NCBI GenBank assembly: GCA_038087875.1
Contig: CM075985.1
Span: forward strand, 25,110,001-25,174,000
Direction of reading: 5' to 3'
DNA: 64,000 nucleotides
Source: Malacoraja senta
Lineage: Eukaryota
A program made the position numbers and the translations under genes. Numbering within the stretch: position 1 is the first letter of the stretch; the number at the start of each line of letters is the position of its first letter. The notes beneath the pieces are model-generated. The model was not told where the DNA came from. It did not search any database and saw only the letters and a list, made by a program, of their open reading frames with translations. This document shows positions 1-64,000 of this stretch, in pieces.

Positions 1-12
1 TTGTTGTACTTC
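1..12 (-). CDS. Exon C, partial (cut by window edge)
   Basis: ttgttgtacttc|ctgttg matches the 5' part of exon C. Confidence 0.6.
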
Positions 13-3000
13 CTGTTGTAATTGTAATTTGGAAACAGAAAGAAAAATCATCAAATTGAAGACATTTTTGACTACGGCAAAGCAGTAAAATTGATCATCA
101 TCCACTATTTGGTTATTTTAGAGACACTCAATGTTAGAGCAAAAATAAATTATTGTTTTTTAATATAACATGGTCTCCTTCAGGTGGATAAGTGGAAATG
201 GCAACATTGGTACAAAAATCACTATTTAATCATGTGACGTTTTTCAAAACTTTTTTTACCTTACTAGACAAAATGGTGCTTGATTTTTTTGGCTATATCC
301 TGAGGCAACTTGAAATGCAGATTTGAGTTGATGGATTTGAGTCAAATACTCTCATTGTTTGCTTCTGTAATTATTTGGTGAATCTATTGAAAAAAGAACT
401 CACCACTTGTGGAACTGGTAGAGGGAGTTGTTGTTACTTTGGTTGTAGTTGGCTCTGCTGGAGAACAAGGGAAAGTATTAAAAAAATGCTGAATACCAGC
501 TCCATTAGCAACTAATTAGAGAGAGTGATTTGACAAACATGGTGAAGTGGATACGAAAAGTAATGATTAATGTGCAGTCCTCAAATACAACATAGCAAGG
601 TTAGGTACCATGGAGCAAACCATCAGTTGCACCTGTTCTTATAAATGTATTCTGACGTAATGATAGATAAATGAAAGGATGCATAGAGTACAGTGAACAT
701 GGGTGTCGCAATCTGTACACAGATTTAACTTGATTTGTAAATGCAGAGTGCAACTTTCAAACAAGGATCGATGCTGAATTTTTTGCAATTTGCGATACAT
801 TTCTAAAAGACTTGGAAGTAAGTGAAGATGGGTTGATTAGTAAGTTTGCAGATGACACCAAGATTGGTGTAGTTCTGGAAGAGTTTGGAAGTCATGTAAC
901 AGCTTTGTAGATCTTTGGTTAGGCCACATTTGAAGTATTGCGTGCAGTTTTGGTCTCAACACACAGGAAGCATTTGAAGGCTTTGGAGAGTGTAAAGAAC
1001 AGGTTGACCAGAATGCTGCCTAATGTAAGTTATTTGTTGTTCGGTTGGTAAAATTGGATTATTTTCTCGAGAAGATCGGAAGTTGAGGGAACACCTGATG
1101 GTAGTGTCTGGAAATATGAGACGCATAAATAGGGTAGAGTGTTATTTCCATGGTAGAAATGTCAAAGGCTAGAGGGCACAGCTTTAAGGTGAGTGGGGAA
1201 AAATGTAATGGAGATTACCGTATTAAGATTTTTAACAATTAAAAAAAAATGTTCGGCACAGATACTGTGGACCGAAGATATTGTGGATTGTGGTCCTGCG
1301 CTGTACTGTTGTATTTGACGATTTATAAAATGTCAGCCTAAGTGTACTACTTTCGCAAAAATTGCAACGTTGAAAATACTAAATAAGGATTGACATGTGC
1401 TTGCATTTCTAGTAAAACATGCATTTCTGATGTCATTTGAACAAATACTTCACTTACCAGATGTGGAACTGGGAGGAGGGGAATGTGTTGTTGATGCAGT
1501 TGTAACTGGGAAAACAAAAGTAAAAATTCAGCTGCTGCAGCTTTCTGATGTTGAGTACACTGATGATTAATAACGCCTTAATAGATGAAACTCCTTCTAT
1601 CTTGATCTGTAACAGGCAAACACTGATCCAAATCAATGCTCACTAGCTTTCAATTTATGTCAGATAGGGAAATATCTTATCCACTTCTATATTATTCAAG
1701 CAGGTGTACTGAATGTGGAAAGAACAAAATCATGAATTTAATTGCATCCTGTAAATGACAATAATCTTGTACATTTCCACAGACTGCTGCTCTTGATGAC
1801 ACTGCGCTGGTGAATGCATTCGTGTATTCATATACGTAACAATGCAATTTTTCTTATATCATTTGAAGAAATCCATCACTTACCAGTTGTTGAATGATGA
1901 ACAGACGGAGTGATTGTTGTACTTCCTGTTGTAATTATAATTTGGAAACAGAAAGAAAAATAATCAAATTGAAGACATTTTTGACTACTGCAAAGTAGTC
2001 AAATTGATCATCATCCACTATTTGGTTATTTTATAGACACTCAAGCTTAGAGCAAAAATAAATTATTGCTTTTTAATATAACATGGTCTCCTTCAGATGG
2101 ATGTGGAAATGTCAACATTGGTACAAAAATCACTATTTAATCATGTGACGTTTTTCAAAACTTTATTTACCTTACTAGACAAAATGGTGCTTGATTTTTT
2201 TGGCTATTTTCCTGAGGCAACTTGAAATGCAGATTTGAGTTGATGGATTTGTGTCAAATAATCTCATTGTTTTCTTTTGTAATTATTTGGTGATTCAATT
2301 GAAAAAAGAACTCACCACTTGTGAAACTGGTAGAGGGAGTTGTTGTTACTTTGGTTGTAGTTGGCTCTGCTGGAGAACAAGGGAAAGTATTAAAAAATGC
2401 TGCACATCAGCTCTATTTGCAGCTAATTAGAGAGAGTGACTTGACAAACATGGTTAAGTGGATACGAAAAGTAATGATTAATGTGCAGTCCTCAAATACA
2501 TCATAGCAAGGTTAGGTACCATGGAGCAAACCATCAGTTGCACCTGTTCTTATAAATGGATTCTGACGTAATGATAGATAAATGAAGGGATGCATAGAGT
2601 ACAGTGAACATGGGTGTCGCAATATGTACACAGATTTAACTTGATTTGTAAATGCAGAGTGCAACTTTCAAACAAGGATCGATGCTGAATTTTTTGCAAT
2701 TTGCGATACATTTCTAAAAGACTTGGAAGTAAATGAAGATGGGTTGATTAGTAAGTTTGAAGATGACACCAAGATTAGTGTAGTTCTGGAAGAGTTTGGA
2801 AGACATGTTACAGCTTTGTAGATCTTTGGTTAGGCCACATTTGAAGTATTGCGTGCAGTTTTGGTCTCAATACACAGGAAGCATTTGAAGGCTTTGGCGA
2901 GTGTAAAGAACAGGTTGACCAGAATGCTGCCTAATGTAAGATATTTGTTGTTCGGTTGATGAAATTGGATTATTTTCTCGAGAAGATCGGAAGTTGAGGG

Positions 3001-6000
3001 AACACCTGATGGTAGTGTCTGGAAATATGAGACGCATAAATAGGGTAGTGTTATTTCCAGGGTAGAAATGTCAAAGGCTAGAGGACACAGCTTTAAGGTG
3101 AGTGGGGGAAAATGTAATGGAGTTTACCGTATTAAGATTTTTAACATTTAAAAAAAAATGATCGGCACAGATACTGTGGACTGAAGATATTGTGGATTGT
3201 GGTCCTGCACTGTACTGTTGTATTTGACGATTTATAAAATGTCAGCCTAAGAGTACTACTTTCGCAAAAATTGCAACGTTGAAAATACTAAATAAGGATT
3301 GACATGTGCTTGCATTTCTAGTAAAACATGCATTTCTGGTCATTTCAACAAATCACTTACCAGATGTGGAACTGGGAGGAGGGTGATGTGTTGTTGATGC
3401 AGTTGTAACTGGGAAAACAAAAGTAAAAATTCAGCTGCTGCAGCTTTCTGATGTTGAGTACGCTGATGATTGATAACGCCTTAAGAGATGAAACTCCTTC
3501 TATCTCGATCTGTAACAGGCAAACTCTGATCCAAATCAATGCTCTAGCTTTCAATTATGTCATATAGGGAAATATCTTATCCACTTCTATATTATTCAAG
3601 CAGGTGTACTGAATGTGGAAAGATCAAAATCATGAATTTTATTGCATCCTGTAAATAACAATAATCTTGTACATTTCCACAGACTGCTGCTCTTGATGAA
3701 ACTGCGCTGGTGAATGCATTCGTGTATACATATACGTAACAATGCAATTGTTCTTATATCATTTGAAGAAATCCATCACTTACCAGTTGTTGAATGATGA
3801 ACAGACGGAGTGATTGTTGTACTTCCTGTTGTAATTGTAATTTGGAAACAGAAAGAAAAATAATCAAATTGAAGACATTTTTGACTACTGCAAAGCAGTA
3901 AAATTGATCATCATCCACTATTTGGTTATTTTATAGACACTCAATGTTAGAGCAAAAATAAATTATTGCTTTTTAATATAACATGGTCTCCTTCAGGTGG
4001 ATGTGGAAATGTCAACATTGGTACAAAAATCACTATAAAATGACTATAAAAATCACTATTTAATCACTATAAAAAATCACTATTTAAAACCACTATTGAG
4101 GAAGGACATCCTTGTGATTGAGTCAGTGCAGCGTAGGATCACGAGATTGATCCCAGGGATGGCAGGGATGGCATATGAGGAAAGATTGAAAAAACTAGGC
4201 TTGTATTCACTGGAGTTTAGAAGGATGAGGGGGTTTCTTATAGCAACATATAAAATTATAAAAGGACTGGACAAGCTAGAGGCAGGAAAATTGTTCCCAA
4301 TGTTGGGCGAGTCCAGAACCAGGAGCCACAGTCTTAGAATAAAGGGGAGGTCATTTAAGACTGAGGTGAGAAAAAACATTTTCACCCAGTTAGTTGTGAA
4401 TTTATGGAATTCCCTGACACAGAGGGCAGTGGAGGTCAAATCACTGGATGGATTTAAGAGAGAGTTAGATAGAGCTCTAGGGTCTAGTGGAGTCAAGGGA
4501 TATGGGGAGAAGACAGGCACGGGTTATTGATAGGGGACGATCAGCCATGATCATAATGAATGGCGGTGCTGTTTCGAAGGGCCGAATGGCCTCCTCCTCC
4601 ACCTATTTTCTTTGTTTCTATGTTGCAATGTTTCTATGTTAATCATGTGACGTTTTTCAAAACTTTATTTACCTTACTAGACACAATGGTGCTTGATTGT
4701 TTTGGCTATTTCCTGAGGCAACTTGAAATGCAGATTTGAGTTGATGGATTTGTGTCAAATACTCTCATTGTTTGCTTTTGTAATTATTTGGTGATTCTAT
4801 TGAAAAAAGAACTCACCACTTGTGGAACTGGTAGAGGGAGTTGTTGTTACTTTGGTTGTACTTGGCTCTGCTGACGAACAAGGGAAAGTATTAAAAAATG
4901 CTGCACACCAGCTCCATTTGCAACTAATTAGAGAGAGTGACTTGACAAACATGGTGAAGTGGATACGACAAGTAATGATTAATGTGCAGTCCTCAAATAC
5001 AACATAGCAAGGTTAGGTACCATGGAGCAAACCATCAGTTGCACCTGTTCTTATAAATGTATTCTGACGTAATGATAGATAAATTAGGGGATGCATAGAG
5101 TACAGTGAACATGAGTGTCGCAATCTGTTCACAGATTTAACTTGATTTGTAAATGCAGAGTGCAACTTTCAAACAAGGATCGATGCTGAATTTTTTGCAA
5201 TTTGCGATACATTTCTAAAAGTCTTGGAAGTACATGTAGATGGGTTGATTAGTAAGTTTGCAGATGACACCAAGATTGGTATAGTTCTGGAAGAGTTTGG
5301 AAGTCATGTAACAGATTTGTAGATCTTTGGTTAGGCCACATTTGAAGTATTCAATGCTCTAGCTTTCAATTATGTCATATAGGGAAATATCTTATCCACT
5401 TCTATATTATTCAAGCAGGTATACTGAATGTGGAAAGAACAAAATCATGAATTTTATTGCATCCTGTAAATGACAATAATCTTGTACATTTCCACAGACT
5501 GCTGCTCTTCATGAAACTACGCTGGTGAATGCATTCGTGTATTCATATACGTAACAATGCAATTTTTCTTGTATCATTTGAAGAAATCCATCACTTACCA
5601 GTTGTTGAATGATGAACAGACGGAGTGATTGTTGTACTTCCTGTTGTAATTGTAATTTGGAAACAGAAAGAAAAATCATCAAATTGAAGACATTTTTGAC
5701 TACGGCAAAGCAGTAAAATTGATCATCATCCACTATTTGGTTATTTTAGAGACACTCAATGTTAGAGCAAAAATAAATTATTGTTTTTTAATATAACATG
5801 GTCTCCTTCAGGTGGATAAGTGGAAATGGCAACATTGGTACAAAAATCACTATTTAATCATGTGACGTTTTTCAAAACTTTTTTTACCTTACTAGACAAA
5901 ATGGTGCTTGATTTTTTTGGCTATATCCTGAGGCAACTTGAAATGCAGATTTGAGTTGATGGATTTGAGTCAAATACTCTAATTGTTTGCTTTTGTATTT

Positions 6001-9000
6001 ATTTGGTGAATCTATTGAAAAAAGAACTCACCACTTGTGGAACTGGTAGAGGGAGTTGTTGTTACTTTGGTTGTAGTTGGCTCTGCTGGAGAACAAGGGA
6101 AAGTATTAAAAAAATGCTGAATACCAGCTCCATTAGCAACTAATTAGAGAGAGTGATTTGACAAACATGGTGAAGTGGATACGAAAAGTAATGATTAATG
6201 TGCAGTCCTCAAATACAACATAGCAAGGTTAGGTACCATGGAGCAAACCATCAGTTGCACCTGTTCTTATAAATGTATTCTGACGTAATGATAGATAAAT
6301 GAAAGGATGCATAGAGTACAGTGAACATGGGTGTCGCAATCTGTACACAGATTTAACTTGATTTGTAAATGCAGAGTGCAACTTTCAAACAAGGATCGAT
6401 GCTGAATTTTTTGCAATTTGCGATACATTTCTAAAAGACTTGGAAGTAAGTGAAGATGGGTTGATTAGTAAGTTTGCAGATGACACCAAGATTGGTATAG
6501 TTCTGGAAGAGTTTGGAAGTCATGTAACAGCTTTGTAGATCTTTGGTTAGGCCACATTTGAAGTATTGCGTGCAGTTTTGGTCTCAACACACAGGAAGCA
6601 TTTGAAGGCTTTGGAGAGTGTAAAGAACAGGTTGACCAGAATGCTGCCTAATGTAAGTTATTTGTTGTTCGGTTGGTAAAATTGGATTATTTTCTCGAGA
6701 AGATCGGAAGTTGAGGGAACACCTGATGGTAGTGTCTGGAAATATGAGACGCATAAATAGGGTAGAGTGTTATTTCCATGGTAGAAATGTCAAAGGCTAG
6801 AGGGCACAGCTTTAAGGTGAGTGGGGGAAAATGTAATGGAGATTACCGTATTAAGATTTTTAACAATTAAAAAAAAATGTTCGGCACAGATACTGTGGAC
6901 CGAAGATATTGTGGATTGTGGTCCTGCGCTGTACTGTTGTATTTGACGATTTATAAAATGTCAGCCTAAGTGTACTACTTTCGCAAAAATTGCAACGTTG
7001 AAAATACTAAATAAGGATTGACATGTGCTTGCATTTCTAGTAAAACATGCATTTCTGATGTCATTTCAACAAATACTTCACTTACCAGATGTGGAACTGG
7101 GAGGAGGGGAATGTGTTGTTGATGCAGTTGTAACTGGGAAAACAAAAGTAAAAATTCAGCTGCTGCAGCTTTCTGATGTTGAGTACACTGATGATTAATA
7201 ACGCCTTAATAGATGAAACTCCTTCTATCTTGATCTGTAACAGGCAAACACTGATCCAAATCAATGCTCACTAGCTTTCAATTTATGTCATATAGGGAAA
7301 TATCTTATCCACTTCTATATTATTCAAGCATGTGTACTGAATGTGGAAAGAACAAAATCATGAATTTAATTGCATCCTGTAAATGACAATAATCTTGTAC
7401 ATTTCCACAGACTGCTGCTCTTGATGACACTGCGCTGGTGAATGCATTCGTGTATTCATATACGTAACAATGCAATTTTTCTTATATCATTTGAAGAAAT
7501 CCATCACTTACCAGTTGTTGAATGATGAACAGATGGAGTGATTGTTGTACTTCCTGTTGTAATTATAATTTGGAAACAGAAAGAAAAATAATCAAATTGA
7601 AGACATTTTTGACTACTGCAAAGTAGTCAAATTGATCATCATCCACTATTTGGTTATTTTATAGACACTCAAGGTTAGAGCAAAAATAAATTATTGCTTT
7701 TTAATATAACATGGTCTCCTTCAGGTGGATGTGGAAATGTCAACATTGGTACAAAAATCACTATTTAATCATGTGACGTTTTTCAAAACTTTCTTTACCT
7801 TACTAGACAAAATGGTGCTTGATTTTTTTGGCTATTTTCCAGAGGCAACTTGAAATGCAGATTTGAGTTGATGGATTTGTGTCAAATAATCTCATTGTTT
7901 GCTTTTGTAATTATTTGGTGATTCTATTGAAAAAAGAACTCACCACTTGTGAAACTGGTAGAGGGAGTTGTTGTTACTTTGGTTGTACTTGGCTCTGCTG
8001 ACGAACAAGGGAAAGTATTAAAAAATGCTGCACACCAGCTCCATTTGCAACTAATTAGAGAGAGTGACTTGACAAACATGGTGAAGTGGATACGACAAGT
8101 AATGATTAATGTGCAGTCCTCAAATACAACATAGCAAGGTTAGGTACCATGGAGCAAACCATCAGTTGCACCTGTTCTTATAAATGTATTCTGACGTAAT
8201 GATAGATAAATTAGGGGATGCATAGAGTACAGTTAACATGGGTGTCGCAATCTGTACACAGATTTAACTTGATTTGTAAATGCAGAGTGCAACTTTCAAA
8301 CAAGGATCGATGCTGAATTTTTTGCAATTTGCGATACATTTCTAAAAGTCTTGGAAGTACATGTAGATGGGTTGATTAGTAAGTTTGCAGATGACACCAA
8401 GATTGGTATAGTTCTGGAAGAGTTTGGAAGTCATGTAACAGCTTTGTAGATCTTTGGTTAGGCCACATTTGAAGTATTCAATGCTCTAGCTTTCAATTAT
8501 GTCATATAGGGAAATATCTTATCCACTTCTATATTATTCAAGCAGGTGTACTGAATGTGGAAAGAACAAAATCATGAATTTTATTGCATCCTGTAAATGA
8601 CAATAATCTTGTACATTTCCACAGACTGCTGCTCTTGATGAAACTACGCTGGTGAATGCATTCGTGTATTCATATACGTAACAATGCAATTTTTCTTATA
8701 TCATTTGAAGAAATCCATCACTTACCAGTTGTTGAATGATGAACAGACGGAGTGATTGTTGTACTTCCTGTTGTAATTGTAATTTGGAAACAGAAAGAAA
8801 AATCATCAAATTGAAGACATTTTTGACTACGGCAAAGCAGTAAAATTGATCATCATCCACTATTTGGTTATTTTAGAGACACTCAATGTTAGAGCAAAAA
8901 TAAATTATTGTTTTTTAATATAACATGGTCTCCTTCAGGTGGATAAGTGGAAATGGCAACATTGGTACAAAAATCACTATTTAATCATGTGACGTTTTTC

Positions 9001-12000
9001 AAAACTTTTTTTACCTTACTAGACAAAATGGTGCTTGATTTTTTTGGCTATATCCTGAGGCAACTTGAAATGCAGATTTGAGTTGATGGATTTGAGTCAA
9101 ATACTCTCATTGTTTGCTTTTGTAATTATTTGGTGAATCTATTGAAAAAAGAACTCACCACTTGTGGAACTGGTAGAGGGAGTTGTTGTTACTTTGGTTG
9201 TAGTTGGCTCTGCTGGAGAACAAGGGAAAGTATTAAAAAAAATGCTGAATACCAGCTCCATTAGCAACTCATTAGAGAGAGTGACTTGACAAACATGGTG
9301 AAGTGGATACGAAAAGTAATGATTAATGTGCAGTCCTCAAATACAACATAGCAAGGTTAGGTACCATGGAGCAAACCATCAGTTGCACCTGTTCTTATAA
9401 ATGTATTCTGACGTAATGATAGATAAATGAAGGGATGCATAGAGTACAGTGAACATGGGTGTCGCAATCTGTACACAGATTTAACTTGATTTGTAAATGC
9501 AGAGTGCAACTTTCAAACAAGGATCGATGCTGAATTTTTTGCAATTTGCGATACATTTTTAAAAGACTTGGAAGTAAGTGAAGATGGGTTGATTAGTAAG
9601 TTTGAAGATGACACCAAGATTGGTATAGTTCTGGAAGAGTTTGGAAGTCATGTTACAGCTTTGTAGATCTTTGGTTAGGCCACATTTGAAGTATTGCGTG
9701 CAGTTTTGGTCTCAACACACAGGAAGCATTTGAAGGCTTTGGAGAGTGTAATGAACAGGTTGACCAGAATGCTGCCTAATGTAAGTTATTTGTTGTTCGG
9801 TTGGTAAAATTGGATTATTTTCTCGAGAAGATCGGAAGTTGAGGGAACACCTGATGGTAGTGTCTGGAAATATGAGACGCATAAATAGGGTAGAGTGTTA
9901 TTTCCAGGGTAGAAATGTCAAAGGCTAGAGGGCACAGCTTTAAGGTGAGTGGGGGGAAATGTAATGGAGATTACCGTATTAAGATTTTTAACAATTAAAA
10001 AAAAATGTTTGGCACAGATACTGTGGACTGAAGATATTGTGGATTGTGGTCCTGCGCTGTACTGTTGTATTTGACGATTTATAAAATGTCAGCCTAAGAG
10101 TACTAGTTTCGCAAAAATTGCAACGTTGAAAATACTAAATAAGGATTGACATGTGCTTGCATTTCTAGTAAAACATGCATTTCTGATGTCATTTGAACAA
10201 ATACTTCACTTACCAGATGTGGAACTGGGAGGAGGGGAATGTGTTGTTGATGCAGTTGTAACTGGGAAAACAAAAGTAAAAATTCAGCTGCTGCAGCTTT
10301 CTGATGTTGAGTACACTGATGATTGATAACGCCTTAAGAAATGAAACTCCTTCTATCTTGATCTGTAACAGGCAAACACTGATCCAAATCAATGCTCACT
10401 AGCTTTCAATTTATGTCATATAGGGAAATATCTTATCCACTTCTATATTATTCAAGCAGGTGTACTGAATGTGGAAAGAACAAAATCATGAATTTAATTG
10501 CATCCTGTAAATTACAATAATCTTGTACATTTCCACAGACTGCTGCTCTTGATGAAACTGCGCTGGTGAATGCATTCGTGTATTCATATACGTAACAATG
10601 CAATTTTTCTTATATCATTTGAAGAAATATATCACTTACCAGTTGTTGAATGATGAACAGACGGAGTGATTGTTGTACTTCCTGTTGTAATTATAATTTG
10701 GAAACAGAAAGAAAAATAATCAAATTGAAGACATTTTTGACTACTGCAAAGCAGTAAAATTGATCATCATCCACTATTTGGTTATTTTAGAGACACTCAA
10801 GGTTAGAGCAAAAATAAATTATTGCTTTTTAATATAACATGGTCTCCTTCAGGTGGATAAGTGGAAATGTCAACATTGGTACAAAAATCACTATTTAATC
10901 ATGTGATGTTTTTCAAAACTTTATTTACCTTACTAGACAAAATGGTGCTTGATTTTTTTGGCTATTTTCCTGAGGCAACTTGAAATGCAGATTTGAGTTG
11001 ATGGATTTGTGTCAAATAATCTCATTGTTTGCTTTTGTAATTATTTGGTGATTCTATTGAAAAAAGAACTCACCACTTGTGGAACTGGTAGAGGGAGTTG
11101 TTGTTACTTTGGTTGTAGTTGGCTCTGCTGGAGAACAAGGGAAAGTATTAAAAAATGCTGCACATCAGCTCCATTTGCAGCTAATTAGAGAGAGTGACTT
11201 GACAAACATGGTGAAGTGGATACGAAAAGTAATGATTAATGTGCAGTCCTCAAATACAACATAGCAAGGTTAGGTACCATGGAGCAAACCATCAGTTGCA
11301 CCTGTTCTTATAAATGGATTCTGACGTAATGATAGATAAATGAAGGGATGCATAGAGTACAGTGAACATGGGTGTCGCAATATGTACACAGATTTAACTT
11401 GATTTGTAAATGCAGAGTGCAACTTTCAAACAAGGATCGATGCTGAATTTTTTGCAATTTGCGATACATTTCTAAAAGACTTGGAAGTAAGTGAAGATGG
11501 GTTGATTAGTAAGTTTGAAGATGACACCAAGATTGGTGTAGTTCTGGAAGAGTTTGGAAGCCATGTTACAGCTTTGTAGATCTTTGGTTAGGCCACATTT
11601 GAAGTATTGCGTGCAGTTTTGGTCTCAACACACAGGAAGCATTTGAAGGCTTTGGAGAGTGTAAAGAACAGGTTGACCAGAATGTTGCCAAATGTAAGAT
11701 ATTTGTTGTTCGGTTGGTAAAATTGGATTATTTTCTCGAGAAGATCGGAAGTTGAGGGAACACCTGATGGTAGTGTCTGGAAATATGAGACGCATAAATA
11801 GGGTAGAGTGTTATTTCCATGGTAGAAATGTCAAAGGCTAGAGGGCACAGCTTTAAGGTGAGTGGGGGAAAATGTAATGGAGATTACCGTATTAAGATTT
11901 TTAAAAATTAAAAAAAAATGTTTGGCACAGATACTGTGGACTGAAGATATTGTGGATTGTGGTCCTGCGCTGTACTGTTGTATTTGACAATTTATAAAAT

Positions 12001-15000
12001 GTCAGCCTAAGAGTACTACTTTCGCAAAAATTGCAACGTTGAAAATACTAAATAAGGATTGACATGTGCTTGCATTTCTAGTAAAACATGCATTTCTGAT
12101 GTCATTTGAACAAATACTTCACTTACCAGATGTGGAACTGGGAGGAGGGGAATGTGTTGTTGATGCAGTTGTAACTGGGAAAACAAAAGTAAAAATTCAA
12201 CTGCTGCAGCTTTCTGATGTTGAGTACACTGATGATTAATAACGCCTTAATAGATGAAACTCCTTCTATCTTGATCTGTAACAGGCAAACACTGATCCAA
12301 ATCAATGCTCACTAGCTTTCAATTTATGTCAGATAGGGAAATATCTTATCCACTTCTATATTATTCAAGCAGGTGTACTGAATGTGGAAAGAACAAAATC
12401 ATGAATTTAATTGCATCCTGTAAATGACAATAATCTTGTACATTTCCACAGACTGCTGCTCTTGATGACACTGCGCTGGTTAATGCATTCGTGTATTCAT
12501 ATACGTAACAATGCAATTTTTCTTATATCATTTGAAGAAATCCATCACTTACCAGTTGTTGAATGATGAACAGACGGAGTGATTGTTGTACTTCCTGTTG
12601 TAATTATAATTTGGAAACAGAAAGAAAAATAATCAAATTGAAGACATTTTTGACTACTGCAAAGTAGTCAAATTGATCATCATCCACTATTTGGTTATTT
12701 TATAGACACTCAAGCTTAGAGCAAAAATAAATTATTGCTTTTTAATATAACATGGTCTCCTTCAGGTGGATGTGGAAATGTCAACATTGGTACAAAAATC
12801 ACTATTTAATCATGTGACGTTTTTCAAAACTTTATTTACCTTACTAGACAAAATGGTGCTTGATTTTTTTGGCTATTTTCCTGAGGCAACTTGAAATGCA
12901 GATTTGAGTTGATGGATTTGTGTCAAATAATCTCATTGTTTTCTTTTGTAATTATTTGGTGATTCTATTGAAAAAAGAACTCACCACTTGTGAAACTGGT
13001 AGAGGGAGTTGTTGTTACTTTGGTTGTAGTTGGCTCTGCTGGAGAACAAGGGAAAGTATTAAAAAATGCTGCACATCAGCTCTATTTGCAGCTAATTAGA
13101 GAGAGTGACTTGACAAACATGGTTAAGTGGATACGAAAAGTAATGATTAATGTGCAGTCCTCAAATACATCATAGCAAGGTTAGGTACCATGGAGCAAAC
13201 CATCAGTTGCACCTGTTCTTATAAATGGATTCTGACGTAATGATAGATAAATGAAGGGATGCATAGAGTACAGTGAACATGGGTGTCGCAATATGTACAC
13301 AGATTTAACTTGATTTGTAAATGCAGAGTGCAACTTTCAAACAAGGATCGATGCTGAATTTTTTGCAATTTGCGATACATTTCTAAAAGACTTGGAAGTA
13401 AATGAAGATGGGTTGATTAGTAAGTTTGAAGATGACACCAAGATTAGTGTAGTTCTGGAAGAGTTTGGAAGACATGTTACAGCTTTGTAGATCTTTGGTT
13501 AGGCCACATTTGAAGTATTGCGTGCAGTTTTGGTCTCAACACACAGGAAGCATTTGAAGGCTTTGGCGAGTGTAAAGAACAGGTTGACCAGAATGCTGCC
13601 TAATGTAAGTTATTTGTTGTTCGGTTGATGAAATTGGATTATTTTCTCGAGAAGATCGGAAGTTGAGGGAACACCTGATGGTAGTGTCTGGAAATATGAG
13701 ACGCATAAATAGGGTAGTGTTATTTCCAGGGTAGAAATGTCAAAGGCTAGAGGACACAGCTTTAAGGTGAGTGGGGGAAAATGTAATGGAGTTTACCGTA
13801 TTAAGATTTTTAACATTTTTAAAAAAATGATCGGCACAGATACTGTGGACTGAAGATATTGTGGATTGTGGTCCTGCGCTGTACTGTTGTATTTGACGAT
13901 TTATAAAATGTCAGCCGAAGAGTACTACTTTCGCAAAAATTGCAACGTTGAAAATACTAAATAAGGATTGACATGTGCTTGCATTTCTTGTAAAACATGC
14001 ATTTCTGGTCATTTGAACAATACTTCACTTACCAGATGTGGAACTGGGAGGAGGGTGATGTGTTGTTGATGCAGTTGTAACTGGGAAAACAAAAGTAAAA
14101 ATTCAGCTGCTGCAGCTTTCTGATGTTGAGTACACTGATGATTGATAACGCCTTAATAGATGAAACTCCTTCTATCTCGATCTGTAACAGGCAAACTCTG
14201 ATCCAAATCAATGCTCTAGCTTTCAATTATGTCATATAGAGAAATATCTTATCCACTTCTATATTATTCAAGCAGGTGTACTGAATGTGGAAAGAACAAA
14301 ATCATGAATTTTATTGCATCCTGTAAATGGGAATAATCTTGTACATTTCCACAGACTGCTGCTCTTGATGAAACTGCGCTGGTGAATGCATTCGTGTATT
14401 CATATACGTAACAATGCAATTTTTCTTATATCATTTGAAGAAATCCATCACTTACCAGTTGTTGAATGATGAACAGACGGAGTGATTGTTGTACTTCCTG
14501 TTGTAATTGTAATTTGGAAACAGAAAGAAAAATAATCAAATTGAAGACATTTTTGACTACTGCAAAGCAGTAAAATTGATCATCATCCACTATTTGGTTA
14601 TTTTATAGACACTCAATGTTAGAGCAAAAATAAATTATTGTTTTTTTAATATAACATGGTCTCCTTCGGTGGATAAGTGGAAATGGCAACATTGGTACAA
14701 AAATCACTATTTAATCATGTGATGTTTTTCAAAACTTTATTTACCTTACCAGACAAAATGGTGCTTGATTTTTTTGGCTATATCCTGAGGCAACTTGAAA
14801 TGCAGATTTGAGTTGATGGATTTGAGTCAAATACTCTAATTGTTTGCTTTTGTATTTATTTGGTGAATCTATTGAAAAAAGAACTCACCACTTGTGGAAC
14901 TGGTAGTGGGAGTTGTTGTTACTTTGGTTGTAGTTGGCTCTGCTGGAGAACAAGGGAAAGTATTAAAAAATGCTGAATACTAGCTCCATTAGCAACTAAT

Positions 15001-18000
15001 TAGAAAGAGTGACTTGACAAACATGGTGAAGTGGATATGAAAAGTAATGATTAATGTGCAGTCCTCAAATACAACATAGCAAGGTTAGGTACCATGGAGC
15101 AAACCATCAGTTGCACCTGTTCTTATAAATGTATTCTGACGTAATGATAGATAAATTAGGGGATGCATAGAGTACAGTGAACATGAGTGTCGCAATCTGT
15201 TCACAGATTTAACTTGATTTGTAAATGCAGAGTGCAACTTTCAAACAAGGATCGATGCTGAAATTTTTGCAATTTGCGATACATTTCTAAAAGTCTTGGA
15301 AGTACATGTAGATGGGTTGATTAGTAAGTTTGCAGATGACACCAAGATTGGTATAGTTCTGGAAGAGTTTGGAAGTCATGTAACAGATTTGTAGATCTTT
15401 GGTTAGGCCACATTTGAAGTATTCAATGCTCTAGCTTTCAATTATGTCATATAGGGAAATATCTTATCCACTTCTATATTATTCAAGCAGGTATACTGAA
15501 TGTGGAAAGAACAAAATCATGAATTTTATTGCATCCTGTAAATGACAATAATCTTGTACATTTCCACAGACTGCTGCTCTTCATGAAACTACGCTGGTGA
15601 ATGCATTCGTGTATTCATATACGTAACAATGCAATTTTTCTTGTATCATTTGAAGAAATCCATCACTTACCAGTTGTTGAATGATGAACAGACGGTGTGA
15701 TTGTTGTACTTCCTGTTGTAATTGTAATTTGGAAACAGAAAGAAAAATCATCAAATTGAAGACATTTTTGACTACGGCAAAGCAGTAAAATTGATCATCA
15801 TCCACTATTTGGTTATTTTAGAGACACTCAATGTTAGAGCAAAAATAAATTATTGTTTTTTAATATAACATGGTCTCCTTCAGGTGGATAAGTGGAAATG
15901 GCAACATTGGTACAAAAATCACTATTTAATCATGTGACGTTTTTCAAAACTTTTTTTACCTTACTAGACAAAATGGTGCTTGATTTTTTTGGCTATATCC
16001 TGAGGCAACTTGAAATGCAGATTTGAGTTGATGGATTTGAGTCAAATACTCTCATTGTTTGCTTCTGTAATTATTTGGTGAATCTATTGAAAAAAGAACT
16101 CACCACTTGTGGAACTGGTAGAGGGAGTTGTTGTTACTTTGGTTGTAGTTGGCTCTGCTGGAGAACAAGGGAAAGTATTAAAAAAATGCTGAATACCAGC
16201 TCCATTAGCAACTAATTAGAGAGAGTGATTTGACAAACATGGTGAAGTGGATACGAAAAGTAATGATTAATGTGCAGTCCTCAAATACAACATAGCAAGG
16301 TTAGGTACCATGGAGCAAACCATCAGTTGCACCTGTTCTTATAAATGTATTCTGACGTAATGATAGATAAATGAAAGGATGCATAGAGTACAGTGAACAT
16401 GGGTGTCGCAATCTGTACACAGATTTAACTTGATTTGTAAATGCAGAGTGCAACTTTCAAACAAGGATCGATGCTGAATTTTTTGCAATTTGCGATACAT
16501 TTCTAAAAGACTTGGAAGTAAGTGAAGATGGGTTGATTAGTAAGTTTGCAGATGACACCAAGATTGGTATAGTTCTGGAAGAGTTTGGAAGTCATGTAAC
16601 AGCTTTGTAGATCTTTGGTTAGGCCACATTTGAAGTATTGCGTGCAGTTTTGGTCTCAACACACAGGAAGCATTTGAAGGCTTTGGAGAGTGTAAAGAAC
16701 AGGTTGACCAGAATGCTGCCTAATGTAAGTTATTTGTTGTTCGGTTGGTAAAATTGGATTATTTTCTCGAGAAGATCGGAAGTTGAGGGAACACCTGATG
16801 GTAGTGTCTGGAAATATGAGACGCATAAATAGGGTAGAGTGTTATTTCCATGGTAGAAATGTCAAAGGCTAGAGGGCACAGCTTTAAGGTGAGTGGGGGA
16901 AAATGTAATGGAGATTACCGTATTAAGATTTTTAACAATTAAAAAAAAATGTTCGGCACAGATACTGTGGACCGAAGATATTGTGGATTGTGGTCCTGCG
17001 CTGTACTGTTGTATTTGACGATTTATAAAATGTCAGCCTAAGTGTACTACTTTCGCAAAAATTGCAACGTTGAAAATACTAAATAAGGATTGACATGTGC
17101 TTGCATTTCTAGTAAAACATGCATTTCTGATGTCATTTCAACAAATACTTCACTTACCAGATGTGGAACTGGGAGGAGGGGAATGTGTTGTTGATGCAGT
17201 TGTAACTGGGAAAACAAAAGTAAAAATTCAGCTGCTGCAGCTTTCTGATGTTGAGTACACTGATGATTAATAACGCCTTAATAGATGAAACTCCTTCTAT
17301 CTTGATCTGTAACAGGCAAACACTGATCCAAATCAATGCTCACTAGCTTTCAATTTATGTCATATAGGGAAATATCTTATCCACTTCTATATTATTCAAG
17401 CAGGTGTACTGAATGTGGAAAGAACAAAATCATGAATTTAATTGCATCCTGTAAATGACAATAATCTTGTACATTTCCACAGACTGCTGCTCTTGATGAC
17501 ACTGCGCTGGTGAATGCATTCGTGTATTCATATACGTAACAATGCAATTTTTCTTATATCATTTGAAGAAATCCATCACTTACCAGTTGTTGAATGATGA
17601 ACAGACGGAGTGATTGTTGTACTTCCTGTTGTAATTATAATTTGGAAACAGAAAGAAAAATAATCAAATTGAAGACATTTTTGACTACTGCAAAGTAGTC
17701 AAATTGATCATCATCCACTATTTGGTTATTTTATAGACACTCAAGGTTAGAGCAAAAATAAATTATTGCTTTTTAATATAACATGGTCTCCTTCAGGTGG
17801 ATGTGGAAATGTCAACATTGGTACAAAAATCACTATTTAATCATGTGACGTTTTTCAAAACTTTCTTTACCTTACTAGACAAAATGGTGCTTGATTTTTT
17901 TGGCTATTTTCCTGAGGCAACTTGAAATGCAGATTTGAGTTGATGGATTTGTGTCAAATAATCTCATTGTTTGCTTTTGTAATTATTTGGTGATTCTATT

Positions 18001-21000
18001 GAAAAAAGAACTCACCACTTGTGAAACTGGTAGAGGGAGTTGTTGTTACTTTGGTTGTACTTGGCTCTGCTGACGAACAAGGGAAAGTATTAAAAAATGC
18101 TGCACACCAGCTCCATTTGCAACTAATTAGAGAGAGTGACTTGACAAACATGGTGAAGTGGATACGACAAGTAATGATTAATGTGCAGTCCTCAAATACA
18201 ACATAGCAAGGTTAGGTACCATGGAGCAAACCATCAGTTGCACCTGTTCTTATAAATGGATTCTGACGTAATGATAGATAAATTAGGGGATGCATAGAGT
18301 ACAGTTAACATGGGTGTCGCAATCTGTACACAGATTTAACTTGATTTGTAAATGCAGAGTGCAACTTACAAACAAGGATCGATGCTGAATTTTTTGCAAT
18401 TTGCGATACATTTCTAATAGACTTGGAAGTAAGTGAAGATGGGTTGATTAGTAAGTTTGCAGATGACACCAAGATTGGTATAGTTCTGGAAGAGTTTGGA
18501 AGTCATGTAACAGCTTTGTAGATCTTTGGTTAGGCCACATTTGAAGTATTCAATGCTCTAGCTTTCAATTATGTCATATAGGGAAATATCTTATCCACTT
18601 CTATATTATTCAAGCAGGTGTACTGAATGTGGAAAGAACAAAATCATGAATTTTATTGCATCCTGTAAATGACAATAATCTTGTACATTTCCACAGACTG
18701 CTGCTCTTGATGAAACTACGCTGGTGAATGCATTCGTGTATTCATATACGTAACAATGCAATTTTTCTTATATCATTTGAAGAAATCCATCACTTACCAG
18801 TTGTTGAATGATGAACAGACGGAGTGATTGTTGTACTTCCTGTTGTAATTGTAATTTGGAAACAGAAAGAAAAATCATCAAATTGAAGACATTTTTGACT
18901 ACGGCAAAGCAGTAAAATTGATCATCATCCACTATTTGGTTATTTTAGAGACACTCAATGTTAGAGCAAAAATAAATTATTGTTTTTTAATATAACATGG
19001 TCTCCTTCAGGTGGATAAGTGGAAATGGCAACATTGGTACAAAAATCACTATTTAATCATGTGACGTTTTTCAAAACTTTTTTTACCTTACTAGACAAAA
19101 TGGTGCTTGATTTTTTTGGCTATATCCTGAGGCAACTTGAAATGCAGATTTGAGTTGATGGATTTGAGTCAAATACTCTCATTGTTTGCTTTTGTAATTA
19201 TTTGGTGAATCTATTGAAAAAAGAACTCACCACTTGTGGAACTGGTAGAGGGAGTTGTTGTTACTTTGGTTGTAGTTGGCTCTGCTGGAGAACAAGGGAA
19301 AGTATTAAAAAAAATGCTGAATACCAGCTCCATTAGCAACTCATTAAAGAGAGTGACTTGACAAACATGGTGAAGTGGATACGAAAAGTAATGATTAATG
19401 TGCAGTCCTCAAATACAACATAGCAAGGTTAGGTACCATGGAGCAAACCATCAGTTGCACCTGTTCTTATAAATGTATTCTGACGTAATGATAGATAAAT
19501 GAAGGGATGCATAGAGTACAGTGAACATGGGTGTCGCAATCTGTACACAGATTTAACTTGATTTGTAAATGCAGAGTGCAACTTTCAAACAAGGATCGAT
19601 GCTGAATTTTTTGCAATTTGCGATACATTTTTAAAAGACTTGGAAGTAAGTGAAGATGGGTTGATTAGTAAGTTTGAAGATGACACCAAGATTGGTATAG
19701 TTCTGGAAGAGTTTGGAAGTCATGTTACAGCTTTGTAGATCTTTGGTTAGGCCACATTTGAAGTATTGCGTGCAGTTTTGGTCTCAACACACAGGAAGCA
19801 TTTGAAGGCTTTGGAGAGTGTAATGAACAGGTTGACCAGAATGCTGCCTAATGTAAGTTATTTGTTGTTCGGTTGGTAAAATTGGATTATTTTCTCGAGA
19901 AGATCGGAAGTTGAGGGAACACCTGATGGTAGTGTCTGGAAATATGAGACGCATATATAGGGTAGAGTGTTATTTCCATGGTAGAAATGTCAAAGGCTAG
20001 AGGGCACAGCTTTAAGGTGAGTGGGGGAAAATGTAATGGAGATTACCGTATTAAGATTTTTAACAATTAAAAAAAAATGTTCGGCACAGATACTGTGGAC
20101 CGAAGATATTGTGGATTGTGGTCCTGCGCTGTACTGTTGTATTTGACGATTTATAAAATGTCAGCCTAAGAGTACTACTTTCGCAAAAATTGCAACGTTG
20201 AAAATACTAAATAAGGATTGACATGTGCTTGCATTTCTAGTAAAACATGCATTTCTGATGTCATTTGAACAAATACTTCACTTACCAGATGTGGAACTGG
20301 GAGGAGGGGAATGTGTTGTTGATGCAGTTGTAACTGGGAAAACAAAAGTAAAAATTCAGCTGCTGCAGCTTTCTGATGTTGAGTACACTGATGATTGATA
20401 ACGCCTTAATAGATGAAACTCCTTCTATCTTGATCTGTAACAGGCAAACACTGATCCAAATCAATGCTCACTAGCTTTCAATTTATGTCATATAGGGAAA
20501 TATCTTATCCACTTCTATATTATTCAAGCAGGTGTACTGAATGTGGAAAGAACAAAATCATGAATTTAATTGCATCCTGTAAATGACAATAATCTTGTAC
20601 ATTTCCACAGACTGCTGCTCTTGATGACACTGCGCTGGTGAATGCATTCGTGTATTCATATACGTAACAATGCAATTTTTCTTATATCATTTGAAGAAAT
20701 CCATCACTTACCAGTTGTTGAATGATGAACAGACGGAGTGATTGTTGTACTTCCTGTTGTAATTATAATTTGGAAACAGAAAGAAAAATAATCAAATTGA
20801 AGACATTTTTGACTACTGCAAAGTAGTCAAATTGATCATCATCCACTATTTGGTTATTTTATAGACACTCAAGGTTAGAGCAAAAATAAATTATTGCTTT
20901 TTAATATAACATGGTCTCCTTCAGGTGGATGTGGAAATGTCAACATTGGTACAAAAATCACTATTTAATCATGTGACGTTTTTTCAAAACTTTATTTACC

Positions 21001-24000
21001 TTACTAGACAAAATGGTGCTTGATTTTTTTGGCTATTTTCCTGAGGCAACTTGAAATGCAGATTTGAGTTGATGGAATTGTGTCAAATAATCTCATTGTT
21101 TGCTTTTGTAATTATTTGGTGATTCTATTGAAAAAAGAACTCACCACTTGTGAAACTGGTAGAGGGAGTTGTTGTTACTTTGGTTGTAGTTGGCTCTGCT
21201 GGAGAACAAGGGAAAGTATTAAAAAATGCTGCACATCAGCTCCATTTGCAGCTAATTAGAGAGGGTGACTTGACAAACATGGTGAAGTGGATGCGAAAAG
21301 TAATGATTAATGTGCAGTCCTCAAATACAACATAGCAAGGTTAGGTACCATGGAGCAAACCATCAGTTGCACCTGTTCTTATAAATGGATTCTGACGTAA
21401 TGATAGATAAATGAAGGGATGCATAGAGTACAGTGAACATGGGTGTCGCAATATGTACACAGATTTAACTTGATTTGTAAATGCAGAGTGCAACTTTCAA
21501 ACAAGGATCGATGCTGAATTTTTTGCTATTTGCGATACATTTCTAAAAGACTTGGAAGTAAATGAAGATGGGTTGATTAGTAAGTTTGAAGATGACACCA
21601 AGATTAGTGTAGTTCTGGAAGAGTTTGGAAGACATGTTACAGCTTTGTAGATCTTTGGTTAGGCCACATTTGAAGTATTGCGTGCAGTTTTGGTCTCAAC
21701 ACACAGGAAGCATTTGAAGGCTTTGGCGAGTGTAAAGAACAGGTTGACCAGAATGCTGCCTAATGTAAGATATTTGTTGTTAGGTTGCTGAAATTGGATT
21801 ATTTTCTCGAGAAGATCGGAAGTTGAGGGAACACCTGACGGTAGTGTCTGGAAATATGAGATGCATAAATAGGGTAGAGTGTTATTTCCAGGGTAGAAAT
21901 GTCAAAGGCTAGAGGGCACAGCTTTAAGGTGAGTGGGGGAAAATGTAATGGAGTTTACCGTATTAAGATTTTTAACATTTTTTTAAAAATGATCGGCACA
22001 GATACTGTGGACTGAAGATATTGTGGATTGTGGTCCTGCGCTGTACTGTTGTATTTGATGATTTATAAAATGTCAGCCGAAGAGTACTACTTTCACAAAA
22101 ATTGCAACGTTGAAAATACTAAATAACGATTGATATGTGCTTGCATTTCTAGTAAAACATGCATTTCTGGTCATTTGTACAACTACTTCACTTACCAGAT
22201 GTGGAACTGGGAGGAGGGTGATGTGTTGTTGATGCAGTTGTAACTGGGAAAACAAAAGTAAAAATTCAGCTGCTGCAGCTTTCTGATGTTGAGTACACTA
22301 ATGATTGATAACGCCTTAAGAGATGAAACTCCTTCTATCTCGATCTGTAACAGGCAAACTCTGATCCAAATCAATGCTCTAGCTTTCAATTATGTCATAT
22401 AGGGAAATATCTTATCCACTTCTATATTATTCAAGCAGGTGTACTGAATGTGGAAAGAACAAAATCATGCATTTTATTGCATCCTGTAAATCTTGTACAT
22501 TTCCACAAACTGCTGCTCTTGATGAAACTGCGCTGGTGAATGCATTCGTGTATTCATATACGTAACAATGCAATTTTTCTTATATCATTTGATGAAATCC
22601 ATCACTTACCAGTTGTTGAATGATGAACAGACGGAGTGATTGTTGTACTTCCTGTTGTAATTGTAATTTGGAAACAGAAAGAAAAATAATCAAATTGAAG
22701 ACATTTTTGACTACGGCAAAGCAGTAAAATTGATCATCATCCACTATTTGGTTATTTTAGAGACACTCAATGTTAGAGCAAAAATAAATTATTGTTTTTT
22801 AATATAACATGGTCTCCTTCAGGTGGATAAGTGGAAATGGCAATATTGGTACAAAAATCACTATTTAAGCATGTGACGTTTTTCAAAACTTTATTTACCT
22901 TACTAGACAAAATGGTGCTTGATTTTTTTGGCTATATCCTGAGGCAACTTGAAATGCAGATTTGAGTTGATGGATTTGAGTCAAATACTCTCATTGTTTG
23001 CTTTTGTAATTATTTGGTGAATCTATTGAAAAAAGAACTCACCACTTGTGGAACTGGTAGAGGGAGTTGTTGTTACTTTGGTTGTAGTTGGCTCTGCTGG
23101 AGAACAAGGGAAAGTATTTAAAAAATTGGATTATTTTCTCGAGAAGATCGGAAGTTGAGGGAACACCTGATGGTAGTGTCTGGAAATATGAGACGCATAA
23201 ATAGGGTAGAGTGTTATTTCCAGGGTAGAAATGTCAAAGGCTAGAGGGCACAGCTTTAAGGTGAGTGGGGGAAAATGTAATGGAGATTACCGTATTAAGA
23301 TTTTTAACAATTAAAAAAAAATGTTTGGCACAGATACTGTGGACTGAAGATATTGTGGATTGTGGTCCTGCGCTGTACTGTTGTATTTGACGATTTATAA
23401 AATGTCAGCCTAAGAGTACTAGTTTCGCAAAAATTGCAACGTTGAAAATACTAAATAAGGATTGACATGTGCTTGCATTTCTAGTAAAACATGCATTTCT
23501 GATGTCATTTGAACAAATACTTCACTTACCAGATGTGGAACTGGGAGGAGGGGAATGTGTTGTTGATGCAGTTGTAACTGGGAAAACAAAAGTAAAAATT
23601 CAGCTGCTGCAGCTTTCTGATGTTGAGTACACTGATGATTGATAATGCCTTAAGAAATGAAACTCCTTCTATCTTGATCTGTAACAGGCAAACACTGATC
23701 CAAATCAATGCTCACTAGCTTTCAATTTATGTCATATAGGGAAATATCTTATCCACTTCTATATTATTCAAGCAGGTGTACTGAATGTGGAAAGAACAAA
23801 ATCATGAATTTAATTGCATCCTGTAAATTACAATAATCTTGTACATTTCCACAGACTGCTGCTCTTGATGAAACTGCGCTGGTGAATGCATTCGTGTATT
23901 CATATACGTAACAATGCAATTTTTCTTATATCATTTGAAGAAATATATCACTTACCAGTTGTTGAATGATGAACAGACGGAGTGATTGTTGTACTTCCTG

Positions 24001-27000
24001 TTGTAATTATAATTTGGAAACAGAAAGAAAAATAATCAAATTGAAGACATTTTTGACTACTGCAAAGCAGTAAAATTGATCATCATCCACTATTTGGTTA
24101 TTTTAGAGACACTCAAGGTTAGAGCAAAAATAAATTATTGCTTTTTAATATAACATGGTCTCCTTCAGGTGGATAAGTGGAAATGTCAACATTGGTACAA
24201 AAATCACTATTTAATCATGTGATGTTTTTCAAAACTTTATTTACCTTACTAGACAAAATGGTGCTTGATTTTTTTGGCTATTTTCCTGAGGCAACTTGAA
24301 ATGCAGATTTGAGTTGATGGATTTGTGTCAAATAATCTCATTGTTTGCTTTTGTAATTATTTGGTGATTCTATTGAAAAAAGAACTCACCACTTGTGGAA
24401 CTGGTAGAGGGAGTTGTTGTTACTTTGGTTGTAGTTGGCTCTGCTGGAGAACAAGGGAAAGTATTAAAAAATGCTGCACATCAGCTCCATTTGCAGCTAA
24501 TTAGAGAGAGTGACTTGACAAACATGGTGAAGTGGTTACGAAAAGTAATGATTAATGTGCAGTCCTCAAATACAACATAGCAAGGTTAGGTACCATGGAG
24601 CAAACCATCAGTTGCACCTGTTCTTATAAATGGATTCTGACGTAATGATAGATAAATGAAGGGATGCATAGAGTACAGTGAACATGGGTGTCGCAATATG
24701 TACACAGATTTAACTTGATTTGTAAATGCAGAGTGCAACTTTCAAACAAGGATCGATGCTGAATTTTTTGCAATTTGCGATACATTTCTAAAAGACTTGG
24801 AAGTAAGTGAAGATGGGTTGATTAGTAAGTTTGAAGATGACACCAAGATTGGTGTAGTTCTGGAAGAGTTTGGAAGCCATGTTACAGCTTTGTAGATCTT
24901 TGGTTAGGCCACATTTGAAGTATTGCGTGCAGTTTTGGTCTCAACACACAGGAAGCATTTGAAGGCTTTGGAGAGTGTAAAGAACAGGTTGACCAGAATG
25001 TTGCCAAATGTAAGATATTTGTTGTTCGGTTGGTAAAATTGGATTATTTTCTCGAGAAGATCGGAAGTTGAGGGAACACCTGATGGTAGTGTCTGGAAAT
25101 ATGAGACGCATAAATAGGGTAGAGTGTTATTTCCATGGTAGAAATGTCAAAGGCTAGAGGGCACAGCTTTAAGGTGAGTGGGGGAAAATGTAATGGAGAT
25201 TACCGTATTAAGATTTTTAAAAATTAAAAAAAAATGTTTGGCACAGATACTGTGGACTGAAGATATTGTGGATTGTGGTCCTGCGCTGTACTGTTGTATT
25301 TGACAATTTATAAAATGTCAGCCTAAGAGTACTACTTTCGCAAAAATTGCAACGTTGAAAATACTAAATAAGGATTGACATGTGCTTGCATTTCTGGTAA
25401 AACATGCATTTCTGATGTCATTTGAACAAATACTTCACTTACCAGATGTGGAACTGGGAGGAGGGGAATGTGTTGTTGATGCAGTTGTAACTGGGAAAAC
25501 AAAAGTAAAAATCAGCTGCTGCAGCTTTCTGATGTTGAGTAGACTGATGATTGATAACGCCTTAATAGATGAAACTCCTTCTATCTTGATCTGTAACAGG
25601 CAAACACTGATCCAAATCAATGCTCACTAGCTTTCAATTATGTCATATAGGGAAATATCTTATCCACTTCTATATTATTCAAGCAGGTGTACTGAATGTG
25701 GAAAGAACAAAATCATGAATTTAATTGCATCCTGTAAATTACAATAATCTTGTACATTTCCACAGACTGCTGCTCTTGATGAAACTGCGCTGGTGAATGC
25801 ATTCGTGTATTCATATACGTAACAATGCAATTTTTCTTATATCATTTGAAGAAATCCATCACTTACCAGTTGTTGAATGATGAACAGACGGAGTGATTGT
25901 TGTAATTCCTGTTGTAATTGTAATTTGGAAACAGAAAGAAAAATAATCAAATTGAAGACATTTTTGACTACTGCAAAGCAGTAAAATTGATCATCATTCA
26001 CTATTTGGTTATTTTATAGACACTCAATGTTAGAGCAAAAATAAATTATTGCTTTTTAATATAACATGGTCTCCTTCAGGTGGATGTGGAAATGTCAACA
26101 TTAGTACAAAAATCACTATAAAATGACTATAAAAATCACTATTTAATCACTATAAAAAATCACTATTTAAAACCACTATTGAGGAAGGACATCCTTGTGA
26201 TTGAGTCAGTGCAGCGTAGGTTCACGAGATTGATCCCAGGGATGGCGGGGATGGCATATGAGGAAAGATTGAAAAAACTAGGCTTGTATTCACTGGAGTT
26301 TAGAAGGATGAGGGGGTTTCTTATAGCAACATATAAAATTATAAAAGGACTGGACAAGCTAGATGCAGGAAAATTGTTCCCAATGTTGGGCGAGTCCAGA
26401 ACCAGGAGCCACAGTCTTAGAATAAAGGGGAGGTCATTTAAGACTGAGGTGAGAAAAAACATTTTCACCCAGATAGTTGTGAATTTATGGAATTCCCTGA
26501 CACAGAGGGCAGTGGAGGCCAAATCACTGGATGGATTTAAGAGAGAGTTAGATAGAGCTCTAGGGTCTAGTGGAGTCAAGGGATATGGGGAGAAGACAGG
26601 CACGGGTTATTGATAGGGGACGATCAGCCATGATCATAATGAATGGCGGTGCTGTTTCGAAGGGCCGAATGGCCTCCTCCTGCACCTATTTTCTTTGTTT
26701 CTATGTTACAATGTTTCTATGTTAATCATGTGATGTTTTTCAAAACTTTATTTACCTTACTAGACAAAATGGCGCTTGATTTTTTTGGCTATATCCTGAG
26801 GCAACTTGAAATGCAGATTTGAGTTGATGGATTTGAGTCAAATACTCTAATTGTTTGCTTTTGTAATTATTTGGTGAATCTATTGAAAAAAGAACTCACC
26901 ACTTGTGGAACTGGTAGAGGGAGTTGTTGTTACTTTGGTTGTAGTTGGCTCTGCTGGAGAACAAGGGAAAGTATTTTAAAAAATGCTGAATATCAGCTCC

Positions 27001-30000
27001 ATTAGCAACTAGTTAGAGAGAGTGACTTGACAAACATGGTGAAGTGGATACGAAAAGTAATGATTAATGTGCAGTCCTCAAATGCAACATAGCAAGGTTA
27101 GGTACCATGGAGCAAACCATCAGTTGCACCTGTTCTTATAAATGTATTCTGACGTAATGATAGATAAATGAAGGGATGCATAGAGTACAGTGAAAATGGG
27201 TGTCACAATATGTACACAGATTTAACTTGATTTGTAAATGCAGAGTGCAACTTTCAAACAAGGATCGATGCTGAATTTTTTGCTATTTGCGATACATTTC
27301 TAAAAGACTTGGAAGTAAATGAAGATGGGTTGATTAGTAAGTTTGAAGATGACACCAAGATTAGTGTAGTTCTGGAAGAGTTTGGAAGACATGTTACAGC
27401 TTTGTAGATCTTTGGTTAGGCCACATTTGAAGTATTGCGTGCAGTTTTGGTCTCAACACACAGGAAGCATTTGAAGGCTTTGGAGAGTGTAAAGAACAGG
27501 TTGACCAGAATGCTGCCTAATGTAAGATATTTGTTGTTCGGTTGGTAAAATTGGATTATTTTCTCGAGAAGATCGGAAGTTGAGGGAACACCTGATGGTA
27601 GTGTCTGGAAATACGAGACGCATAAATAGGGTAGAGTGTTATTTCCAGGGTAGAAATGTCAAAGGCTAGAGGGCACAGATTTAAGGTGAGTGGGGGAAAA
27701 TGTAATGGAGTTTACCGTATTAAGATTTTTAACATTTAAAAAAAAATGTTCTGCACAGATACTGTAGACTGAAGATATTGTGGAGTGTGGTCCTGCGCTG
27801 TACTGTTGTATTTGACGATTTATAAAATGTCAGCCGAAGAGTACTACTTTCGCAAAAATTGCAACGTTGAAAATACTAAATAAGGATTAACATGGGCTTG
27901 CATTTCTAGTAAAACATGCATTTCTGGTCATTTGTAGAAATACTTCACTTACCAGATGTGGAACTGGGAGGAGGGTGATGTGTTGTTGATGCAGTTGTAA
28001 CTGGGAAGACAAAAGTAAAAATTCAGCTGCTGCAGCTTTCTGATGTTGAGTACACTGATGATTGATAACGCCTTAAGAGATGAAACTCCTTCTATCTCGA
28101 TCTGTAACAGGCAAACTCTGATCCAAATCAATGCTCTAGCTTTCAATTATGTCATATAGAGAAATATCTTATCCACTTCTATATTATTCAAGCAGGTGTA
28201 CTGAATGTGGAAAGAACAAAATCATGAATTTTATTGCAACCTGCAAATGACAATAATCTTGTACATTTCCACAGACTGCTGCTCTTGATGAAACTGCGCT
28301 GGTGAATGCTTTCGTGTATTCATATACGTAACAATGCAATTTTTCTTATATCATTTGAAGAAATCTATCACTTACCAGTTGTTGAATGATGAACAGATGG
28401 AGTCATTGTTGTACTTCCTGTTGTAATTGTAATTTGGAAACAGAAAGAAAAATAATCAAATTGAAGACATTTTTGACTACTGCAAAGCAGTAAAATTGAT
28501 CATCATCCACTATTTGGTTATTTTATAGGCACTCAATGTTAGAGCAAAAATAAATTATTGTTTTTTTAATATAACATGGTCTCCTTCAGGTGGATAAGTG
28601 GAAATGGCAACATTGGTACAAAAATCACTATTTAATCATGTGACGTTTTTCAAAACTTTATTTACCTTACTAGACAAAATGGTGCTTGATTTTTTGGCTA
28701 TATCCTGAGGCAACTTGAAATGCAGATTTGAGTTGATGGATTTGAGTCAAATACTCTCATTGTTTACTTTCGTAATTATTTGGTGAATCTATTGAAAAAA
28801 GAACTCACCACTTGTGGAACTGGTAGAGGGAGTTGTTGTTACTTTGGTTGTAGTTGGCTCTGCTGGAGAACAAGGGAAAGTATGAAAAAATGCTGCACAC
28901 CAGCTCTATTTGCAACTAATTAGAGAGAGTGACTTGACAAACATGGTGAAGTGGATACGAAAAGTAATGATTAATGTGCAGTCCTCAAATACAACATAGC
29001 AAGGTTAGGTACCATGGAGCAAACCATCAGTTGCACCTGTTCTTATAAATGTATTCTGACGTAATGATAGATAAATGAAGGGATGCATAGAGTACAGTGA
29101 ACATGGGTGTCACAATATGTACACAGATTTAACTTGATTTGTAAATGCAGAGTGCAACTTTCAAACAAGGATCGATGCTGAATTTTTTGCCATTTGCGAT
29201 ACATTTCTAAAAGACTTGGAAGTAAGTGAAGATGGGTTGATTGGTAAGTTTGAAGATGACACCAAGATTGGTGTAGTTCTGGAAGAGTTTGGAAGTCATG
29301 TTACAGCTTTGTAGATCTTCGGTTAGGCCACATTTGAAGTATTGCGTGCAGTTTTGGTCTCCGCACACTGGAAGCATTTGAAGGCTTTGGAGAGTGTAAA
29401 GAACAGGTTGACCAGAATGTTGCCTAATGTAAGATATTTGTTGTTCGGTTGGTAAAATTGGATTATTTTCTCGAGAAGATTGGAAGTTGAGGGAACACCT
29501 GATGGTAGTGTCTGGAAATATGAGACGCATACATATGGTAGAGTGTTATTTCCAGGGTAGAAATGTCAAAGGCTAGAGGGCACAGCTTTAAGGTGAGTGG
29601 CGGAAAATGTAATGGAGTTTACCGTATTAAGATTTTTAACATTTAAAAAAAAATGTTCGGCACAGATGCTGTGGACTGAAGATATTGTGGATTGTGGTCC
29701 TGCGCTGTACTGTTGTATTTGACGATTTATAAAATGTCAGCCGAAGAGTACTACTTTCGCAAAAATTGCAACGTTGAAAATACTAAATAAGGATTGACAT
29801 GTGCTTGCATTTCTAGTAAAACATGCATTTCTGGTCATTTGAACAATACTTCACTTACCAGATGTGGAACTGGGAGGAGGGTGATGTGTTGTTGATGCAG
29901 TTGTAACTGGGAAAACAAAAGTAAAAATTCAGCTGCTGCAGCTTTCTGATGTTGAGTACACTGATGATTGATAACGCCTTAATAGATGAAACTCCTTCTA

Positions 30001-33000
30001 TCTCGATCTGTAACAGGCAAACTCTGATCCAAATCAATGCTCTAGCTTTCAATTATGTCATATAGAGAAATATCTTATCCACTTCTATATTATTCAAGCA
30101 GGTGTACTGAATGTGGAAAGAACAAAATCATGAATTTTATTGCATCCTGTAAATGGGAATAATCTTGTACATTTCCACAGACTGCTGCTCTTGATGAAAC
30201 TGCGCTGGTGAATGCATTCGTGTATTCATATACGTAACAATGCAATTTTTCTTATATCATTTGAAGAAATCCATCACTTACCAGTTGTTGAATGATGAAC
30301 AGACGGAGTGATTGTTGTACTTCCTGTTGTAATTGTAATTTGGAAACAGAAAGAAAAATAATCAAATTGAAGACATTTTTGACTACTGCAAAGCAGTAAA
30401 ATTGATCATCATCCACTATTTGGTTATTTTATAGACACTCAATGTTAGAGCAAAAATAAATTATTGTTTTTTTAATATAACATGGTCTCCTTCGGTGGAT
30501 AAGTGGAAATGGCAACATTGGTACAAAAATCACTATTTAATCATGTGATGTTTTTCAAAACTTTATTTACCTTACCAGACAAAATGGTGCTTGATTTTTT
30601 TGGCTATATCCTGAGGCAACTTGAAATGCAGATTTGAGTTGATGGATTTGAGTCAAATACTCTAATTGTTTGCTTTTGTATTTATTTGGTGAATCTATTG
30701 AAAAAAGAACTCACCACTTGTGGAACTGGTAGTGGGAGTTGTTGTTACTTTGGTTGTAGTTGGCTCTGCTGGAGAACAAGGGAAAGTATTAAAAAATGCT
30801 GAATACTAGCTCCATTAGCAACTAATTAGAAAGAGTGACTTGACAAACATGGTGAAGTGGATATGAAAAGTAATGATTAATGTGCAGTCCTCAAATACAA
30901 CATAGCAAGGTTAGGTACCATGGAGCAAACCATCAGTTGCACCTGTTCTTATAAATGTATTCTGACGTAATGATAGATAAATGAAGGGATCCATAGAGTA
31001 CAGTGAACATGGGTGTCGCAATCTGTACACAGATTTAACTTGATTTGTAAATGCAGAGTGCAACTTTCAAACAAGGATCGATGCTGAATTTTATGCAATT
31101 TGCGATACATTTCGAAAAGATTTGGAAGTACATGTAGATGGGTTGATTAGTAAGTTTGCAGATGACACCAAGATTGGTATAGTTATGGAAGAGTTTGGAA
31201 GTCATGTTACAGCTTTGTAGATCTTTGGTTAGGCCACATTTGAAGTATTGCGTGCAGTTTTGGTCTCAACACACTGGAAGCATTTGAAGGCTTTGGAGAG
31301 TGTAAAGAACAGGTTGACCAGAATGCTGCCTAATGTAAGATATTTGTTGTTCGGTTGGTAAAATTGGATTATTTTCTCGAGAAGATTGGAAGTTGAGGGA
31401 ACACCTGATGGTAGTGTCTGGAAATATGAGACGCATAAATAGGGTAGAGTGTTATTTCCAGGGTAGAAATGTCAAAGGCTAGAGGGCACAGCTTTAAGGT
31501 GAGTGGGGGAAAATGTAATGGGGATTACCGTATTAAGATTATTAACATTAAAAAAAAAAAATTTCGGCACAGATACTGTGGACTGAAGATATTGTGGATT
31601 GTGCTCCTGCGCTGTACTGTTGTATTTGACGATTTATAAAATGTCAGCCTAAGAGTACTACTTTCGCAAAAATTGCAACGTTGAAAATATAAATAAGGAT
31701 TGACATGTGCTTGCATTTCTAGTAAAACATGCATTTCTGATGTCATTTGTAGAAATACTTCATTTACCAGATGTGGAACTGGGAGGAGGGGAATGTGTTG
31801 TTGATGCAGTTGTAACTGGGAAAACAAAATTAAAAATTCAGCTGCTGCAGCTTTCTGATGTTGAGTACACTGATGATTGATAACGCCTTAATAGATGAAA
31901 CTCCTTCTATCTTGATCTGTAACAGGCAAACTCTGATCCAAATCAATGCTCACTAGCTTTCAATTTATGTCATATAGGGAAATATCTTATCCACTTCTAT
32001 ATTATTCAAGCAGGTGTACTGAATGTGGAAAGAACAAAATCATGAATTTTATTGCATCCTGTAAATGACAATAATCTTGTACATTTCCACAGACTGCTGC
32101 TCTTGATGAAATTGCGCTGGTGAATGCATTCGTGTATTCATATACGTAACAATGCAATTTTTCTTATATCATTTGAAGAAATCCATCACTTACCAGTTGT
32201 TGAATGATGAACAGATGGAGTGATTGTTGTACTTCCTGTTGTAATTATAATTTGGAAACAGAAAGAAAAATAATGAAATTGAAGACATTTTTGACTACTG
32301 CAAAGCAGTAAAATTGATCATCATCCACTATTTGGTTATTTTAGAGACACTCAAGTTTAGAGCAAAAATAAATTATTGCTTTTTAATATAACATGGTCTC
32401 CTTCAGGTGGATAAGTGGAAATGTCAATATTTTAGAGACACTGTAGTTGGCTCTGCTGGAGAACAAGGGAAAGCATTAAAAAATGCTGCACATCAGCTCC
32501 ATTTGCAGCTAATTAGAGAGAGTGACTTGACAAACATGGTGAAGTGGATACGAAAAGTAATGATTAATGTGCAGTCCTCAAATACAACATAGCATGGTTA
32601 GGTACCATGGAGCAAACCATCAGTTGCACCTGTTCTTATAAATGTATTCTGACGTAATGATAGATAAATGAAGGGATGCATAGAGTACAGTGAACATGGG
32701 TGTCACAATATGTACACAGATTTAACTTGATTTGTAAATGCAGAGTGCAACTTTCAAACAAGGATCGATGCTGAATTTTTTGCCATTTGCGATACATTTC
32801 TAAAAGACTTGGAAGTAAGTGAAGATGGGTTGATTAGTAAGTTTGAAGATGACACCAAGATTGGTGTAGTTCTGGAAGAGTTTGGAAGTCATGTTACAGC
32901 TTTGTAGATCTTTGGTTAGGCCACATTTGAAGTATTGCGTGCAGTTTTGGTCTCAACACACAGGAAGCATTTGAAGGCTTTGGAGAGTGTAAAGAACAGG

Positions 33001-36000
33001 TTGACCAGAATGCTGCCTAATGTAAGATATTTGTTGTTCGGTTGGTAAAATTGGATTATTTTCTCGAGAAGATCAGAAGTTGAGGGAACACCTGATGGTA
33101 GTGTCTGGAAATATGAGATGCATAAATAGGGTAGAGTGTTATTTCCAGGGTAGAAATGTCAAAGGCTAGAGGGCACAGCTTTAAGGGGAGTGGGGGAAAA
33201 TGTAATGGAGTTTACCGTATTAAGATTTTTAACATTAAAAAAAAAATGTTCGGCACATTTGCTGTGGACTGAAGATATTGTGGATTGTGGTCCTGCGCTG
33301 TACTGTTGTATTTGACGATTTATAAAATGTCAGCCGAAGAGTACTACTTTCGCAAAAATTGCAACGTTGCAAATACTAAATAAGGATTGACATGTGCTTA
33401 CATTTCTAGTAAAACATGCATTTCTGGTCATTTGTACAAATACTTCACTTACCAGATGTGGAATTGGGAGGAGGGGAATGTGTTGTTGATGCAGTTGTAA
33501 CTGGGAAAACAAAAGTAAAAATTCAGCTGCTGCAGCTTTCTGATGTTGAGTACACTGATGATTGATAACGCCTTAAGAGATGAAACTCCTTCTATCTTGA
33601 TCTGTAACAGGCAAACTCTGATCCAAATCAATGCTCACTAGCTTTCAATTTATGTCATATAGGGAAATATCTTATCCACTTCTATATTATTCAAGCAGGT
33701 GTACTGAATGTGGAAAGAACAAAATCATGAATTTTATTGCATCCTGTAAATGACAATAATCTTGTACATTTCCACAGACTGCTGCTCTTGATGAAACTGC
33801 GCTGGTGAATGCATTCGTGTATTCATATGCAATTTTTCTTATATCATTTGAAGAAATCCATCACTTACCAGTTGTTGAATGATGAACAGATGGAGTGATA
33901 GTTGTACTTCCTGTTGTAATTATAATTTGGAAACAGAAAGAAAAATAATCAAATTGAAGACATTTTTGACTACTGCAAAGCAGTAAAATTGATCATCATC
34001 CACTATTTGGTTATTTTATAGACACTCAATGTTAGAGCAAAAATAAATTATTGTTTTTTAATATAACATGGTCTCCTTCAGGTGGATAAGTGGAAATGGC
34101 AACATTGGTACAAAAATCACTATTTAATCATGTGACGTTTTTCAAAGCTTTATTTACCTTACTAGACAAAATGGTGCTTGATTTTTTTGGCTATATCCTG
34201 AGGCAACTTGAAATGCAGATTTGAGTTGATGGATTTGAGTCAAATACTCTCATTGTTTGCTTTTGTAATTATTTGGTGAATCTATTGAAAAAAGAACTCA
34301 CCACTTGTGGAACTGGTAGAGGGAGTTGTTGTTACTTTGGTTGTAGTTGGCTCTGCTGGAGAACAAGTAAAAGTATTAAAAAAATGCTGAATACTAGCTC
34401 CATTAGCAACTAATTAGAGAGAGTGACTTGACAAACATGGTGAAGTGGATACGAAAAGTAATGATTAATGTTCAGTCCTCAAATACAACATAGCAAGTTT
34501 AGGTACCATGGAGCAAACCATCAGTTGCACCTGTTCTTATAAATGGATTCTGACGTAATGATAGATAAATGAAGGGATGCATAGAGTACAGTGAACATGG
34601 GTGTCGCAATCTGTACACAGATTTAACTTGATTTGTAAATGCAGAGTGCAACTTTCAAACAAGGATCGATGCTGAATTTTTTGCAATTTGCGATACATTT
34701 CTAAAAGACTTGGAAGTAAGTGAAGATGGGTTGATTAGTAAGTTTGAAGATGACACCAAGATTGGTGCAGTTCTGGAAGAGTTTGGAAGCCATGTTACAG
34801 CTTTGTAGATCTTTGGTTAGGCCACATTTGAAGTATTGCGTGCAGTTTTGGTCTCAACACACAGGAAGCATTTGAAGGCTTTGGAGAGTGTAAAGAACAG
34901 GTTGACCAGAATGTTGCCAAATGTAAGATATTTGTTGTTCGGTTGGTAAAATTGGATTATTTTCTCGAGAAGATCGGAAGTTGAGGGAACACCTGATGGT
35001 AGTGTCTGGAAATATGAGACGCATAAATAGGGTAGAGTGTTATTTCCATGGTAGAAATGTCAAAGGCTAGAGGGCACAGCTTTAAGGTGAGTGGGGGAAA
35101 ATGTAATGGAGATTACCGTATTAAGATTTTTTAATTTTTTTTTAAAATGTTTGGCACAGATACTGTGGACTGAAGATATTGTGGATTGTGGTCCTGCGCT
35201 GTACTGTTGTATTTGACGATTTATAAAATGTCAGCCGAAGAGTACTACTTTTGCAAAAATTGCAACGTTGAAAATACTAAATAAGGATTGACATGTGCTT
35301 GCATTTCTAGTAAAACATGCATTTCTGGTCATTTGAACAAATACTTCACTTACCAGATGTGGAACTGGGAGGAGGGTGATGTGTTGTTGATGCAGTTGTA
35401 ACTGGGAAAACAAAAGTAAAAATTCAGCTGCTCCAGCTTTCTGATGTTGAGTACACTGATGATTGATAACGCCTTAAGAGATGAAACTCCTTCTATCTCG
35501 ATCTGTAACAGGCAAACTCTGATCCAAATCAATGCTCTAGCTTTCAATTATGTCATATAGAGAAATATCTTATCCACTTCTATATTATTCAAGCAGGTGT
35601 ACTGAATGTGGAAAGAACAAAATCATGAATTTTATTGCATCCTGTAAATGACAATAATCTTGTACATTTCCACAGACTGCTGCTCTTGATGAAACTGCGC
35701 TGGTGAATGCTTTCGTGTATTCATATACGTAACAATGCAATTTTTCTTATATCATTTGAAGAAATCCATCACTTACCAGTTGTTGAATGATGAACAGACG
35801 GAGTGATTGTTGTACTTCCTGTTGTAATTGTAATTTGGAAACAGAAAGAAAAATAATCAAATTGAAGACATTTTTGACTACTGCAAAGCAGTAAAATTGA
35901 TCATCATCCACTATTTGGTTATTTTATAGACACTCAATGTTAGAGCAAAAATAAATTATTGTTTTTTTAATATAACATGGTCTCCTTCGGGTGGATAAGT

Positions 36001-39000
36001 GGAAATGGCAACATTGGTACAAAAATCACTATTTAATCATGTGATGTTTTTCAAAACTTTATTTACCTTACTAGACAAAATGGTGCTTGATTTTTTTGGC
36101 TATATCCTGAGGCAACTTGAAATGAAGATTTGAGTTGATGGATTTGAGTCAAATACTCTAATTGTTTGCTTTTGTATTTATTTGGTGAATCTATTGAAAA
36201 AAGAACTCACCACTTGTGGAACTGGTAGAGGGAGTTGTTGTTACTTTGGTTGTAGTTGGCTCTGCTGGAGAACAAGGGAAAGTATTAAAAAATGCTGCAC
36301 ATCAGCTCCATTTGCAGCTAATTAGAGAGAGTGACTTGACAAACATGGTGAAGTGGATACGAAAAGTAATGATTAATGTGCAGTCCTCAAATACAACATA
36401 GCATGGTTAGGTACCATGGAGCAAACCATCAGTTGCACCTGTTCTTATAAATGTATTCTGACGTAATGATAGATAAATGAAGGGATGCATAGAGTACAGT
36501 GAACATGGGTGTCACAATATGTACACAGATTTAACTTGATTTGTAAATGCAGAGTGCAACTTTCAAACAAGGATCGATGCTGAATTTTTTGCCATTTGCG
36601 ATACATTTCTAAAAGACTTGGAAGTAAGTGAAGATGGGTTGATTAGTAAGTTTTAAGATGACACCAAGATTGGTGTAGTTCTGGAAGAGTTTGGAAGTCA
36701 TGTTACAGCTTTGTAGATCTTTGGTTAGGCCACATTTGAAGTATTGCGTGCAGTTTTGGTCTCAACACACAGGAAGCATTTGAAGGCTTTGGAGAGTGTA
36801 AAGAACAGGTTGACCAGAATGCTGCCTAATGTAAGATATTTGTTGTTCGGTTGGTAAAATTGGATTATTTTCTCGAGAAGATCGGAAGTTGAGGGAACAC
36901 CTGATGGTAGTGTCTGGAAATATGAGACGCATAAATAGGGTAGAGTGTTATTTCCAGGGTAGAAATGTCAAAGGCTAGAGGGCACAGCTTTAAGGTGAGT
37001 GGGGGAAAATGTAATGGGGATTACCGTATTAAGATTATTAACATTTAAAAAAAAAAATTTCGGCACAGATACTGTGGACTGAAGATATTGTGGATTGTGC
37101 TCCTGCGCTGTACTGTTGTATTTGACGATTTATAAAATGTCAGCCTAAGAGTACTACTTTCGCAAAAATTGCAACGTTGAAAATATAAATAAGGATTGAC
37201 ATGTGCTTGCATTTCTAGTAAAACATGCATTTCTGATGTCATTTGAACAAATACTTCACTTACCAGATGTGGAACTGGGAGGAGGGGAATGTGTTGTTGA
37301 TGCAGTTGTAACTGGGAAAACAAAATTAAAAATTCAGCTGCTGCAGCTTTCTGATGTTGAGTACACTGATGATTGATAACGCCTTAATAGATGAAACTCC
37401 TTCTATCTTGATCTGTAACAGGCAAACTCTGATCCAAATCAATGCTCACTAGCTTTCAATTTATGTCATATAGGGAAATATCTTATCCACTTCTATATTA
37501 TTCAAGCAGGTGTACTGAATGTGGAAAGAAGAAAATCATGAATTTAATTGCATCCTGTAAATGACAATAATCTTGTACATTTCCACAGACTGCTGCTCTT
37601 GATGAAACTGCGCTGGTGAATGCATTTGTGTATTCATATACGTAACAATGCAATTTTTCTTATATCATTTGAAGAAATCCATCACTTACCAGTTGTTGAA
37701 TGATGAACAGATGGAGTGATTGTTGTACTTCCTGTTGTAATTATAATTTGGAAACAGAAAGAAAAATAATGAAATTGAAGACATTTTTGACTACTGCAAA
37801 GCAGTAAAATTGATCATCATCCACTATTTGGTTATTTTAGAGACACTCAAGTTTAGAGCAAAAATAAATTATTGCTTTTTAATATAACATGGTCTCCTTC
37901 AGGTGGATAAGTGGAAATGTCAATATTTTAGAGACACTGTAGTTGGCTCTGCTGGAGAACAAGGGAAAGTATTAAAAAATGCTGCACATCAGCTCCATTT
38001 GCAGCTAATTAGAGAGAGTGACTTGACAAACATGGTGAAGTGGATACGAAAAGTAATGATTAATGTGCAGTTCTCAAATACAACATAGCATGGTTAGGTA
38101 CCATGGAGCAAACCATCAGTTGCACCTGTTCTTATAAATGTATTCTGACGTAATGATAGATAAATGAAGGGATGCATAGAGTACAGTGAACATGGGTGTC
38201 ACAATATGTACACAGATTTAACTTGATTTGTAAATGCAGAGTGCAACTTTCAAACAAGGATCGATGCTGAATTTTTTGCCATTTGCGATACATTTCTAAA
38301 AGACTTGGAAGTAAGTGAAGATGGGTTGATTAGTAAGTTTGAAGATGACACCAAGATTGGTGTAGTTCTGGAAGAGTTTGGAAGTCATGTTACAGCTTTG
38401 TAGATCTTTGGTTAGGCCACATTTGAAGTATTGCGTGCAGTTTTGGTCTCAACACACAGGAAGCATTTGAAGGCTTTGGAGAGTGTAAAGAACAGGTTGA
38501 CCAGAATGCTGCCTAATGTAAGATATTTGTTGTTCGGTTGGTAAAATTGGATTATTTTCTCGAGAAGATCAGAAGTTGAGGGAACACCTGATGGTAGTGT
38601 CTGGAAATATGAGATGCATAAATAGGGTAGAGTGTTATTTCCAGGGTAGAAATGTCAAAGGCTAGAGGGCACAGCTTTAAGGGGAGTGGGGGAAAATGTA
38701 ATGGAGTTTACCGTATTAAGATTTTTAACATTTAAAAAAAAAGTTCGGCACAGATGCTGTGGACTGAAGATATTGTGGATTGTGGTCCTGCGCTGTACTG
38801 TTGTATTTGACGATTTATAAAATGTCAGCCGAAGAGTACTACTTTCGCAAAAATTGCAACGTTGCAAATACTAAATAAGGATTGACATGTGCTTACATTT
38901 CTAGTAAAACATGCATTTCTGGTCATTTGTACAAATACTTCACTTACCAGATGTGGAACTGGGAGGAGGGTGATGTGTTGTTGATGCAGTTGTAACTGGG

Positions 39001-42000
39001 AAAACAAAAGTAAAAATTCAGCTGCTGCAGCTTTCTGATGTTGAGTACACTGATGATTGATAACGCCTTAAGAGATGAAACTCCTTCTATCTTGATCTGT
39101 AACAGGCAAACTCTGATCCAAATCAATGCTCACTAGCTTTCAATTTATGTCATATAGGGAAATATCTTATCCACTTCTATATTATTCAAGCAGGTGTACT
39201 GAATGTGGAAAGAACAAAATCATGAATTTTATTGCATCCTGTAAATGACAATAATCTTGTACATTTCCACAGACTGCTGCTCTTGATGAAACTGCGCTGG
39301 TGAATGCATTCGTGTATTCATATACGTAACAATGCAATTTTTCTTATATCATTTGAAGAAATCCATCACTTACCAGTTGTTGAATGATGAACAGATGGAG
39401 TGATAGTTGTACTTCCTGTTGTAATTATAATTTGGAAACAGAAAGAAAAATAATGAAATTGAAGACATTTTTGACTACTCAAAGCAGTAAAATTGATCAT
39501 CATCCACTATTTGGTTATTTTATAGACACTCAATGTTAGAGCAAAAATAAATTATTGTTTTTTAATATAACATGGTCTCCTTCAGGTGGATAAGTGGAAA
39601 TGGCAACATTGGTACAAAAATCACTATTTAATCATGTGACGTTTTTCAAAGCTTTATTTACCTTACTAGACAAAATGGTGCTTGATTTTTTTGGCTATAT
39701 CCTGAGGCAACTTGAAATGCAGATTTGAGTTGATGGATTTGAGTCAAATACTCTCATTGTTTGCTTTTGTAATTATTTGGTGAATCTATTGAAAAAAGAA
39801 CTCACCACTTGTGGAACTGGTAGAGGGAGTTGTTGTTACTTTGGTTGTAGTTGGCTCTGCTGGAGAACAAGTGAAAGTATTAAAAAAATGCTGAATACCA
39901 GCTCCATTTGCAACTAATTAGAGAGAGTGACTTGACAAACATGGTGTAGTGGATACGAAAACTAATGATTAATGTTCAGTCCTCAAATACAACATAGCAA
40001 GTTTAGGTACCATGGAGCAAACCATCAGTTGCACCTGTTCTTATAAATGGATTCTGACGTAATGATAGATAAATGAAGGGATGCATAGAGTACAGTGAAC
40101 ATGGGTGTCGCAATCTGTACACAGATTTAACTTGATTTGTAAATGCAGAGTGCAACTTTCAAACAAGGATCGATGCTGAATTTTTTGCAATTTGCGATAC
40201 ATTTCTAAAAGACTTGGAAATAAGTGAAGAAGGGTTGATTAGTAAGTTTGAAGATGACACCAAGATTGGTGTAGTTCTGGAAGAGTTTGGAAGTCATGTT
40301 ACAGCATTGTAGATCTTTGGTTAGGCCACATTTGAAGTATTGCGTGCAGTTTTGGTCTCAACACACAGGAAGCACTTGAAGGCTTTGGAGAGTGTAAAGA
40401 ACAGGTTGACCAGAATGCTGCCTAATGTAAGATATTTGTTGTTCGGTTGGTAAAATTGGATTATTTTCTCGAGAAGATTGGATGTTGAGGGAACACCTGA
40501 TGGTAGTGTCTGGAAATATGAGACGCATAAATAGGGTAGAGTGTTATTTCCAGGGTAGAAATGTCAAAGGCTAGAGGGCACAGCTTTAAGGTGAGTGGGG
40601 GGAAATGTAATGGGGATTACCGTATTAAGATTTTTAACATTAAAAAAAAAAATGTTCGGCACAAATACTGTGGACTGAAGATATTGTGGATTGTGCTCCT
40701 GTGCTGTACTGTTGTATTTGACGATTTATAAAATGTCAGCCTAAGAGTACTACTTCGCAAAAATTGCAACGTTGAAAATACTAAATAAGGATTGACATGT
40801 GCTTGCATTTCTAGTAAAACATGCATTTCTGATGTCATTTGAACAAATACTTCACTTACCAGATGTGGAACTGGGAGGAGGGGAATGTGTTGTTGATGCA
40901 GTTGTAACTGGGAAAACAAAAGTAAAAATTCAGCTGCTGCAGCTTTCTGATGTTGAGTACACTGATGATTGATAACGCCTTAATAGATGAAACTCCTTCT
41001 ATCTTGATCTGTAACAGGCAAACTCTGATCCAAATCAATGCTCACTAGCTTTCAATTTATGTCATATAGGGAAATATCTTATCCACTTCTATATTATTCA
41101 AGCAGGTGTACTGAATGTGGAAAGAACAAAATCATGAATTTAATTGCATCCTGTAAATGACAATAATCTTGTACATTTCCACAGACTGCTGCTCTTGATG
41201 AAACTGCGCTGGTGAATGCATTCGTGTATTCATATACGTAACAATGCAATTTTTCTTATATCATTTGAAGAAATCCATCACTTACCAGTTGTTGAATGAT
41301 GAACAGATGGAGTGATTGTTGTACTTCCTGTTGTAATTGTAATTTGGAAACAGAAAGAAAAATAATCAAATTGAAGACATTTTTGACTGCTGCAAAGCAG
41401 TAAAATTGATCATCGTCCACTATTTGGTTATTTTAGAGACACTCAACGTTAGAGCAAAAATTAATTATTGTTTTTTAATATAACATGGTCTCCTTCAGGT
41501 GGATGTGGAAATGGCAACATTGGTACAAAAATCACTATTTAATCATGTGACATTTTTCAAAACTTTATTTACCTTACTAGACAAAATGGCGCTTGATTTT
41601 TTTGGCTATATCCTGAGGCAACTTGAAATGCAGATTTAAGTTGATGGGTTTGAGTCAAATACTCTCATTGTTTGCTTTTGTAATTATTTGGTGAATCTAT
41701 TGAAAAAAGAACTCACCACTTGTGGAACTGGTAGAGGGAGTTGTTGTTACTTTGGTTGTAGTTGGCTCTGCTGGAGAACAAGGGAAAGTATTAAAAAATG
41801 CTGCACACCAGCTCCATTTGCAGCTAATTAGATGGAGTGACTTGACAAACATGGTGAAGTGGATACGAAAAGTAATGATTAATGTGCAGTCCTCAAATAC
41901 AACATAGCAAGGTTAGGTACCATGGAGCAAACCATCAGTTGCATCTGTTCTTATAAATATATTCTGACGTAATGATAGATAAATGAAGGGATGCATAGAG

Positions 42001-45000
42001 TACAGTGAACATGGGTGTCGCAATCTGTACACAGATTTAACTTGATTTGTAAATGCAGTGCAACTTTCAAACAAGGATCGATGCTGAATTTTTTGCAATT
42101 TGCGATACATTTCTAAAAGACTTGGAAGTAAGGGAAGATGGGTTGATTAGTAAGTTTGATGTTGACACCAAGATTGGTGTAGTTCTGGAAGAGTTTGGAA
42201 GTCATGTTACAGCTTTGTAGATCTTTGGTTAGGCCACATTTGAAGTATTGCGTGCAGTTTTGGTCTCCGCACACTGGAAGCATTTGAAGGCTTTGGAGAG
42301 TGTAAAGAACAGGTTGACCAGAATGTTGCCTAATGTAAGGTATTTGTGTTCGGTTGGTAAAATTTGATTATTTTCTCGAGAAGATTGGAAGTTGAGGGAA
42401 CACCTGATGGTAGTGTCTGGAAATATGAGACGCATAAATAGGGTAGAGTGTTATTTCCAGGGTAGAAATGTCAAAGGCTAGAGGGCACAGCGTTAAGGTG
42501 AGTGGGGGAAAATGTAATGGAGATTACCGTATTAAGATTTTTAACATAAAAAAAAAAATGTTCGGCACAAATACTGTGGACATAAGATATTGTGGATTGT
42601 GGTCCTTGCTGTACTGTTGTAGTTGACGATTTATAAAATGTCAGCCTAAGAGTACTACTTTCGCAAAAATTGTAACGTTGAAAATACTAAATAAGGATTG
42701 ACATGTGCTTGCATTTCCAGTTAAACATGCATTTCTGATGTCATTTGAACAAATACTTCACTTACCAGAAGTGGAACTGGGAGGAGGGTGATGTGTTGTT
42801 GATGCAGTTGTAACTGGGAAAACAAAAGTAAAAATTCAGCGGCTGCAGCTTTCTGATGTTGAGTAGACTGATGATTGATAACGCCTTAATAGATGAAACT
42901 CCTTCTATCTTGATCTGTAACAGGCAAACTCTGATCCAAATCAATGCTCACTAGCTTTCAAAGATGTCATATAGAGAAATATCTTATCCACTTCTATATT
43001 ATCCAAGCAGGTGTACTGAATGTGGAAAGAACAAAATCATGAATTTAATTGCATCCTGTAAATGACAATAATCTTGTACATTTCCACAGACTGCTGCTCT
43101 TGATGAAACTGCGCTGGTGAATGCATTCGTGTATTCATATACGTAACAATGCAATTTTTCTTATATCATTTGAAGAAATCCATCACTTACCAGTTGTTGA
43201 ATGATGAACAGACGGAGTGATTGTTGTACTTCCTGTTGTAATTGTAATTTGGAAACAGAAAGAAAAATAATGAAATTGAAGACATTTTTGACTGCTGCAA
43301 AGCAGTAAAATTGATCATCGTCCACTATTTGGTTATTTTAGAGACACTCAATGTTAGAGCAAAAATGAATTATTGTTTTTTAATATAACATGGTCTCCTT
43401 CAGGTGGATAAGTGGAAATGGCTACATTGGTACAAAAATCACTATTTAATCATGTGACATTTTTCAAAACTTTATTTACCTTACTAGACAATATGGCACT
43501 TGATTTTTTTGGCTATATCCTGAGGCAACTTGAAATGCAGATTTAAGTTGATGGGTTTGAGTCAAATACTCTAATTGTTTGCTTTTGTAATTATTTGGTG
43601 AATGTATTGAAAAAAGAACTCACCACTTGTGGAACTGGAAGAGTGAGTTGTTGTTACTTTGGTTGTAGTTGGCTCTGCTGGAGAAGAAGGGAAAGTATTA
43701 AAAAAATGCTGAATACCAACTCCATTAGCAACTAATTAGAGAGAGTGACTTGACAAACATGGTGAAGTGGATGCGAAAAGTAATGAATAATGTGCAGTCC
43801 TCAAATACAACATAGCAAGGTTAGGTACCATGGAGCAAACCATCAGTTGCACCTGTTCTTATCAATGGATTCTGATGTAATGATAGATAAATGAAGGGGT
43901 GCATAGAACATGGGTGTCGCAATCTGTACACAGATTTAACTTGATTTGTAAATGCAGAGTGCAACTTTCAAACAAGGATCGATGCTGAATTTTTTGCAAT
44001 TTGCGAAACATTTCGAAAAGATTGGAAGTAGATATGGATGGGTTGATAAGTAAGTTCGCAGATGACACCAAAATTGGTATAGTTCTGGAAGAGTTTGGAA
44101 GTCATGTTACAGCTTTGTAAATCTTTGGTTAGGCCACATTTGAAGTATTGCGTGCAGTTTTGGTCTCCGCACACAGGAAGCATTTGAATGCTTTGGAGAG
44201 TGTAAAGAACAGGTTGACCAGAATGCTGCCTAATGTAAGATATTTGTTGTTCGGTTGGTAAAATTGAATTATTTTCTCAAGAAGATCGGAAGTTGAAGGA
44301 ACACCTGATGGTAGTGTCTGGAAATTCGAGACGCATAAATAGGGTAGAGTGTTATTTCCAGGGTAGAAATGTCAAAGGCTAGAGGGCATATCTTGAAGGT
44401 GAGTGGGGGAAAATGTAATGGAGATTACAGTATTAAGATTTTTAACATTTTATATAAAATGTTCGGCCCAGATACTGTGGACTGAAGATATTGTGGATTG
44501 TGGTCCTGTGCTGTACTGTTGTACTTGTCGATTTATAATATGTCAGCCTAAGAGTACTACTTTCGCAAAAGTTGCAACGTTGAAAATACTAAATAAGGAT
44601 TGACATGTGTTTGCATTTCTAGTAAAACATGCATTTCTGATGTCATTTGAACAAATCACTTACCAGATGTGGAACTGGGAGGAGGGGAATGTGTTGTTGA
44701 TGCAGTTGTAACTGGGAAAACAAAAGTAAGAATTTCAACATTGGTAAAAGAAGCGCTCTTTACTCATGTGATATTTTTCAAAACTTTATTGACCTTACTA
44801 GACGATATGGTCATTGATTTTTTTGTCTACTTTTCAGATGCAACTTGAAATGCAAGTTTATGTTAATGTATTTGAGTCAAATACTCTCATCGTTTGCTTT
44901 TGTAATTAATTGTTGATTCTACTGAAACAAAAACTCACCAATTGTGGAACTGGTAGAGGGAGTTGTTGTTACTTTGGTTGTAGTTGGCTGTGCTGGATAA

Positions 45001-48000
45001 CAAGGGAAAGTATTATAAAATGCTGTATACTGTAGCGGCACCTAGTGGTTGCTTGAGGCAAAGCGATCCCTCGCTTTTAAATGGCGCCATCATGTGATCG
45101 CGGGTGTGTTTTCGCGGGCTTTTGGTTCCTCAGTTGATCTAGCTCCACCCAGCACGCAGTTTTTGTATACTTCTTTTTGTTTGTCGTTTACAAATAAAGA
45201 TTTGTTTTAATCAACCTGCTCGTCTAGCCACAGTGGTGACCCCGCCGGTCCGATCGTGATTTCGGTTCCCGACAATAAGTGCCGTCGAAAACCTCGACGC
45301 CCAGCCCACCCAGCAAAATGCGGTGGCTCTGAAACTGCCCGTTTTCTGCTAAGTGCAGCCTCAAGTGTGGTTCGCCCACATTGAGGCCCAATTTGAGCTC
45401 CGCAATATCGTCGCAGACACCACTCGCTACTTTTACGTGGTTTGGGAGCTCAGTCAGGAGACTGCCATCCGATTGTTGGCGTACCTGCAGAATCCGCCTG
45501 CAATCGGCAAATACGAGGGCCTCAAGGCACTGCTGTTCCACACTTTCGGGCTCAGTCGCGACGATCGCGCCGCCCGCTTTCTCCATGTGGACAGCCTCGG
45601 CGTTCGTAAGCCTTCCCCGCTGATGAGCAAGATACTCCCCCTGATGGATGGCCACCAGCCCTGCCTGCTTTTCGAACAGGCTTTCCTGGAGCAGATGCCC
45701 AATGACAACCGCCTGCTACTCGCTGGATCGGATTTTGCCGACCCCCTGCAGCTTGCTGAATGGGCCGACGTGCTGTGTGTCGCCAAGCAGCTGGACGGTG
45801 GGTCTATCAACCGGGTGTCCAGAGCCTCGCACCACCAGCCTCTCAGAGACGTCCAGCCCTCCGCTGCCATTGCCGCACCGCAGCCGCCCGCTGGAGACCA
45901 TGGAAAGTGCCATTGGTGCTAATACCACCAACGCTGGGGTGCAGTGGCTCATCGATGCCATGCCCCCTGCTCGTTTCCGGGAAATGCCTCGGCCAGTAGA
46001 GACTATCGCGGTCGGCCAGAATCATCGCCTCTACATCCAGGATCACTGTTCCGGGCTTCGTTTCCTCGTTGACTTCGGGGCTGTGCTGAGCATCCTCCGT
46101 CCGACTGGACTTGACACCTGTGCTGGTAAGCGTGGCCGCGTCCTGACCGCCATCAACAGTAGACCCATTCGCACGTACCGCACATGGACACTTTCCCTTG
46201 TTCTCGACTCCCGCCCGTACTCATGGACTTTCACCATCGCGGATGTTTCCCAGTTGTTACTGCGTGCCGATTTCCTGTGGGCCTTCTCGTTAATGGTGGA
46301 CATGCGGGGCTGGCGCCTTGTGCCTCTGGAGTCCCCTAGGCCCACGGTCCCTGAGGCCCGCTGACCCATCCAGCCTGCAGCTGTGATCGGTGGCTGATGG
46401 GGACGGGCCGTATACCTCCTTACTCGCCGAATCCCCCAGACCTTCTGACCCCCCGTATTTGCGCAGCTGCTCTTAAGCATGGGGTGGTGCATCACATCCC
46501 TACCGCCGGTCCCCCACTGTATGCACGGGCGCGCAGGCTCCCGCCCGACAACCTGCGGATCGCGAAGGAGGAATTCCGCCTAATGGAGGACATGGGGATT
46601 GTGCGGCGCTCTGACAGCCTGTGGGCGTCCCCGTTGCACATGGTCCCCAAATCATCTGGGGGTTGGAGACCGTGTGGGGATTACCGACGTCTGAACGCTG
46701 TCACGACCACGGACTGCATATTCAGGACTTTACAGCCGACCTGTTTGGTGCTAACTTCTTTTCCAAGGTGGACCTGGTGCGCGGCTACCACCAGATTCCC
46801 GTCCACCCCGATGACGTGCCCAAGACCGCTATCATCACCCCATTCGGCCTTTTTGAATGGCTGCGCATGCCGTTTGGTTTAAAGAACGCCATGCAGGCTT
46901 TCCTGCGGCTCATGGATAAGGTGGGCCGGGGGTTGGAGTTCGTGTTCATGTAACTGGACAACATTCTGGTCGCCAGCCGCTCCCACCCGGAACACTGTGC
47001 ACACCTACAGGTGTTATTCCAGCGGCTTCAGGATCACAGGCTTGTAATCAACCCTGTCAAGTGTCAGTTTGGCCTTCGCTCCATTTCCTTCCTGGGGCAC
47101 CACGTCCCCTCGCAGGGCGCGGCCCGCTAAGGTGGAGGCCATTTGGCAGTTCCCTCGGCCCCTCACCGACAAGGGGTTGCAGGAGTTTGTCGGCATGATC
47201 AATTTTTATCATCACTTCGTGCCGGTGGCGGCCGGGATCAAGCGGCCTTTGTTTCAGTGCCTAGCCGGTAAGCCACGGGACCTCGTGTGGGATGAGGAGG
47301 TCGCGGCTGCTTTCGACGGTGCGAAGCAGGCGTTGGCCAAGGCCACCATGCTGGTGCACCCGCGAGCTGCTGCTCCGACCGTCCTCACCGTGGATGCCTC
47401 CGACACGGCTGTCGGAGGGGTTCTGGAGCAGTTCCTCGCCGGCCGCTGGCAGCTGCTTGCATTTATCAGTCATCACCTGCGACCTCGGAGCGTAGCTACA
47501 GCGCTTTCGACCGGGAACTCCTGGCCCTTTATTTGGCTGTCCGCCATTTCCGTTATTTTCTCGAGGGCTGGCCTTTCATGGCCTTCACAGACCACAAGCC
47601 CTTGACGGTCACCTTTACCAAGGTGTTCGACCCCTGGTCAGCTTGGCAACAATGGCACCTGCCATTTTTGTTGGAGTTCACCACCGACGTTCAGCACATG
47701 GCGGGCAAGCTGAATCTGGTCGCGGAGACTTTGTCTCGCCCTGCGGTCCCGGCCGTGGTGTCTGTGGACCGCGGCATGGATTATTCTGGGCTAGCCGCCG
47801 CGTAACGCGAGGGTGGCGAAATGGATGTTTACCGGACGGCTGCCTCGGGGTTGAAGTTGGCTGATGTCCCGTTCAGTCCAGCAGGTGTGTCGGTCCTCTG
47901 CAACGTGTCCACCGGGAGACCACGCCCTATCGTCCCATGTGGGTTGGCGGCGGCGTGTTTTCGATGCTATCCACGGTCTGGCCCATCCTTCCATCCGGGC

Positions 48001-51000
48001 GACTTCTGCGTTGGTGGTGGACAAGTTTGTCTGGCTGGGCCTCCATAAGTAGGTTGTGGCCTGGGCCAGGGCCTATATTCCCTGCCAGACGTCAAAGGTC
48101 CAGCGGCATGTGCGGGCACCACTGCAGGATTTCGTGGTTCCCCCCTGCCGTTTCCAGCACATTCATGTCGATTTGGTGGCTCCGCTGCCGACGTCTCGCG
48201 GTGCCACCCACCTGCTGACTGTCGTGGATCGCTTCACGAGGTGGCCAGAGGCAATTCCACTCGCTGAAACTTCCGCCGTGTTTTGCTCATTTTGGTGTGC
48301 CTGCGGACATCTCCACTGACCGGGGGGCTCAGTTTACTTTGGCTTTGTGGTTGGCTTTGGCACAGCTGTATGGGACGCAGTTGCATTACACCACTGCTTA
48401 TCACCCTCAGGCCAACGGGTTGGTGGAGCGCTTCCATCGGCATTTGAAGTCGGCGCTGAAGGCACGGTTCACAGGCCCGGACTGGGTCGACCAGTTGCCT
48501 TGGGTGTTGCTGGGTATTCGCACGGCCCCAAAGGCGGATTTGGACACGTCATCCGCTGAACTCGTGTACGGCTCCCCGCTGCGGGTACCCGGGGATTTCC
48601 TTCCTGCACCTCGCGGGCAGCAGGAGCCCACTTTGACTGTGTTGCCGAAACTCAGGGAGAACGTGGGTGGCCTGGCTCCCATCCCGACCTCTCGGCATGG
48701 GACGGCTCCGGTATATGTACCGCCGAATTTTAAGAGCTGTTTATTTGTGTTTCTCCGCAGGGACTCACACCGGACTCAGCTGCAGCGGACTTATGAAGGT
48801 CCTTTCCAGGTGTTGGGCCCCGGCATCAGGACTTTTCTTTTGGATGTCGGGAGGAGATCGTTTCGATCGCTCGCCTCAAGCCTGCCCACGAGGATATCGA
48901 TAGCCCGGTGCTGGTGGCTCAACCCCGGCGTAGCGGTCATCCGCTGGTCGTCCCAGTTGCACCTGCGACTTTAACGATTGCTGGCTCTGTCGGCCAGTTC
49001 CGCCTGTACCGCCGGTTGTGCCCCTCGTTTCCACTCGGTCCGGTCACCTCATTCAGCCTCCCACTTGGTTCCTTACCTCGGGTTCTAGGGGGGGGTCCTG
49101 TAGCGGCACCTAGTGGTGGCTTGAGGCAATGCAAACCCTCGCTATTGGTTGGCACCATCATGTGATCGCGGGTGAGTTTTCGCGGGCTTTTGGTTCCTCA
49201 GTTGATCGAGCTCCACCCGGGTAACAGGAGCTTTAATATATTTGGCTGACCCAGCACGCAGTTTTCCTATACTTCTTTTTGTTTGTAGTTTACAAACAAA
49301 GATTTGTTTTACTCAACCTGCTCATCTCGCCAAAATACTATCTCCATTTGCCACTAATCAGAAAGAGTAACTTGAACAAGACATGGTGGAGAGGATACCA
49401 AATGTAATGATTAAAGTGCATTCATCAAATACAACATAGCAAGGTTATAACAAGGAGCAAACCATCAGTTGCACCTCTTCATATAAAAGTATTCTGACAT
49501 AATAATAGATAACTGAAGAGATGCATAGAATACAGTGAACATGGTGTTGTAATCTGTGCATAGATTTCATCTGTTTTGTAAATGCAGAGTGCAACATTGA
49601 AACCAGCAAGGATTGATGCTGGAAGTTTTGCAGTTTGCGATACATTTCGAAAAGACTTGGAAGTGAATATAAATCGATTGATTAGTAAGTTTGCTGATGA
49701 CACCAATATTGGCGGAGTTCCGGAAGAGTCAGGATTTGCTGTTACAACTTTACAGAACTTTGGTTAGGCTGCATATGAAGTATTGCGTACAGTTTTGGTC
49801 TCCACATGCAGAAGGATTTGAAGGCATTGGAGAGTGTAAGGAACAGGTTGACGGAATGCTGCTTAATTGAGGATATTAGGTATTAGGTTAGACAAAATTG
49901 GATTGTTTTCTCGAGAATTTCAGAAGTTGAGGGGACACCTGATAGTTGTGTATGGAAATACATGAGGCATAAATAGGGTAGAGTGTTATTCCCAGGGTAG
50001 AAATGTCAAATGCGAGAGGGCATAGCTCTAATATGAGTGGGGAGAATGTAATGGAGATTACCGTATTAAGATTTTTAACTTTTTAAAAAATGAAAAGTGC
50101 TTCATGTTCGGCACAGATACTGTGGAATGAAGGGTCTGGTCCTGTGATGTACTGTTCTATTTGTCGATTTATAATATATCAGCCTAAGAGTACTACTTTT
50201 GCAAAAATTCCAACGTTGAATATTCTAAATAAGGATTGACATGTGCTTGCATTTCTAGTGAAACATGCATTTGAAGAAATACATTTGAACAAATACTTCA
50301 CTTACCAGACGTGGAACTGGGAGGAGGGTGATGTGCTGTTGATGTAGTTGTAACTGGGAAAACAAAAATAAAAATTCAGCCGCTACAGCTTTCTGATGTT
50401 GAGTACACTGATGATTGATAACCCCTTTAGAAACATAGAAACATAGAAAATAGGTGCAGGAGTAGGCCATTCGGCCCTTCGAGCCTGTACCACCGTTCAA
50501 TATGATCATGGCTGATCATCCAACTCAGTATCCTGTACCTAATGTAAACCTACTGTGAAACTTCTTATCTCAATCTGTAACAGGCAAACTCTGATCCAAA
50601 TCAATGCTCACTAGCTTCAAATTATGTGATATAGGGAAATATATTGTCCATTTGGATATTATTCAATGTATATGGGTTGATTAGTAAGTTTGCAGTTGTA
50701 ACTGGGAAAAGAAGAAGAAAAATTCAACTGCCGCAGCTTTGTGATGTGGAGTACATGGATGATTCATAACCCCCTAAGAGAACCCCCTAAGATTCATAAC
50801 CTCATTATCTCGATCTTAGCAGGCAAACTCTGATCCAAACCGACACTCCCTAGATATCAATAAAGTCATGTCTGGAAATGATCTGCTTTTGTATTACTCA
50901 TGTAGGTGTACTGAATGTGGAGAGAACAAAAAATGATAACGAGTAGTGAGTTCTTACTTTTTCCAAATCTTTAAAATAATGAAAATGGCAGTGTTGTATG

Positions 51001-54000
51001 AAATAGGCAGAGGAGAGGGATTAGCTGCTGTGTTGTTATACAACAGTGCCATGGTTTCAAATGCCAAATGTTCTAATGTGTTATCATTTGATAATTTGAT
51101 TGATCTGTCACCTCTTACCCGTTGTCGACTTTGTCGTGGATGCAGTTGTTGTTCCACTTGTTGTAGTTGTCACTGCTGGGGAACAAAGAAAAACATTGAA
51201 AACTGTTGCACACCTCCTTAACGTCCCACATCTCAGAACATGTTGAAGTCCTTAGTTGTTTCACAGATAAATCATAGAAAAAGTGAAAAAAATAATTATT
51301 ACAGTTACAATAGCTGGAGCTATAAATTCAAACTAATTTGTCTCACTGCTCTTATGAAACTGCATTTGGTTGGATGGGAGCCACTCGTGGATCTAATGGG
51401 AGAACTTTGCCTTTTCAAAAAATAATCAAAATCAGTAAGCTACAGTGTAAATTACAACACACCACTCCCGTAAAATTTCAACCCGAGTCTATTGGCCATA
51501 AAAATTGTTGATACATCTCTGAAATTTATATGTGCTTTTATTTTTAACCACACAAACTTTTTCCATTTCTGCTGAATAAATCCATCACTTACCAGTTGAT
51601 GAAGTGGAAATAGGTGTAGTTGTTGTTGTACTTTCTGTCACTGTTGTGAGAAAGAGAAAAACATTCAAAACTGAAGAATTTGTAATCAACAGTAACCAGT
51701 AGTGTTGATGGGGATGCATTGATTGCTTATTTTATACCTAAGCGTAAATAGGAAATTATTGGTTACTAATGCTAAATCCATTTCCTTTGATTGGAAAATT
51801 GAAAATGGAAGAATATTACCCAGCACAATACACAAAGGTGGCAATTTTTTAGATAAAATCTGTCAAAGATTCAAATAGAAAATGTCAGTTGTGTATTACC
51901 ATCCATGCAAGATCCAAGTATTAAATTACAATCAAATGCTGGTAATATTTTGTAGATAAGTTGATGAGTATTTTGAAATCAGATTCACACAACCATGCAT
52001 TTCTCAGTAACATCATCCAAAGGTTCTCTGGAACTTCAGCCGGTGAGGAGAGACTTGATAGAAGTACTGTATATAAAATTATGAGAGGCGTAGATAGAAT
52101 ACAAATTCAGAACTTTTTTCCCAGTGTGGAAATGTCCAACACAAGAAAGCATAGCTATATGGTGTGGGGGGAAGTGGGGGAAAAATAATTGAGATGTGCG
52201 GGGCAAGTTTTTCTTTTGCACAGAGGGTGGTGAGAGCCTGGAACACATTGCCAGCGGTGGTGGTGGAAAACTGAAAAAAATGTAGTTGATTGAAATCCAG
52301 CAGTGATGACTGAAACTCAAGACGGCTATATTTAAATGACATTCAGGTGTGATGAGCGTCAACTATTTGGTAATTAATGCACCAAAAGAAAAAAGAAAAA
52401 TGAACACATGCACAGTTAGAAAAGCAGCAGCAAATGTTTGTTTCAGACGCACTTTTTCAATTTATTAGACAAAGAACAAAGGGAAAGAATACAAACAAAC
52501 ACAATTAATCATCATCCATAAATGATTTTGTCAAACATTCTATGGAATAAAAAAATCTGTTGTGTTTCACAATCAACGCTCCTGAAAGTGGTGACATAGG
52601 TGGTGACGATAATATTTGGTATTCTTGCTTTCATAGGCTGAGGAATTGGATATGAGAGTTGGGACATTATGCAACATTTGGTTGGATGGTACGTGTGTAC
52701 AGTTCTGGTCACCACACTGTGGTAGTAATAAAGAGAATGCAGCAGAATTTACCCCAATGGTTGCTGGAATTGAGGGCTGTAATTCTAAGAAGAGATTGGA
52801 TATAGACTGGTTTTATTCTCAGTGGAATATAGGAGGCCAAGTGGGAACCTTATAAATATTCAAAAATATGTTAAGGGGTATTGTTAGTGGCTTTTATCCC
52901 TGGGCAGGAGAATCTAGAATTAGAGGCAACAGGTTTAAGGTGAGAGGGGAAAACATTATAGGAGATTTGTGGGGTAGATTTTTCACAGACGGTGGGGTGA
53001 TTATCTGGAACAAGCTGACAGAAGAAGTGGTAAAGGCAGATATACAATTACAATATTCAAAAAGCATCTGGAACGGGGTACTGGATGATCAGCCATGATC
53101 ATATTGGATGGCGGTGCAAATTTGAAGGGCCGAATGGCCTACTCCTGCATCTATTGTCTATTGTCTATTGAGTATGATATTCAGACATAAAATGGCAGCA
53201 TGGAAACATTGAATACTGTTTGAAATCAAAGTCCTGCTGGAGCTTCAACACATGAGGTGCTTGTCACCTCAGCAATATGATATCAAGTAAGATTTGTCTT
53301 AAAAATATGAGTTTGTGCATGTTCATAATTTTGAACGACAAATGGTACTTGCAGTACCCAAGTATCCAATTATCCCTGTTCTTGCCAAGTGATTACCGAT
53401 GTGCTGCCTTTTTTTAAACTAAATTTGACGCTATTATGTTATCGATTCTGCCCAATTTATTATTTGATTTTTAAACCATTTGTGCAATCTATTGTCTAAT
53501 CTGGTTTGCCTGAAACTATCTCATGGATCCAAGTTTGTAATATTGGGACTATCCCTTATGAGAGTTACAAATCCCTTCCCAACATTTTCCATTAAAATTC
53601 TCCTATCTCTCCTTCGCCGTCACTAAGCAGACAACCAAAAGAATTCATCCAGAATTGAACAGTATCAGCAGTCAATCCATAAACTATTCCCGTTGAATTG
53701 TAGAAGCAAGCCTAGGACTTTTTTTTATCATGAATACAGGAAATGGAGAAGATGTAATAACCTTGGGGTAGAAAATTGGAAAAATATAGCAGTGCCAATT
53801 CTATAAAATATCCCTGGTGTAGATGACACTAAGAAAATATGTGCTGAAGTCCCATGTCACATTTTCTTCTGTCGTAATCTAGGTTACAGCTATAATGATA
53901 TTAACCAGATTTTGCGGTAAAATAAATGTGGCACCTACAACTTCCTGTTACTATAGAATTAATTTGACAACATCATCAAATGTCTGCACATGCATTGTTT

Positions 54001-57000
54001 AGCTGTCCGTGTCTCAGAATTTTCTATAATCTTCTGGTGGGTTCACAATAATGAAATGATGAACATCTGTGATTATTTATTGAGAAGATGAATGAGAAAA
54101 CTTTTCCTTTGCTGCTGACATTAACACCATGGCCAATAATGGAAAAGAATATCTGTAAATCAAATTTTCCCTGATAGATATTTTCATGTAAAGCGAAAGG
54201 GGACGTGGTACTTACTTGTGAAAAAATTGCTTTAAACATGAAAACATTCAATGAAATGAAAATATTTAACCATCATATTTTCCATTTTTCCACCTGAATT
54301 TGATTACATTGAAGTCTGATAATCCTCAAAGTCCTAAGAATCCTTTTCATAAAGTCCTGCTTAACATAATATGTATTAAAAAACATCACTCACCATTTGC
54401 AGGTGTGGTGCATGAAACATCTGCAGAACAAGAAACAGAAACAATGCAAATATTTAAGTGAAAAGCATTTGCATACTTTATTTATGGCCACATAAGTGGG
54501 TTTCTTCACAATGTTCGTAATGTTTCTGCAGACGGCTGAGTTTCTCCAGCATTTTTGTCTACCTTCGATTTTTCTAGCAGTTTCTGCAGTTCTTTCTTAA
54601 ACAATGTAATGTTGAGGCTCTGTAAGGCGATGGTAAGGCCGCATTTGGAATATTGTGAGCAATTCTGGACACCATATCTGAGGAAGGATGTGCTGCCTCT
54701 GGAGAGGGTCCAGAGGAGAATTACAAGAATGATCCCATGAATAAGTAGGTTAACCTATGATGAGCATTTGTTGGCACTGGGCCTGTACTCTCTGGAGTTT
54801 AGACGAATGAGGGGGGACCTCATTGAAACATACAGAATAGTGAAAGGCTTGGATGGAGTGGATGTGGAGAGGATATTTCCATTAGTTGGAGAGCCTAGAA
54901 CTAGAGGTCATAGCCTCAGAATTAATCAACGTTCTTTTAGAAAGGAGATGAGGAGGAATTTCTTTGGTCAGAGGTGGTGAATCTGTGGAATTCTTTGCCA
55001 CAGAAGGCTGTAGATGCCAAGTCAGTGAATATTTTAGAGATAGATAGATTCTTGATTTGTACAGGTGTCAGACGTTATGGGGAGAAGGATGGAGAATGAG
55101 GTTAGGAGGGAGAGATAGATCAGCCATGATTGAATGGCAGAGTAGACTTGATGGGCCGAATGGCCTAATTCTACTCCTATTCCTTATGACCTTATGACTT
55201 TTCCTCATGAAACAATACGATTTTAAGTTTCAAAATTTGATTTGAAAATAAATTTAGCAGATTTTAATGATGGCGAAAATGACTATTCTTAAGGTCACCT
55301 TCATTGTGTGGGTCTGTAAAATAAAACTGCTTACCTCTACATTCAACCTTTCCGTTGACACACACGCTGCAAAAAATAGCAAAATACCTCAAGTCAGTGT
55401 CACAAAACCCCTCAGTATACACTACTCCCAGTCTAAATGCAATTACTAATGTTCATTAACAAGGACATACAAGTAATTTATGTACAAGTCAAGTCAATTA
55501 TATTTGCTACGTAATTGGATTAGAAAAATAGAAAATGCTTTTTATTGAACCCCTCCATTTAGCTACTTCAGACAGTGCCTTGAATTTCACATGAAGTACT
55601 CGGTATTGAACATTAGTTGCTTATCAGTGATATACCCCTGATGGATTTTGCAATGGTGATCTATGGTTGAAAGCCACATTCAGCAGTAGAGGCCAATAAC
55701 TCAGAGGCCTTATGGCTACTATCCAAGCTCACAGCTAGAAACAATCTCGAAAGCAATTTGGGCATTGAGCCACAGGATGCAGGCCTGATCTTAAAGTAAT
55801 ACTTCCCATCTGATTCACCAAGGAAAAGTAGACTGGTTGGAGAATTTAGGAAGTGGGATGGTGAAACATTGGAAAAAGTTACTATTAAAAAAATATGAGG
55901 TGCCTTAGTGAGATTTTTCTGGATAAATCCTCAGAGCATAAAGGGAGATAATGCAAGGAAGGAGGTTGTTGGAGTGATTGTTATTTTTTTGCTGGCTGTC
56001 AGTGTAAAATCTGTGGTATGGAAGTTATTATTGAAGATTTCAAGGAATGGGGTTAATCAGGGTTGAAAGGCAGGGAAGGGTAAAGGTCAATGTGTTAGGG
56101 AGATTCTGTCTGACTAATTTGAGTGATTTTTTTGCACAAGTGATTAAGTGTATTATTGAGTGCACTGCAATTGACAGACTTCATAGATATCTTTAAACCG
56201 TATAAGAAACACACAGGAGACTGATCCCAAACATAAGAGCTCATTGGTTATTTTGATCCAAACTGGAAGCAGAGAATGATGGTCAGAGCTGTTTTTGCAA
56301 TTGATGGGAGACCAATTTCAATTGATCTTAGACTACATGATAATATTGATGTTAATTAGACAGTTAGAATGACAGTGATGGAAGTTAATCATAGAGTCAT
56401 AGGTCATACAGCATGGAAACAGGCCATTTGGTCCAGCTTGCCCATACTAACCAAAGTGCCACATCTACACAAGTCCCACCTGCCCACATAGGACTCATAT
56501 CATTCTAAGCCTTTCCTAACCATGCAGACTGTCCAAATGTCTTTTAAATGTTGTTATAGTTTCTGTCTAAACCACTTCCTCTGGCAGTTCATTCCATATA
56601 CTCACCACCCTCTGTGTGGAAAACGTTGCCCCTCAGATTCCTACTAAATCGTTGCCCTGTCACCTTTACCTATATCATCTGGTTCTTGATTCCCCTACTC
56701 TGGGTAAACAACTCTGTGCATCTACCCTATCTATTCTCCTCATGATCCTAAACATCTCTAAAATATCACTCCTTATCCTCCTACACTCCAAAGAATCCAG
56801 TCCTAGCCTGCCTAACCTCTCCCTATAGGTCAGGCCCTCAATTCCCGGCAACATCCTCGTAAATTTTCTCTGCACTCTTTCCAGCTGAGCAACATCTTTC
56901 CTATAGGAGGGTGACCAAAACTGAACACAATACTCCAACTGTGGCCTCACCAGCACCTTTTACAGCTGTAACATAACATCCAACTTCTATACTCAATACC

Positions 57001-60000
57001 CTGACTGATGAAGGTCAATGTGCTAAAATACTTCTTGACCACCTTATCTACCTGTGACGCCACTTTCAAGGATCTATGTACCTGCATTCCTAGATCCCTC
57101 TGCTCTACCACACTCCCGAGAGACCTGCAACCCACTGAAGATCCATAGTTAGACTTCCAAAAATACAACATCTCGCCTTTACCTGCATTAAACACCATTA
57201 ACCATTCCCCTGCCCACTTATACAACTGATCAAGATCCTGCTGTAACCTTTGATAACCATCTTCACTATATATAATACCACCCACTTCAGTGTAATCTGC
57301 AAACTTACTAATCCAGACAAATATTAGGTGATGCACTTGAGAATAATAATAAGAGTAGAACATATATATAGAATGGTTGGGCCTGTTGAACAGAGTAAAT
57401 GAAGGGGCAGTTGAGGGGCAATGGACAACACCCCTGCATCATGCTTCCAGAGAGCAGTGTTCAATCCTGACCTTAGATGCTCCTAGTGAATGCTTGGGAT
57501 TCCTCCACATGCCAAGCCCTTGCTGGTTGGGAGAATGTTAAAGTACCCTTTGTGTAAATTGGTGGCAGGAAAATGGGCACAGTTGGGGGAGAGTTAATGA
57601 CAATAAAAGGAAAAACAACATTGAATTAGTGGAAATGAATTTTTGATGGTCTGTGTAATCACAATATGCTGAAGGGCCCATTTCCCTGCTGTATGATAAT
57701 AACTCTACCTTGTGGATCAAAAACAACAATTAGTACAGTCTTCTGAGGACAACATGGCCCACCTTAGCACATATGTCTTATCCTGTCAGCTACTTTTATT
57801 ATTTATTGTGCATGTTTATATCTTTAGTTGTTTTTCTTTTCTGACTCCTAAGTCTCCTGTTTGACAGTTTAATATTAAGCAGCAGAACATGAGATCTGTG
57901 ACATTTTTTAGGCTTCAAAGCATCATCACAATCAATATTGCACCACTAACCCGTAGCCTCCACGGGAGGTGTGGTCCACCAACTCAACCCGTTGCCGAAC
58001 GTAAGATTGCAGCACTCCCCTGCCTCCCCCAGCACTGGGCTTTAAAAAAAAAATTCCAATTGCACTTCCCCAATTGCAATACCAATTGACCCTTCCCCTC
58101 CTGTCCTGCCAGGATCTATGATGGCAACATTGTTGCAAATGTCGGGTGGAGTGCTGTGATATCCCATTCAGGTGAAACATTGGTGGAAGCACAGAGTGTT
58201 CATGTATTGCAAATTTGTATCAATTTGTTGGAAGCTAGCAGGAATGATTTTAACAGTAAAAATCTTGTTAAAGTTGGCTTTTTTAAACCTTGAAATATCA
58301 ATAACGTGAAATATAGCAGCAAATCTTAAGTGAAACTGATTACGACATGGAGGGGGGAAATGTGCGTCAGAATATGTAAAAATTTCAGCGCTAGCATTTT
58401 GAGGAAGATACAAACATACATACAACACACACACATACATGATGAGACTTTTATAGGTATATAGATATCAGGTAGAAATTGGGAAACATTAAAATATTTG
58501 TGATGGATACATTACCATTCTTTACAGTCACAATATATTTTTTCGCCTGGCTGCAATATTTCTTCATGGTAGTAACATGTGCAATTTGGTAAGTTGACAC
58601 ACTCTAATATATTTTCATCCAAATAGGGAGCACTTACTGGGCATTTTGCATAACAACCTATATACAAGAATAAAAAGCATTGTGTGATGATGAGATTTTT
58701 AGAATTGCACACAGACACATTTTTTTTAAAGTTATTTGTTACAGTTGGGTTTACATTAATATTCTCAACCTTATTCCTGATTCATAAATGTTCCATTCTT
58801 GATTAGTTCCACAAAGTGAAAAGCATATTAAAATTGCAAATTAATTAAAAACCAAGCAAATCTCTTTAGTTTAGTTTAGTTTAGACAGTGCTGAAACTAT
58901 CCTACACACTGGGGATAATTTACAATTTTAACCAAAGCCAATTAACTTACAAATCTGTTTAACGTACAAATTCTGTACAGTCAGCAGCTGTAGTCAGGAT
59001 CGAACCCGGTTCTCTGGTGCTGTGAGGAAGCAACTCTACTGGTTTGCCACTGTGCCTGCCCCAAATAGGACCAGAATTTCCAGCCACTGTTGAACTGCTA
59101 GAGTTTACCAAAGCCATTGTGGTAAATTCACACTTACTGTCAATATCAACTGACTGCAAAGTGACAAGTTCTTTAGCAGATCCCCCAGCATGGATAATAT
59201 TTGCCGTTTTGTATCCAATCACTGCTGAAGAGCTACATCAGCTCTTTCAATGATTTGGATGAGAACATACATCGCAAGACTAACAAGTTTGCAGATGATG
59301 CAAAAGTGGGTGGTTGAGCAGATAGTGATGGTGGTTGTAAAAAATTCCAGCAGGATCTTGATCAATTGGCCAAGTAGGCTGAGGAATGGTTGATGGAATT
59401 TTATGCAGTAAAATGTGAGGTGTTGTATTTTGGGAAGTCTAACATAGGCAGGACCAACACAGTGAATGGTAGGACTCTGGTTAGTGTTGTAAAGCAGAGG
59501 GATCTAGGAGTGCAGCTGCATAGTTCCCTGAAGATGGAGTTGCAGGTGGATCAGGTGGTCAAAAAGGCTTTTGGCACATTGGCCTTCATCAGCCAGTATT
59601 GAGTATAGAAGTTGGGAGGTCATGTTGCCATTGTATATGATGTTGCTGAAGTGACATTTTGAATATTGTGTTCATTTCTGGGCATCGTGTTTTAGGAATG
59701 ATGTTGTCAAGCTGGAAAGGGTAAAGAAAAGATTTACAAAGATGTTGCCAGGACTAGAAGGTCGGAGCTATAAGCAGCAGTTGAGTAGGCTGTGACTCTA
59801 TTCCTTCGAGCGGAGGAGGATGAGGGATGATCATATAGAGGTGTATAAGATCATGGGAGGAATAGATCAGCTCGATACACAGATTATCTTGCCCAGGTGA
59901 ATCGAGGACCAGAGAACATAGGTATAAGATGAAGAGGAAAAGATTTAATAAGAATCTGAGAGGTAAATTTTTCACACAAAGGGTGGTGCATGTATGGAAC

Positions 60001-61313
60001 TAGCTGTCAGAAGAGGTCGTTGAAGCAGGGACTATCCCAATATTTAAGAAAAAGACAGGTACATGGATAGGACAGGTTTGGACCAAATGCTGGCAGGTGG
60101 GACTAGTGTTGCTGGGACATGTTGACCGGTGTGGGCAAGTTGGGCCAAAGGACTCTAAGAGCAACTAGCATTTTTGGACCTTTACATATTTCAGGCATAA
60201 AACTGCATGAATCCATAACCTCTTGACAATTACGTGGATTATTGCTAACAATTCAATTTGTAATTGTGAGCACATCCTTGCAAAATCTACTTCTTTATTT
60301 TTTGTTGTGTATGCGGCTTATTATTTCCTATTCACAAATGCTCTTGAGAAGGGAGCAGTAAATCACCATCATCAGAAAGTGGAGATACACCAAATCACCC
60401 ATCTGCCAATTACCCCTCCTTACCCGTATCCACCTATCACTTGCAAGATATTGCCTGACCCCTGCAGTTCTTTACTAGCTTTTGCCTCTCTACACCATCA
60501 GTTTGTAGAAGGGTCCCGACCCTCATAGTCTGACCATTTCTCTCCACAGATGCTGCATGATCCACAGTTCATTGAGCACATTTGTTTTTTTGGTCAAGAT
60601 TCCAGCCTCTGCAAATTCTTGTGTCTCTAAACTAGGTGAACATGTTCCTGGTGGGAAAATACTTTCCTTCTAATTGAGAATGCATTGTGGATTGCATTTT
60701 CCAGGTGTTTTGTAACAGAACAAACCTGAGCAATTTTTCACGTAGTGGAAACAAACTATGCAGTCTGGATTGCAGACCTCTGAAGGAATCCTAGCTGTAT
60801 CATTGATTCATCATTGATTCATCACTTTTGAATGAATGTGGTTGTAAAAGCTTCAGCTTTGTCCATAGCATCACATTCTGGGTTTAAAAGTGATAATTCA
60901 TTGTACATTAGATGTAAACTTTTTTTACGTTTCTATCAAGGTATCAAATTGTGCCATAATATAGTATTATATATATATATATATATATATATAGTTGTGT
61001 ATATATATATATATACATACATACACACACTGTAGGTAGACACAAAATGCTGGAGTAACCCGAAACGTCACCCATTCCTTCTCTCCAGAGATACTGCCCG
61101 TCCCGTTGAGTTACTCCAGCATTTTGTGTCTACCTTCGATTTAACCAGTATCTGCAGTTCTTTCCTATATATAGGTATGGATTTAACCTTCAAGTATTGC
61201 AGAGAACTTTTTCCCAATGTAATGATCCGAGCATGTTCTTGTTGTTAATGTTCCACAAGGGTGATAGTGCCAGCTGTATTCTTCAGGTTTGTTATAATAG
61301 TCACAATATACAG
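1..61313 (-). CDS. MUC19: Gel-forming mucin gene, MUC19-like (partial, multi-exon; D3 C-terminus plus micro-exon-encoded PTS domain; continues beyond both window ends)
   Basis: Phase-compatible GT-AG exons splice into PVYCDYYN...WHYHPCG...[18 protein letters not shown]...CVC...EC, matching my recollection of MUC19 TIL3/E3, followed by ~70 Thr/Ser/Pro micro-exons. Orthology is from recall, not a search. Confidence 0.8.
404..457 (-). CDS. Exon A, 54 nt: (A)[17 protein letters not shown]
   Basis: ctttcccttgttctccag acceptor (NAGNAG), G|gtgagt donor. Confidence 0.85.
820..1310 (+). mobile_element. Old, internally deleted CR1 LINE relic in the B-A intron of every unit (first copy shown; diverged copy ~49670-50160)
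   Basis: agtaagtttgcagatgacaccaag (SKFADDTK), ttggttaggccacatttgaagtattgcgtgcagttttggtct (LVRPHL-YCVQFWS), agagggcacagctttaagg (RGHSFK). Confidence 0.85.
1458..1505 (-). CDS. Exon B, 48 nt: (V)[15 protein letters not shown]
   Basis: cttttgttttcccag acceptor, G|gtaagt donor. Confidence 0.85.
1884..1925 (-). CDS. Exon C, 42 nt: (G)[13 protein letters not shown]
   Basis: First AG (caacag) after pyrimidine tract; G|gtaagt donor; acceptor atypical. Confidence 0.68.
2316..2369 (-). CDS. Exon A (TSFTS variant)
   Basis: Copy of exon A, splice sites intact. Confidence 0.85.
3361..3408 (-). CDS. Exon B (THHPPP variant)
   Basis: Copy of exon B, splice sites intact. Confidence 0.85.
3784..3825 (-). 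CDS. Exon C
   Basis: Copy of exon C. Confidence 0.68.
4097..4638 (+). mobile_element. Young 5'-truncated CR1 LINE (ORF2 C-terminus plus 3' UTR)
   Basis: Open 144-aa ORF ESVQRR-TRLIPG...[20 protein letters not shown]...LWNSL; ttctatgt-type tail; absent from other units. Confidence 0.95.
4817..4870 (-). CDS. Exon A (EPSTT variant, acceptor ttcgtcag)
   Basis: Copy of exon A. Confidence 0.83.
5599..5640 (-). CDS. Exon C
   Basis: Copy of exon C. Confidence 0.68.
6032..6085 (-). CDS. Exon A
   Basis: Copy of exon A. Confidence 0.85.
7086..7133 (-). CDS. Exon B
   Basis: Copy of exon B. Confidence 0.85.
7512..7553 (-). CDS. Exon C
   Basis: Copy of exon C. Confidence 0.68.
7944..7997 (-). CDS. 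Exon A (chimeric EPSTT + TSFTS variant)
   Basis: Copy of exon A. Confidence 0.83.
8726..8767 (-). CDS. Exon C
   Basis: Copy of exon C. Confidence 0.68.
9159..9212 (-). CDS. Exon A
   Basis: Copy of exon A. Confidence 0.85.
10214..10261 (-). CDS. Exon B
   Basis: Copy of exon B. Confidence 0.85.
10640..10681 (-). CDS. Exon C
   Basis: Copy of exon C. Confidence 0.68.
11074..11127 (-). CDS. Exon A
   Basis: Copy of exon A. Confidence 0.85.
12127..12174 (-). CDS. Exon B
   Basis: Copy of exon B. Confidence 0.85.
12553..12594 (-). CDS. Exon C
   Basis: Copy of exon C. Confidence 0.68.
12985..13038 (-). CDS. Exon A (TSFTS variant)
   Basis: Copy of exon A. Confidence 0.85.
14033..14080 (-). CDS. 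Exon B (THHPPP variant)
   Basis: Copy of exon B. Confidence 0.85.
14456..14497 (-). CDS. Exon C
   Basis: Copy of exon C. Confidence 0.68.
14889..14942 (-). CDS. Exon A (PTTSS variant)
   Basis: Copy of exon A. Confidence 0.85.
15671..15712 (-). CDS. Exon C
   Basis: Copy of exon C. Confidence 0.68.
16104..16157 (-). CDS. Exon A
   Basis: Copy of exon A. Confidence 0.85.
17158..17205 (-). CDS. Exon B
   Basis: Copy of exon B. Confidence 0.85.
17584..17625 (-). CDS. Exon C
   Basis: Copy of exon C. Confidence 0.68.
18016..18069 (-). CDS. Exon A (chimeric EPSTT + TSFTS variant)
   Basis: Copy of exon A. Confidence 0.83.
18798..18839 (-). CDS. Exon C
   Basis: Copy of exon C. Confidence 0.68.
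19231..19284 (-). CDS. Exon A
   Basis: Copy of exon A. Confidence 0.85.
20286..20333 (-). CDS. Exon B
   Basis: Copy of exon B. Confidence 0.85.
20712..20753 (-). CDS. Exon C
   Basis: Copy of exon C. Confidence 0.68.
21145..21198 (-). CDS. Exon A (TSFTS variant)
   Basis: Copy of exon A. Confidence 0.85.
22196..22243 (-). CDS. Exon B (THHPPP variant)
   Basis: Copy of exon B. Confidence 0.85.
22610..22651 (-). CDS. Exon C
   Basis: Copy of exon C. Confidence 0.68.
23043..23096 (-). CDS. Exon A
   Basis: Copy of exon A; upstream intron shortened by deletion. Confidence 0.8.
23530..23577 (-). CDS. Exon B
   Basis: Copy of exon B. Confidence 0.85.
23956..23997 (-). CDS. Exon C
   Basis: Copy of exon C. 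Confidence 0.68.
24390..24443 (-). CDS. Exon A
   Basis: Copy of exon A. Confidence 0.85.
25443..25490 (-). CDS. Exon B
   Basis: Copy of exon B; peptide [17 protein letters not shown] is visible in ORF 25435..25620. Confidence 0.85.
25867..25908 (-). CDS. Exon C (GITT variant)
   Basis: Copy of exon C. Confidence 0.68.
26180..26721 (+). mobile_element. Duplicate of the CR1 insertion at 4097
   Basis: Same junctions, offset 22,083 bp, about 7 substitutions by eye. Confidence 0.95.
26900..26953 (-). CDS. Exon A
   Basis: Copy of exon A. Confidence 0.85.
27953..28000 (-). CDS. Exon B (THHPPP variant)
   Basis: Copy of exon B. Confidence 0.85.
28376..28417 (-). CDS. Exon C (TTMTP variant)
   Basis: Copy of exon C. 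Confidence 0.68.
28809..28862 (-). CDS. Exon A
   Basis: Copy of exon A. Confidence 0.85.
29859..29906 (-). CDS. Exon B (THHPPP variant)
   Basis: Copy of exon B. Confidence 0.85.
30282..30323 (-). CDS. Exon C
   Basis: Copy of exon C. Confidence 0.68.
30715..30768 (-). CDS. Exon A (PTTSS variant)
   Basis: Copy of exon A. Confidence 0.85.
31768..31815 (-). CDS. Exon B (weakened donor gtaaat)
   Basis: Copy of exon B; +5 G>A in donor. Confidence 0.7.
32194..32235 (-). CDS. Exon C
   Basis: Copy of exon C. Confidence 0.68.
32442..32455 (-). pseudogene. Truncated exon A (acceptor kept, donor deleted)
   Basis: Only tgtagttggctctg remains; ~240 bp deletion with templated insert; read-through hits TGA. 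Confidence 0.75.
33453..33500 (-). CDS. Exon B (PPPNSTS variant)
   Basis: Copy of exon B. Confidence 0.85.
33869..33910 (-). CDS. Exon C
   Basis: Copy of exon C. Confidence 0.68.
34302..34355 (-). CDS. Exon A
   Basis: Copy of exon A. Confidence 0.83.
35354..35401 (-). CDS. Exon B (THHPPP variant)
   Basis: Copy of exon B. Confidence 0.85.
35777..35818 (-). CDS. Exon C
   Basis: Copy of exon C. Confidence 0.68.
36211..36264 (-). CDS. Exon A
   Basis: Copy of exon A. Confidence 0.85.
37264..37311 (-). CDS. Exon B
   Basis: Copy of exon B. Confidence 0.85.
37690..37731 (-). CDS. Exon C
   Basis: Copy of exon C. Confidence 0.68.
37938..37951 (-). pseudogene. Truncated exon A (second copy of the same lesion)
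   Basis: Identical junction to 32442, offset 5,496 bp. Confidence 0.75.
38948..38995 (-). CDS. Exon B (THHPPP variant)
   Basis: Copy of exon B. Confidence 0.85.
39374..39415 (-). CDS. Exon C
   Basis: Copy of exon C. Confidence 0.68.
39806..39859 (-). CDS. Exon A
   Basis: Copy of exon A. Confidence 0.83.
40860..40907 (-). CDS. Exon B
   Basis: Copy of exon B. Confidence 0.85.
41286..41327 (-). CDS. Exon C
   Basis: Copy of exon C. Confidence 0.68.
41717..41770 (-). CDS. Exon A
   Basis: Copy of exon A. Confidence 0.85.
42766..42813 (-). CDS. Exon B (THHPPP variant)
   Basis: Copy of exon B. Confidence 0.85.
43191..43232 (-). CDS. Exon C
   Basis: Copy of exon C. Confidence 0.68.
43624..43677 (-). 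CDS. Exon A ([10 protein letters not shown] variant)
   Basis: Copy of exon A. Confidence 0.85.
44664..44711 (-). CDS. Exon B
   Basis: Copy of exon B. Confidence 0.83.
44939..44992 (-). CDS. Exon A, boundary copy: (A)[17 protein letters not shown]
   Basis: ttatccag acceptor, G|gtgagt donor; Gypsy inserted 38 nt upstream. Confidence 0.78.
45031..45232 (+). repeat. 5' LTR (202 bp, TG...CA)
   Basis: tgtagcggcacctagtgg...ctagccaca; direct repeat of 49099-49334. Confidence 0.93.
45234..45244 (+). promoter_or_regulatory. Primer-binding site, tRNA-Trp type
   Basis: tggtgaccccg, 1 nt after the LTR; matches the first 11 nt of the tRNA-Trp PBS TGGTGACCCCGACGTGAT. Confidence 0.8.
45310..48960 (+). 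pseudogene. Gypsy gag-pol, disrupted
   Basis: Gag [17 protein letters not shown]; protease FLVDFGA; [27 protein letters not shown], YxDD destroyed (stop-LDN); RNase H VDASD; integrase [34 protein letters not shown]. Confidence 0.93.
49087..49095 (+). promoter_or_regulatory. Polypurine tract
   Basis: agggggggg 3 nt before the 3' LTR. Confidence 0.8.
49099..49334 (+). repeat. 3' LTR (236 bp; terminal CA mutated to AA)
   Basis: Direct repeat of the 5' LTR plus 34 bp. Confidence 0.93.
50306..50353 (-). CDS. Diverged B-type PTS micro-exon, 48 nt: (V)[15 protein letters not shown]
   Basis: ttttcccag acceptor, G|gtaagt donor. Confidence 0.82.
50428..50540 (-). mobile_element. CR1 3'-end fragment
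   Basis: agaaacatagaaacatagaaaataggtgcaggagtaggccattcggccc is the reverse complement of the CR1 tail seen at 4580-4638. Confidence 0.85.
50691..50701 (-). pseudogene. Remnant of a B-type exon (acceptor kept, donor deleted)
   Basis: tgcagttgtaa|ctgggaaaa fused to CR1 sequence gattagtaagtttgcag through shared tgcag. Confidence 0.6.
51119..51175 (-). CDS. Diverged A-like PTS micro-exon, 57 nt: (A)[18 protein letters not shown]
   Basis: tttctttgttccccag acceptor, G|gtaaga donor. Confidence 0.82.
51593..51640 (-). CDS. Diverged C-like PTS micro-exon, 48 nt: (V)[15 protein letters not shown]
   Basis: ttttctctttctcacaacag acceptor, G|gtaagt donor. Confidence 0.82.
52040..52270 (+). mobile_element. 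Degenerate CR1 fragment
   Basis: [10 protein letters not shown]...cagagggtggtgagagcctggaacacattgcca. Confidence 0.75.
52590..53170 (+). mobile_element. Degenerate CR1 fragment with 3' tail
   Basis: [26 protein letters not shown]; gaagggccgaatggcctactcctg + (ctattgt)n. Confidence 0.8.
54394..54420 (-). CDS. Mucin micro-exon, 27 nt, phase 1-1: (D)VSCTTPAN
   Basis: Acceptor tttcttgttctgcag, donor G|gtgagt; phase-compatible. Confidence 0.8.
54602..55200 (+). mobile_element. CR1 3' fragment
   Basis: [39 protein letters not shown]; ccttatga tail. Confidence 0.92.
55335..55366 (-). CDS. Mucin exon, 32 nt, phase 2-1: (C)[10 protein letters not shown] (end of E3)
   Basis: Acceptor ctattttttgcag, donor AG|gtaagc; completes the TG+C Cys codon and the CxC...C motif. 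Confidence 0.9.
55900..56300 (+). mobile_element. Highly degenerate CR1 RT fragment
   Basis: ttctgtctgactaatttgagtgatttt resembles SCLTNL-EFF; boundaries approximate. Confidence 0.45.
56390..57320 (-). mobile_element. CR1 3' fragment
   Basis: [40 protein letters not shown]. Confidence 0.92.
57416..57695 (+). mobile_element. Degenerate tRNA-derived SINE (HE1-like) with CR1-type tail
   Basis: B-box-like gtgttcaatcctgacc; tail gctgaagggcccatttccctgctgtat. Confidence 0.5.
58516..58657 (-). CDS. Mucin exon, 142 nt, phase 1-2: (G)[46 protein letters not shown](C) (TIL3/E3)
   Basis: Acceptor ttcttgtatatag, donor TG|gtaatg; lies within ORF 58512..58718. Confidence 0.93.
58865..59061 (-). mobile_element. 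tRNA-derived SINE (HE1-like), internally deleted
   Basis: Minus strand ggcacagtggc...gtagagttgc...gggttcgatcctgac (A/B boxes); (taaac)n tail. Confidence 0.75.
59240..60155 (+). mobile_element. CR1 3' fragment
   Basis: [28 protein letters not shown]; tail ggtgggactagtg...gggcaagttgggc. Confidence 0.92.
60390..60630 (+). mobile_element. Penelope-like terminal-repeat fragment
   Basis: cagtttgtagaagggtcccgaccc...cacagatgctgc...caagattccagcctctgca; family assignment from recall. Confidence 0.5.
60968..61030. repeat. (AT)n/(AC)n microsatellite
   Basis: Direct reading. Confidence 0.9.
61034..61135. repeat. Perfect 26-bp inverted repeat with 50-nt spacer (Penelope-like terminal fragment)
   Basis: aggtagacacaaaatgctggagtaac (61034-61059) / gttactccagcattttgtgtctacct (61110-61135). 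Confidence 0.9.
61188..61313 (-). CDS. Mucin exon, 126 nt, phase 1-1: (P)[41 protein letters not shown] (start of TIL3)
   Basis: Acceptor cttattttgcag, donor GAAG|gttaaa, open frame, CDYYN/WHY-PCG mucin D3 motif. Confidence 0.92.
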
Positions 61314-61899
61314 CTGCAAAATAAGAGTTACAATTTTGTTTTTATAGATTTAGAAAAAAGTCTAATTGACATAGAGTTATGAACTCACCTTTTTGTACAA
61401 AAGATAGCTATCTATTTAAAAAAAAAAAAATCTTATTACAAATAATCTTTAATATCCATCCTAAATCTTGTTCTCTTTTCATTCTACTAATTGATGGTAC
61501 CGTGGGTATTTTGGTGCAGTGAATTCTAAATTCCCACTAGCTTTTTATTTTCTGGATTCATTTTACCAATCTATTTATATTTAAAAAAAACATTTCCCTT
61601 CATTCTGAACCCTCTCTTATGGAAAGGCTAATATCTAGTCCGTTCTGTTGGTGCGGTTCATTATTTTAACTCCTTGGTTATATAATCATAAACTGTACAC
61701 CCAGACAAGTTAAGTCACAGTTATCAGGTTTCTTGCTGATTCAACTCCTTTCTTCCAGGTAATTTCTTGATAAATTGTCCCTTGATTGTTTTTCCATGAC
61801 AGTATATCCTTTTTAAGGTGGCATTCATGCTAAACAAAATCCCTGTGGTACTCAAAGAAACTGAATCCAAATGATCCAAAAAAATTATGGTACATAGAT

Positions 61900-63105
61900 G
61901 TCATCCTCTTAATGTCTCCATCTCTGCCTCATTTGTTCCCGAGATGAGGATTTCCACTAGGACATCCAAAATGTTATATTTTGTTATATTTTGTCAGTAA
62001 ACCGACCCCCCCCCCCTCCTCCCCCGTTCTTGTTGATGGAGCCCTCACCAGCGTCTCCTCTGTGTCCTGCGGCTCTGATCTCACTAATCCCTCCCCAGAG
62101 ATGGAACAAGAATAGAGCTCCCCTGGTCCTAACCGTTACTCCTATGACATTTCTGCCATCGTCCCACAATTGTCACTTATTCCCAGCCCTTTCTATTTTC
62201 TATTGAGATCACTCTCCTCACAACTCTTTTGTTCGCTCATCCCTTCCCAAAAAAACCTGCCCCCCCTCCTCGCTAGAAACTGAGCCCTGCAACTGCAGGA
62301 GATGTAACACCTGTCCCTACTCCTTCTTCTCAATTCATCCAGGGTCTCCAGGTGAGGCGTAGGTTCACTTGCTTGTCTTTCAGCCTCGCCTATTGCTTTC
62401 AGTGATCTCAATGTGGCCTTCTTTACATCAGCAAGATCAAGTCTAGACGACCATTTTACCAAACATTTGCGTATGTTGGCCAATGCCTGTTGAACCCCTC
62501 AGTTACTAACCATGTTAACTACCCTTCCCATTCCCATACTGACCTTTCTGTCCTTGGCCTCCTCCACTGTGAGAATAAGGCAACATGCAAATTGAAAGAA
62601 CAGCACCTCAAATTCCACCTGAGTTGCTTACACTCTAACAATATGAACGTTGAATTCTTCATTTTCACATAATACCCACATACCTTCACTCCTTTCCACC
62701 CCAAACCCTCACCTCTCCCCTACCACAGTGTTCTTGTGTTTATCCCATCACCCCTGAAAACCTGTTCCTTTGCCGTCCTTACTGCAGGTGCCATCTCCAA
62801 GTGCCTAATTTCCCTTTCATCTCCCCTAGTTTCCCTCCCTCCACTTGGTTCCCTCCACCCATATCCCTTTCTCTGACTTTACATTTCATTCCTCCTCCTC
62901 TTTTCTTATCTGACACCATTTTGTTTCCTTATCACCTCTAGCCTTTGTCGTTGTCTCCATCCATCAGCCAATCACCCAACACATACCTGAATTCACCTAT
63001 CAGTCTTTGCCCAATCCTCGCTTTTTTTTTCCAGCTTTCTCCCCCACTTGTCCATCAGTCTGAAGGTTTCCAACCTGAATCATCACCTGCCCATTTTGCA
63101 CTTGG
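61900..63105 (+). mobile_element. Penelope-like element relic with GIY-YIG endonuclease remnant
   Basis: RFTC..AYC..QCGLLYI..DHF-KHLR and NHVNYPSHSHTDLSVLGLLHC..KLKEQHL..MNVEF; pyrimidine-rich 3' region. Confidence 0.7.
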
Positions 63106-63121
63106 CTCATATCCTTCTAAA

Positions 63122-64000
63122 TAGTCATAGTCATAGAGTGATAGTGTGGAAACAGGCCCTTCAGCCCAACTTGCCCACACCGGCCAACATGTCCCAGCTA
63201 CACTAGTCCCACCTGCGTGTGCTTGATCCATATTCCTCCAAACCTGTCCTATCCATGTACCTGTCCAAGTGTTTCTTAAACATTGGGATGGTCCCAGCCT
63301 CAACTACCTCCTCTGGCAGCTTGTTCCATACACGCACCACCCTTGGTGTGAAAAAGTTACCCCTCAGATTCCTATTAATGTTTTTCCCCTTCACCTTGAA
63401 CCAATGTCCTCTGGTCCTCGATTCCCCTACTCTGGGCAAGAGATTCTGTGCATCTACCCGATCTATTCCTCTCATGATTTTATATACCTCTATAAGATCA
63501 CGCCTCATCCTCCTGCTCTCCAAGGAATAGAGACCCAGCCAACTCAACCTCTCCCTATAGCTCAGACCCTCTAGTCCTGGCAACATCTTCAGAAATCTTC
63601 TCTGAACCCTTTCAAGCTTGACAATATCTTTCCTATAACATGGTGCCCAGAACTGAACACAATATTCTTAATGCGGTCTCAGCAACATGGCCTCCCAACT
63701 ACTATACTCTATACTCTGACTGATGGCCAATGTGCCAAAAGCCTTTTTGACCATCTTATCTACCTGCGACTCGACCTTCAAGGATCCATTTGCCTGCACT
63801 CCTAGATCCCTCTGCTCAACAACACTCCCCAGAGGCCTCCCATTCACTGTGTAGGTCCTGCCCGTGTTAGATGTCCAAAAATGCAACACCTCACATTTCT
63901 TGGTATTAAATTCCATCAACCATTCCTCAGCCCACCTGGTCAATCGATCAAGATCCTGCTGCAATCATTCACAGCCATCTTCACTATCTGCAAAACCACC
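63122..64000 (-). mobile_element. CR1 3' fragment (runs off window)
   Basis: [23 protein letters not shown]; LGLYSLE-RRMR-DLIEVYK; VWNKLPEEVVEAG; (gactat)n tail. Confidence 0.93.

What the first reader, a model, noticed from the sequence alone, without database searches (positions are those of the whole stretch)
1..45030. Mucin PTS domain built from a ~45 kb tandem array of interchangeable micro-exon cassettes
Seen: what looks like a 1.9 kb satellite hides three minus-strand micro-exons per unit (54/48/42 nt). All are multiples of 3, phase 1-1, with GT-AG sites, and I saw no stops or indels in the ~69 intact copies. Every exon ends in G, so the junction residue depends only on the downstream exon (Ala/Val/Gly) and any subset of exons gives an in-frame PTS chain. 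Only ~7.5% of each unit is coding. Known: MUC2/MUC5AC/MUC5B encode PTS in large exons, whereas mammalian MUC19 and Xenopus integumentary mucins use many small exons. Inference: a system that can set mucin length and glycan density by both exon skipping and unit copy number, likely unannotated in a chondrichthyan.
Basis: partly seen in the sequence, partly recalled or inferred. Interest (0 to 1): 0.9.

Follow-up and report, generated by a model that had tools for sequence, protein, structure and literature searches.

The report
Shark mucin core from repeated micro-exons
What looks like a 45-kb satellite is the sugar-carrying middle of a MUC19-type mucus gene of a cartilaginous fish, written as about 70 tiny in-frame exons; the design is real but already known from other mucins and annotated in related sharks.

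Summary
On the minus strand, window 1-45029 is a tandem array of about 1.91-kb units. It holds 69 intact micro-exons: 24 A (54 nt), 24 C (42 nt) and 21 B (48 nt). All have AG/GT sites, lengths divisible by three and a final G, and none has a stop or indel.

Read in phase 1 they give 1104 aa that are 73% Thr/Ser/Pro. That phase is fixed independently by upstream exons (61313-54394), which encode the end of a D3 assembly and run in frame into the array.

The gene belongs to the MUC19 family. Its intron positions and phases match a rodent Muc19 and a Heptranchias 'mucin-19-like' gene, whose core is also built of 57-nt, phase 1-1, G-ending exons.

Two cautions apply:
- The copies are young (2-3% divergence), so 'no stops or indels' carries almost no weight as evidence of selection.
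- Regulated combinatorial splicing is untested here. The only hint is that NCBI isoform models of a Mustelus homologue differ by 20-41-aa cassettes.

Mucin cores split over many exons, and length tuning by splicing, were described in 2006. The scan's first readers also noted similar arrays elsewhere in this genome; I did not check those. Verdict: a new member of a known kind, of moderate interest.

The parts
1..45029 (-). Tandem array of about 1.91-kb units. Each full unit carries exons A, C and B in that order of transcription. The array runs off the window start.
   Evidence: k-mer spacing. Exon order is ABACBACBACBCBACBACBCBACBACBACBACBACBACBACACBACACBACBACBACACBACACBACBA. Multi-unit duplications of 3-8.4 kb are 98.3-99.3% identical. 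First-stage notes s1-140203 and s1-140804 say it continues into the neighbouring window; I did not check this.
404..44992 (-). 24 copies of exon A (54 nt; consensus peptide [18 protein letters not shown]). Upper coordinates: 44992, 43677, 41770, 39859, 36264, 34355, 30768, 28862, 26953, 24443, 23096, 21198, 19284, 18069, 16157, 14942, 13038, 11127, 9212, 7997, 6085, 4870, 2369, 457. Each ends 53 nt lower.
   Evidence: The acceptor is CTCCAG|CAG in 20 copies, CGTCAG|CAG in 3 and ATCCAG|CAC in 1. The donor is G|GTGAGT in all 24.
1884..43232 (-). 24 copies of exon C (42 nt; [14 protein letters not shown]). Upper coordinates: 43232, 41327, 39415, 37731, 35818, 33910, 32235, 30323, 28417, 25908, 23997, 22651, 20753, 18839, 17625, 15712, 14497, 12594, 10681, 8767, 7553, 5640, 3825, 1925. 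Each ends 41 nt lower. A 25th copy starts at 12 and is cut by the window edge.
   Evidence: The acceptor is CAACAG|GAA with a 59-nt AG-free zone in all 24 copies. The donor is CTG|GTAAGT in all 24.
1458..44711 (-). 21 copies of exon B (48 nt; VTTASTTH[S/H]PPPSSTS). Upper coordinates: 44711, 42813, 40907, 38995, 37311, 35401, 33500, 31815, 29906, 28000, 25490, 23577, 22243, 20333, 17205, 14080, 12174, 10261, 7133, 3408, 1505. Each ends 47 nt lower.
   Evidence: The acceptor is TCCCAG|TTA in all 21 copies. The donor is GTAAGT in 20 and GTAAAT in one (the copy at 31815).
37938..37979 (-). Stump of exon A: acceptor plus about 14 nt of exon, with no donor. A second one lies at 32442-32483.
   Evidence: only query positions 3-44 align; the B-to-C spacing is 1216-1217 nt at these two places.
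45030..49332 (+). Degenerate LTR retrotransposon inserted in an intron, antisense to the gene.
   Evidence: LTR pair at 45030-45230 and 49098-49332, 91-92% identical. Broken reverse-transcriptase and integrase-like ORFs lie on the plus strand. GC is 50-60% against about 36% in the array.
49342..51634 (-). Older, diverged copy of the unit, carrying exons E5, E6 and E7. E5 is 51634-51593 (42 nt, C-like, [14 protein letters not shown]). E6 is 51175-51119 (57 nt, [19 protein letters not shown]). E7 is 50353-50306 (48 nt, B-like). A truncated B stump lies at about 50701.
   Evidence: The B-A intron copy is 82.8% identical over 1027 nt.
54394..54420 (-). Exon E4 (27 nt, DVSCTTPAN), the link between D3 and the PTS exons. 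It is phase 1-1.
   Evidence: A rodent Muc19 has a 27-nt exon at the same place.
55335..55366 (-). Exon E3 (32 nt, ..[11 protein letters not shown]), the end of the D3 assembly.
58516..58657 (-). Exon E2 (142 nt, [15 protein letters not shown]...CDCKE), covering TIL3/E3 of D3.
   Evidence: HMMER against 1.84 billion proteins gave a best hit of 74% identity to a Cetorhinus maximus 4340-aa mucin.
61188..61313 (-). Exon E1 (126 nt, [20 protein letters not shown]...ILEG), the start of TIL3. It carries Tyr (TAC, 61278-61276) where homologues have Cys.

Best explanation
The window holds the junction between the N-terminal D3 assembly and the central O-glycosylated (PTS) core of a MUC19-family gel-forming mucin gene of a cartilaginous fish, transcribed from the minus strand.

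The core is not one large exon. It is a chain of 42-57-nt exons, all phase 1-1 and all ending in G. The oldest exons (E4-E7) are single copies. A three-exon, 1.9-kb block (A-C-B, itself built from older paralogous exon-intron modules plus a dispersed-repeat fragment in the long intron) was then amplified by unequal crossing-over. This amplification included multi-unit steps of 3-10 kb. It produced at least 24 units in this window, adding at least 1104 residues that are 73% Thr/Ser/Pro.

Because each exon is a multiple of three and symmetric, gain, loss or skipping of any unit or exon keeps the frame. Protein length is therefore set mainly by genomic copy number.

I expect most exons to be included, since their splice sites are near consensus. 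Some skipping and a 3-nt acceptor choice at exon A are tolerated.

Shown: the anatomy, the frame continuity, the family and the conserved design. Inferred: transcription, inclusion of all copies, glycosylation, and any regulation of skipping.
For: - **Anatomy:** 69 intact exons with canonical sites.
- **Frame continuity:** the open frame runs without a break from the D3 exons through E4-E7 into the array.
- **D3 tail homology:** human MUC2 D3 in the PDB at E = 3.9e-28; shark mucins at up to 78% identity; mammalian MUC19 at 54-57%. In the search seeded with the Cetorhinus homologue, the named mammalian hits are MUC19.
- **Intron phases:** the order after the D3-tail exons is 1, 2, 1, 1, 1... 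in the window. It is the same in Heptranchias perlo 'mucin-19-like' and in Apodemus Muc19.
- **Same design in a homologue:** the Heptranchias locus has fifteen 57-nt phase 1-1 G-ending PTS exons on the gene strand and none on the other strand.
- **Small exons in a mammal:** Apodemus Muc19 has 27-, 42- and 33-nt phase 1-1 G-ending PTS exons before its large exon.
- **Composition:** 37.6% Thr, 23.5% Ser, 12.1% Pro and no Cys.
- **Strand asymmetry:** 152 candidates against 0.
- **Recent amplification:** unit diversity is 2-3% and there are long 98-99% identical multi-unit duplicates.
- **Ordinary intron DNA:** the unit's long intron contains a repeat that also occurs elsewhere in the window.
Against: - No transcript evidence for this gene. 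Two searches for spliced peptide fragments found nothing, although length filters make this a weak negative.
- No sign of purifying selection inside the array. Non-synonymous to synonymous changes are 12:4 against a random expectation of about 70:30. Exon diversity (0.021) is only slightly below intron diversity (0.030).
- Exon C is open in all three frames by my own reading of its consensus (not computed), so openness alone proves nothing.
- The D3 exon has Tyr where the homologues inspected have Cys. This could mark a decaying paralogue.
- The N- and C-terminal parts of the gene lie outside the window.
- The copy number of a near-identical array may be mis-assembled.
Confidence: 0.78

Rival explanations
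1. The gene and anatomy are the same, but the cassettes are used combinatorially. Regulated, tissue-specific skipping of near-identical micro-exons sets mucin length and glycan density.
For: All exons are symmetric, so any subset is in frame. NCBI isoform sets of homologues are very large, up to X48 in Mustelus asterias and X39 in Scyliorhinus canicula. The Mustelus isoforms differ by 20-, 21-, 37-, 40- and 41-aa PTS blocks and by single residues. The Heptranchias gene model uses 10 of 15 candidate cassettes. The same idea was proposed for chicken Muc13 (PMC1552070).
Against: Splice sites are uniformly strong and near-identical, so nothing distinguishes one copy from another for a regulator. 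Isoform models over repeats can arise from ambiguous short-read junction mapping. There are no transcripts from this species.
Confidence: 0.25
2. The gene is a dead or dying paralogue in a mucin gene cluster. The array is a relic that still looks like exons only because it was amplified recently.
For: Variation within the array looks neutral. Tyr replaces a Cys that is present in the roughly a dozen homologues printed and in human MUC2 and MUC5AC. There are exon stumps without donors, and an LTR element sits in the gene. First-stage notes report several similar genes nearby, so redundancy is plausible (unchecked).
Against: All seven unique exons in the window (E1-E7) are open with intact splice sites, and so are all 69 repeat exons. 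PTS domains normally evolve almost neutrally at the sequence level. Intronic transposable elements and unit variants are ordinary in live genes.
Confidence: 0.12
3. The array is a non-coding macrosatellite that merely resembles exons by chance or through its base composition.
For: A/C-rich sequence is often open in several frames, and there is no conservation signal within the array.
Against: The frame is dictated by homologous D3 exons upstream and yields 73% Thr/Ser/Pro. The strand asymmetry is 152 against 0. The same exon design occurs in annotated homologues in two other species.
Confidence: 0.03

Closest known systems
MUC19 / Muc19 (mammalian gel-forming mucin; also chondrichthyan 'mucin-19-like' and 'mucin-2-like' gene models)
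   Same: The D3 tail is homologous, at 54-57% identity to mammalian MUC19. Exon boundaries and intron phases after D3 are identical. D3 is followed by small phase 1-1, G-ending PTS exons: 27/42/33 nt in Apodemus and 57 nt in Heptranchias.
   Different: In the rodent model the small exons lead into one large PTS exon (444 aa or more). In this window no large exon is seen, and a three-exon block is amplified at least 24 times. The PTS peptides share composition only. From my own memory, not verified here (the paper is not held): Zhu et al. 2011 report 182 exons and about 20 splice variants for human MUC19.
Chicken and zebrafish Muc13 PTS domain (Lang, Hansson, Samuelsson 2006, PMC1552070)
   Same: The PTS domain is spread over multiple exons, each encoding one nearly identical repeat unit. 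[quoted passage not shown]
   Different: Muc13 is a transmembrane SEA-domain mucin, unrelated to the VWD mucins. Its unit structure and copy number differ.
Xenopus tropicalis Otogl (MucXS) and chicken MUC2
   Same: Both are gel-forming mucins whose central mucin domain is multi-exonic (PMC5789918). The chicken MUC2 repeats span exons 32-45 (PMC3549977).
   Different: They are different paralogues. Their repeats are longer (69 aa in chicken) and interspersed with Cys-rich domains. Neither is described as a kb-scale tandem array of micro-exons.
Exon-bearing VNTRs such as LPA kringle IV-2, and schistosome micro-exon genes and SmPoMuc (own knowledge; micro-exon genes are summarised in PMC4015677)
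   Same: Works alike. A kb-scale tandem unit carries in-frame exons, so copy number sets protein size (LPA). Symmetric micro-exons allow skipping to give protein variants (schistosome micro-exon genes).
   Different: These are unrelated proteins and lineages, so this is an analogy of mechanism only. Copy-number polymorphism and skipping are demonstrated there and not here.

Membership tests
MUC19-family gel-forming mucin | A D3 assembly (VWD3-C8-TIL3-E3) homologous to those of gel-forming mucins | tested here: met
   Only the TIL3/E3 tail lies in the window. It matches human MUC2 D3 at E = 3.9e-28, with MUC5AC and MUC5B next. It is up to 78% identical to shark mucins. Pfam on the fragments alone is below threshold.
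MUC19-family gel-forming mucin | Closer to MUC19 than to MUC2/5AC/5B/6 | tested here: inconclusive
   The window's tail is 54-57% identical to mammalian MUC19. By my count of the alignment it is roughly 44% identical to human MUC2. In the search seeded with the Cetorhinus homologue's D3 tail, the named mammalian hits are MUC19. No tree was built, only about 100 residues are available, and NCBI names for the shark genes vary (mucin-2/5AC/6/19-like).
MUC19-family gel-forming mucin | Gene structure: conserved intron positions and phases at the D3-PTS boundary, followed by small PTS exons | tested here: met
   The window's phases are 1, 2, 1, 1, 1.... Apodemus Muc19 and Heptranchias mucin-19-like have the same phases.
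MUC19-family gel-forming mucin | A signal peptide and D1-D2-D' at the N-terminus, and VWC plus cystine knot (no D4) at the C-terminus | not testable with these tools
   These parts lie outside the window. First-stage note s1-175134 reports such a C-terminus for a neighbouring gene; I did not check it.
MUC19-family gel-forming mucin | A central domain rich in Pro/Thr/Ser | tested here: met
   1104 aa from 69 exons, with T 37.6%, S 23.5%, P 12.1% and no Cys.
Multi-exonic PTS domain (Muc13 / Otogl type) | Each PTS repeat lies on its own exon with canonical splice sites, and the exons are symmetric so the frame is kept | tested here: met
Multi-exonic PTS domain (Muc13 / Otogl type) | Transcript evidence that the exons are spliced together | not testable with these tools
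   No RNA data are available. Peptide-fragment searches were blank. Support is indirect only: annotated homologues contain such exons.
Combinatorial micro-exon cassette system (schistosome micro-exon-gene-like) | Documented transcript variants produced by differential inclusion of micro-exons | not testable with these tools
   Only NCBI isoform models of a Mustelus homologue are available. They differ by 20-41-aa PTS blocks.
Exon-bearing VNTR (LPA KIV-2-like) | A kb-scale tandem unit carrying exons whose summed length is a multiple of three | tested here: met
   The unit is about 1911 nt with 144 nt coding.
Exon-bearing VNTR (LPA KIV-2-like) | Copy number varies between individuals | not testable with these tools
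   Only one assembly is available. Multi-unit duplicates at 98-99% identity make unequal exchange plausible.

The most novel reading that the evidence does not exclude
Cartilaginous-fish MUC19-type mucins, this one included, use their arrays of indistinguishable symmetric micro-exons as a length dial. Regulated or stochastic skipping, together with copy-number polymorphism, would yield a spectrum of mucin lengths and glycan loads within one animal and between individuals. Mammals lost this mode when the core fused into one large exon.
Probability: 0.2. Interest if true: 0.6.

Novelty: new member of a known kind. Interest (0 to 1): 0.4.

Why it matters
It shows that a stretch any repeat-masker would call a satellite is most probably about 1100 codons of a mucus protein. 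This matters for annotating shark and ray genomes.

It also dates the small phase 1-1, G-ending PTS exons that follow D3 in MUC19 to the common ancestor of jawed vertebrates. In these fishes that module was amplified into arrays, rather than the core lying in one large exon as in the mammalian model.

It offers a natural system for asking whether mucin length is set by copy number, by splicing, or by both. The principle itself has been in the literature since 2006, so this finding extends it rather than overturning it.

Tried and rejected
- **Selection within the array.** I looked at exon against intron diversity, indels and non-synonymous against synonymous changes. No usable signal emerged because the copies are too young. 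I therefore dropped 'no stops or indels' as evidence.
- **Spliced-peptide searches.** I searched for 36-115-aa and 86-275-aa database fragments with A-C-B-A and with the D3 tail plus E5-E7. Both were blank. The tool's length filter excludes full-length mucins, so this says little.
- **Pfam on single exons.** Nothing passed threshold. VWC scored 21.4 bits against a cut-off of 27.6. An earlier attempt failed because I gave a wrong frame.
- **Rfam.** No hits over the window at gathering thresholds.
- **Tandem Repeats Finder.** It cannot see the 1.9-kb period and found only small microsatellites.
- **Genomic DNA for homologues.** One mustelid MUC19 isoform is not on record.
- **Zhu et al. 2011 on human MUC19.** The library does not hold the paper, so what I say about it is from memory.
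- **MUC2 orthology.** I considered this from the best PDB hit. I rejected it in favour of MUC19 because the PDB holds no MUC19 and the mammalian database hits are MUC19.
- **PTS similarity to other mucins.** It is compositional only.

Full report
**1. The observation**

The window is AT-rich (about 36% GC) with constant positive GC skew from 1 to about 44 kb. It then turns GC-rich between 45 and 50 kb. Identical 20-mers recur mostly at 1906-1914 nt, with secondary spacings of about 1215, 1687, 3128, 5031, 5628, 10072 and 22083 nt. One unit read on the minus strand shows three short exon-like segments, each with a pyrimidine tract, an AG and a near-consensus donor.

BLAST with exon-plus-flank queries, followed by realignment, gave 69 intact copies inside the array:
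- 24 copies of A (54 nt)
- 24 copies of C (42 nt)
- 21 copies of B (48 nt)
- a further C cut by the window start
- two stumps of A that keep the acceptor but lost the donor

Every intact copy has AG and GT, a length divisible by three, a final G and no stop in phase 1. The coding share is 144 of about 1911 nt, or 7.5%.

A scan for AG...GT[AG]AG segments of 21-150 nt that are Ser/Thr/Pro-rich in phase 1 found 152 candidates on the minus strand and none on the plus strand.

**2. How much of it is evidence**

Less than it seems, because the copies are young.

| Measure | Introns | Exons |
|---|---|---|
| Aligned columns | 1777 | 144 |
| Variable sites | 252 | 16 |
| Indel events | 28 | 0 |
| Diversity | about 0.03 | about 0.021 |

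About 2.3 exon indels would be expected, so seeing none has a probability near 0.1.

Only 6 of 423 possible single-base changes would make a stop. The 16 variable exon sites split 12 non-synonymous to 4 synonymous, close to the random 70:30. By my own reading of its consensus (not computed), exon C is open in all three frames. So 'no stops or indels in 69 copies' does not demonstrate selection.

**3. What fixes the reading frame**

Upstream on the same strand I found four exons, listed here with the three PTS exons that follow them:

| Exon | Coordinates | Length | Content |
|---|---|---|---|
| E1 | 61313-61188 | 126 nt | start of TIL3 |
| E2 | 58657-58516 | 142 nt | TIL3/E3 |
| E3 | 55366-55335 | 32 nt | end of D3 |
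| E4 | 54420-54394 | 27 nt | link to PTS |
| E5 | 51634-51593 | 42 nt | C-like PTS |
| E6 | 51175-51119 | 57 nt | PTS |
| E7 | 50353-50306 | 48 nt | B-like PTS |

The joined translation of E1-E4 matches the end of the D3 assembly of human MUC2 in the PDB at E = 3.9e-28, with MUC5AC and MUC5B next. E4 ends in phase 1. E5, E6, E7 and then the array all continue that phase without a stop.

Read this way, the 69 array exons give 1104 residues with 37.6% Thr, 23.5% Ser, 12.1% Pro, 7% His and no Cys. This frame hand-over from a homologous domain, not conservation within the array, is the main reason to call the array coding.

**4. Limits of the array**

- The LTR pair lies at 45030-45230 and 49098-49332 and is 91-92% identical.
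- Between them are broken reverse-transcriptase and integrase-like ORFs on the plus strand.
- This is a 4.3-kb retroelement in an intron.

Beyond it, 49342-51634 is an older copy of the unit, about 83% identical to the array units. It carries E5-E7 and a truncated B. The unit's long B-A intron contains a dispersed repeat that recurs elsewhere in the window.

Inside the array, segments of 3-8.4 kb are 98.3-99.3% identical at offsets of 3.1, 5.0, 8.2, 10.1, 13.2 and 18.8 kb. Growth was therefore by multi-unit unequal exchange. First-stage notes say the array continues into the next window; I did not check this.

**5. Which gene**

A HMMER search with E2 against 1.84 billion proteins gave, as the best full-length match to E2, a 4340-aa Cetorhinus maximus protein at 74% identity. 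Its gene spans 159 kb. Many chondrichthyan proteins followed, named mucin-19-like, mucin-2-like, mucin-5AC-like or mucin-6-like, together with rat mucin-19.

A search with the D3 tail of the Cetorhinus protein returned shark and ray mucins. Of its mammalian hits, all that carry a gene name are MUC19. The window's D3 tail compares as follows:
- up to 78% identical to Pristiophorus japonicus 'mucin-2-like'
- 54-57% identical to mammalian MUC19
- about 44% identical to human MUC2, by my count of the alignment

I then obtained genomic DNA for two homologues and mapped their proteins onto it.
- **Heptranchias perlo 'mucin-19-like'.** The D3 tail has the same exon boundaries. It is followed by 57-nt exons in phase 1-1, ending in G, with GTGAGT donors. 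Fifteen such candidate exons lie on the gene strand and none on the other strand, and the NCBI model uses ten of them.
- **Apodemus speciosus Muc19.** The boundaries and phases are again the same (1, 2, 1, 1, 1, 1). Three small PTS exons of 27, 42 and 33 nt, all phase 1-1 and G-ending, lead into a large PTS exon.

The window's gene therefore shares both sequence and gene structure with MUC19. The G-ending phase-1 PTS micro-exon is an old feature of that family. Lang et al. 2016 report three Muc19 paralogues in Callorhinchus (PMC4948705). First-stage notes describe several similar arrays within a few hundred kb in this genome, and a MUC19-type C-terminus nearby (unchecked). This would fit a cluster of paralogues.

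**6. Mechanism**

- **Shown:** the symmetric exon design, the hierarchical duplication, and the recent multi-unit amplification.
- **Inferred:** the exons are spliced in series into a Thr/Ser/Pro-rich chain that is O-glycosylated, and copy number sets its length.

The splice sites are strong and uniform. Donors are G|GTGAGT or G|GTAAGT. AG-free zones of 25-59 nt lie upstream of each acceptor. I therefore expect inclusion by default. Exon A has a CAG|CAG tandem acceptor in 23 of 24 copies, which could add or drop one Ala.

Regulated combinatorial skipping is possible but untested. The only hints are indirect:
- NCBI isoform models of a Mustelus homologue differ by PTS blocks of 20, 21, 37, 40 and 41 aa and by single residues.
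- Scyliorhinus canicula models differ by larger in-frame blocks.

Isoform models over repeats can also come from ambiguous read mapping.

**7. What is known**

- Lang et al. 2006 showed that the PTS domain of chicken (and zebrafish) Muc13 is encoded by multiple exons, each a repeat unit. They proposed length control by alternative splicing (PMC1552070).
- Dubaissi et al. 2018 note a multi-exonic mucin domain in Xenopus Otogl (PMC5789918).
- The chicken MUC2 repeats span exons 32-45 (PMC3549977).
- From memory only, human MUC19 was reported with 182 exons and many splice variants. I could not read that paper.
- Schistosome micro-exon genes (PMC4015677) and LPA KIV-2 (own knowledge) are mechanistic analogues.
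- My literature searches found no paper describing chondrichthyan mucin micro-exon arrays. The genes are, however, present as models in many annotated shark and ray genomes.

**8. Verdict**

The finding is real and correctly read as a mucin core made of micro-exon cassettes. It is a further, expanded member of a known kind within the MUC19 family. The combinatorial-splicing claim is a hypothesis. Whether this paralogue is alive is not settled, given the Tyr in place of a conserved Cys in D3 and the lack of transcript evidence. Interest is moderate.

Noticed in passing
window 61276-61278 (minus strand, codon TAC in exon E1): Tyr stands where the roughly dozen chondrichthyan homologues I printed, rat MUC19, and human MUC2 and MUC5AC have Cys (motif E-C-S/E-W-H-Y). 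It is one transition away from TGC. It may change disulfide-linked multimerisation, mark a decaying paralogue, or be a base error. A first-stage note (s1-193232) flags the same codon.
   Followed up: partly
window 45030-49332 (+): A 4.3-kb LTR retrotransposon with 91-92% identical LTRs and frame-broken reverse-transcriptase and integrase ORFs. It is GC-rich (50-60%) against a 36% background and lies antisense in a mucin intron.
   Followed up: partly
window 3826-4816 and 25909-26899 (A-to-C introns of two units, 22083 nt apart): Both introns are 991 nt instead of about 391 nt. The extra roughly 600 nt includes a small AAAAATCACTAT-type microsatellite (4025-4097 and 26108-26180). This shared marker shows the two units derive from one duplication.
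   Followed up: no
window 54555-54980 (+), 56675-57363 (-), 59390-59602 (+), 63203-63964 (-): ORF fragments with the motifs ...[10 protein letters not shown]..., ...RGHSL..., ...RNFF..., which to me look typical of LINE reverse-transcriptase C-terminal ends. These are dispersed retroelement debris in the introns between the D3 exons.
   Followed up: no
L001 28718, 38968, 40816, 45334, 49928 (Heptranchias perlo mucin-19-like locus): Five well-formed 57-nt phase 1-1 PTS exon candidates are not used by the NCBI model XP_067860680.1. That model also ends by reading into an intron, so it is probably incomplete.
   Followed up: partly
L002 36295-36671 (Rhincodon typus): The 'mucin-19-like' model (757 aa, D assemblies only) ends 376 nt before a second model. 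The second model has CysD, VWD, C8 and a cystine knot. They are probably one mucin gene split in annotation at its PTS region.
   Followed up: no

What the first reader, a model, noticed from the sequence alone, without database searches (positions are those of the whole stretch)
61276..61278. Interchain cysteine of the D3 assembly replaced by Tyr
Seen: the exon reads [14 protein letters not shown] (codon TAC). Known: homologues have Cys here (MUC2 CDYYNPPHE-C-EWHY, Cys1130; VWF E-C-EWRY, Cys1142), one of two cysteines forming the D3-D3 intermolecular disulfides that polymerise mucins and VWF. Inference: a single TGC>TAC change removes this bond, so the mucin may polymerise weakly, differently, or not via its N-terminus.
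Basis: partly seen in the sequence, partly recalled or inferred. Interest (0 to 1): 0.75.

Follow-up and report, generated by a model that had tools for sequence, protein, structure and literature searches.

The report
Skate mucin lost its linking cysteine
A skate mucus-protein gene of the MUC19 family has swapped the one cysteine expected to link its heads into long chains for a tyrosine; the change is real, and database sequences show the same loss at least nine times in other vertebrates, so this family's head-to-head linking looks dispensable.

Summary
A minus-strand exon (61313-61188) encodes the start of TIL3 of a gel-forming-mucin D3 assembly. Codon 61278-61276 is TAC (Tyr) where MUC2, MUC5AC and MUC5B have the interchain Cys (MUC2 Cys1130).

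It is probably not an assembly slip. A contig from a public run of the same species reads the same, though it may come from the same animal. The collinear Leucoraja erinacea ortholog and two other related species read TGC. A fourth species reads TCC (Ser).

The gene is MUC19-type, not MUC2-type. That family already lacks the second interchain Cys (MUC2 Cys1088), as the Leucoraja ortholog and all 161 MUC19-type sequences surveyed show. If this species' unread upstream exon is the same, the protein has neither structurally defined D3-D3 disulfide.

The loss is not unique. 15 of 161 MUC19-type D3 sequences lack this Cys (Y, F, W, N, R), from at least 9 independent events, including sheep, alpaca, sloth, a mole-rat, sharks, frogs and bichirs. 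No paper found in four literature searches reports this.

Exon 1 is otherwise strongly conserved, and the other cysteines and interface residues are kept. I read it as a working mucin that no longer cross-links at this site.

Expression, fixation in the species and the biochemical effect are untested. A lineage-specific extra Cys in E3 could be a substitute link. Interest is moderate.

The parts
61276..61278 (-). Codon TAC (Tyr) at the position of the TIL3 interchain Cys (MUC2 Cys1130 / VWF Cys1142)
   Evidence: Orthologs read TGC in Leucoraja and in organisms C and D, and TCC in organism B.
61188..61313 (-). Exon encoding the first half of TIL3 of the D3 assembly (126 nt, phase 1 at both ends)
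   Evidence: AG/GT splice sites. PDB phmmer hits MUC2, MUC5AC and MUC5B D3. 124/126 nt are identical to the Leucoraja ortholog, against about 91% identity in the flanking introns.
58516..58657 (-). Exon encoding the second half of TIL3 and the start of E3 (GCYAKCP...CDCKEC)
   Evidence: It differs from Leucoraja at 12 of 142 nt, and every Cys is kept.
58530..58532 (-). Extra Cys codon (TGT) two residues before the first conserved E3 Cys. It is present only in this skate ortholog pair (2 of 128 D3 rows).
   Evidence: Leucoraja has it too.
55335..55366 (-). Short exon finishing E3 (C)[10 protein letters not shown]
   Evidence: AG/GT splice sites. Collinear with Leucoraja L001 27802-27833.
288..45025 (-). 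Downstream PTS (sugar-carrying) region of the same gene, encoded by micro-exons inside about 26 tandem genomic units of about 1.2-2.5 kb
   Evidence: Self-BLAST. Thr/Ser-rich reading frames. Earlier scan finding s1-193204.
50301..51731 (-). First Thr/Ser-rich micro-exons after E3 (e.g. [41 protein letters not shown])

Best explanation
The window holds part of a MUC19-type gel-forming mucin gene of a skate. The collinear sequence is about 91% identical to Leucoraja erinacea.

Shown. A germline G>A transition changed the TIL3 interchain cysteine codon TGC to TAC. Related skates keep TGC, and one has TCC. The rest of the exon, the other cysteines and the polar and aromatic residues of the MUC2-type D3:D3 interface are conserved.

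Inferred. MUC19-type D3 assemblies already lack the second interchain cysteine (MUC2 Cys1088). So this protein can no longer form either of the two known head-to-head D3-D3 disulfides.

By analogy with MUC2, the heads could still pair or pack non-covalently in the acidic, calcium-rich secretory pathway. In MUC2 the Cys1088Ala/Cys1130Ala double mutant is monomeric on non-reducing gels yet still forms filaments at low pH. The secreted product would then be at most a tail-to-tail dimer rather than a covalent polymer.

The paralogue seems to have been released from the need to polymerise. In skates it sits on a roughly two-fold longer branch than its shark orthologs. In Leucoraja its D3 has also lost four other conserved cysteines, including the first Cys of the D3 CGLCG motif together with the Cys that I recall from memory as its partner in VWF. 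Other MUC19-type paralogues with the Cys intact exist in the same genome.
For: Codon and alignment.

Reality of the base and polarity of the change:
- The same-species contig is identical. Organisms C and D read TGC, and organism B reads TCC.
- The Leucoraja locus L001 is collinear with window 61359-52138 at 87-92% identity and reads TGC.

MUC19-type identity:
- The best hits are mucin-19 or mucin-19-like proteins.
- The D3 tree puts the window fragment inside the MUC19-type clade (support 92) with mammalian MUC19.
- The ortholog's C8-3 motif CACDLEGKYMGFC lacks the Cys pair, as Javitt 2019 states for human MUC19.

Constraint:
- Across the orthologous contigs of four skates, exon 1 shows 3 changes in 126 nt. 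The intron beside it shows about 15 changes in about 164 alignable nt. This is my hand count, and the Poisson P of about 0.003 was also worked out by hand.
- Two of the 3 exon changes hit the same base of the Cys codon.
- Exons 2-3 keep all 10 Cys and have no stop despite 17 substitutions in 174 nt (simulated P = 0.03).
- Interface residues equivalent to MUC2 D1122, Y1123, N1125, W1132 and H1133 are kept, and R1166 is K.

Recurrence:
- 15 of 161 MUC19-type D3 sequences lack this Cys, against 2 of 65 MUC2/5/6-type sequences.
- Parsimony gives at least 9 changes on the tree.
- This Cys column is lost in 13 of 128 rows, against 0-2 rows for most structural Cys columns.

Biochemical precedent: MUC2 mutants, VWF single replacements, and VWF p.Cys1142Phe found in VWD type 2A(IIE).

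A paralogue contig in the same run reads ...DDNECSWHY (loose end).
Against: - No RNA evidence for this gene in this species.
- The supporting same-species contig may come from the individual that was assembled, so a private or heterozygous variant is not excluded.
- The upstream C8-3 and VWD3 exons of this species lie outside the window. Absence of the Cys1088-equivalent is inferred from the Leucoraja ortholog and from family-wide invariance.
- pN/pS between the window and Leucoraja over the three exons is 0.88 (15 nonsynonymous to 4 synonymous changes). That is compatible with neutrality.
- No structure or biochemistry exists for any MUC19-type D3, so 'the only interchain Cys' is an extrapolation from MUC2 and VWF. 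In MUC19-type D3 the MUC2 Cys1082-equivalent has also lost its MUC2 partner (Cys1090), and its pairing is unknown.
- The extra E3 Cys (58530-58532) could form a new intermolecular bond.
Confidence: 0.6

Rival explanations
1. Decaying paralogue. The gene is a recently inactivated or dispensable MUC19-type copy drifting neutrally, and the Cys loss is one symptom of decay rather than a functional state.
For: - pN/pS is 0.88 over 297 nt against Leucoraja, and exons 2-3 differ at 9.8%, about the intron rate.
- The skate orthologs sit on a long branch (0.31-0.38 against 0.13-0.20 for the shark orthologs).
- The Leucoraja ortholog has lost four other conserved D3 cysteines.
- NCBI's Leucoraja model is a truncated 310-aa product that skips the VWD3 exons.
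- No protein model of the window's own species was found.
Against: - There is no stop or frameshift in the three exons here or in the 15 N-terminal exon matches in Leucoraja.
- All splice sites are intact.
- Exon 1 evolves far more slowly than its introns across four skates.
- All other cysteines of exons 1-3 are kept (simulated P = 0.03 for exons 2-3).
- Two of the Leucoraja cysteine losses are the two halves of a disulfide I recall from memory for VWF (Cys889-Cys1031). That would look like coordinated remodelling, not random decay.
Confidence: 0.15
2. Relocated cross-link. The mucin still polymerises covalently head to head, but through another cysteine, most plausibly the lineage-specific extra Cys at the start of E3 (58530-58532). 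That Cys arose before the Tyr change and made the TIL3 Cys redundant.
For: - The extra Cys is present in both the window and Leucoraja and in no other of 126 D3 rows.
- With the Leucoraja-type upstream exons, the D3 region of the window protein would have an odd number of cysteines (33), which leaves one unpaired.
- After the extra Cys appeared, the TIL3 Cys was replaced twice in related skates, to Tyr and to Ser.
Against: - Counting cysteines is weak evidence, because domain borders are arbitrary and the pairing in MUC19-type D3 is unknown.
- The new Cys might pair inside the chain with a cysteine orphaned by the other losses.
- The position of this residue relative to the two-fold axis could not be measured with the tools at hand.
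- Whether organisms B, C and D carry the extra Cys was not checked.
Confidence: 0.15
3. Artefact or rare allele. The A at 61277 (minus-strand codon TAC) is a sequencing or assembly error, or a private heterozygous variant of the sequenced animal.
For: Only one same-species run could be shown to hold the exon. It may be the assembly's own source, and Logan contigs drop minor alleles.
Against: - The contig has k-mer depth 17.7 and no difference over 358 nt.
- A related species independently lacks the Cys at the same base (TCC).
- The site is demonstrably labile across the family.
Confidence: 0.08

Closest known systems
MUC19 (mammalian mucin-19; porcine submaxillary mucin is its pig counterpart by my recollection)
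   Same: - D3 sequence type: CDYYN..ECSWHY..CG in TIL3.
- The C8-3 motif C-x-C-D-x-E-G-K-Y-x-G-F-C lacks the MUC2 Cys1088 and Cys1090 equivalents. This was seen in the Leucoraja ortholog.
- The window fragment falls in the same D3 clade (support 92).
- The sugar-carrying region is encoded by many small exons.
   Different: - Tyr replaces the conserved TIL3 Cys.
- There is an extra Cys at the start of E3.
- The ortholog's D3 has lost four further cysteines.
- The shark ortholog (Cetorhinus XP_078391219.1) carries a CysD and a D4 assembly at its C-terminal end. A 2024 review (PMC11207715) says human MUC19 lacks D4.
[quoted passage not shown]
MUC2 D3 assembly (PDB 6rbf, 7a5o) and its Cys1088Ala/Cys1130Ala mutants
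   Same: - Best solved-structure match.
- Same TIL3 insertion carrying the interchain position.
- Interface residues equivalent to D1122, Y1123, N1125, W1132 and H1133 are conserved.
- The natural protein resembles the engineered double mutant in lacking both interchain cysteines.
   Different: - It is a natural variant, not an engineered one.
- Tyr, not Ala, sits at the position.
- It belongs to a different mucin family.
- MUC2 His1128 is Glu here and Arg1166 is Lys.
Other natural MUC19-type proteins without this Cys
   Same: Members: Ovis aries, Vicugna pacos and Fukomys damarensis (Phe); Choloepus didactylus, Pelobates, Erpetoichthys and Oryzias latipes (Tyr); Cetorhinus and Chiloscyllium (Trp).

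The same column is replaced, mostly by an aromatic residue, and the surrounding motif is kept.
   Different: - These are independent events in other lineages and, in sharks, in another paralogue.
- The mammalian cases lose only this one Cys (36 of 37 conserved D3 cysteines kept), whereas the skate ortholog group has a wider remodelling.
- These are database gene models that I did not check against reads.
VWF Cys1142 variants (p.Cys1142Phe in von Willebrand disease type 2A(IIE))
   Same: The same homologous position is replaced by an aromatic residue. The known effect is a defect in multimer assembly.
   Different: VWF keeps a second interchain Cys (Cys1097), so replacing one alone does not abolish D'D3 dimers (PMC8847404). 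VWF is a blood protein, not a mucin.
Stickleback spiggin C1/C2 (MUC19-derived glue proteins)
   Same: They are lineage-specific MUC19 duplicates that have lost multimerisation motifs (truncated GLCG) and are thought to be secreted unpolymerised (PMC4989455).
   Different: Spiggins are short proteins without a long sugar-carrying region. The skate gene keeps a very large PTS array.

Membership tests
Gel-forming mucin / VWF D3 assembly | TIL3 module with the D3-specific insertion C-D-Y-Y-N-x4-(C)-x-W-H-Y-x-P-C-G | tested here: met
   Ungapped phmmer alignment to MUC2, MUC5AC and MUC5B D3 chains. 53 library representatives share the motif.
Gel-forming mucin / VWF D3 assembly | Interchain Cys in TIL3 (MUC2 Cys1130 / VWF Cys1142) | tested here: not met
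   The codon is TAC = Tyr. It is Cys in 209 of 226 surveyed D3 sequences.
Gel-forming mucin / VWF D3 assembly | Second interchain Cys in C8-3 (MUC2 Cys1088 / VWF Cys1097) | not testable with these tools
   The exon lies beyond the window end. It is absent in the collinear Leucoraja ortholog (CACDLEGKYMGFC) and in all MUC19-type sequences surveyed.
Gel-forming mucin / VWF D3 assembly | E3 module cysteines after TIL3 | tested here: met
   C-x2-C-x-C-x5-C is present across exons 2-3, plus one extra Cys.
Gel-forming mucin | Long Pro/Thr/Ser-rich region downstream of D3 | tested here: met
   Thr/Ser-rich micro-exons from 51.7 kb down to the 45-kb tandem array. Earlier finding s1-193204.
MUC19-type mucins | D3 groups with mammalian MUC19 rather than with MUC2/MUC5/MUC6 | tested here: met
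   FastTree of 128 D3 rows. The MUC19-type clade has support 92 and includes the window fragment. The nearest relatives are shark 'mucin-19-like' and similar genes. The window contributes only 99 residues.
MUC19-type mucins | C8-3 motif without the Cys1088/Cys1090 pair (E-G-K-Y in place of G-G-D-C-x-C) | not testable with these tools
   Outside the window. Met in the Leucoraja ortholog. Javitt 2019 describes the same for human MUC19.
MUC19-type mucins | C-terminal cystine-knot dimerisation domain | not testable with these tools
   The 3' end of the gene lies beyond window position 1. The shark ortholog model shows CysD, VWD and C8 near its end, and that model may be cut.

The most novel reading that the evidence does not exclude
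MUC19-type mucins use the TIL3 position as an evolutionary switch. The single remaining D3 interchain cysteine has been replaced repeatedly (at least 9-10 times in vertebrates), preferentially by Tyr, Phe or Trp. Placed on the two-fold axis of the D3 dimer, these residues would stack against their symmetry mates. That would turn a permanent disulfide link into a reversible, non-covalent one and so retune mucus from a covalent polymer to a dissociable assembly. In the skate ortholog group the covalent link may instead have moved to a newly gained Cys in E3.
Probability: 0.2. Interest if true: 0.65.

Novelty: new variant of a known kind. Interest (0 to 1): 0.45.

Why it matters
Head-to-head disulfide linking of D3 assemblies is the textbook step that turns mucin dimers into polymers and gives mucus its gel properties. 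A natural, apparently intact mucin lacking both structurally defined D3 cysteines is a ready-made test of whether MUC19-type mucins need that step at all.

The survey also found the same loss in sheep, alpaca, sloth, a mole-rat, sharks, frogs and bichirs. If those losses are real in the proteins, MUC19 polymerisation is evolutionarily optional. Species-to-species differences in saliva, tear or skin mucus rheology could then trace to one residue.

This is directly testable with recombinant D3 fragments. It is also a caution against transferring the MUC2/VWF assembly model to MUC19 without checking.

Tried and rejected
- Tandem Repeats Finder found nothing because the array units are longer than its 500-nt limit. 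Self-BLAST showed the array instead.
- First PDB query: my coordinates were out of frame. Corrected.
- Own-species protein model, wanted to read the upstream C8-3 exon: two database searches found none. One covered the 1314-4180 aa length class with Mobula D3, the other the 170-542 aa class with the Leucoraja fragment. The third search was not spent.
- Earlier scan notes gave nothing on the exons just beyond the window end.
- RNA evidence could not be obtained.
- Cysteine parity as proof of an unpaired Cys: considered and kept only as a weak hint, because MUC19-type pairing is unknown and the MUC2 Cys1082-equivalent has lost its MUC2 partner.
- MUC2 orthology, implied by automatic names such as 'mucin-2-like', 'mucin-5AC-like' and 'mucin-6-like': rejected on the C8-3 motif and the tree.
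- The apparent stop after 'CKEW' in exon 2: rejected as a break. It is the GTAATG donor, and the next exon completes the Cys codon.
- My first regular expression for the survey matched nothing. It was replaced by BLAST-based column extraction.
- One interface column (MUC2 F1120) was mis-indexed and is not used.

Full report
**What is there.** The finding sits on the minus strand. An exon runs from 61313 to 61188 (126 nt), bounded by TTTTGCAG and GTTAAA. It encodes [41 protein letters not shown]. Codon 61278-61276 is TAC.

phmmer against all PDB chains aligns the exon without gaps to the D3 assemblies of MUC2 (6rbf, 7a5o; IFCDYYNPPHECEWHYEPCG, E about 2e-6), MUC5AC and MUC5B. The Tyr lies on their Cys.

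Two further exons follow:
- 58657-58516 encodes GCYAKCP...CDCKEC.
- 55366-55335 encodes (C)[10 protein letters not shown].

Both have canonical splice sites and complete TIL3 and E3. An apparent stop after 'KEW' is simply the GTAATG donor. Downstream come Thr/Ser-rich micro-exons and, from about 45 kb to the window start, a tandem array of about 26 genomic units carrying more of them.

**Is the position really the interchain cysteine?** Javitt et al. 2019 (PMC6739602) and 2020 (PMC7599080) show that MUC2 D3 dimers are held by Cys1088-Cys1088' in C8-3 and Cys1130-Cys1130' in TIL3. They equate Cys1130 with VWF Cys1142. Counting along the motif, the window's D, Y, N, W and H correspond to MUC2 D1122, Y1123, N1125, W1132 and H1133, and the Tyr corresponds to Cys1130.

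**Is the base real, and which way did it change?** I laid Logan contigs of four runs on 61140-61500.
- The run of the window's own species (organism A) gives a 1151-nt contig with no difference. It may come from the same animal, so it is not independent proof.
- The orthologous contigs of three related species each span the exon and both intron flanks, with 22-27 differences. At 61277 they read G in organism B and C in organisms C and D. On the coding strand that is TCC (Ser), TGC (Cys) and TGC (Cys).
- Short contigs from paralogous genes in organisms B and D read TGC.
- A loose end in organism A's own run reads ...DDNECSWHY. So the same genome has a paralogue with the Cys.

The library's best protein hit is Leucoraja erinacea XP_055509562.1. 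Its locus (L001) is collinear with window 61359-52138 at 87-92% identity, so it is the ortholog. It reads AAT CCT GAA GAA TGC where the window reads AAA CCT GAA GAA TAC.

**Which mucin is it?** Automatic names of the relatives vary: mucin-19-like, mucin-2-like, mucin-5AC-like, mucin-6-like. The sequences are all of one type. Upstream of the CDYYN motif they read C-A-C-D-L-E-G-K-Y-L-G-F-C. MUC2/MUC5 proteins read C-x-C-D-S-G-G-D-C-E-C-F-C there. So the MUC2 Cys1088 and Cys1090 equivalents are missing.

Javitt 2019 says exactly this of human MUC19. Named mammalian MUC19 proteins (rat, pika, horse, sheep and others) share the motif. In a FastTree of 128 D3 regions the MUC19-type rows form one clade (support 92) that contains the window fragment.

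Within that clade, the window and the Leucoraja ortholog group (support 99) with shark genes of Rhincodon, Cetorhinus, Carcharodon, Mustelus, Scyliorhinus and Pristiophorus, all of which have Cys.

The C8-3 exon of the window's own gene lies beyond position 64000. Its Leucoraja counterpart reads CACDLEGKYMGFC.

In this family the Tyr removes the only one of the two structurally defined D3-D3 disulfides that the family still has, not one of two.

**Is the gene alive?**

Evidence for function:
- No stops or frameshifts in the three exons, and intact splice sites.
- The Leucoraja locus holds uninterrupted matches to 15 N-terminal exons of the shark ortholog.
- Across the four skates' orthologous contigs, exon 1 shows three changes in 126 nt: Lys/Asn once, and the Cys codon twice at the same base. 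The alignable intron beside it shows about 15 changes in about 164 nt. This is my count, leaving out the poly-A stretch at 61414-61436. At the intron rate about 11.5 changes would be expected in the exon (Poisson P about 0.003, worked out by hand).
- Exons 2-3 differ from Leucoraja at 17 of 174 nt, about the intron rate. Yet they keep all 10 cysteines and have no stop. Only 3% of random substitution sets do that.
- The interface residues listed above are kept in the window and in the other Cys-less family members.

Evidence against function:
- Overall pN/pS against Leucoraja is 0.88 (15 nonsynonymous to 4 synonymous changes).
- The skate orthologs sit on a branch about twice as long as their shark counterparts.
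- The Leucoraja D3 has lost four other conserved cysteines: GNS-EY, QDK-Y, I-S-GLCG and SSS-Y.
- NCBI's Leucoraja model is a truncated 310-residue product.
- I found no protein model of the window's species and could obtain no RNA evidence.

Two of the Leucoraja losses are the VWF Cys889 and Cys1031 equivalents. I recall these from memory as a disulfide pair. Losing both together would look like remodelling rather than decay. I put a dead or dying copy at about 15%.

**The loss is recurrent.** I extracted the column from every D3 sequence fetched.
- Of 161 MUC19-type sequences, 146 have Cys and 15 do not: Tyr 5, Phe 4, Trp 3, Asn 2, Arg 1.
- Of 65 MUC2/5/6-type sequences, 63 have Cys and two (peafowl, tortoise) have His.

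The Cys-less MUC19-type proteins come from:

| Residue | Species |
|---|---|
| Trp | Cetorhinus; Chiloscyllium punctatum and C. plagiosum |
| Tyr | Pelobates cultripes and P. fuscus; Oryzias latipes; Erpetoichthys; Choloepus |
| Asn | Spea; Astyanax |
| Arg | Polypterus |
| Phe | Ovis; Vicugna; Fukomys; one unnamed sequence |

On the tree these form nine separate groups, each with a Cys-bearing sister. Parsimony needs at least 9 changes. Several losses are shared by two species, which argues against sequencing error.

Among the 37 conserved cysteine columns of the D3 region, this one is lost in 13 of 128 rows. Most are lost in 0-2 rows. The mammalian cases lose only this cysteine.

Replacement residues are mostly aromatic. 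From TGY, only 3 of the 7 non-stop single-base changes give an aromatic residue. With about ten events the excess is only suggestive (binomial P about 0.03-0.1 by my hand estimate, depending on how ambiguous events are counted).

Four full-text searches found no paper describing this. The closest are the MUC19 remark in Javitt 2019 and the spiggin paper (PMC4989455). The spiggin paper argues that some MUC19-derived stickleback glue proteins have lost their multimerisation motifs.

**What it most likely does.**

Shown: the substitution, its polarity, the family, the constraint on the rest of the exon, and the recurrence.

Inferred: the biochemical effect. Three published results bear on it.
- In MUC2, Cys1130Ala alone gives a monomer/dimer mixture. 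The double mutant is monomeric, yet it still forms filaments at low pH.
- In VWF, replacing Cys1097 or Cys1142 alone does not prevent D'D3 dimers (PMC8847404).
- VWF p.Cys1142Phe was found in patients with the multimer-assembly defect type 2A(IIE) (PMC9278302).

With no Cys1088-equivalent to fall back on, I expect this mucin's heads to pair at most non-covalently. I expect the secreted product to be a tail-linked dimer rather than a polymer.

**An alternative that I cannot exclude.** Both the window and Leucoraja have an extra Cys two residues before the first E3 Cys (58530-58532, TGT). No other of 126 rows has it. It predates the Tyr change and might carry a relocated intermolecular bond. It might instead pair with a cysteine orphaned by the other losses. 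Cysteine counting (33 in the region if the upstream exons are Leucoraja-like) hints at one unpaired Cys. This is weak evidence, because the pairing in MUC19-type D3 is unknown.

**Verdict.** It is a new variant of a known kind and of moderate interest. The family-wide pattern behind it is worth a specialist's look, and the bench tests for it are simple.

Noticed in passing
window 58530-58532 (minus strand): Extra cysteine codon (TGT) at the start of E3. It is shared with the Leucoraja ortholog and absent from the other 126 D3 sequences aligned, which have Asn or Asp there. It may be an unpaired or re-paired Cys.
   Followed up: partly
L001 15382-15519 and 17535-18554 (Leucoraja erinacea CM054028.1): The Leucoraja ortholog's D3 has lost four otherwise conserved cysteines: GNS-EY, QDK-Y, I-S-GLCG and SSS-Y. 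The first Cys of the D3 CGLCG motif is among them. So is the Cys I recall from memory as its partner in VWF (Cys889-Cys1031).
   Followed up: partly
L001 12574-17958: NCBI's model XP_055509562.1 (310 aa, 'mucin-19-like') skips four exons of TIL'/E' and VWD3. These exons are present and open in the locus, so the model is a truncated, partly mis-joined product.
   Followed up: partly
window 288-45025: About 26 tandem genomic units of roughly 1.2-2.5 kb, 93-99% alike, carrying Thr/Ser-rich micro-exons of the same gene on the minus strand. Already followed up by this scan as s1-193204.
   Followed up: partly
window 45227-49110 (plus strand): A retroelement lies between the PTS array and the first PTS micro-exons. 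Its open frames match DUF7041 (45353-45919) and the RNase H domain of reverse transcriptases (47296-47802).
   Followed up: partly
window 61034-61135: A fold-back element with perfect 26-nt inverted arms (AGGTAGACACAAAATGCTGGAGTAAC) 50 nt apart, just downstream of the exon in its intron. Matching contigs sum to k-mer depths of 10,000-67,000 in the runs of all four species, so it is a very abundant repeat.
   Followed up: partly
proteins P0224 (Pavo cristatus) and P0229 (Gopherus agassizii): Two MUC2/5/6-type D3 fragments (C8-3 motif CGCDSVGDCECFC) have His at the Cys1130-equivalent position (PPDKHEWFY) while keeping the Cys1088 pair.
   Followed up: no
protein P0023: A 494-aa 'VWD domain-containing protein, partial [Salmonella enterica]' on a 1485-nt contig carries the mammalian MUC19 D3 motif. 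It is almost certainly host contamination in a bacterial assembly.
   Followed up: no
window 56678-57438 and 63206-63964 (minus strand): Two related open frames with repeat-like sequence (…LQQDLD.L..WA.EWLM.FN..K…) lie in the introns. They gave no Pfam match. Part of the second is also present near the Leucoraja locus.
   Followed up: partly
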